Shown: in pieces, positions 1 through 24,402 of the stretch
Layout: every line of letters starts with the position of its first letter
Numbering within the stretch: position 1 is the stretch's first letter
From: Nitrospinota bacterium
Lineage (GTDB): Bacteria > UBA8248
NCBI GenBank assembly: GCA_030754595.1
Contig: JASLZZ010000033.1
Span: 1-24,402, forward strand
Reading direction: 5' to 3'
DNA length: 24,402 bases
Made by a program: the position numbers and the translations under genes
Notes under the pieces: model-generated
What the model was told of the DNA's origin: nothing
The model's database searches: none
The model's input: only the letters and a program-made list of their open reading frames with translations

Positions 1-1
1 G

Positions 2-139
2 GTCCCTGCGCTCAAGCGCATCCTCCAGAAGGGGACGGAAATCCTCGAACGAAACTATCTGGCTCAAACACTCAAGCGGATCGCCTCCATCACTCAAAAG
101 CGCATACCGGGCATCAAGGTCGAAAAATCCTGGCTGTGA
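2..139 (+). CDS. 3' end of an unknown protein-coding gene (partial; ...VPALKRILQKGTEILERNYLAQTLKRIASITQKRIPGIKVEKSWL*)
   Basis: Open frame from the window edge to TGA at 137-139, with GC3-rich codons and an amphipathic helical pattern. Too short to assign a family. Confidence 0.55.
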   Translation, partial: VPALKRILQKGTEILERNYLAQTLKRIASITQKRIPGIKVEKSWL

Positions 140-208
140 GGTCATCATCTATCTTCCGGGGCGGGAGGATTCTATTGGATCACATCAGAGATGAAATAGG
201 GGAGGTTT

Positions 209-433
209 TTAGAGGTGCCCTAGTGTGATATTTGGAAGAATTGCCGGTGCGAATGTACGTAATGCGTCGAGTAATCGAACACTACCGCAGCCGTAATCGA
301 GGATTCTCGTTTGGGGAAACCTTACAGGAGCCATTATGTCATGTGATCGGGGATCAGTTTCCAGAAGTAGAATAGGCGAAAGGACGGCTTCCAACTGAAG
401 ATTTCCGGCGCTATTAGCAGGACAAGTTGGCAT
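209..433 (-). pseudogene. Fragment resembling a class I SAM-dependent methyltransferase
   Basis: The 74-aa ORF contains RILDYGCGSVRLL, similar to motif I (ILDxGCGxG). It ends about 20 aa later and has an in-frame stop just upstream (455-457). Confidence 0.35.
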
Positions 434-770
434 TGCCGCGATGTTGATCTTCCCCTACCCTAAAAAAACGACAGGCGAATTAATGTCGCTCTATAGTTCT
501 CAATTGGCCTCGTACAAACCCAAGTAAATTCCTAACCCCCAAGAAAACACCGTCCCTGCGATCCGATTTTTCTTCTGAGGACCCAGGGATCAGATCGACA
601 AAGAAAATCGCTCCTGGGATCTTAGAACGCGCCTGAGGAGATGATGTAGGTCGGTGCGGGTGTGATGTGGGGGGAGGAATTTCGAACTTCTCTGCTCAGA
701 TTCTAAGCTGAGACGAAAGCGACAAAACGGAAAATACGTGACGAAAGTTTTCCTAAAAAAACGATTCCCG

Positions 771-790
771 GTGCTGACATAGTGCTGACA
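771..790. repeat. Direct repeat GTGCTGACA x2 with 11-bp period; possible recombinase arm-type binding sites
   Basis: gtgctgaca at 771-779 and 782-790, next to an att-like segment. The function is inferred. Confidence 0.45.
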
Positions 791-800
791 CGGACAAAAC

Positions 801-872
801 AACGGGCCCGGCATTACCCGTAACCCGTTAATTCTTATGGTGGTGATCGGAGTCTCCCGCAAACCCGTCTCT
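801..872 (-). other. att-like relic: small hairpin followed by a degenerate tRNA-3'-end-like sequence
   Basis: Inverted repeat aacggg (801-806) / cccgtt (824-829), then 838-871, whose reverse complement reads GAGACGGGTTTGCGGGAGACTCCGATCACCACCA. It ends in CCA but has no intact T-arm, so it is not a tRNA gene. Confidence 0.35.
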
Positions 873-877
873 ACTGA

Positions 878-1025
878 TTTCCCTGTTTAGCAGGGAAAAT
901 ACAGAGAATTTTTCCAATTCCGAGGGCCTATTTACCCACCCCCCCCCGGATTCATCTGCATTTAAAGGGTTTCCGAGATTTCATCCCAAAAACCGAACAG
1001 GGAATAACAGGGAATTATCAGGGAA
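878..1025. repeat. CAGGGAA-motif cluster (palindrome plus tandem copies), copy A
   Basis: tttccctg-tttag-cagggaaa palindrome at 878-898, acagagaat at 901-909, and tandem cagggaa at 998, 1008 and 1019 (10-11 bp period). Confidence 0.7.
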
Positions 1026-1091
1026 AATGGATATGATCGGCTCCCATAAAGAGACCTTCTTAAGTTATTCAATCTAGGTGGGATCCACTTT

Positions 1092-1516
1092 TTGCGGAGC
1101 ACAGCCAGACACGGAATTTTTTCCGATCTTTCATCGACTGTTTCAAACTTCGAATGGGGCAATCTATCCGGTAAAGATGAGAAAATCGGATTTTGCTATA
1201 CGGTAACCCAAGTAGGCGATGTAGATCTAATTTTTCGAATTCGCTACACGATTGGACGCGGGAACCGTAAAGAATCGATGGATTTGCCTATCCAACTCCA
1301 AACAACCCGACCGAATTTTGGGGGCATTTTCTGGTGGTGTTCACATCACATTGTCCTCCTGAGGTCGACGAGGTCCCTTGTGGACAACGAGTCAGAAAGC
1401 TTTTTCTCCGCCCCGGAAACCCCTACTTCGGATGCAGACACTGCCACGACCTGACCTACCAGAGTTGCCAAGAATCCCATAAATTCGAGTCCCTTTTCAG
1501 TAAGAAGCCTTTGTAA
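1092..1516 (+). pseudogene. Frameshifted, IS-truncated Cys-rich (Zn-ribbon-like) hypothetical protein of a type I associate with integrative elements
   Basis: ORF 1092-1454 (...LQTTRPNFGGIFWW) continues in another frame as ORF 1334-1516 (FTSHCP...CGQRVRKLFLRPGNPYFGCRHCHDLTYQSCQES). The frameshift is near 1333-1345, and the final TAA (1514-1516) lies inside the IS21 end. Confidence 0.6.
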
Positions 1517-1586
1517 AGGGCAGCCTAAAGGTGCATCGGCGGGGCGGCGTAAAAGTGTACTACCTGGTATGAGAAGAAGGGGGCCC
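1512..1586. mobile_element. Solo IS21-family terminal segment (remnant end)
   Basis: 64/75 identical without gaps to 24070-24144, the end adjoining istB. It starts with TGT and has two internal GGGC..TAAA..G.AC-type repeats 24 bp apart. Confidence 0.88.
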
Positions 1587-1644
1587 TGCAGTTAAAAAAT
1601 TTTAGGGACTCAGCCCCAAAAATGGAACCGGGAATAACAGGGAA
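1586..1644. repeat. Second, diverged copy of the CAGGGAA-motif segment (copy B)
   Basis: Aligns without gaps to 956-1014 (44/59 identical, offset 630 bp), ending in an identical gggaataacagggaa. Confidence 0.7.
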
Positions 1645-1651
1645 ATGGCTA

Positions 1652-1822
1652 TTATTTAGCTCCCACCTCCGCGTCGGTCAAAAGAATCCTTTTGCCACCG
1701 AGCTTTCCTTTCAGGACACGGTTTTCTTCGATCAAATAGTCGATCACCTTCTCCAGATGCCGGTTCACCCAGCCAGATAAGGTGTTGAGGAGGAATTCCC
1801 AGGGCTGCAGGGCTCTGTTCAT
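1652..1822 (-). pseudogene. N-terminal fragment of an rve/integrase-core-type transposase (56 aa; not in the ORF track)
   Basis: Translates as MNRALQPWEFLLNTLSGWVNRHLEKVIDYLIEENRVLKGKLGGKRILLTDAEVGAK*. This matches the recalled N-terminal motif GWxNRxQxxVIxYLxEENRVLxxxLGxKRxxLTD of that family. It is truncated where repeat copy B begins. Confidence 0.65.
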
Positions 1823-1926
1823 GAGGGCGGATTCTAACCTCTTGTGAGTAGAATGGGAGGCAGAATCCTGGCATCAAAAGGTCTTTTAGAAAAGGGAGTT
1901 AGGATTCAGATGAATATTTGGACAGG

Positions 1927-2367
1927 TCACCATTCCGCCCTGTCGATTAATTCCTTCTTCCGCGTTATGGCTTCCGCCAAATTCGCCAGGGACCTTCCAG
2001 CCATATAGTCGAGAATCTGATCCCTTAGGGGTTTCCAGGTATCATGGAGAGGACAAGGTGCGGTATCCGTGCACTCGGCCAATCCTATCGCGCACCGCAT
2101 GAAACCATCCTCTCCATCGATGGCGGTGACGACCTCAAGCAGGGATATTTCCTTGGGAGGTCTAGCGAGACCAAATCCGCCCTTGGGTCCCTTTACTGAA
2201 ACAAGAATACCGGAACGCGCCAATTGCTGAAGCAATTTCGCTAAAAAGGGCGCCGGCAACCCTTCGGCTTCTGCAATTTCCTGAGTCCGTATCAACTCGG
2301 AATCACTATTCACCGTGATGTAAGTCAGAGCCCGAAGCGCATACTCACAAGGACGCGAATAAATCAT
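1927..2367 (-). CDS. Rrf2-family transcriptional regulator, likely Fe-S binding
   Basis: EYALRAL, winged helix FLAKLLQQL...SVKGPKGGFGLARPPKEISL, and C-x6-C-x5-C-x2-H (CAIGLAECTDTAPCPLH). Confidence 0.95.
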   Translation of the reverse strand: MIYSRPCEYALRALTYITVNSDSELIRTQEIAEAEGLPAPFLAKLLQQLARSGILVSVKGPKGGFGLARPPKEISLLEVVTAIDGEDGFMRCAIGLAECTDTAPCPLHDTWKPLRDQILDYMAGRSLANLAEAITRKKELIDRAEW

Positions 2368-2526
2368 TTTTCCTTCCTAAGATTTATCGGTCAGAAAATG
2401 TCTCTTAGCGGATCACCCCAAATGGTCCATTAGGTTCCGAGCCTCCACATGAGTAGGTGCCTCCGACAGCCCCTCCCACTCGTCGTCAAATTTAGATGCA
2501 CGAGCGTTTCACCGAATCGGATACGC

Positions 2527-4506
2527 TCATGATTGCGAGATATCCTCCGGCCGGAATAGACACTCAGGCGCTGCGGGCCCGTTCCCCGGATGAGAAGCTC
2601 CCTCCGGAATGAAGGCTCCTACATTCTCCCGCACCTGGGCGATTGCCTCCTCGGCCAGGGCCAATGTTATGATTTGACGGCCCTGGGCGCGGGCTTCGGC
2701 CTCGACGCGCCCCCGGGTCATCGTGCGGGGAAATCCCTCGGGCACCCTCTCCAGGCGGGCCTCGGCCTCTTCGGTCCAGCGAAGGGGCTCATCTTCGTGT
2801 TCGGTCGGTGGCGAGGAAGGCGCGGTCTTCCGTCCGGACGCTGCCTCTCCGGGAAGCGTGTCCTCTTGCCCTTCGTCTGGGGAGGGCGCGGATGGAACCT
2901 CCTGCGGCAGGTGGGCTGGGTTGACGCTTTCCTTAATCAGAGGCCGGGCAAACTCGAGGCTTATGGTGGAAACCTTCTTGAGCCGGGCCGCCTTCTCGAT
3001 GCGCTCTTTTGCTCGGCGGCGCTCAAAGGCGTCCCCTACGCCATCGAGGGCGTCCCCCGCCGCCTTGGTCCACCGGAGCCGCCGGCCATCGAAAGTCTCC
3101 TCCTCTATGAACCCACCCTGCGCGCGTAAAACCTCATCCTCCACCCCGCGATCCACTTTTTGAAAGGCCTCCGCCCCCGCCCCGCAAACCGGGCAGCGTA
3201 CGGGGTCATCGGCCCTGGCGGTGTAACCGCAATCGGAGCAGATATGGCGGATGTCGAGATCGCGCCGGAGGTGATCTTCCGCCATCGCCTTCGCCATCCG
3301 CTCCATGACCTTTTGGGCGCCCATCGGCATGAAGGTTTCCATCGCCTCATCGATCATCTTATTCGTTACGACCGAGTGGCCCTGCTCAATCGCATAGCGC
3401 AGAACACCGGTCCGCGCCATGCCGCGTACAAAAGCGGGGACCCGCTCCATGCGTTCCAGCGCCTCATCCGTCCAGGCCACGGCCTCGTCAGCGCGGATTT
3501 CCATGGGAGGATTAAAAGTGCGCGCCGTGAGCAATACGTTGCAAGGGGCGAGCCTGAGCAGGTTTTCGGTGTTGGATCCCATGTCGCCCTCATCCACCGC
3601 ATGTACACCCACTCGGCCAAGGCACAAGAGCCAGGGCTTGACCTCGCGGCAGTAGGTGAGGATCTTCTCGAACGCCTTGCCGTCCAGGAGGGTGGTCTTA
3701 AGCTCCATGCCCTCCTCCTCGGCCAGCCGCTTGGCCACTTCGAGGTGGCCCTGGTAGATTTTCGCGAGACCCGTGTCGATGAGCTCTTCGTGGAGCTTTT
3801 CCTGCTCCTTGAAGCGGAATGTTTTTGCCGCTTTTTCGTTCAAAACGTTCACGATAGCCGAGAAAATGGTGTAGTGGAGATAGGGATCGAAGGCGGCCAC
3901 CGCCTCCACGGGCCGGTCAAGCGCGCGGCCCAGGGCAAGCGCCTGCTTCAAGGCAGCGAAGGACTGCGGGCTTCCGTCGATCCCCGCCACGATGGGCCTA
4001 CGCTCGTCCTTTTTTTCGAGATCGCGCACAATCCAAAAGTCGGTCTGCGCCCCGCGGACGACACGCTCGGCGACCCCGCCAACCTGGGTTTCCCGGCCCG
4101 CACCCATGCCGAGAGCCCCCATAACCACAAGGTCGTAGCGGCTTTGGGAGAAGTCTTCGAGAAGCATTTTGTAGTGCTTTCCGTCAAAAATCTTCCTCTC
4201 GAAGGGGATGTTCGCCTCCTCGCAGCGGCGCTCCAGGACGTCCAAATAGGAGTCCGAGATAAGACGGAGGCCGAGCGTGATGAGCGAATCATGGACCTCT
4301 CGCTGGTGCTCGAGTTCTTCTTCTTGTCGATATTTTTCAGGAAGGGTGTACTCCATCTGCTTGAAACGCATGTCATGGAGCTTCGCAGCGTAGACATGGC
4401 AACCCACCAAATGGGCACCAAAAGTAGAGGCCAAGCGAAGGGCGTGATCCATGGCGCGGTTCGAGTGGGCCGAGTTATCTACAGGCACGCAAATGGTTCG
4501 GTACAT
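2527..4506 (-). CDS. Multidomain universal stress protein: 2x USP + PCP_red + rubredoxin-like + 2x PCP_red (659 aa)
   Basis: Start moved to ATG 4506 (AGGAGG upstream; MYRTICVPVDNS). The second USP begins at IVAGIDGS. G-x2-G-x9-G motifs, CSDC...CPVC, and three WTxxA...-type repeats are present. Confidence 0.88.
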   Translation of the reverse strand: MYRTICVPVDNSAHSNRAMDHALRLASTFGAHLVGCHVYAAKLHDMRFKQMEYTLPEKYRQEEELEHQREVHDSLITLGLRLISDSYLDVLERRCEEANIPFERKIFDGKHYKMLLEDFSQSRYDLVVMGALGMGAGRETQVGGVAERVVRGAQTDFWIVRDLEKKDERRPIVAGIDGSPQSFAALKQALALGRALDRPVEAVAAFDPYLHYTIFSAIVNVLNEKAAKTFRFKEQEKLHEELIDTGLAKIYQGHLEVAKRLAEEEGMELKTTLLDGKAFEKILTYCREVKPWLLCLGRVGVHAVDEGDMGSNTENLLRLAPCNVLLTARTFNPPMEIRADEAVAWTDEALERMERVPAFVRGMARTGVLRYAIEQGHSVVTNKMIDEAMETFMPMGAQKVMERMAKAMAEDHLRRDLDIRHICSDCGYTARADDPVRCPVCGAGAEAFQKVDRGVEDEVLRAQGGFIEEETFDGRRLRWTKAAGDALDGVGDAFERRRAKERIEKAARLKKVSTISLEFARPLIKESVNPAHLPQEVPSAPSPDEGQEDTLPGEAASGRKTAPSSPPTEHEDEPLRWTEEAEARLERVPEGFPRTMTRGRVEAEARAQGRQIITLALAEEAIAQVRENVGAFIPEGASHPGNGPAAPECLFRPEDISQS

Positions 4507-4585
4507 TGAAATGAGCCCTCCTTTCGGGAAATACATACCGGAGAGGCCGGATTCGGGAAGCCTCGCGAAGCCTTTTCTAACGTCT

Positions 4586-5380
4586 CTACTTCTCCTTAAA
4601 TTCGAATTTAACGCTTACCGAACCGGCCGAAGAAACCGTGACCTGCTTGGCGATCTCGACGGGCGCGGCGTATTCGTAGAATGCGGGTTTGCCGTCTTTC
4701 TTGAGTGCCTTGGTGATCTTCCAACCCTCGTGCCAGGCCTTCAGGGTGTACTTGCCGGGTGGCACACCTTTGATTGTGAACCGGCCCTCCGCGTCGGTCA
4801 GAGCGTAGTAGGGATGATTCACCACCCAGATGTAAGCGCTCATCCATGCGTGGCCCGCGTCGCACCGCATCCAAATGATACCCGCGCGCTTGAGCCGCCT
4901 CTTGATGGTGAGCCCCTTCCGCGGGAAGGGCAGATTGTAGGAAGCTTTGCCGAACATGTGGATGTTGTGGAGGACCTCGTCGCCCGTCGTCATGGCGAGC
5001 TTGGCGCGCCGAGGGACGATGAGAACATGAGGGGTATACTCGCAGTTCTTCTGGTCGAGCAAAACGGGTTTTTTGGGCCGCACCAGCTTGCGGCCCTGCC
5101 GGATGTCGGCGAGGTAGACTACCGTGTTCTTCACTCCCTTGCTTTGAGAGTGAATGAGTAGCCTGGGCGAGGCCTTCTTTCCCGTCTTCCCCGCATCGCA
5201 CACCTCGGTGTTCTTTAGAACAGGAAAAGACGGCACCTTCGGGATGCCCCCACCCCAAATCACGCTACCGGTGATGGTTCCGCCGTTCTTTACCTTGATG
5301 GCCTTATACGCCGCATCCGCCGACGGAGTCAGGAAAACCGCCAGTGAGACGAGAAAAGCAACCGCCAACGACAGTCTCAT
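4586..5380 (-). CDS. Exported cupredoxin-like protein with a C-terminal carboxypeptidase-regulatory-like beta domain
   Basis: Signal peptide ending ADA, a type-1 copper-like ligand set HNIH...CDAGHAWM, and PYYALTDAEGRFTIKGVPPGKYTLKAWHE. Confidence 0.8.
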   Translation of the reverse strand: MRLSLAVAFLVSLAVFLTPSADAAYKAIKVKNGGTITGSVIWGGGIPKVPSFPVLKNTEVCDAGKTGKKASPRLLIHSQSKGVKNTVVYLADIRQGRKLVRPKKPVLLDQKNCEYTPHVLIVPRRAKLAMTTGDEVLHNIHMFGKASYNLPFPRKGLTIKRRLKRAGIIWMRCDAGHAWMSAYIWVVNHPYYALTDAEGRFTIKGVPPGKYTLKAWHEGWKITKALKKDGKPAFYEYAAPVEIAKQVTVSSAGSVSVKFEFKEK

Positions 5381-5437
5381 TAAATTACCCTCCTTTTATG
5401 ATTCGCCCCGTGGCGCAGAGTGCGCCGCCGCGTTCTC

Positions 5438-6355
5438 TCATTTTCCCTCGCCCGCGCCCGGCTGGGCGGGGGCGGCGCCCGAGGAGGGAGCCTTCAGTAA
5501 CTTCAGGAAATCGGCCAGGTTCTGCAGCTGCGCGACCGTCATGCTCTCCGCGAACTCAGGCATCTTGCTCTTGCCGTCTTTTGTGGTGTATCCCTTACCT
5601 CCCACGATCACCGCGTTCGGGTTCACGATGGACTCGATGAGGTACTCCCGCGTCTGGATATCTCCGATACCGGTGAGATCGGGCCCCACGCCCCCTTCCT
5701 CTTCATCCTTTGAGACGGGGAATTTCACGCCGGCAACCTTGTGGCATTTAAAACACTCCATCTCCTCGAAGGTGTCCTTGCCGTCCTCGGGATCTCCCTC
5801 GGGAAACCGGATGCTGGGCGCCATGGACGCCGCGGCCAAATCCCGCGATTTCCCCTTATATGGGGCTTGGGCTCTGGCTACCTGCTGGAGTTCCTTCGCT
5901 CCCACCTCGATGCCGCTTTCGCTCAGGAGGTAGCTGATGACGGCTGCGATCTCCTCGTCCGAGAGGGCGATGGGAGGCAGGTGAATGGGTGTCATCAGCT
6001 TGGAGAAGCCGGGCACGATAAAGACATCGGGCTCGTAGATCGACTCTACGATGTACTGGACGGCGCTCATGCCGGGCTTGCGCTTGGCGGACCGCACCTC
6101 GATAGGCTCCGTGAAGGCGTCTTTCACCCCCAGGTTTGGCCCGCGCTCGGCGCTGCCCCGGCTCCCCAGGCTGTGGCAGGTGGAGCATTTGCCCTTGTTC
6201 CAGAATAGCGCTTCTCCCGCCTCGGGGGAGATCTCCCCGCTCGGCCGCATCGTCCCGCCACCACCCGAGATCTCGGTCAATACAACGGAGACGTAGATGA
6301 ACGCGCCGATCCAGATCAGGGAAAACAGGCTGACCTTCAACAGAGTCTTCCCCAT
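5438..6355 (-). CDS. Membrane-anchored dihaem cytochrome c
   Basis: N-terminal TM helix, CSTCH and CFKCH each followed by GPxL and YxxESIxxP motifs, and distal Met candidates. Confidence 0.92.
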   Translation of the reverse strand: MGKTLLKVSLFSLIWIGAFIYVSVVLTEISGGGGTMRPSGEISPEAGEALFWNKGKCSTCHSLGSRGSAERGPNLGVKDAFTEPIEVRSAKRKPGMSAVQYIVESIYEPDVFIVPGFSKLMTPIHLPPIALSDEEIAAVISYLLSESGIEVGAKELQQVARAQAPYKGKSRDLAAASMAPSIRFPEGDPEDGKDTFEEMECFKCHKVAGVKFPVSKDEEEGGVGPDLTGIGDIQTREYLIESIVNPNAVIVGGKGYTTKDGKSKMPEFAESMTVAQLQNLADFLKLLKAPSSGAAPAQPGAGEGK

Positions 6356-6360
6356 GGGCG

Positions 6361-8070
6361 CTATCCCTCCTCACCTCTCCCGGCGCCGGAGCCCGAATGC
6401 CCATTCCGTCGTCCGCGGACCCGCCGAACCAGAAAACCCTCGAAAGCCAGCCCGACAAGCCCGCCCAGGAGGGCGTAGAGGTAGACGCCGATAGGCGTCT
6501 CGGTATCGAGCTGCACGTAGTGCCAGCTCGAGACGCTTCGCCGCATGCCGAACTCTCCATTTCTCCCGTCCCAGGCGTGGAGCACAAAGGGAACCCGCAT
6601 GCCGGGGGCGAATTGGACGTCCGTTTTTAGGTTGGGCGTTTGGAGCGGCCGAACGATCACCACCTGCCACTGGCCCGCGGAAAATGAAGCCTGGCTGCGC
6701 ACATGGTGCTCCCGGGCGGGCTTATTGGCCGGAGGCCGGCTAAACCCCTTGCCCACCTGCTCCAATACGGTCCGGCCCCCGTGGTCGGCCGGGTTCTTCT
6801 GCCAGTCCGCTCGCCACTCCCAAAGATCAACAGCCGAGCGCGCCCCACCCAGGAAGAAGTAGGGCTTGCGGGGCCCCGCGGGTGGTTTCGCCGGAAACTG
6901 GAGGGCGATGGCGTCGCGTGCGGTCCGAAGGGCGAGTTGATCCTTGACGGAGACGAAGCTGTCGCGCTGAGGCGCGAGGAACCGCTTCGGCACTTTGTGG
7001 GATTCATTCTTGAAGCGATCGAACCAAGAGATGCGAAAAGCGATCGATCGCCCGTCGTGGAGCGCCCGCACCGTCGCCCGATCGACAGAGGGATTGGGCC
7101 AGCGCGGCCGGACGATGAGTTGGCCGCTCAGAGGGACCTCAAGGCGGTCGGCCTCGTCCCAGCGGGGATCATCGGGGCGGAGGGGAATTTTACCCTCGGC
7201 GCTCCGGGCGGTGAGGACCACCTTCCCGCCTAGGGCTTCCTCCGCCTGGAGAGAGGACACGTAGTAGGCCAGGGCCCAACGTTCTCGCTCGTTGAGCGAG
7301 TCGGAGTATCCCGGCATGGGAGTTCCGTTGAGGCCGGTCGAGAGGGTTCGAAAGACCTCCTCTAGCGAGGGGCCCCAGTTCTTGTAGCGCCAGCCCGCCG
7401 CCAGGTTCGCCGGCATGATGGGAGCGTCCCAGTCGTCCTTCTGGGTGCCTGCCTCCTCGCCGTCCCCCCTACCCTCGGGGCCATGACACTTGACGCAGGC
7501 CCCCCGCGCCTCATCGATGTAGATCTTCCGCCCGAGCTGGATCAGCTCGGAGCTCTCGGCCGGGGGGGGGCCTTGTTTGATGAGCTCCTCGTAGGGGTTG
7601 AACTCGGGGTCGGCGAAGTCCTCGAAGAAGCTCTTGATGTAGAAGACCACCTGCCAAAGCTCGTCCTCGGGCAGGCGGAATGTCCCCTCCCCCCAGGCCG
7701 GCATGCCGGTGCCGGGTGCGCCAAGCGAGACGGTGCGGAAAATATCCTCGTCCGTAGGGCTCTCGCCCGTCTTTGTCGTGCGAAATTTATAGAGGCCCTT
7801 CGTGAAGTCCCGGGGCCGGGGGTGGAGGTAGTCGGCGACGGGGCCGTTTCCGTCCCCCTTCTCCCCGTGGCAGAAACCGCAACGCTTCTCGTAGACCACT
7901 TTCCCCTTGGCCACAAGCTCGGGAGTGGCCTTTGGCTTGCGCTCCCTCAGCTCGGAGTTCCCGTAGCCGGCCGGGACGGCCAGCGCCGGTACAGACCCGA
8001 GGGCGAGAATCGCGCCGAGGAGGAGCGCAAGGGCGCCCGCCATCCGCCTGCGTCCGCTCTCGCTAGTCAT
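6361..8070 (-). CDS. Dihaem cytochrome c + EbdC/DMSO-reductase gamma-like domain with C-terminal TM anchor (569 aa)
   Basis: Start moved to ATG 8070 (8043 also possible), overlapping the upstream stop. Signal peptide, CGFCH, CVKCH, PRPRDFTKGLYKFRTT, DAIALQFP...WDG, and a hydrophobic C-terminal helix. Confidence 0.88.
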   Translation of the reverse strand: MTSESGRRRMAGALALLLGAILALGSVPALAVPAGYGNSELRERKPKATPELVAKGKVVYEKRCGFCHGEKGDGNGPVADYLHPRPRDFTKGLYKFRTTKTGESPTDEDIFRTVSLGAPGTGMPAWGEGTFRLPEDELWQVVFYIKSFFEDFADPEFNPYEELIKQGPPPAESSELIQLGRKIYIDEARGACVKCHGPEGRGDGEEAGTQKDDWDAPIMPANLAAGWRYKNWGPSLEEVFRTLSTGLNGTPMPGYSDSLNERERWALAYYVSSLQAEEALGGKVVLTARSAEGKIPLRPDDPRWDEADRLEVPLSGQLIVRPRWPNPSVDRATVRALHDGRSIAFRISWFDRFKNESHKVPKRFLAPQRDSFVSVKDQLALRTARDAIALQFPAKPPAGPRKPYFFLGGARSAVDLWEWRADWQKNPADHGGRTVLEQVGKGFSRPPANKPAREHHVRSQASFSAGQWQVVIVRPLQTPNLKTDVQFAPGMRVPFVLHAWDGRNGEFGMRRSVSSWHYVQLDTETPIGVYLYALLGGLVGLAFEGFLVRRVRGRRNGHSGSGAGRGEEG

Positions 8071-8917
8071 GGAACTTCTCCGGCTTCCGGGGCTCCACGC
8101 CCGCCGTGGCGTACTCGGCGAGGATGATCTTCCATATCTCCTCATCCGTGAGGTCTTCCTTCCAGGGCGGCATGGCGCTGTCCCAGGGGCTCGCCGTCAC
8201 GGGGAGACCGATCCCGCCCTCCTTGATGCGCCAGAAGAGATAGCCCTCCACCAGGGTGGCGATGGTGCCCAGGTCGGTGAAGTTGGCCGGCTTGAGGCGG
8301 AATCCCGCCGCGTGGGGGCCCTCGCCGTCGGCCTTGGTGCCGTGGCAGGGCCGGCAGTTCTTCTGGTAGAGAACGCGCCCCTCCCGGGTGTGGCGCGCCA
8401 GGAGGCGGCGCCTCCCTTGCTGAAGGCTGAGCCCCGCGAGCTTTTCCTCTTGCATGAACTTTTGCACCAGGGCGTCGGAGGGTTTGCGGAAGGGGTTTTG
8501 GAATTTTTCGAACTTTTTGGGAATGGTAGGGTGCTGAATCCGGCTCTCAACCGGTGCCTCACTCGCCGGGGCGAGGCCGCGGTAGACGAAAAAAGCGGTG
8601 AAGAGGGGAATAGCGGTGAACACGGCCAATCGTGTTGCCCGAAGGACCCTACCCCCTTCCGCCGCCCCAAGGAGCACCAGGATGGGCTCCATGAACTCGC
8701 TCTTGAGCTCCTCACTCGAGAAGGCGTAGACGAGAATGCCCGAGAGAACGAGCAACATGTACATAAAGATCGCGCTAGCCGGCATTGGGAGGGGGGTCTT
8801 GGCATCCACCACCCACTGCGCAAAGTGAGGGAAGAGGAATCGCAGGGCCAGATAGCTCCCCACGAATACGGCCGCCGACCACCAGAACACCCCCGCTCGC
8901 CTGCCGCTCCAGCTCAT
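8063..8917 (-). CDS. Membrane protein (about 3 TM helices) with a C-terminal monohaem cytochrome c domain
   Basis: Three hydrophobic segments, CRPCH, PANFTD, and SAMPPWK (distal Met). ATGA overlap with the bd-like gene. Confidence 0.9.
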   Translation of the reverse strand: MSWSGRRAGVFWWSAAVFVGSYLALRFLFPHFAQWVVDAKTPLPMPASAIFMYMLLVLSGILVYAFSSEELKSEFMEPILVLLGAAEGGRVLRATRLAVFTAIPLFTAFFVYRGLAPASEAPVESRIQHPTIPKKFEKFQNPFRKPSDALVQKFMQEEKLAGLSLQQGRRRLLARHTREGRVLYQKNCRPCHGTKADGEGPHAAGFRLKPANFTDLGTIATLVEGYLFWRIKEGGIGLPVTASPWDSAMPPWKEDLTDEEIWKIILAEYATAGVEPRKPEKFHD

Positions 8918-10926
8918 TGACCCATCCCTCCAACAGGTTCCGCTCCACGACCCTGGGCAGCGGCGTGAGAGCTTTCTTCACCCAGGGTGCCCAGCCAGAA
9001 AACAAAGGTCATGAGCACCAGGTAGAGGACGGTGATACCGCCCACCACCCAAGCCATATGCGCCATCGTCGGCGTGAAGGCCCCCGCGGAGGTGTCCCGC
9101 AGGACGCCGAAAATATGCCAGTCCTCCCGCAACCCCGAGCGGATGAATCCCATCAATCCCATGAGAAGCACGACGCTCACACAAAGGAGGATCAGCGCGT
9201 ATTGCGCCCGCACCGGGCCCCTCCCCCACCGAATCCCGCCGACCTCCTCCGCCCCCCGAAAGAGGTAGATGTCCACGGTCGTCACGAAGATGAGCGCGGT
9301 CAGTACGATGAGCACCTGGACCACCGCGATCTCGCGGAGGAACGGGTTGGCCTTCTCGAGCACAACGAAGCCGTATGGCCCCAGAAAAAAGGCGGCGGAA
9401 AAGACCGCGCTCCCGAGGTAGAGAAACTGGGCCGCCACGCCGCGGTCGCGGTAGGTCATGAGCGCGCAGACCGCCAGCAAGATGACGTGACCAATCATGA
9501 GATAGGCGGGGATGAGAAAGTACACGCGGCGGTCAGGCGAAAGCTCCATGTCGCGCGGATCGAGCGTGAAGAGCACGGCGGTGAACCAGACCAATAGCAG
9601 GGCCGATACCGCCGCCGCCGCCCCCACCACCACCTTGCCCCGAAGGCCGTGTTCGGCGAAGGGGAGACGCTCGCCCTTGTTCCCCCGGCGGTAGAGAAGG
9701 AAACTCAAATAGGTGGATAGAATGATAAAATTCACCGCCGCGTTCTTCGCGGGCATGAGACCCAAATACTTCAGGACCGGATGATATTGGCCCCCCATGA
9801 GGACTTGCTCGGTCGAGCTCAGCGGGAGGTTGTGGGGCGTGAGCCAGACGGCGAAACAGAGGATAAGGACGAGGTTGAGCCACTTGATGAAACCCTGGTA
9901 GCGCTCGGCCCCCGGGATGCGCTCCATCCCGTTCCAGAGGTAAAAATTGGCCCCGATGAAGAGCATCCCAATCAGTATGGCCTGGATGATGAAGGTCCAG
10001 CTGAAGGCGCCGCCCATCATGTTATTGCCCATGACGGGACTGAAGCTGTACATCTCCCGCCCCAGCCAGTAGCCCGCAAAAGGCAGCGGGATCAGGGCGC
10101 TCATCCCCACGAAGTTGCCCACATAGCCCATCCAGTCGTAATGGGCCCGCTCCTCCTGGCGCTCCGAACCCAGGAACTTAATCGCGGCGTAGGCCCCCAC
10201 GATGAAGCCCCCGAAGGCGACGTTGGCGATGAGGCGGTGCACGTTCAGAGGCATCCAGAGCGGGTTCGCGATCGCCGCCCAGGCGGTGCCGACAAACCGG
10301 CTCGTCTCGGGGTCGATCCCCGTGGGAGTCATCATGTAGGTCACCCACGCGTTGGAGATGGCCATGATCAAGATGCCCGTCAGGTTCAGCACGAGCCCGA
10401 AGCTCATGTGGAGCCGCTTCTTCGGCCCCCCCTGCAGCCGATCCCAAGAGTAGTAATAAAGGTAAAGCGAGAAGGCCTCGGCGAAGAAGAGAAGGGAGTA
10501 GATGTACATCGAGCCGTGGAAGACGCCGCCCATGAAGTTCATAAAGCGCGGATAGAGGCCGAAAAGCAGAAAGACAAAGAGCCCCCCGAGAGAGGCCGTG
10601 GTGGCGAAGGCGGCCGAGAGGAGCCTGGTGAATTCATGTGCAAGGCGATCATACCGCTGGTCGCCGGTCCGGTGCCCGATGTACTCGGTGATGAGGGCGA
10701 AGAGGGGGACCCCGAGCACGAAGGCCCCGAACATCAGGTGAAGCTGTGCCACCACCCAGACGGTGGTGCGGGAATCGAAACCGAAGAAACTCCGGTATTC
10801 CGCGGCGGCCCCCGCCTGAGCCAGCGCGGGAATCGGCAGGAGAGCCAGGAGGACCAGCGAGGCCGCCAGGATCCAGCGCCCAGCAACCCATCGCTCGGTC
10901 CCAAGGCCCGGGAGATGCGCGCTCAT
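8914..10926 (-). CDS. Cytochrome bd oxidase subunit I-like (non-canonical) polytopic membrane protein
   Basis: Many TM helices with CydA-like motifs QLHLMFGAFVLGVP, FAEAFSLYLYYYSWD, NAWVTYMMTP and NPLWMPLNVHR. The C-terminal MGFIRSGLREDW stands where CydA has GWxxxExGRQPW. Confidence 0.85.
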   Translation of the reverse strand: MSAHLPGLGTERWVAGRWILAASLVLLALLPIPALAQAGAAAEYRSFFGFDSRTTVWVVAQLHLMFGAFVLGVPLFALITEYIGHRTGDQRYDRLAHEFTRLLSAAFATTASLGGLFVFLLFGLYPRFMNFMGGVFHGSMYIYSLLFFAEAFSLYLYYYSWDRLQGGPKKRLHMSFGLVLNLTGILIMAISNAWVTYMMTPTGIDPETSRFVGTAWAAIANPLWMPLNVHRLIANVAFGGFIVGAYAAIKFLGSERQEERAHYDWMGYVGNFVGMSALIPLPFAGYWLGREMYSFSPVMGNNMMGGAFSWTFIIQAILIGMLFIGANFYLWNGMERIPGAERYQGFIKWLNLVLILCFAVWLTPHNLPLSSTEQVLMGGQYHPVLKYLGLMPAKNAAVNFIILSTYLSFLLYRRGNKGERLPFAEHGLRGKVVVGAAAAVSALLLVWFTAVLFTLDPRDMELSPDRRVYFLIPAYLMIGHVILLAVCALMTYRDRGVAAQFLYLGSAVFSAAFFLGPYGFVVLEKANPFLREIAVVQVLIVLTALIFVTTVDIYLFRGAEEVGGIRWGRGPVRAQYALILLCVSVVLLMGLMGFIRSGLREDWHIFGVLRDTSAGAFTPTMAHMAWVVGGITVLYLVLMTFVFWLGTLGEESSHAAAQGRGAEPVGGMGQ

Positions 10927-12260
10927 TGTCCCCCCCCGAGGCGATCCCGGACGAAGCCGGGCATGAGGCTCCGCGGGAGAAGCGCCTCGCGGGCCTCCTT
11001 CATCAGATCGGCCGTGACGGAGGAAACGCCCCGCTCCCGCGCATAATCCTCCACGCTTTTCGCCACCATCCCCCGTGCGAAGGAAGGGATGCGCGAGAGG
11101 CGCTCCCGGGCCTCTGCCGTCCAGGGGAAACCCCTCTCGACCTCGAGCCCGAACCGCCCTTCCTCGGAAAAGCGCACCAAAGGCACATCGCCCGGGGGCT
11201 CATAGGCGCAAGCGGGGTCCTCCGCCATCACGTCTCCCGTCGCCGCGTAGGCCCGGCACCGGCACCCACCGCACACCTCGCGGAACTCGCACCGTCCGCA
11301 CCTTCCCTTGAGTTCGCCTGAGCGATAATGGCTGAGGAGTGAAGAGGAGCGCCAAATCTCCCCAAAAGGCTTATCGCGTAAATTTCCTGCCGAAAGCGAA
11401 ACGTAGGGGCAGGGCGTCACCTCGCCCGAAGGACCGATCCGGCAATACTCCCGCCCCGCGGGGCAACCGCCGTTGGCGTAATCAGATAGAAGAGGCGAAG
11501 CAGGATCGGCCTCGTAGACAACCCGGCGGAAATGCGGGGCGCATTTCGCCCGGATGAGGAGATCATCTCCCTCGCGGGTCCTTTCGCCAGGACCTTCACC
11601 GTTGCCATTCACCCCCTGGACCCGCGCCAGGAAGCGCAACGCCTCCTCGCAACGGGGAGCGGGCAATTCGCTAAAACCCTCGCCCCGGCCCGTTCGAACG
11701 AGGAAGAAGACATTCAAAACCTGGGCGCCCCGTTCCCGGGCAAAATCCACCATGGCGGGCAACTCCTCCGCGTTCCATTCCATGGCCGAGAAATGGAGGG
11801 AAAAGGGAAGGCCCGCCTCCTCCAGCAGGCGCATGGCCCGCACCGCCTTCTCCCAACCGCCGGGGAGACCGCGGAATTGGTCGTGCCGCTCTGGATCGAC
11901 CGAGTCCAGGCTCACGCTCGCCCCCTGAATACCCGAAGCCTTCATTCGCTCAGCCACTCGCCCGTCGAGCAGGACACCGTTGGTCCCAAGGACCACTGTG
12001 AACCCTCGTTTCGACGCATTTTCAGCGATGTCGAAAAGGTCATGCCGCACAAGGGGCTCCCCTCCCGTCAGGATGAGAAACGCGTTGGGGTTCACCTCGG
12101 CCATCTGGTCCACCACCCCGAGACACTCATCCCGGCTGAATTCCGCCGAGCGGTCCGCCCCGGGGAAGGCGCTCATGTAGCAGTGGGCGCAACGCTGGTT
12201 GCAGCGCTTGGTCAGGTTCCAGCTGATTGCCTGGACACGCCTCTCGGCGGTTTCTGCCAT
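10923..12260 (-). CDS. Radical SAM/SPASM enzyme, AhbD/NirJ-like, with a C-terminal PCP_red domain (445 aa)
   Basis: Start moved to ATG 12260 (GAGGAAAGG upstream). WNLTKRCNQRCAHCY, LTGGEP, CAPHF, GCPAG, CGRCEFREVCGGCRCRAYA...DPAC, and WTAEARERLSRIPSFARGM. Confidence 0.9.
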   Translation of the reverse strand: MAETAERRVQAISWNLTKRCNQRCAHCYMSAFPGADRSAEFSRDECLGVVDQMAEVNPNAFLILTGGEPLVRHDLFDIAENASKRGFTVVLGTNGVLLDGRVAERMKASGIQGASVSLDSVDPERHDQFRGLPGGWEKAVRAMRLLEEAGLPFSLHFSAMEWNAEELPAMVDFARERGAQVLNVFFLVRTGRGEGFSELPAPRCEEALRFLARVQGVNGNGEGPGERTREGDDLLIRAKCAPHFRRVVYEADPASPLLSDYANGGCPAGREYCRIGPSGEVTPCPYVSLSAGNLRDKPFGEIWRSSSLLSHYRSGELKGRCGRCEFREVCGGCRCRAYAATGDVMAEDPACAYEPPGDVPLVRFSEEGRFGLEVERGFPWTAEARERLSRIPSFARGMVAKSVEDYARERGVSSVTADLMKEAREALLPRSLMPGFVRDRLGGGQ

Positions 12261-12327
12261 CCTTTCCTCTCCCGGAAGGAACACCTCCATCCCGGACCAT
12301 TCCCTCAACGAGCTTCGCCCTCCCCCG

Positions 12328-13143
12328 CTAATCCGGAGGCTGGGACGAAACCTCCAAGGCCGCGGCGAAAACCGAAGAAGTGACACAACCGAGCCCTTGC
12401 TCTTGCGCAAAGGCGGCGACTTTCTCAAGGGTGCTCCGGCGCTTCTCGACATCCTCGATTCCGCGCCACTCCTCGACCGCCTCCCGCGACCAGTCGACTG
12501 TCGCATCCGCCTCCGCCCGCCCCGCTTCCCCGCGAGGAACCGCGGTTGGGGGCCTCACCTGCCGGGAGCGCATCATTTTCCGGGCCGGGGCGGGAATCAT
12601 CGTTTCGAACAAAGCCTCGAGCAGAGCGGGTGTCACGACGGTCTGCTTGCGATTGTGGGCCTCTGCTTCAACCTTTTGTCTGACCATGGGCCGGACAAAA
12701 GAAGGCACCTTCTCGATTCGGGCCTCGGCCTCCGGGGTCCAGAGGATGCCCCGCTCCGGCGCGCCCTCGAAGTAATCGCGGAACTTCGCCATGATCTCCT
12801 CGCTCCGCTCCGATCGCTGGGCCAGGAAAGCCTGAATGTCCTCGATAACCTCGAGCTTGCGCGCGTTGCGCCTCAGCTTCTGCTTGGCCACCTCGAACGC
12901 CCCCGGATGAAGCTCCTCAAATCCCATCCGCTTCATGCTCCGCGTCACCCTCAGCATCGACTCATCCCGAATCTGGGTGAGGAAATCCGAGGTGATGAGG
13001 GGTTGCTCCAGCTCGGAGGCGCGCTTGGCCATCAATTTGTAGATGCCCGGCCGAACGAAATCGGGAGCGTCCTCGATACGCCGGAGCGCCGTCGTGCTCC
13101 AGAGGGTTTCATCCCGTTCCGGCGGCGGCGAAAGAGATCCCAT
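12328..13143 (-). CDS. Protein made of three PCP_red (BchB C-terminal-like) domains (about 271 aa)
   Basis: Likely start is ATG 13143. Repeats: WSTTALRRIEDAPDFVRP, WTPEAEARIEKVPSFVRP and WSREAVEEW. Confidence 0.8.
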   Translation of the reverse strand: MGSLSPPPERDETLWSTTALRRIEDAPDFVRPGIYKLMAKRASELEQPLITSDFLTQIRDESMLRVTRSMKRMGFEELHPGAFEVAKQKLRRNARKLEVIEDIQAFLAQRSERSEEIMAKFRDYFEGAPERGILWTPEAEARIEKVPSFVRPMVRQKVEAEAHNRKQTVVTPALLEALFETMIPAPARKMMRSRQVRPPTAVPRGEAGRAEADATVDWSREAVEEWRGIEDVEKRRSTLEKVAAFAQEQGLGCVTSSVFAAALEVSSQPPD

Positions 13144-13327
13144 CTCGATCAACCCATCTAAAGAGAAGCAAAGGAACCCACTTTCATCCGCCGGCCTCAC
13201 TCTCGGTGAGGCTTCCTCGCATAAGTGCGCAGGCCATATCGGAGGCCTCGAAGGGAATGGAGCCCCCACCAGCCATAGGGTCGGCGAAGGCAATCTCCCT
13301 CTTTTTCCAATGACACGCCTTTTACCT

Positions 13328-13420
13328 CTACCACCTGTACCGGGCGTGAACCGGACTCATCAAGAAGAGCAAGACGGTTGAGAAAGCCGGTGCAGTCTCG
13401 ATTCTTGTCCACCCTTTCAT
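13328..13420 (-). other. 30-aa signal-peptide-like small ORF or gene remnant (MKGWTRIETAPAFSTVLLFLMSPVHARYRW*)
   Basis: ATG 13420 preceded by AAGGAAGG, a hydrophobic core and a VHA cleavage-like site, then a stop four residues later. Confidence 0.3.
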
Positions 13421-13509
13421 GACTGTCCTTCCTTCTTACTTGTACTCATCCGATACCGTTGGGTTTTCCAAGATCGCGACCGTGTAGAGGATGTAGGAAG
13501 ATGAGGGGC

Positions 13510-15084
13510 CTATTCTAGATTCAGTAGGTTCCACCCCGTCACTCCCTTTTGGCCATCGCGGTCCCCTTTGGAGCCATCCCAGACAGCGAAGGTGATGGGG
13601 AACTGCCCCCCGCTTTTAAGCTGCACATCGAACAACCCTTTCGAGCGAAGCTCTCTAACGAAGACAACCTTCCACCTCCCTGCCACGTAGAGGCCCCGGC
13701 CCTTCACGTCTTGATCTCCCTGCGGCTGAGCGGTGAGAGTTCCAAACCCCACCGCGTTGAGATCCTCTACGGCCGAAGGCCTCATGGGGATAGAGAGGGG
13801 GTTGCCCGCACCCCAGCCGGTAATGAAGACCGGGTCATGTGCGGCGGCCGATGTGATGGGGAGGTGACTCGGATTCTCGACGTCCTTCGGATACCTAACC
13901 GCCTCCAGCAGATAATCGTCGGAGACCATGTTTGGATAGGCGGTTTCGATATCCTGGAATCCGGCGAGATCCATTTGTCTGTCGAGCCGCCAGTACCAGA
14001 TGTTGACGGGCCTGCCTTTCTCCCCCATGGCAAAAAGAGGCTGCTCGGAAATGGGCAGATCCGGGGAGAGTGAGAACATGATGGCTGCTGAATCGGTGAA
14101 GTCCTTGTGGCGGAGAAACTTCGAGTTGACCTCCCAATCCTCCCACTCGAGCAAAAAGGCGATCTTCCTCCCATCGTGGAGGGCCCTTACTGAAATCGCA
14201 TCAGCCGCCTCCCGCCTTTGCCAGAGATGCATAAAGGGGATCGTCGTCTCGGGTACCCTACGCCACAAGGGGTCCAAAGCATCCCTTGGAACGGCGCCTG
14301 AGACCCTCTTCGCCACAACTGTCCCGGTCGTCGGCTGCACAGCCACCTTTGGGCCTGCCAGCGACTTGACGTAATGAACCAAGGCCCAGCGCTCGGTTTC
14401 TTTCAGCAGATCTTCGTAGGTGGGCATGGGGGTTCCGTCCATCCCGGTGGTAAGTCGGAGGTAGACATCGGAAGGCTTACCGCCCCCTTTGTAGATGCCA
14501 CGGGTAAAGTCGTTAGGCAGAATAGGGAAGCCCCAATCATCGAACAGTTGTTTCGCCGAAGGGCCATCCCCCCTTCCCTCAAAACCGTGGCACTCCCAAC
14601 ACTTCATCTTTTTGTAAAGCTCTTTGCCCTTTACCAAAGTCTGAGCGGTTGTTGGAGGCTCTGGCGGTACCTGGATGACCCTTTCCAGGTCTTCTTCCTC
14701 AATTTCTGCAAGCTTCTTGATAAAGGCCACAAGCCCCCACCGCTCCCCCTCGGACAGGTAGGAGAAATTGGGCATGGCGGAACCTGGTATCCCATTATTG
14801 ATTGTTCGGAAGATATCCTGGTCGGTTGGAGGAGAACCACCCGGGGTGGAGCGGATTTTAAAGAGCCCATTTGTGAAGTTTCGAGGCTTTGGGAAGAGGA
14901 AATCGGCAGCTCGGCCATCTCCCCTTCCTTTCGCTCCATGACAGACAGCACACTGTTTATCGTATAGGGCCTCTCCCTGCTTCAGAAGCTCAGGCGTCAA
15001 CTTGGGGGGGGCAGCACCCTGAGCCGAGGCCCCGACGAAGAGCGAACACAAGACGAACGCTATTCCGCCACAGATTCTTCCCAT
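13510..15084 (-). CDS. Dihaem cytochrome c + EbdC-like haem b domain; NXR gamma-subunit candidate (524 aa)
   Basis: Start moved to ATG 15084 (GGAGGG upstream). Signal peptide, CAVCH, CWECH, FAMGEKGRPVNIWYW and WDGSKGDRDGQK. Confidence 0.88.
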   Translation of the reverse strand: MGRICGGIAFVLCSLFVGASAQGAAPPKLTPELLKQGEALYDKQCAVCHGAKGRGDGRAADFLFPKPRNFTNGLFKIRSTPGGSPPTDQDIFRTINNGIPGSAMPNFSYLSEGERWGLVAFIKKLAEIEEEDLERVIQVPPEPPTTAQTLVKGKELYKKMKCWECHGFEGRGDGPSAKQLFDDWGFPILPNDFTRGIYKGGGKPSDVYLRLTTGMDGTPMPTYEDLLKETERWALVHYVKSLAGPKVAVQPTTGTVVAKRVSGAVPRDALDPLWRRVPETTIPFMHLWQRREAADAISVRALHDGRKIAFLLEWEDWEVNSKFLRHKDFTDSAAIMFSLSPDLPISEQPLFAMGEKGRPVNIWYWRLDRQMDLAGFQDIETAYPNMVSDDYLLEAVRYPKDVENPSHLPITSAAAHDPVFITGWGAGNPLSIPMRPSAVEDLNAVGFGTLTAQPQGDQDVKGRGLYVAGRWKVVFVRELRSKGLFDVQLKSGGQFPITFAVWDGSKGDRDGQKGVTGWNLLNLE

Positions 15085-15818
15085 GACAATCCCTCCGTTG
15101 GCAAACAATAATCCTGGACTCCGCAGGAGAAGCAATTCTCTTCCGGCTCCAAGGGGGTTGGTGTCAAACTCTCTACTACCAATAGGGGCTTTACCCCGAA
15201 CGCTTCGACCTCGAAAGCCAGAAACAACTCCGTCAGCAGGGCAAGCTTTTGGTAAAAACCACCTTTCGCCTCAAGACGCTTGGTGAAAAGCGGCACCCAC
15301 GTGCACAGATGATCGTTCAAGAACTTCCTCTGGGCCTCCTGGCAGACCTCGTCTTTATCCTCCGAACCAGAGGTCAAAGCGTAAGCCTGCTTGAAAGCCA
15401 AGAACGCCATGAACTCCAGCTCGGTGGCGATGTGGTCGAGCCGCTCCTTAACCTGGTCCGAGATCTCCAGACCGAAAGCCCGATAAAAGCCGGCGATATC
15501 GCCTAAGTTCTGGGTCTGCTGAAAGACGTGGGCACCCCCGTACTGGGTCTCATAGGGCGGGCACTCCGTCGAGATCGTGTGGCCGAAGACCCTTACATAT
15601 TCCTCTTCAAGAGCCACGGGGTCCCTCAGACAGCCCCTTAGGGATTCGATGGCCTCCGTGAGGCCGTCGGAGTTTCCGAGGAGGGCTACGGCGTCCTTTA
15701 CCCCCTCCCAGTTTAGGTCAGAGAAGATCTCCTCATCCGGGTATAAAAAAAGAGGCGAGAGGAAACTATAAACATGGCTCCTCACCAGTGCGCGATTGGA
15801 AGTCTCTTCCGGATCCAT
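15060..15818 (-). CDS. TorD/DmsD-family molybdoenzyme maturation chaperone (252 aa)
   Basis: Start moved to ATG 15818. EYVRVFG, PPYETQY, FYRAFGL, ERLDHIATELEFM and FLNDHLCTW. Directly downstream of nxrB. Confidence 0.92.
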   Translation of the reverse strand: MDPEETSNRALVRSHVYSFLSPLFLYPDEEIFSDLNWEGVKDAVALLGNSDGLTEAIESLRGCLRDPVALEEEYVRVFGHTISTECPPYETQYGGAHVFQQTQNLGDIAGFYRAFGLEISDQVKERLDHIATELEFMAFLAFKQAYALTSGSEDKDEVCQEAQRKFLNDHLCTWVPLFTKRLEAKGGFYQKLALLTELFLAFEVEAFGVKPLLVVESLTPTPLEPEENCFSCGVQDYCLPTEGLSWEESVAE

Positions 15819-15829
15819 CGTCCTTCCCC

Positions 15830-17116
15830 CTAAATGGAGTTTTGGTGCTTCTCGGGCCTGACGTGTAGTGGCTCCTGGACGGAAAGACTTACAACCTCCT
15901 TGCCGTTCTTGTCGAAGCCGATGACCGTGTCGTTGTACATCTCCCACTTTTTCCCGTTGATGGTTTTCTCGAAGATCTTCGGCCCTTCCTTGATCTCATA
16001 CCGAAAGATGATCTTCTGCTGAGCCCGGAAAAGCTGCAAAACGGCCAGAAGCTCCCTAGAGGGGGCCGCGTACCTTTCAATGGCCTCATCCACCCCGGGC
16101 CCGAACATTTGTCTTAAGTATGGGCGAGGCGCCCACCTCGGAGGGATGTAGTAGCCATTCGCCTCGGTCCCGAACTGTGGATACAAAGGGAGAGCTACTT
16201 TTTCTACCTTGACCATGAAATAGAGTGGGTTATAGCGATCCTCCGCCCAGTCGCCGGTCTTTTCGTCGATCTTGGCCAAGCCCTGCATCCGAATCTTCCC
16301 CACGCACGAGCTCATACAACGAGTCTCGATGGGGGCCCCATCGGGGGTAATATGGGGGTCTTTGCCCTCGATCCTGGGATAGCAGGCGATGCATTTCTCC
16401 GTGACCCTTGTGGTCCCCCTGAACATCGGCTTCTTGTAAGGACAGGCCTCGACACATTTTCTGTAGCCCCGGCAACGATTCTGGTCGATCAAAACGATCC
16501 CATCCTCCGGCCTTTTGTAAATGGCCTTTCTGGGACAAGCGGCGAGGCAGGCCGGGTAAGTGCAGTGATTGCAGATCCGTTGGAGATAGAAAAACCAGGT
16601 TTTATGCTCGGGCAGCTCCGCCGAATCGCCCCACTTGCCCACGGCTCCTTCGGGGCCTGCGGCCGTGTCTTCATAAATATTGGGGTAGCGCCACTCCTCG
16701 TCGGTAGGGATGTAGCCGATAGCTCGTTGATGCCCTTTAGGACCGTAGCGTTTGATGGCCGCCTCAAATATGGTGACCCCATCGAAGGCGCCGTAGGGGC
16801 GCTTGTTCCCATCCTTCTGTGCAGTATCCCAGACCTGCCCACCGGCGTTGGCCTCTTCCAAAAGTTTCAGTGTCTTCATATCCCAGGACTGGGGGTAGCC
16901 CCCATAGGGCTTGGTCTCGACGTTGTTCCACCACATGTACTCCTGGCCCTTGGAGAAGGTCCATGTGGACTTACAGGCCATGGTGCAGGTCTGGCATGCA
17001 ATACAGCGGTTGGTGTTGAACACAAAGGCGAACTGACTCCTGGGATGGGCCTCCTCGTAGGGATAGGCCATCTTCCTTCCGAGCTGCCAATTGTAAACCT
17101 TATGCCAATTTGCCAT
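15830..17116 (-). CDS. nxrB: Nitrite oxidoreductase / nitrate oxidoreductase beta (Fe-S) subunit, periplasmic-NXR type (428 aa)
   Basis: Start moved to ATG 17116 (AGGAGG). VYNWQLGR..YPY, CIACQTCTMACKSTW, WWNNVETKPYGGYP, CNHCTYPACLAACP, CRGYRKCVEACP and CIACYPR...CMSSCVG. Confidence 0.95.
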   Translation of the reverse strand: MANWHKVYNWQLGRKMAYPYEEAHPRSQFAFVFNTNRCIACQTCTMACKSTWTFSKGQEYMWWNNVETKPYGGYPQSWDMKTLKLLEEANAGGQVWDTAQKDGNKRPYGAFDGVTIFEAAIKRYGPKGHQRAIGYIPTDEEWRYPNIYEDTAAGPEGAVGKWGDSAELPEHKTWFFYLQRICNHCTYPACLAACPRKAIYKRPEDGIVLIDQNRCRGYRKCVEACPYKKPMFRGTTRVTEKCIACYPRIEGKDPHITPDGAPIETRCMSSCVGKIRMQGLAKIDEKTGDWAEDRYNPLYFMVKVEKVALPLYPQFGTEANGYYIPPRWAPRPYLRQMFGPGVDEAIERYAAPSRELLAVLQLFRAQQKIIFRYEIKEGPKIFEKTINGKKWEMYNDTVIGFDKNGKEVVSLSVQEPLHVRPEKHQNSI

Positions 17117-17438
17117 CGCTCTTCGCCTCCTCAGAACTCGGTTTCTTAAACTCGTCTTGACCAAGCCAGCAGGATATGTCCTCGCCTTTGTAATATCCCC
17201 ATCTCTGCCTCAGAGTTGCGATGAGGCGGTGGACATACATTTCACCCTTCTCTTGGTAGACCCTGTGGGTGGCCTGGTAAAAGGGATCTCGGAAGAGGCG
17301 AAGTAGACTTTCATCGTCCCAGCCGCCCCGGATGTACTCCTCCACCAAGCACTCCGCCATCTGCTCGAGATCCCCTCCAGGGAGCGACACACCTACCAGC
17401 TCCATGGGGTCATTGGCGTCAAACTTTTTCTTAATCAT
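17100..17438 (-). CDS. Small hypothetical protein between nxrA and nxrB (112 aa)
   Basis: Fills the nxrA-nxrB gap, starting 9 bp after the nxrA stop and overlapping the nxrB start. Protein-like sequence DPMELVGV...MAECLVEEY...LFRDPFY. Confidence 0.8.
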   Translation of the reverse strand: MIKKKFDANDPMELVGVSLPGGDLEQMAECLVEEYIRGGWDDESLLRLFRDPFYQATHRVYQEKGEMYVHRLIATLRQRWGYYKGEDISCWLGQDEFKKPSSEEAKSDGKLA

Positions 17439-17447
17439 CTTGCACCC

Positions 17448-20400
17448 TCATGTCTTTACTAATTTTCCCTGAAGGTACAGCTTCATGAAGTCGCTTTCAT
17501 TGGCTGGGCTGGACCCCGTTCTGGCCGGCTTCCAAACGCCCTTTCCGCCCAAGCCACCGTGCTCAGCTTTGGCGATCCTGATCAGCGTCTCCTTGGGGAC
17601 CGAGTTGATAGCGTGGTTATCCGACTCGAAGCCAAAAGTAAAAGCCATTTCCACCTTCTTCTTATGGAAGAGGGAATCGGTCTGGTGCATGGGCATGAGC
17701 CAGGAAATGGTGACACTCTGCTGAGAGCCGTAACGGAAGCTGGCCTGATAGCCCGTGGGGGAGAGAGCCCTGCCATCGGATCTCTCCTCATGCGCCTTGA
17801 CCGACCGCTCTGTGGAGATGAAAGAGGCGTGCTTCATCATCGTGAAGTGGTAAGGAAAGGAGGGATTGTATTTGACCCGGAGCATCAGACGGGAGACCTT
17901 GTAGTAGAAATCACTAGGTTTGACGCCTATATAGGGGCGATTGGCCGGGTCGGCGTCTACATAGACGTAGTCCCCGTCGTTAATGCCCAGGTCCTTAGCG
18001 GCCTGGGGGTTCATGTTGATCTGCCAGTCATTCACGCCAGGTTGCCTTTTATCCATGCGGTAGGGGTCCCCGAAATTCTGGCTCCAGATCCAGTTCCAGT
18101 CCGTAACAGCCCATTGGGAATGGACAGTGTGGCGGCTCTTAGGAGTAGAGCATAAGAACCGGAAGCCCTTCTCCCACAATGGATTCATGGTTTCCTTCAC
18201 CTTGGACCAGGGGAGTTTGTTGTTAGCCACATGCCTTGACTCCCAGTCTAATCCGTTCCCTCGCAGAAGCATCTCCGGGGTGAAGCCGAAGTTGTCGGGC
18301 CTGATGAAGGGGTTGGTGCTCACGATGACATTGGGCATATAGGGCGTAGCCTCCGGCCCCTCCCGGTGGACAACAAAATTCTCACCGTGCGCGATGGCCT
18401 CTGGAATATCGCAGTAGGCGTTGAGCCTCCCAGTGTCTGTGTAGAAGGGGATGTTCTCGTCGACCTGCTCCCAGAAGGGTATCCGAGGATAGGTCCTGAA
18501 GAGCATCAAACTGCTGCCAGGTTCTCCGTATTTTCCGGCCAGGATGTCGCTCACTTCATAGCCTCGGCCGGTGGTGCTCCCGCTCACCAGGCGGTGGATG
18601 TAGACCTCCGTCTTCTTCTCCAGGGCGAATTTCCAGTAGTCTTTGAAGCGTTTGTCGCCTGTCAACTCAGCCAGTTTCTCAGCGACGGTAGCCATGATCA
18701 GCGTATCATCACGGGTGTCGTACAGGGGCTTGATCCCTCCCTTCCATATCTGGAGAAAGGGGTTGGAGCAGGAGGAAGTAACCTCATGGGTCTCGAACTC
18801 CATCCAGGAGTTGGCGGGCAGGACCACGTCGGCATACTCGGCGCTCCCCGTCATCTCGACATCCTGGGTGACGATCATGTCAATCTTGGGGTTGGTATTC
18901 TTGATAAGGTGATAGGCCCACTTGGCGTTGTTGATAAGGTTCACATTGGTGAACCATACCGACTTGCTTGGTGTCGGCAAATGGGTCTTGCCGGTGAACA
19001 GCTTTCGGCCGTACTTGGGGGTACGGACGATCAGGGGCTTTTCTCCGTGTGCCCAGTAGCCTACCTCCTCCCCCCTGGCGTAGGACCTTACTGGGACCTC
19101 CTTCGCATCGGCGGCCGGGTCGAGGTTAGGGTTGAAGGGATCCTCTGCGACCCACCCTTTGAAGCCAGGTCCGCTCCACTCGGAGGCCTGGAAATTGGCT
19201 GCCTTGTAATTACCGGCCCACGTGTGGGAGCCGGAGCCGGGCACGCCGATGCTCCCAACCAGCATCAGGGGTAGGTAGGTAGCGCGGTTGTGGAGGGTAG
19301 CGTGGAAGTAGTGGTTGATTCCCTCCCCGTAGTGGACGGCGATGGGGTAGGCTTCGCGGGGCTTCCCCAGAAAGTCGGGGTCCCAGAATCTCCTGCCGAA
19401 ATCCGCGGCCAGCTGCTTCAGAAGCTTCTTGGGGGCGCTGGTGATCTCGGAAACGGTCTCCAGGCCGTAGTCCCGCAGGTGGACTTTGTACATCTCCCAG
19501 AGGGTAAACACCTCCACCTGAGAGCCGTCCACCAGTTTCACATTGCCCTTCCACCCCAACTCGGGATCGATCCCTTTGGCCGTGAGTTGCTCTCCCACAG
19601 CATCCCGCGTGACGGCTTTAACGGAACCCGTCTTCTTGTCAAAAACCACGAAATCCCCCAGACGCCTGTACTGGTCCTCCTTCAGCCCCTGGATAGCAAA
19701 AGAGGGCCCGTCCTTGGAGAGGCCGGGCTTATAGTCGGGGAAGACCTCGTGGGCCCCAAGCCTCTTCAAAGTGTCGGCGCGAACGAGGATGGGGAAGTCG
19801 GTAAACTTCTTGACGAAGTCGTAGTCAACCCAGCCTTTGTCCATCAGAGTTTTCGTTACGTATAAGAATATGGAGGTGTCTGAAAGACCGGGGCGGACTG
19901 GGATAAAGTAGTCTGCCTTGCTGGCCGGCGGGTTATACTCGGGCGCGATGACCGCGATGCGCCCACCTCGTTCCATCATCTCAACGAAAAAGTGGGCCTC
20001 CGGCATCTTGTTCTCGATCATGTTTTTGCCAACGTGGACGGTAAACTTGGTATTTCGGTAGTCGTTGAGGTCTATGTCGGAGGTCTGGAGACCGTGGACG
20101 AAGGGGTGTCCCGGGGCCTGGTCGCCATGCCAGGTGTAGTTGGACCATTTTCGACCGCCCAGCGCCTTTTCTGGGCCCACGCCGCGCACATGGTCGTCGA
20201 CAAGAGCCATCATATTCGAGAAGCGGTAAAGCCCGTACTTGCCGATGACGCCCAGAAGTCCCATCCCACCGCGGAACTTCATCGTCCTGGTTCCCGCTCC
20301 CCCCCAGTATTCCAGCATCTCGGGGGGATACCCGTCCGCCTGAAGACGACGCTTGCCCTTTTCCCCGCTATAAGTTTTTGCGACGCTGATTAAGCCATTG

Positions 20401-20948
20401 CTCAGGTAGGTGCTGACCTCATCCCAGGAGGCGCGTACAAACTCGTCTGTCCCCCGGCTGGTGAACTTGTATTTCGTCCGAAGCTCAGGATTATCGCTTA
20501 AGGAAGGAAAACCATCATCGGCCCACCTTTTCCAGCCCTTGCGGATCATGGGGTACTTCAGTCGGTAAGAGCCATAGACTCTTCTGTGAAAGGTATAACC
20601 CTTCAGGCACATCCTGGGGTTCCAATGGTGGGAGGCGTGGTTGCCATAGATGTCCTTGATCCTATGATTGTCGTAGTTCTGCTCGAGGCGCATCACCACG
20701 CCGTTTCTCACGAAGGCCCGCACCCGGCAGGCGTGGGTGTCATTTGGGGAGCAGACGTAAGTAAAGGTCCCATCGGACCGATACTGATCATGATAGATCT
20801 CCTCCCAGTTCCTAACGGGATAGGTTTCCAACGGATTTGCGACCTCGGTGGCAGGCCTGAGCGTCCGAAAGGCAAAGGCATTCTCAGCAAAGACCAGCCC
20901 AGTTCCTGCTGCCGCAATCCCTAAAAATTTCCTCCTCGTCAGATCCAC
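17448..20948 (-). CDS. nxrA: Nitrite oxidoreductase / nitrate oxidoreductase alpha (Mo-bis-PGD) subunit, Tat-exported
   Basis: GTG start with GGAGGGG RBS, Tat motif LTRRKFLG, FS0 motif C-x3-D-x3-C-x39-C (CSPNDTHAC...MCLKG), WSNYTWHGDQAPGHPF with the Mo-ligand Asp, and TPKSRHTVHSQW. Confidence 0.96.
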   Translation of the reverse strand: MDLTRRKFLGIAAAGTGLVFAENAFAFRTLRPATEVANPLETYPVRNWEEIYHDQYRSDGTFTYVCSPNDTHACRVRAFVRNGVVMRLEQNYDNHRIKDIYGNHASHHWNPRMCLKGYTFHRRVYGSYRLKYPMIRKGWKRWADDGFPSLSDNPELRTKYKFTSRGTDEFVRASWDEVSTYLSNGLISVAKTYSGEKGKRRLQADGYPPEMLEYWGGAGTRTMKFRGGMGLLGVIGKYGLYRFSNMMALVDDHVRGVGPEKALGGRKWSNYTWHGDQAPGHPFVHGLQTSDIDLNDYRNTKFTVHVGKNMIENKMPEAHFFVEMMERGGRIAVIAPEYNPPASKADYFIPVRPGLSDTSIFLYVTKTLMDKGWVDYDFVKKFTDFPILVRADTLKRLGAHEVFPDYKPGLSKDGPSFAIQGLKEDQYRRLGDFVVFDKKTGSVKAVTRDAVGEQLTAKGIDPELGWKGNVKLVDGSQVEVFTLWEMYKVHLRDYGLETVSEITSAPKKLLKQLAADFGRRFWDPDFLGKPREAYPIAVHYGEGINHYFHATLHNRATYLPLMLVGSIGVPGSGSHTWAGNYKAANFQASEWSGPGFKGWVAEDPFNPNLDPAADAKEVPVRSYARGEEVGYWAHGEKPLIVRTPKYGRKLFTGKTHLPTPSKSVWFTNVNLINNAKWAYHLIKNTNPKIDMIVTQDVEMTGSAEYADVVLPANSWMEFETHEVTSSCSNPFLQIWKGGIKPLYDTRDDTLIMATVAEKLAELTGDKRFKDYWKFALEKKTEVYIHRLVSGSTTGRGYEVSDILAGKYGEPGSSLMLFRTYPRIPFWEQVDENIPFYTDTGRLNAYCDIPEAIAHGENFVVHREGPEATPYMPNVIVSTNPFIRPDNFGFTPEMLLRGNGLDWESRHVANNKLPWSKVKETMNPLWEKGFRFLCSTPKSRHTVHSQWAVTDWNWIWSQNFGDPYRMDKRQPGVNDWQINMNPQAAKDLGINDGDYVYVDADPANRPYIGVKPSDFYYKVSRLMLRVKYNPSFPYHFTMMKHASFISTERSVKAHEERSDGRALSPTGYQASFRYGSQQSVTISWLMPMHQTDSLFHKKKVEMAFTFGFESDNHAINSVPKETLIRIAKAEHGGLGGKGVWKPARTGSSPANESDFMKLYLQGKLVKT

Positions 20949-21120
20949 GTCTCATCCCCTCCATTCCTTGGCCTGGCTTTCCGGTTTAGCGAATCTCCCT
21001 CTCCCTGGGTCCGCTCCGGGAATGTGGCCATAGCACACAAAAAGTACTTCCTCCTCTTGGCCAGGACCCTGCGACCTGGCCGCAAACGCGGTGAGGCGAA
21101 CTCTCTTCAGGTCCTCCCGT

Positions 21121-22677
21121 CTATTCGATCCGCAGCTTGTACCAGGTGGTGACGGACTTCTGGCCGTCGCGGTCGCGGTGGCTGCCGTCCCAAACGGCGA
21201 AGGCGATCGGGTGGACCGTTCCGGGAAGGAGCTTGGCGTCGTTCTCATCGGCGCTCCTGAGGGTGCGGGTGAAGACGACGCGCCAGCGGCCTTTCTCCCA
21301 CCGGCCCGAGCCGACCACGTTTTGTCCCTCCGGCCCCTGCGGATCCAGGGTCCCGAAGCCGGCGGCGTTGATGTCCATTATCGCGCGGGCCCGGCCCGGC
21401 GTGGTGGTCGGGTTGCCGGCCGCCCAAGCCGCGATGAAGAGCCGCTTCGTCATCCGCGCGGAGGGGATCCTCTGATGTCCAATCTGCCTTTGCTGGTAGG
21501 CGACCCCCGTGAAGGGATAATCGTCCACCACCATGCCCGGATACTTCGCCTCGAGGCCGGCAGGCTTGCGTCCGAGTGTCGCGTTCCAGTACCAGATATT
21601 CACCAGGTTGTCGGGAGCACCCATGACGAAAAGGGGTGGATCCTTTTCGCGGATGGAAAACTGCACCGCAGCGGCGTCCATGAAAGACTCGCCGGTGAGG
21701 ATCTTCCTGTCGGGGGTGGCGTCGGCCCATTCGAGGCGGAAAGAGATCTCCCTCTCGCTGTGGATGGCCCGGACTTCCACCTCTAGGGACGGTCGCCCGT
21801 CGTTGAAGAGCTGCATCATCGGAATCACGGTAGGAACGACCCGGGTCCATCGGACGTCATTCGGTGACGTGGGAACATTTTGGATCCTCCGTGCCGGAAT
21901 GACCCCCGTACCGGGCTGCCAAAAATCACGCCCTTTGGAGGACTGACGGACAAAATGGGCCAGCGCGATCAGATCGTTCGGCTCGACAGTATCCGAGTAG
22001 GAGGGCATGGGCGTCCCTTCCATCCCCGTCAGGATGCGCGTTGCGATGGAGCGAATATCCCCCCCTCCCTTGAAAACGCCCCGCGTGTAGTCTCTCGCCC
22101 GAATAGGCCGCCCCTTGTAATCCTTGAGCGAGGAGGCGCTGGGCCCGTCGCCCTTCCCTTTCTCGCCGTGGCATTTCGCGCACTCGTACTTTTTGAAGGC
22201 GGCCTTCCCCTTGGCGATCCATTCCTTCGATACGGGCGGAAATTTGGGGAGCTCGACGAATTCCTCTGCAGCGTCCTCGAACCCGGCCAGGGAGAGCACG
22301 TACTCGGCGACCGCCCGCCGGTCGCTCTCACCCAAAGAGACAAAGCTCGGCATGGTCGAGCCCGGTAGGCCGAGGGTCAGGGTCCGGACGATATCAGAGC
22401 GGTTGGGAGGTTCCCCGGGAAGCGTGGTGCGGATCTTGAACATCTTCGAGGTTAAATCCCGCGGCCTCGGAAAGAGGAGGTAGGCACCTTCGCCGTCTCC
22501 TTTGCCGGAGGGCCCGTGGCAGACTGCGCATTCGCGCGCGTAGACGATCGTGCCGCGAGAGACGAGCTGAGGAACGAGCTTTAACTTCGCGGCTCCGACC
22601 GATGCATAGGAACCAAAGAAACCTATGGACATGAAAATCGCTGCGACAAAGAATTTTAGGACCATGATCCATCCCAC
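21121..22677 (-). CDS. Dihaem cytochrome c + EbdC-like haem b domain; NXR gamma-subunit candidate, paralog of 13510-15084
   Basis: N-terminal signal or anchor, CAVCH, CAKCH, FVMGAPDNLVNIWYW and WDGSHRDRDGQK. Confidence 0.9.
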   Translation of the reverse strand: MGWIMVLKFFVAAIFMSIGFFGSYASVGAAKLKLVPQLVSRGTIVYARECAVCHGPSGKGDGEGAYLLFPRPRDLTSKMFKIRTTLPGEPPNRSDIVRTLTLGLPGSTMPSFVSLGESDRRAVAEYVLSLAGFEDAAEEFVELPKFPPVSKEWIAKGKAAFKKYECAKCHGEKGKGDGPSASSLKDYKGRPIRARDYTRGVFKGGGDIRSIATRILTGMEGTPMPSYSDTVEPNDLIALAHFVRQSSKGRDFWQPGTGVIPARRIQNVPTSPNDVRWTRVVPTVIPMMQLFNDGRPSLEVEVRAIHSEREISFRLEWADATPDRKILTGESFMDAAAVQFSIREKDPPLFVMGAPDNLVNIWYWNATLGRKPAGLEAKYPGMVVDDYPFTGVAYQQRQIGHQRIPSARMTKRLFIAAWAAGNPTTTPGRARAIMDINAAGFGTLDPQGPEGQNVVGSGRWEKGRWRVVFTRTLRSADENDAKLLPGTVHPIAFAVWDGSHRDRDGQKSVTTWYKLRIE

Positions 22678-23157
22678 TCAGTTGGAATACGGAACGGTTC
22701 TATCCTCTTCTTGCCATCCTAAGGAGGCCCGCTCTTCAGCTGCCGAGGGGAGAAGTTCCCCGCATGAAACATCGGGCACCACACCTTCTTCCGTCTTAAG
22801 CCCTATCTTTTCGGCCTCGATGAAATCGGAGAGCAATCGGGCCGCGGCGGCGTAGCGGAAGCACGCCGCCAGACGGGTATAGATGCGGCCCCTCGCCAGC
22901 GAGATCATCCTCTCGGAGACGTTCGGGGAGTTCATAACGCCCCTCCTCAAAAGCTGTTCAGCCGCCCAGTCGACCGTCTCCTCATCAAGGCTCGGAAACA
23001 GAGCCCGAAACTCCGCGGCCCTCCGCTCGCGCACGCCCTCGGGGAGCTTGGTCTTCCTCTCGGGCCTGCCGTCCACGGACAGATCCCAGAGAGTACGGTA
23101 CCGATCGCGGAAGAGAAGCTCCTCTTGAAGTACATCAATCAACAGGGAATTGGCCAC
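22678..23157 (-). CDS. Hypothetical protein (159 aa)
   Basis: Fills the space between rrf2 (19-bp overlap) and the cytochrome gene (stop abuts its start). No motif recognised. Confidence 0.6.
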   Translation of the reverse strand: MANSLLIDVLQEELLFRDRYRTLWDLSVDGRPERKTKLPEGVRERRAAEFRALFPSLDEETVDWAAEQLLRRGVMNSPNVSERMISLARGRIYTRLAACFRYAAAARLLSDFIEAEKIGLKTEEGVVPDVSCGELLPSAAEERASLGWQEEDRTVPYSN

Positions 23158-23780
23158 GGGTTGACATCCACCGATTCAGAGGAAGAAATGTTTACCCCCT
23201 CCGTTTCGGCAGTAACGGTGCAACACTCAGATAACAGAACCTCGGGAGGGGGCAGGATCTCCATTTCCTCGGGCATGGGTTTGCCCCTTTTTTCCTCCAA
23301 ATTGTTCAAATCCGCGAAGTTCCGCCAAAAAGAGAGGGAGAAGATACTCTTGTTCTCCCCCCCCATCTCTCGTCTTTGCTTTGTGGCGATGACGATGTCG
23401 TGCAGATTGGTCTCGAAAAAGTCGTCCAGTCTCGCCTTCAGGAGTTTCCAGCGCTCGTGGAGGTGACAAGGTTTCTCCTCCGAGCAATCACGAAACCCAC
23501 AGGCAAAGTCCTCGAAAGGCCCCCTTCCCCCGATAGCGGACGCGATCCTCCCTAGGGATACCTCCTTGGGGGGAATTGCCATGCGGTATCCACCGCCAGG
23601 ACCCCTGCTGGATTTGATGATGCCGCCCCTCGAGAGCGCGCGAAGGGCCTTGGCAACGGTCGGCTTTGAGATCCCGGTGGCTAAGGCCAAATCTCGCCCC
23701 GTGTGGATATCCTTCCTATCCACCGCCATGTGGGAGAGGAGGCAAAGCGCGGTACTGGCAGGTTTCGAGTAGATGGGCAT
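23139..23780 (-). CDS. Rrf2-family transcriptional regulator with a C-terminal extension
   Basis: SKPTVAKALRALSRGGIIKSSRGPGGGYRMAIPPKEVSL and CGFRDCSEEKPCHLH, plus about 70 extra C-terminal residues. Confidence 0.92.
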   Translation of the reverse strand: MPIYSKPASTALCLLSHMAVDRKDIHTGRDLALATGISKPTVAKALRALSRGGIIKSSRGPGGGYRMAIPPKEVSLGRIASAIGGRGPFEDFACGFRDCSEEKPCHLHERWKLLKARLDDFFETNLHDIVIATKQRREMGGENKSIFSLSFWRNFADLNNLEEKRGKPMPEEMEILPPPEVLLSECCTVTAETEGVNISSSESVDVNPWPIPC

Positions 23781-23814
23781 AAGTCGCCCCCATCACAGGA
23801 AAGAAGAATCTCAT

Positions 23815-24059
23815 TAAGGATAATCATATGTCTCAATCCTGAATATATACTTCTGCCATTTACTTGCAAGCAAAAAATTGATATTTAAGGATATATTTAT
23901 GATTCTATCTTAAAATCTGCTTTCATTGTCATTTCCCGCAGCCGCAGGGTTGATACTTTAAGATAAACATATATATTTATCTTAGAATATATATTCCCCT
24001 TACTGTCTCCCCGCATCCGCAAGTTCGGTATAATAAGTTTAGCATATATATTTATCTTA
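23815..24059. promoter_or_regulatory. AT-rich control region with four phased palindromic boxes (putative Rrf2 operators)
   Basis: TAAG...ATC(C/T)T boxes start at 23815, 23886, 23959 and 24034. The best is TAAGATAAA-catatata-TTTATCTTA (23959-23984). Confidence 0.7.
23842..23869 (-). promoter_or_regulatory. Putative sigma70 promoter of the cluster (TTGCAA-N16-TATATT)
   Basis: Minus-strand -35 at 23864-23869 and -10 at 23842-23847, about 60 bp upstream of the rrf2 ATG and abutting the first palindromic box. Confidence 0.4.
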
Positions 24060-24133
24060 ATATACTTTTTGTAAAGGGCAGTCTAAAATCGTACCAGCAG
24101 GGCGGCATAAAAGTGTACCACCGGGTATGAGAA

Positions 24134-24157
24134 GAAGGGGGCCCGAGGGCCCCCTTC
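24134..24157 (-). terminator. GC-rich hairpin just downstream of istB (putative terminator)
   Basis: Perfect inverted repeat gaagggggccc-ga-gggcccccttc, 10 bp past the istB stop. The U tract is weak. Confidence 0.55.
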
Positions 24158-24167
24158 CTGGTCCTTT

Positions 24168-24402
24168 TCACTCCATTTCAGTGGTTTTCTGAGCCTCATT
24201 CTGCTTGTTTCGGTGCCGTTTTTCGCTTTGTTTGAGCCTGTAGCTCTCCCCGTTCATCTCGAGGATGTGGACATGATGTGTGAGGCGGTCCAGGAGCGCA
24301 CCGGTCAGGCGCTCTGAGCCGAATACCTCGGTCCACTCATCGAAGGGGAGATTGGTGGTCACCAGGGTGGAGGCCCGCTCATAGCGCTGGCTGAAGACCT
24401 CG
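24168..24402 (-). CDS. istB: IS21-family helper ATPase IstB (C-terminal part)
   Basis: EVFSQRYERASTLVTTNLPFDEWTEVFGSERLTGALLDRLTHHVHILEMNGESYRL, the canonical IstB C-terminus. Confidence 0.96.
   Translation of the reverse strand, partial: EVFSQRYERASTLVTTNLPFDEWTEVFGSERLTGALLDRLTHHVHILEMNGESYRLKQSEKRHRNKQNEAQKTTEME

Follow-up and report, generated by a model that had tools for sequence, protein, structure and literature searches.

A probable laterally acquired nitrite oxidoreductase island between two unequal IS21-family ends in a marine MAG

The 24,402-bp stretch of DNA analysed here (the window), which is the entire contig C33 of the marine MAG G000 and ends on the right inside an IS21-family element that starts at 24070, probably carries a laterally acquired, mosaic island for a periplasmic nitrite oxidoreductase (NXR). 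The island occupies ~22 kb of an IS-rich stretch of the genome, and the two 75-bp repeats that flank it are best read as two separate IS21 insertions (Table 1). All the genes of the cluster (1927–23780, minus strand) lie between the two repeats, as the initial annotation had stated.

Table 1. Features of the window
Feature	Position	Strand	Basis or remarks
End of high-copy IS	1..221	-	transposase N-terminus 2-148; contig begins inside IS
Multi-copy 'A-type' repeat with CAGGGAA motifs	838..1026	.	common to same-family relatives
Zinc-ribbon family pseudogene (uncharacterised family)	1092..1516	+	~30 N-terminal residues missing, one frameshift
Solo truncated IS21-family right end (IRR)	1512..1586	+	TGT at 1512; cut after GGGGGCCC, first arm of IS terminator hairpin
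Partial second A-type repeat copy	1586..1644	.	75% identical to 956-1014; abuts IS21 stump
Presumed transposase-like ORF, 56-aa N-terminal fragment (1652-1822), with upstream repeat	1652..1926	-	multi-copy in same-family relatives
Accessory respiratory and regulator module	1927..13293	-	Pfam
Rrf2 regulator	1927-2367	-	Pfam
Usp+PCP_red+rubredoxin-like protein	2527-4536	-	Pfam
CarboxypepD_reg protein	4586-5380	-	Pfam
Cytochrome c	5438-6355	-	Pfam
NxrC-like di-haem c with EB_dh	6361-8145	-	Pfam
Cytochrome c	8063-8917	-	Pfam
Cytochrome bd-like subunit I	8914-10926	-	Pfam
Radical SAM/SPASM+PCP_red	10923-12506	-	Pfam
PCP_red protein	12328-13293	-	Pfam
nxr core	13510..20948	-	Pfam
NxrC-like	13510-15135	-	Pfam
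NarJ-like chaperone	15060-15947	-	Pfam
NxrB	15830-17164	-	Pfam
112-aa ORF	17100-17438	-	in nxr core
NxrA with Tat signal TRRKFL	17448-20948	-	Pfam; N-terminus VDLTRRKFLG...
Upstream module	21121..23780	-	Pfam
Second NxrC-like protein	21121-22677	-	64% aa identical to native NxrC on C66
159-aa ORF	22678-23157	-	in upstream module
Rrf2 regulator	23139-23780	-	Pfam
AT-rich leader with three ~55-bp direct repeats	23863..24064	.	each with TAAGATAAA..TTTATCTTA palindrome
IS21-family right end (IRR)	24070..24144	+	TGT terminus, two 22-nt direct repeats (17/22), then hairpin GGGGGCCC-GA-GGGCCCCC
istB C-terminal 77 codons (AAA+ helper of IS21)	24168..24402	-	PF01695; contig stops inside gene

The gene set of a periplasmic NXR is present, comprising a molybdopterin NxrA with a Tat signal, an FeS NxrB, a haem NxrC with an EB_dh domain and a NarJ-like chaperone. 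Similar to the NXR clusters of the anammox bacteria Kuenenia and Brocadia and the periplasmic NXR of Nitrospina and Nitrospira, the Tat NxrA, NxrB and chaperone are accompanied by several NxrC-like haem proteins with EB_dh domains, and the Brocadia loci also resemble the window in that genes for Usp/PCP_red, NxrC-like and cytochrome c proteins are close to nxrA. The window differs from these systems in that its host is not an anammox planctomycete but a marine lineage formerly placed in Nitrospinota, that its NXR is a second system beside a native one, and that its genes are ordered as a mosaic, the modules of which are found apart from one another in the closest carrier. In addition, the window cluster encodes c-type cytochromes, a Usp protein and a cytochrome bd-like protein. 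GC content over 13501–21000 is 56.2%. The leader upstream of the cluster (29.7% GC over 23801–24069) contains a repeat array that is probably an operator array of the adjacent Rrf2 gene. The catalytic direction, nitrite oxidation or nitrate reduction, cannot be told by sequence, a caveat that is also made in part of the text of a Nitrospinota survey (PMC10839748).

The foreign character of the cluster emerges from the comparison of NxrA with its hosts. G000 encodes a second NxrA, on contig C66, that is 64% identical to the window protein. The C66 NxrA displays 96, 93 and 91% identity to the proteins of G001, G003 and G014, the RpoB values being 98, 90 and 83%, respectively, and, judged by this tracking of the host phylogeny, it is the native enzyme. 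The window-type NxrA was not found in any of the four genus relatives (RpoB 89–98% identical); it is 90% identical to the protein of G025, an order-level relative in which RpoB identity is 74%, and at most 67% identical to NxrA in all others among 41 genomes. The bd-like oxidase was detected in one of 24 family relatives and in none of the four genus relatives, with identities of 85% in G025 and 83% in G005. In a quick ML tree of 28 NxrA sequences, which had no Nitrospira, Nitrospina or cytoplasmic NXR/NarG outgroup, the two G000 proteins fall in different clades (SH-aLRT 100); the window NxrA groups with L008 (100), then with two groundwater MAGs (100) and then with a Tectomicrobia-labelled MAG (99). 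The anammox clades are the sister group of this assemblage (91). The nearest NxrA sequences outside the order derive from MAGs labelled as three other phyla. NxrA is thus discordant with RpoB and the cluster is laterally distributed, as one part of the lateral-spread route put forward by the initial annotation had anticipated; the other part of that route, carriage by IS21, is without positive support. The cluster looks like a foreign, laterally acquired NXR that stands beside the lineage's own. As G025, G005 and G000 belong to one order, part of the pattern could reflect transfer within the lineage.

It might be proposed that the two NXRs are instead ancient, vertically inherited paralogues that were lost from most members of the phylum-level lineage, with no lateral transfer. 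The same-class genome G029 has a more distant accessory module (65–72% nucleotide identity, with a bd-like protein at 68% amino acid identity) and an NxrA that is 65–67% identical to both types, and all close carriers lie within one order, which is consistent with such a history. The identities are, however, inverted with respect to host distance: in G025 both NxrA and the bd-like protein are more similar to those of the window than is RpoB, the family-level carrier G005 is no closer than the order-level G025, and the genus relatives yielded neither protein. Together with the assignment of the nearest NxrA sequences outside the order to other phyla, these data make ancient paralogy very unlikely.

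The presence of two NXRs could also be a binning artefact, the contig, and with it the cluster, coming from another community member. The MAG has an estimated contamination of 6.43%, the 7-kb composition window 14001–21000 ranks at the 99th percentile for its tetranucleotide distance to the genome mean, and the Nitrospinota survey cautions that the binning of nxr genes is difficult, marking one such case as a possible misbinning (PMC10839748). Mis-binning nevertheless seems very unlikely, as the repeat families that make up both ends of the contig and its left 1.9 kb are typical of G000 and its family. Six other places in G000 match positions 1–221 at 97–99% identity, copies on C10 and C105 match the IS21 end at 97%, and the same repeat families occur at lower identity (92–95%) in the genus relative G004. 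Furthermore, the other two 7-kb composition windows of the contig (1–14000) are at the 82nd–83rd percentile, the accessory module has a GC content of 62.0% compared with 60.1% for the genome, and run X1 yielded a Logan contig of 9,141 bp that, provided it is collinear with the window, links positions ~995–10135.

The two 75-bp segments had been described as a direct repeat identical at 64/75 positions and as IS21 ends, and both descriptions are correct. The repeats align without gaps in the same orientation, and including the two preceding T residues raises the match to 66/77; when window positions 1–24000 were mononucleotide-shuffled 100 times, the best of the ungapped matches to the right copy was 40/75 (mean 34.8), and BLASTN against the whole MAG returned the repeat with E = 5e-19. 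The mismatches (n=11) are at element positions 13, 19–21, 23, 25, 27, 30, 38, 50 and 54, and the final 21 nt contain none. Both segments are IS21-family right ends. At the right copy the istB gene reads toward the end at 24070, and its product scores 81.4 bits against PF01695 (cut-off 24.1), model positions 177–237 being reached before the contig stops. This copy is 96.7% identical at the nucleotide level to that on C10 over 333 nt, and its 75-bp end matches three other non-relic G000 copies at 69–73/75 positions. IstA is encoded on another contig, C101 (NF033546, 193.6 bits; cut-off 160), beside an IS21 left end that has TGTAA, GGC.G and GTACC motifs in common with the right end at 24070, and in G004 contig C19 starts with an IstA C-terminal fragment, with a right end ~1.4 kb further on. 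Target duplications in the IS21 family are 4–8 bp. The sole left-end flank assembled in the bin (C101, GTCGCATA) is unlike either right-end flank, GAAGCCTT or ATACTTTT. The available part of PMC10122671 reports a 5-bp target duplication for IS5376 and an L1/L2 and R1/R2 repeat organisation of IS21-family ends, which is matched here by the TGT and two subterminal repeats. The window end, with its TGT start, subterminal direct repeats and adjoining IstB helper, is therefore similar to IS21, IS5376 and their relatives; the difference is that the element is known here from partial copies, the left one being a 75-bp stump only.

The left copy looks like a worn-out relic amid transposon debris. It is an outlier, matching the four other G000 copies at 62–68/75 positions, and is closest to a copy in G006 (92%, compared with 85% to the right copy), which is in keeping with the earlier suggestion that the 11 mismatches reflect an old event or related IS. 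In repeat R1 the left copy has GCATC, whereas GTACC or ATACC is found in 15/15 other aligned copies and is kept even in those that are only 73–78% identical overall. The stump does retain its TGT terminus and both repeat units, so that function is possible on sequence alone. Solo right ends account for two of the five copies in G000 (C33:1512 and C58:8516); the MAG also contains a 105-bp solo left end (C62) and a truncated IstA relic (C84), and truncated ends occur in relatives (G004:C26, G006:C162 and two G014 contig ends). The frequency of solo and truncated ends in G000 and its relatives argues against a composite reading. The same terminator hairpin is the breakpoint of three truncations (the left copy of C33, C58 and G004:C26), the G004:C26 copy being an internal deletion from the hairpin into istA. 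The scatter of truncated ends of both kinds is typical of IS relics and internally deleted IS copies; what differs here is that three independent truncations break at one GC-rich terminator hairpin, and we know of no description of such a common breakpoint for IS21.

The stump is embedded in other repeats. The IS at the left contig end, which we take to be IS5-like from its N-terminal motif, has a 49-aa transposase N-terminus that recurs on 15 other contigs, mostly at contig ends, and gave no match in a Pfam search. The stop codon (TAA) of the zinc-ribbon pseudogene overlaps the TGTAA of the IS21 end, and the proteins most similar to it (166 aa; 87 and 79% identical) extend six residues past this stop. 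Between stump and cluster, positions 1586–1926 consist of other repeat debris that is multi-copy in relatives; the 56-aa ORF fragment within it, presumably transposase-like given its multi-copy state, likewise had no match in a Pfam search. Repeats are found at 194/276 contig ends in this MAG, and at both ends in 75/138 contigs, so an IS at a contig end is unremarkable here.

In other carriers the cluster is arranged differently. The accessory module is 81–83% identical at the nucleotide level to G025:C21, G025:C39 and two G005 contigs, and L008 matches the window over 13546–20998 only, at 91%. G025 holds cluster genes on three contigs (81, 83 and 91%), where their neighbours are DUF72, CoA-transferase, AFOR, CusF-cytochrome c and ParA-like genes, and has no DNA match to 21000–24402; positions 21125–21678 are 79% identical to G005:C467. 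Neither G025 nor G005 has an IS21-family transposase above the family cut-off. The same bounded block was not found elsewhere: in G025 and G005 those parts of the cluster that are present are split among contigs and have different neighbours. This comparison of relatives speaks against a conserved mobile unit.

The initial annotation proposed a composite transposon that had moved, or can move, 22 kb. The solo end does face into the cluster, its former interior pointing right, so the proposed geometry is possible. IS21 could have moved the segment by pairing the solo right end at 1512 with a far left end, or through a replicon fusion of the R68.45 type, after which the incoming DNA would have been flanked by two IS21 copies in direct orientation, the left one later decaying to the 75-bp stump. 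Two right ends in direct orientation indeed bracket a cluster foreign to the genus, and the stump has a disrupted host-side ORF next to its outer terminus. An independent metagenome contig (the L213 record) that begins within the right copy, at window position 24141, has a length of 22,560 bp, compared with a repeat period of 22,558 bp. According to PMC10122671, moreover, IS21 transposase works on elements both single and in tandem, and replicon fusion is reportedly catalysed by a cointegrase isoform. If the segment were an IS21-generated unit, a complete anammox-like periplasmic NXR respiratory module would have been delivered into a marine nitrite oxidiser that already had an NXR, and the length of L213 would reflect that unit. 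The right end is, however, less similar to the left end than to any of the three other non-relic copies, the stump carries a mutation in a motif that is invariant elsewhere, G000 and its relatives contain scattered stumps of both ends, and repeat debris separates the stump from the cluster. The differing arrangement in other carriers, which lack an IS21-family transposase above the cut-off, adds to this, as do the affinities of the three modules to G025 (81–83%, 91% and no match at the nucleotide level), the C101 left-end flank, which matches neither right-end flank, and the loose ends listed, among which there is no circular or tandem-form junction. Movement of the segment by IS21 is thus highly improbable, and there is little likelihood that IS21 generated the 22.56 kb between the right ends as a discrete unit that delivered the anammox-like NXR module. 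The length match of L213, of which 11,000 bases were read, may be explained by a break in the assembly at the G5C3/hairpin sequence that the copies share. In composite transposons, solo-end units and IS21 replicon fusions, as here, cargo lies between IS ends in direct orientation; the differences are that one IS is paired with one decayed stump, the ends being unequal in age, and that the cargo does not recur elsewhere as this block. There is no positive evidence for the composite transposon, its left end being a mutated stump that has lost the GTACC motif, and as this copy is an apparent relic in debris, the acquisition of the cluster is without evidence of IS21 carriage.

The two repeats most likely represent two separate IS21-family insertions of different ages. 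The copy at 24070 would belong to the IS21 population currently active in G000, with the AT-rich leader that precedes the Rrf2 gene as its insertion site. A related but older IS21 would have inserted into the zinc-ribbon gene at its 3' end, and the copy at 1512 would be the stump that is left of it after the loss of everything beyond the terminator hairpin and subsequent drift. In this order of events the stump would have had no part in bringing in the cluster. As no IS-free allele of either junction was found, we infer, rather than observe, the independence of the two insertions.

Lateral spread of NXR has already been deduced from phylogenies. To our knowledge the vehicle of transfer has rarely been shown, and the window locus does not supply it. 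A full-text search found no paper joining nitrite oxidoreductase, transposase and IS21, and a broader search found no link between nxr and mobile elements in the portions of text that it covered. The locus provides a clear case of two NXR systems of different ancestry in one marine lineage, which is related to the nitrite oxidisers of oxygen-deficient zones. The extra NXR has a full anammox-like accessory set and IS-rich surroundings. The case is relevant to how the capacity for nitrite oxidation is put together in low-oxygen seawater.

The extra NXR occurs almost unchanged in marine metagenomes of 13 studies, and marine metagenome copies that are 99.5–99.8% identical have the same context as the window. 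The right IS21 junction is polymorphic in the sea: Logan contigs from two of four runs, and the metagenome contig L214, join position 24018 directly to the IS end, which differs at 2/47 positions, and this 24018|24070 allele is without the third leader repeat. Run X1 may be the source sample.

The initial annotation had described two IS21 ends with the cluster genes lying between them, and this description was accurate. The segments at 1512–1586 (left copy) and 24070–24144 (right copy) are 64/75 identical, ungapped and in the same orientation (66/77 when the two preceding T's are included), and all genes from 1927 to 23780 are on the minus strand and belong to the nxr, cytochrome and regulator cluster. 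When the remaining sequence of the window was shuffled 100 times, the best match to the right copy was 40/75, and BLASTN against the whole metagenome-assembled genome (MAG) gave the pair an E value of 5e-19. This MAG, G000, consists of 138 contigs and 3.55 Mb (96.9% complete, 6.4% contamination), with the window as the complete contig C33. Its IS load is very heavy, and for several families 15 to 30 copies fall at the ends of contigs. As 194 of the 276 contig ends in G000 fall in repeats (both ends in 75 of the 138 contigs), bracketing by IS sequences does not distinguish C33. An Rfam scan of the window returned no family at the gathering score.

TGT forms the terminus of the right copy, within which a 22-nt sequence is directly repeated (the two units identical at 17/22 positions). 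Next come the hairpin GGGGGCCC-GA-GGGCCCCC and the final 77 codons of istB, which read towards the right copy and encode an IstB C-terminus (PF01695, 81 bits). The organisation matches the published layout of the IS21 family, with istA and istB placed between ends of two repeats each, L1/L2 and R1/R2 (PMC10122671). C33 terminates within istB and the interior of the IS is absent from the bin; two other contigs, C10 and C105, likewise terminate in a right end accompanied by istB. At the end of C101 lies one left end, next to a gene for an IS21-family IstA (NF033546, 194 bits); this left end has the same TGTAA, GGC.G and GTACC motifs as the right end. As GTACC also occurs in the left end, the transposase site probably includes it. 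The other left-end material in G000 comprises a solo left end of 105 bp in C62 and, at the end of C84, a relic of IstA that is truncated; contig ends yielded no more, and the flank of the C101 left end agrees with neither right-end flank. In the genus relative G004, contig C19 starts with a C-terminal fragment of IstA, the right end following ~1.4 kb further on. Target duplications of the IS21 family are 4–8 bp long; G029:C213, sought as a complete relative that would give this length, has IstB and a broken istA, and its left end was not found.

The left copy is a truncated stump, whose homology to the element extends no further than GGGGGCCC, the arm with which the hairpin begins. It is also the most diverged copy, being identical to the four other G000 copies at 62–68 of 75 positions (the others match the right copy at 69–73), and the sequence closest to it is a G006 copy (92%). 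Its repeat R1 reads GCATC, where GTACC or ATACC is found in all 15 other aligned copies, including G029 copies only 73–78% identical overall. Two of the five right ends in G000 are solo, those at C33:1512 and C58:8516–8599, the latter cut inside the same hairpin. In relatives, a G004:C26 copy has an internal deletion from this hairpin into istA, and short ends comprise 50 bp in G006:C162 and two of 41 bp in G014. The proposal that the cluster constitutes a composite transposon of >22 kb had named scattered solo ends as speaking against it, and such ends do occur in G000, G004, G006 and G014. Indeed, as stumps recur both in G000 and in its relatives, solo ends are scattered and ordinary. The GC-rich terminator hairpin that follows istB is the breakpoint in three independent truncated copies (Table) and may be a deletion hotspot.

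Table. Coordinates of hairpin breakpoints, debris left of the cluster and matching segments in the order-level relative G025
Feature	Location	Remark
Shared hairpin breakpoints	window 1579–1586; G000:C58:8590–8606; L068 (G004:C26) ~1570–1585	
High-copy IS end	1–221	transposase N-terminus on 15 other contigs
Repeat, multi-copy across family	838–1026 and 1586–1644	
Zinc-ribbon pseudogene	1092–1516	frameshifted, 5'-truncated
Broken N-terminal piece of another multi-copy ORF	1652–1926	
G025:C21	window 2606–8870	81% nt
G025:C39	window 8967–13155	83% nt
G025:C11	window 13546–20998	91% nt

The left 1.9 kb of C33 is mostly mobile-element and repeat debris, of which the leftmost fragment is taken here to be IS5-like and the N-terminal piece at 1652–1926 is presumably transposase-like. 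The stop codon of the zinc-ribbon pseudogene overlaps the TGTAA of the stump, and the stump is therefore located at the 3' end of that gene. The zinc-ribbon family, which is uncharacterised and has no Pfam domain, counts 49 relatives in the database; its N-terminal MGGxGSG is followed by CGRRVxKLYLPPGxxYFGCRHCHDLTYxSCQESHKF. Use of this gene to recover an empty site was abandoned: homologues end six residues past the window's stop, leaving no 3' remainder, and the two closest are on ~750-bp contigs without genomic context. The ~190-bp repeat, which comprises a palindrome (TTCCCTG-TTTAG-CAGGGAA) and a run of CAGGGAA motifs, is multi-copy in the family (G000:C8, C48 and C129; L103 and L104 in G010) and often adjoins IS ends or sits upstream of a transposase-like ORF. 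Between the stump and the first cluster gene lie 340 bp of unrelated debris. It could be argued that IS21 itself moved the cluster, either as a unit using the solo end or through replicon fusion, of which R68.45 is an example. The geometry would permit this; however, the end in question is the most diverged copy, is altered in R1, is separated from the cluster by debris and is one of several scattered solo ends, and such movement is considered improbable.

On present evidence the cluster is foreign to G000. The comparison of NxrA with host phylogeny, suggested in the initial annotation, revealed discordance: the window NxrA is 90% identical to that of G025, a genome of the same order and a different family, whose RpoB is 74% identical. 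Among 41 genomes G025 is the sole close relative, all others being at or below 67%. G000 has a second NxrA, on contig C66, which is 64% identical to the window protein. NxrA of the C66 type shows identities of 96, 93 and 91% in G001, G003 and G014 (81–92% in other family members), and these values track RpoB (98, 90 and 83%, respectively; 81–85% across the family). Vertical paralogy of the two NXR systems, with loss, would be a further explanation, to which we give a low probability. The cytochrome bd-like protein of the cluster was found in 0/4 genus relatives and 1/24 family relatives (G005, 83%); its identity to the G025 protein is 85% and to that of G029 68%. Outside the order, the nearest NxrA proteins (80–82%) belong to the groundwater records L009, L010 and L011, MAGs with the labels Elusimicrobia, Acidobacteria and Chloroflexi, a pattern indicating either that this NXR type spreads widely across phyla or that nxr contigs are often mis-binned or mislabelled. 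That C33 itself has been mis-binned is improbable.

In a quick maximum-likelihood tree of 28 NxrA sequences the window protein grouped with database record L008 (SH-aLRT support 100) and then with two of these groundwater MAGs (100), the whole being sister to the anammox clades, and the C66 protein fell in a separate clade (100) with L189, L191 and L193. L189, the nearest titled record to the native NxrA, belongs to a group assigned by its authors to UBA8248, once included in Nitrospinota (PMC11373643), and G000 itself is likely to be of this lineage. The GC content is 62.0% in the accessory module, 60.1% in the genome and 56.2% in the nxr core, and in tetranucleotide distance a 7-kb window over the core ranks at the 99th percentile. 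The native nxr region is shifted too (56.7% GC, its 7-kb window at the 90th percentile). Composition is only mildly informative as evidence of foreignness. The native cluster (G000:C66:3900–11900) comprises nxrA, a small ORF, nxrB, a chaperone gene and nxrC, and no copy of the accessory genes was found on the 44 kb of C66. Among anammox bacteria, the comparable NXR gene cluster is that of the Kuenenia type. The upstream NxrC-like protein (21121–22677) and part of a 159-aa ORF are closer to C66 genes (64% and 63% amino acid identity) than to the window's downstream NxrC. PCP_red (PF08369) is found in three accessory proteins, fused to Usp and rubredoxin-like domains (2527–4536), fused to radical SAM/SPASM (10923–12506) and alone (12328–13293).

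The arrangement of the cluster in other genomes argues against a single mobile block bounded by IS ends, as had been envisaged. In G025 the genes are spread over three contigs (Table) and have other neighbours: DUF72 and CoA-transferase genes follow nxrC, CusF-cytochrome c and ParA-like genes precede the accessory operon, and elsewhere on G025:C21, beyond these genes, there is one for an aldehyde:ferredoxin oxidoreductase. Window segments 21000–24402 and 1500–2600 have no match in G025. Two short contigs of the family-level carrier G005 match 6539–12673 at 83%, and part of the upstream NxrC-like gene has a 79% match there. In the incomplete MAGs G025 and G005, no IS21-family transposase exceeded the family cut-off, and that these genomes hold parts of the cluster apart is a further point against movement by IS21. 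IS-end DNA is present in 6/42 family genomes, G000 included. The island is therefore read as a mosaic in which at least three modules differ in their affinities, and the IS21 as belonging to the recipient's family. In the genus relative G001, locus L073 (C49:95–751) is a 3'-truncated Rrf2 gene, 88% identical in nucleotides to window 1997–2373, flanked on one side by an IS end and on the other by a break in synteny with G000:C48:3289 (94% identical onward). This gene may be what is left of a related island.

In marine metagenomes, 20000–24100 of the window was present, defined as at least half of the sampled words, in 20 of the 24 runs listed, from 13 studies. In four runs, one from each of four studies, contigs cover 4403–24402 with similar depth and few differences, and metagenome contig L213, compared over 11,000 bases (1–11000), has 99.76% identity. 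Two alleles of the right junction were found: that of the window (24069|IS), and one in which 24018 is joined directly to the IS end at 24070. The latter, seen in contigs of two of the four runs and in L214, whose IS end differs at 2/47 positions, lacks the third of three 55-bp operator-like repeats. The two alleles therefore indicate that, after the cluster had arrived, the IS21 beside it was active or inserted anew. The contigs listed contained no IS-free allele of the 24069/24070 site, and the rows listed no loose ends reading into 1587, neither of which implies absence. With Rrf2b as probe, the genome contig set gave no relative and the metagenome contig set gave two near-identical loci, both with an IS21 end.

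The most likely history has four steps, the relative order of the first three being left free. An IS21 would have inserted long ago at the end of the zinc-ribbon gene, then undergone truncation at the hairpin and drift; other elements would have accumulated beside the stump; a second NXR system would have been acquired and assembled from same-order relatives and beyond; and, recently, an IS21 would have inserted upstream of the cluster's regulator. The length of L213 remains the sole observation that keeps an IS21 unit under consideration. This record, from an independent assembly, begins at window position 24141 and has 22,560 bp, 2 more than the repeat spacing of 22,558 and, if collinear, ends near 1582, one repeat period away. 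The length probably reflects assembly breakage at the G5C3/hairpin sequence, which the high-copy IS also carries. Two other joints were also explained: 24144→4403 in run X1 is no circle junction but the left stump of a 9,141-bp contig aligned to the right copy, and 12742→4403 in run X8 is probably due to repeat family D1, one copy of which ends at 12742. The leader between 23863 and 24064 (30% GC) contains three ~55-bp direct repeats, each with the palindrome TAAGATAAA..TTTATCTTA. Given these palindromes and its position immediately before the start of the Rrf2 gene (23780), it looks like a putative operator array.

Follow-up and report, generated by a model that had tools for sequence, protein, structure and literature searches.

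Three proteins that share the PCP_red domain (PF08369), namely a radical SAM/SPASM enzyme, a tandem-USP protein and a protein with three PCP_red repeats, are encoded in a conserved gene island together with a cytochrome bd-like membrane protein, and every bd-like-positive genome in our survey also carries PCP_red. In our view the probable task of this widespread and apparently undescribed helper set is to make haem for, or deliver it to, an unusual bd-like respiratory protein found in bacteria of the nitrite-oxidiser type. The window analysed here is the whole stretch of 24,402 nucleotides of contig JASLZZ010000033.1, and because this contig is a compositional outlier within its own bin, its host assignment is uncertain. 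Literature searches found no paper describing the PCP_red helper gene set, in agreement with the initial annotation, which knew of no characterised system of this kind. The relevant features of the window are as follows.

2527..4536, minus strand: tandem-USP protein with three PCP_red domains and a Cys4 rubredoxin-like knuckle (ORF of 669 aa)
2644..2778, minus strand: PCP_red copy 3 of the USP protein, strong (46.7 bits, above the cut-off)
2950..3072, minus strand: PCP_red copy 2 of the USP protein, degenerate (E 5.7e-4, 22.4 bits; custom HMM i-E 0.0019)
3163..3243, minus strand: putative rubredoxin-like Cys4 zinc-ribbon, residues 432-458 of the USP protein (PF21349; CSDCG...CPVCG)
3343..3474, minus strand: PCP_red copy 1 of the USP protein, strong (54.7 bits)
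4586..5380, minus strand: CarboxypepD_reg-like protein of 264 aa, a conserved cluster member (Pfam)
5438..6355, minus strand: cytochrome c of 305 aa, part of the proposed client complex (Pfam; conserved beside the bd-like gene)
6361..8145, minus strand: alternative NxrC-like protein (two cytochrome c domains and an EB_dh haem b domain)
8063..8917, minus strand: cytochrome c of 284 aa (Pfam; conserved beside the bd-like gene)
8914..10926, minus strand: cytochrome bd-like membrane protein with a CydA-like N-terminal part (Cyt_bd_oxida_I, 89 bits)
10923..12290, minus strand: NirJ2/AhbD-like radical SAM/SPASM enzyme with C-terminal PCP_red (Radical_SAM 87.9, SPASM 36.9, PCP_red 57.8 bits)
10989..11123, minus strand: PCP_red of the radical SAM enzyme, strong (62.1 bits in the six-frame scan)
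12328..13143, minus strand: three-repeat PCP_red protein with a conserved helical insert (271 aa from M51)
12343..12501, minus strand: PCP_red copy 3 of the three-repeat protein, the most degenerate (missed by Pfam; seen by alignment, custom HMM and model)
12613..12741, minus strand: PCP_red copy 2 of the three-repeat protein, strong (59.7 bits)
12967..13101, minus strand: PCP_red copy 1 of the three-repeat protein, degenerate (E 3.2e-4; custom HMM i-E 9.9e-5)

When searched as whole proteins against Pfam, the USP protein (2527-4536; 98.7 bits), the radical SAM protein (10923-12506; 57.8 bits) and the three-repeat protein (12328-13293; 73.9 bits) all score above the PF08369 gathering cut-off of 32.5 bits, and four of the seven individual copies do so as well. 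The initial annotation had counted seven copies, some of them degenerate, and this count is borne out, with one in the radical SAM enzyme and three in each of the other two proteins, four being strong and three degenerate. A six-frame scan of the whole 3.55-Mb assembly returned six PCP_red matches, all inside the window and none elsewhere. None of the three degenerate copies went into the seed of the custom HMM. Against this HMM, copy 1 of the USP protein reached an i-E of 1.1e-25, but that copy is itself part of the seed. The seventh copy (approximately 12343-12501) gave a partial match with an i-E of 0.0068, and among the window's 329 six-frame stretches of at least 40 aa no other was better than E 2.9. 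This copy aligns with the others, keeps the invariant W, A, A as well as the VT, and forms the strand-helix-helix-strand-helix pattern in the AlphaFold model at a block pLDDT of approximately 82-85, the block of copy 1 of the same protein having a pLDDT of 82-89. In orthologues of the three-repeat protein, Pfam finds three PCP_red stretches. Copy 2 of the USP protein retains invariant W489, A493, E514, K515 and A517 across 17 homologues; in the USP family alignment W355 and W489 are invariant and W587 is near-invariant. The PCP_red alignment contains no conserved His, Cys, Met or Tyr able to ligate iron.

Modelled with AlphaFold, the three-repeat protein shows strand-helix-helix-strand-helix three times, which is the pattern of 2KRU. 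The top Foldseek matches were 2L09 (E 0.017) and, at rank 2, 2KRU (E 0.027, rmsd 1.3 Å over 54 columns), both above the tool's 0.001 line, and the PCP_red domain of the radical SAM enzyme matched 2KRU (E 1.4e-7) and ChlB residues 453-509 of 2XDQ_B. We rejected dark protochlorophyllide reductase subunit B (TIGR01278) as an identity, because matches spanned only the last ~50 model positions and reached 39-52 bits against 490. Pfam detected no Oxidored_nitro domain in the window proteins and no chlorophyll genes among the 20 ORFs of the window, the latter as stated in the initial annotation.

The radical SAM ORF extends to 12506, and homologue lengths place its likely start at about M73 (12290), so that it does not overlap the upstream gene. 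Its best NCBIfam matches were NirJ2 (TIGR04055; 299 bits) and AhbD (TIGR04545; 283 bits), whereas the equivalog cut-off is 500 bits for both; we therefore assign it to neither curated family, and its substrate may differ from theirs. Peptide maturase models scored far lower (MftC 141, PqqE 132 bits). The enzyme carries the CX3CX2C motif as CNQRCAHC and, towards the C-terminus, a CX2CX5CX20C motif (C-GR-C-EFREV-C, then a Cys 20 residues on); among 25 homologues five of the six motif cysteines are invariant and one is nearly invariant. The pattern CX2CX5CX20-21C is given as the auxiliary-cluster motif of NirJ, AhbC and AhbD in the part of PMC10114771 available to us, which also proposes an AhbD-like enzyme as an anaerobic substitute for ChdC in the coproporphyrin pathway. 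The siroheme-dependent pathway (AhbA/B, AhbC) was rejected as a setting, as the window encodes no such genes and the AhbA/B-type domain PF17805 had no match in genome G000. This genome contains hemE-hemH-hemY next to another AhbD-like radical SAM gene (C123) as well as a Cld-family gene (C71), so that a role of the window enzyme in haem b synthesis only would look redundant. The Nitrospinota genome G036 has a single Cld-family gene and a single AhbD-like gene, each of them with PCP_red; its hemE lies next to hemH, and a search for AhbA/B-type domains gave no match there.

PCP_red occurs on further enzymes: in Nitrospinota it is fused to a Chlor_dismutase-family protein, for which the best NCBIfam model is HemQ (145 bits against a cut-off of 235), and it is also found on an NIR_SIR + Fer4 protein. 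It sits at the C-terminus of the radical SAM enzyme and at the N-terminus of the HemQ-like protein and of the NIR_SIR protein. PCP_red is thus fused to four tetrapyrrole-type enzyme families, namely BchB/ChlB, for which the Pfam family is defined, radical SAM, HemQ-like and NIR_SIR. Given that NirJ2/AhbD are the nearest families to the radical SAM enzyme, and given the PCP_red fusions to HemQ-like and NIR_SIR proteins, a haem-related role is the best-supported reading of the PCP_red set.

Based on homologue lengths, the USP protein likely starts at M11 (4506) and the three-repeat protein at M51 (13143). The former matches Usp (PF00582) in two stretches with 132 bits, above the cut-off of 24 bits. 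The USP nucleotide motif is G-x2-G-x9-G-(S/T); the second USP domain of the window protein fits it, and at the last motif position of the first domain the window protein has G, where most homologues have S or T. RUBY_RBDX (PF21349) scored 26.4 bits on this protein against a cut-off of 26.5 bits with all four Cys present, and the CxxC...CxxC arrangement is kept in 12 of 17 family members. Relatives of the three-repeat protein are encoded at 199 loci. Its helical insert is strongly conserved, with GFEEL and other positions invariant, and is poorly modelled. Some lineages lack the three-repeat protein in this cluster and have instead a different, single-PCP_red protein adjoining an Mrp/NUBPL ATPase.

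The bd-like protein covers profile positions 2-243 of 418 of Cyt_bd_oxida_I (PF01654), and its residues 57-249 align to CydA of 5DOQ, with His ~63, Glu ~145 and His ~231 opposite a His, a Glu and a His that we take to be haem ligands of CydA. A full-length CydA acting with CydB was rejected as an identity in view of the partial PF01654 match and the NCBIfam CydA score of 22 against 968 bits, and no CydB-like gene was found in the window by Pfam. It has been suggested in the literature that proteins of the bd-like type serve nitrite oxidisers as membrane anchors or as novel terminal oxidases.

The neighbourhood of these genes is conserved, which bears out the linkage of the three PCP_red genes to one another and to the bd-like gene that the initial annotation had put forward as a check. 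The same gene order recurs in relatives, in Methylomirabilota and in Binatia genomes. It is identical to that of the window in G025, where, as in the window, the radical SAM stop and the bd-like start overlap by 4 bases, and in G029 all genes lie within one locus. The Binatia locus L018 contains the radical SAM, bd-like, cytochrome c, alternative NxrC-like and three-repeat genes, and locus L022 of G181 has the same content plus the USP gene. Among four Methylomirabilota loci, chosen because their matches shared a contig, three have the order USP, radical SAM, (X-PCP_red), bd-like, cytochrome c, cytochrome c, NxrC-like, and the fourth has the same genes in another arrangement. Homologues of the CarboxypepD_reg-like protein occupy the same position in L008, L009, L018, L022 and L106. 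G223 has only the USP gene, the radical SAM gene and a gene for a single-copy PCP_red protein. In Nitrospinota the genes are scattered, yet PCP_red is near-universal (116/120 genomes); in marine Nitrospinaceae the neighbours of these scattered genes are uninformative. Rrf2 regulators flank the island, as seen by Pfam.

We surveyed 322 genomes from three phyla, the window's phylum, Nitrospinota and a Methylomirabilota sample; Nitrospira and anammox genomes, in which the same bd-like cluster is described (PMC6606698, main text), lie outside this set. PCP_red was present in 206 of 206 bd-like-positive genomes, a count that is made up of related genomes and a physically linked island and represents only few independent events. 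Genomes with both PF08369 and the bd-like gene, with PCP_red only, with the bd-like gene only and with neither numbered 4, 1, 0 and 46 in the window's phylum (n=51), 111, 5, 0 and 4 in Nitrospinota (n=120) and 91, 13, 0 and 47 in the Methylomirabilota sample (n=151), where the 91 include four unpublished genomes (G209, G226, G237 and G280) without which the ratio is 87/87. Five of the 19 PCP_red-positive genomes without a bd-like match are 61-83% complete. Since not one of the 206 genomes with a bd-like gene is without PCP_red, we regard the bd-like protein as the likely client of the PCP_red proteins. NXR is likely not: 10/14 NxrA-positive genomes in the window's phylum and 10/49 in the Methylomirabilota sample have no PCP_red, and in the latter sample NxrA is missing from 65/104 PCP_red-positive and 56/91 bd-like-positive genomes. 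The initial annotation had suggested a haem cofactor for the bd-like protein or for NXR partners; the first half of this idea is supported and the second is not.

Taking these data together, we lean towards the reading that the PCP_red set is a cytoplasmic haem synthesis and hand-over module for the bd-like/alternative NxrC/cytochrome c membrane complex. In such a conserved gene module the three PCP_red proteins would make up the accessory part, located in the cytoplasm, and the bd-like protein, two cytochromes c and the alternative NxrC-like haem b/c protein would make up the structural part. From its sequence relatives, we infer that the radical SAM/SPASM enzyme performs AhbD-type, oxygen-independent side-chain chemistry on an iron tetrapyrrole, most likely the conversion of coproheme to haem b. 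Its C-terminal PCP_red could form a small helical cap over the tetrapyrrole pocket, as in BchB, where the C-terminal helix lies over the Pchlide cavity (PMC4071322, in the part available). The three-repeat and USP proteins may hold the tetrapyrrole or pass it from the synthase to the bd-like client, and the Cys4 knuckle present in most USP homologues may act as acceptor or donor of the single electron required in AhbD-type catalysis.

Alternatively, in a docking-only form of what the initial annotation proposed, the PCP_red domains could be protein-protein docking tags without tetrapyrrole contact, the three-repeat protein being a scaffold that gathers the radical SAM and USP/rubredoxin proteins. 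PCP_red does sit at a terminus of each fused enzyme, and non-enzymatic proteins contain 3 to 5 copies of it. Our alignment shows that the three copies of a single protein have each diverged in their own way, as expected for distinct partners, and the conserved, poorly modelled helical insert could fold on binding. However, docking leaves unexplained why each enzyme partner found is of a tetrapyrrole type, and the proposed scaffold is absent from the cluster in some lineages, for example in G223. We regard docking alone as fairly unlikely.

Also unlikely, in our estimate, is that the radical SAM enzyme turns haem or a precursor into a distinct cofactor that is needed specifically by the bd-like protein and is carried by the PCP_red proteins. 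Consistent with this idea, the enzyme is present in G000, G025 and G029 besides housekeeping genes of AhbD-like and ChdC-like type, the latter two genomes having further AhbD-like paralogues, it falls below both equivalog cut-offs, it forms a large family of its own in which the PCP_red fusion is fixed (120/120 best homologues), its gene is translationally coupled to the bd-like gene, and none of the 206 bd-like-positive genomes is without PCP_red. On the other hand, the sole AhbD-like gene of G036 is the PCP_red one, which fits a general haem b synthase there, and the aligned His, Glu and His of the bd-like protein give no sign of a special cofactor. Very improbable is a regulatory or stress role, in which the USP and PCP_red proteins would carry no cofactor but would monitor the state of nucleotides, redox or tetrapyrroles and thereby control haem synthesis or the respiratory complex. 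The two USP domains, the intact motif of the second, the knuckle that is dispensable in 5/17 homologues and the flanking Rrf2 regulators are consistent with such a role, but it leaves unexplained the fixed PCP_red fusion to catalytic enzymes and the tight radical SAM/bd-like gene coupling, and Pfam found no DNA-binding or signalling output domain in the three proteins.

Extending the haem synthesis and hand-over reading, we put forward, as a tentative possibility that we doubt more than we believe, that PCP_red is a general portable tetrapyrrole hand-over domain and that the radical SAM, USP and multi-PCP_red proteins constitute a dedicated machine for producing a haem species, which may differ from haem b, and for loading it into bd-like proteins. 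If so, the bd-like family would be unable to function without this machine.

Several known systems bear comparison with the window. The composition of genes 5438-10926 equals that of the alt_NxrC_2/two cytochromes c/bd-like_3 cluster of Nitrospira, Nitrospina and anammox bacteria, a composition that PMC6606698 gives for Nitrospira. The cluster is described there as highly conserved and highly transcribed; the main text contains none of the terms 'radical', 'universal stress' and 'heme biosynthesis' and leaves the accessory genes undiscussed. The C-terminal domain of BchB/ChlB (PF08369; alone as 2KRU, also in 2XDQ) matches the window copies in sequence and fold. Unlike dark protochlorophyllide reductase, the window proteins have no nitrogenase-like Oxidored_nitro body and no accompanying chlorophyll genes, and their PCP_red domains are free-standing, repeated or fused to other enzymes. 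With AhbD/NirJ2, the radical SAM enzyme shares the core, the SPASM-type Cys motif and full-length alignment to both models, but it differs in the C-terminal PCP_red, which is constant in its own family, and in its genomic setting, where its linked neighbour is a bd-like respiratory gene and not a set of haem-synthesis genes. The coproheme decarboxylase ChdC/HemQ, of which the window encodes none, carries out a reaction identical to that of AhbD (PMC10965808, in the part available) with an unrelated fold and H2O2-dependent chemistry, and in Nitrospinota a HemQ-like protein bears the same PCP_red domain. HemW, a radical SAM-family haem chaperone described in the available part of PMC10114771 as inserting haem b into the respiratory nitrate reductase NarGHI, is a cytoplasmic radical SAM-family protein that supplies haem to a membrane respiratory enzyme, and it offers a functional analogy for the delivery that we propose here. 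HemW is of a different, HemN/CgdH-like radical SAM subfamily, with no SPASM domain and no PCP_red partners.

All main genes of the window lie on the minus strand, and they are listed here from the high-coordinate end of the string downwards, with assignments by Pfam unless otherwise stated.

23139-23780, minus strand: Rrf2 regulator, at the high-coordinate end of the gene string
next going down, minus strand: 159-aa protein, no Pfam match
after the 159-aa protein, minus strand: NxrC-like protein with two cytochrome c domains and EB_dh
after the first NxrC-like gene, minus strand: NxrA-like molybdopterin subunit, 1166 aa
17100-17438, minus strand, between the NxrA and NxrB genes: 112-aa ORF, no Pfam match
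after the 112-aa ORF, minus strand: NxrB-like 4Fe-4S subunit
after the NxrB-like gene, minus strand: NarJ-like chaperone
after the NarJ-like gene, minus strand: second NxrC-like protein
12328-13293, minus strand: three-repeat PCP_red protein
10923-12506, minus strand: radical SAM/SPASM + PCP_red protein (rSAM)
8914-10926, minus strand: cytochrome bd-like protein
8063-8917, minus strand: cytochrome c
6361-8145, minus strand: third NxrC-like protein
5438-6355, minus strand: cytochrome c
4586-5380, minus strand: CarboxypepD_reg-like protein
2527-4536, minus strand: USP protein
1927-2367, minus strand: second Rrf2 regulator

Rrf2-family regulators (1927-2367 and 23139-23780) thus stand on both sides of the gene string, and their homologues adjoin NXR genes in the Methylomirabilota loci L026, L029 and L035 and an NxrC-like gene in locus L021. 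The 112-aa ORF (17100-17438) is kept at the same position in loci L020 and L030, with 40-57% identity. The window takes up an entire contig, whose tetranucleotide composition deviates more than that of any other among the 93 contigs of 10 kb or longer in its assembly. Its NxrA shares 90% identity with that of the related genome G025 and only 64% with another NxrA encoded elsewhere in the bin (C66:7845-11270), which resembles the copies of related genomes. The contig is either a transferred island or mis-binned, a doubt about the host that leaves the nature of the genes unaffected. G+C content is 48-49% in positions 1-2000, whereas the 1-kb bins covering 2001-23000 have 55-66%; this low-G+C end may mark an island boundary.

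The initial annotation had counted seven PCP_red domains (PF08369) in the USP, rSAM and three-repeat proteins. PCP_red scored above the Pfam cut-off in all three, and when all six frames of the entire assembly (138 contigs; 96.9% complete, 6.4% contaminated) were scanned, six matches emerged, four above the cut-off and two weak, every one of which lies inside the window. The seventh copy, missed by Pfam, is the C-terminus of the three-repeat protein; it aligns with the other copies, retains the invariant W, A, A and VT, and matched an HMM of ten strong copies with an i-E of 0.0068; the best of the other 329 stretches read from the window in six frames reached no better than E 2.9. Four of the ten copies that seed this HMM come from the window itself, so their own matches are built in. 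An AlphaFold model of the three-repeat protein (mean pLDDT 68, pTM 0.30) contains a strand-helix-helix-strand-helix unit three times (residues 14-60, 134-182 and 217-267; block pLDDT about 80-89), and Pfam finds three PCP_red stretches in its orthologues. When the whole model was searched against the PDB with Foldseek, there was no match at E <= 0.001; the top two hits were the single-domain PCP_red-type structures 2L09 and 2KRU (E 0.017 and 0.027), the latter with an rmsd of 1.3 Å over 54 columns, and an ESM Atlas search with the protein returned other PCP_red clusters only. Given the Pfam and six-frame matches together with the evidence for the seventh copy, the count of seven, four strong and three degenerate, is correct.

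The rSAM, USP and three-repeat genes (the set) recur together with the bd-like gene and its accompanying cytochrome c and alt-NxrC genes. G025, from the same taxonomic order and another family, has the window's gene order on two contigs at 70-85% identity (three-repeat, rSAM, bd-like on one; cytochrome c, alt-NxrC, cytochrome c, CarbReg-like, USP on the other), and both there and in the window the rSAM stop and the bd-like start overlap by four bases. A genome of the same class, G029, holds all cluster genes at one locus in another order, and in G005 the three-repeat, rSAM and bd-like genes share a 3.5-kb contig. Relatives of the three-repeat protein were found at 199 loci of the species-representative genome collection, the named records being mostly Nitrospinota, then Methylomirabilota/Rokubacteria, with a single one each from Binatia and Tectomicrobia. 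Window-like rSAM and bd-like genes lie within the fetched flanks at four of the 80 loci kept (L017 in G025, L018 in Binatia, L022, and L027 in G029), and about eight Methylomirabilota loci carry NXR genes in place of rSAM/bd-like. Most of the others, largely labelled Nitrospina, Nitrospinaceae or Nitrospinota, have no other cluster genes within the flanks, apart from a weak match to a cytochrome c-type protein or to PCP_red in a few. No informative neighbours surround the three-repeat gene in marine Nitrospinaceae (L040, L011), or the USP and rSAM genes in the Nitrospinota genome G036. Among four Methylomirabilota loci chosen since their PCP_red and bd-like matches had a contig in common, three show the order USP, rSAM, (single-PCP_red protein), bd-like, cytochrome c, cytochrome c, NxrC-like, and the fourth has the same genes rearranged.

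The association extends to whole genomes.

Co-occurrence of PCP_red (PF08369) and bd-like genes
Window's own phylum, 51 genomes: PF08369 in 5, bd-like in 4, both in 4, bd-like without PCP_red in 0
Nitrospinota (phylum of G036), 120 genomes: PF08369 in 116, bd-like in 111, both in 111, bd-like without PCP_red in 0
Methylomirabilota (phylum of G177), sample of 151 genomes: PF08369 in 104, bd-like in 91, both in 91, bd-like without PCP_red in 0

Altogether, PCP_red was present in 206 of 206 bd-like-positive genomes (322 genomes searched), counts that amount to few independent events because the genomes are related and the genes often physically linked. The bd-like genomes of the window's own phylum (G000, the window's genome, with G005, G025 and G029) are exactly those with the rSAM/USP/three-repeat set; one more genome, G026, has PF08369 in a single copy, on a NIR_SIR protein, and the four other genomes of the window's genus gave no PF08369 match. 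Complete Nitrospinota genomes typically have nine matches, the five Nitrospinota genomes with PCP_red only are 61-83% complete, and the four with neither gene belong to two separate families. Of the Methylomirabilota sample, 13 genomes carry PCP_red without bd-like and 47 carry neither; the 91 include the unpublished G209, G226, G237 and G280, and leaving these out gives 87 of 87 among 147 genomes. Both PCP_red and bd-like genes were absent from five further genomes of other phyla.

NXR, which the initial annotation had offered as another recipient, did not track PCP_red. An NxrA-like gene occurs in 14 of the 51 genomes of the window's own phylum, only four of which have PCP_red. At a calling threshold of E <= 1e-100, NxrA was found in 49 of the 151 Methylomirabilota genomes, 10 of these 49 being without PCP_red, and it was missing from 65 of the 104 PCP_red-positive and 56 of the 91 bd-like-positive genomes. 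Since NxrA and PCP_red do not track each other in either phylum, we rejected NXR as the client of the set.

Similarity of the bd-like protein to CydA is confined to CydA's N-terminal part, and a His, a Glu and a His of the protein align with a His, a Glu and a His of 5DOQ CydA, which serve as haem ligands in CydA. A block of bd-like protein, two cytochromes c and alt-NxrC has been described in Nitrospira, is reported to be conserved in Nitrospina and anammox bacteria and to be among the most transcribed genes, and was proposed to serve as an NXR anchor or as a link to the quinone pool (PMC6606698). The bd-like proteins of these three groups were proposed to be novel terminal oxidases or NXR membrane anchors, with cofactors and assembly unknown, and the main text of that paper makes no mention of radical SAM or USP genes (PMC6606698).

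Within the set, the rSAM protein comes closest, among the NCBIfam models, to NirJ2 (299 bits) and AhbD (283 bits); the two alignments span the full length, but neither score reaches the curated cut-off of 500 bits. It carries CX3CX2C and a C-terminal CX2CX5CX20C, five of the six motif cysteines being invariant and one nearly invariant among 25 homologues, and a motif of the latter type is given for NirJ, AhbC and AhbD (PMC10114771). The Radical_SAM + SPASM + PCP_red architecture is found in all of the 120 best database homologues (53-99% identity), whose named sources are Nitrospinota, NC10/Methylomirabilota, Tectomicrobia/Entotheonella and 'Nitrospiria'. The PDB copy searched held no AhbD structure; the rSAM tail has matches in 2KRU and in residues 453-509 of ChlB (2XDQ_B). 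This SPASM enzyme might also be read as a RiPP peptide maturase, a reading we set aside because the maturase models (at most 141 bits) scored less than half as high as the haem-enzyme models and the genes show no evident small precursor. A DPOR-like reductase was rejected because Pfam and NCBIfam reveal no nitrogenase-like body. For the docking role suggested for PCP_red, a complex prediction for rSAM and the three-repeat protein, run without controls, scored 0.00 against a mark of 0.32 and counts neither for nor against binding.

In a family alignment of 17 members, the USP protein has a pair of USP domains. Conservation is strong in PCP_red copy 1 and persists in the degenerate copy 2 (W489, A493, E514, K515 and A517 invariant); copy 3 comes next, and some homologues have two extra copies. 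The CxxC...CxxC knuckle occurs in 12 of the 17 and is deleted in five. The nucleotide motif G-x2-G-x9-G-(S/T) fits the second USP domain of the window protein; in the first, the last motif position is G in the window protein and S/T in most homologues. An insert in the second USP domain (residues ~217-320 of P0001, the USP protein; window ~3577-3888) is strongly conserved across the 17 homologues, with invariant His/Tyr at Y219, H221, H249, Y261, H264 and H312. In the three-repeat protein, a helical insert separates repeats 1 and 2; it is likewise highly conserved (invariant GFEEL and others), with low model confidence.

PCP_red is also fused to other enzymes. In G036, a 319-aa protein (L014:8178-9137) joins an N-terminal PCP_red to the Chlor_dismutase family, with HemQ (H2O2-dependent haem synthase) as best NCBIfam match (145 bits against a cut-off of 235). 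Other Nitrospinota genomes, too, have open frames of comparable length (320-342 aa) with a PCP_red match. In G026, which has no bd-like gene, a 292-aa protein (L013:8878-9756) combines PCP_red, NIR_SIR and Fer4 (4Fe-4S ferredoxin) and is related to small sulfite reductases. PCP_red is thus carried by four tetrapyrrole-type enzyme families, BchB, the rSAM family, HemQ-like and NIR_SIR proteins; the C-terminal helix of BchB covers the Pchlide cavity and partly unwinds upon substrate binding (PMC4071322). Small proteins of 144-167 aa have PCP_red at the C-terminal end, and one of about 145 aa directly adjoins an Mrp/NUBPL-type P-loop ATPase gene in G036 (L016:344-1734) and G201 (L105:1818-3202); in G239 the ATPase gene (L104:5538-6943) precedes an open frame holding a PCP_red match. 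This pairing spans two phyla and is absent from the window.

In G036, hemE and hemH are adjacent, the one Cld-family gene and the one AhbD-like gene both bear PCP_red, and no AhbA/B-type domain was found, so that its genes fit a coproporphyrin route with both terminal enzymes PCP_red-tagged. It has been suggested that an AhbD-like enzyme might perform the ChdC step anaerobically, AhbD needing an electron acceptor by an unknown electron path (PMC10114771), and the oxygen-independent enzyme for this step has been called unknown (PMC10965808). The window's genome has hemE, hemH and a hemY-type amine oxidase gene in a row (L107, C123:25000-33380), adjoined by a divergent AhbD-like rSAM gene (443 aa, no PCP_red) whose product is a candidate for decarboxylating coproheme without oxygen in the coproporphyrin pathway, as well as a Cld-family gene on C71 and a second hemE-hemH pair on C87. 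Because these genes are already in place, the window's rSAM is an extra copy, as it is in G025 and G029.

Of the proposal that the set builds or modifies a haem cofactor for the bd-like protein or NXR, the haem part is the best supported reading and the bd-like protein is the likely client; the NXR part fell away. Our literature searches found no printed description of the gene set, and the main text of the Nitrospina gracilis genome paper (PMC3578206), whose supplements may list the genes, does not contain 'radical SAM', 'protochlorophyllide', 'universal stress', 'chlorite dismutase' or 'heme biosynthesis'. Helper genes that go with the bd-like gene throughout the genomes searched offer a concrete entry point to the bd-like complex, and co-expression with them a route to the cofactor-loaded complex and the identity of its haem. 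The set is relevant, too, to the identity of the enzyme that stands in for ChdC when the coproporphyrin pathway runs without oxygen. If the haem reading is true, PCP_red, a Pfam domain known only from BchB, would have a function outside chlorophyll synthesis.
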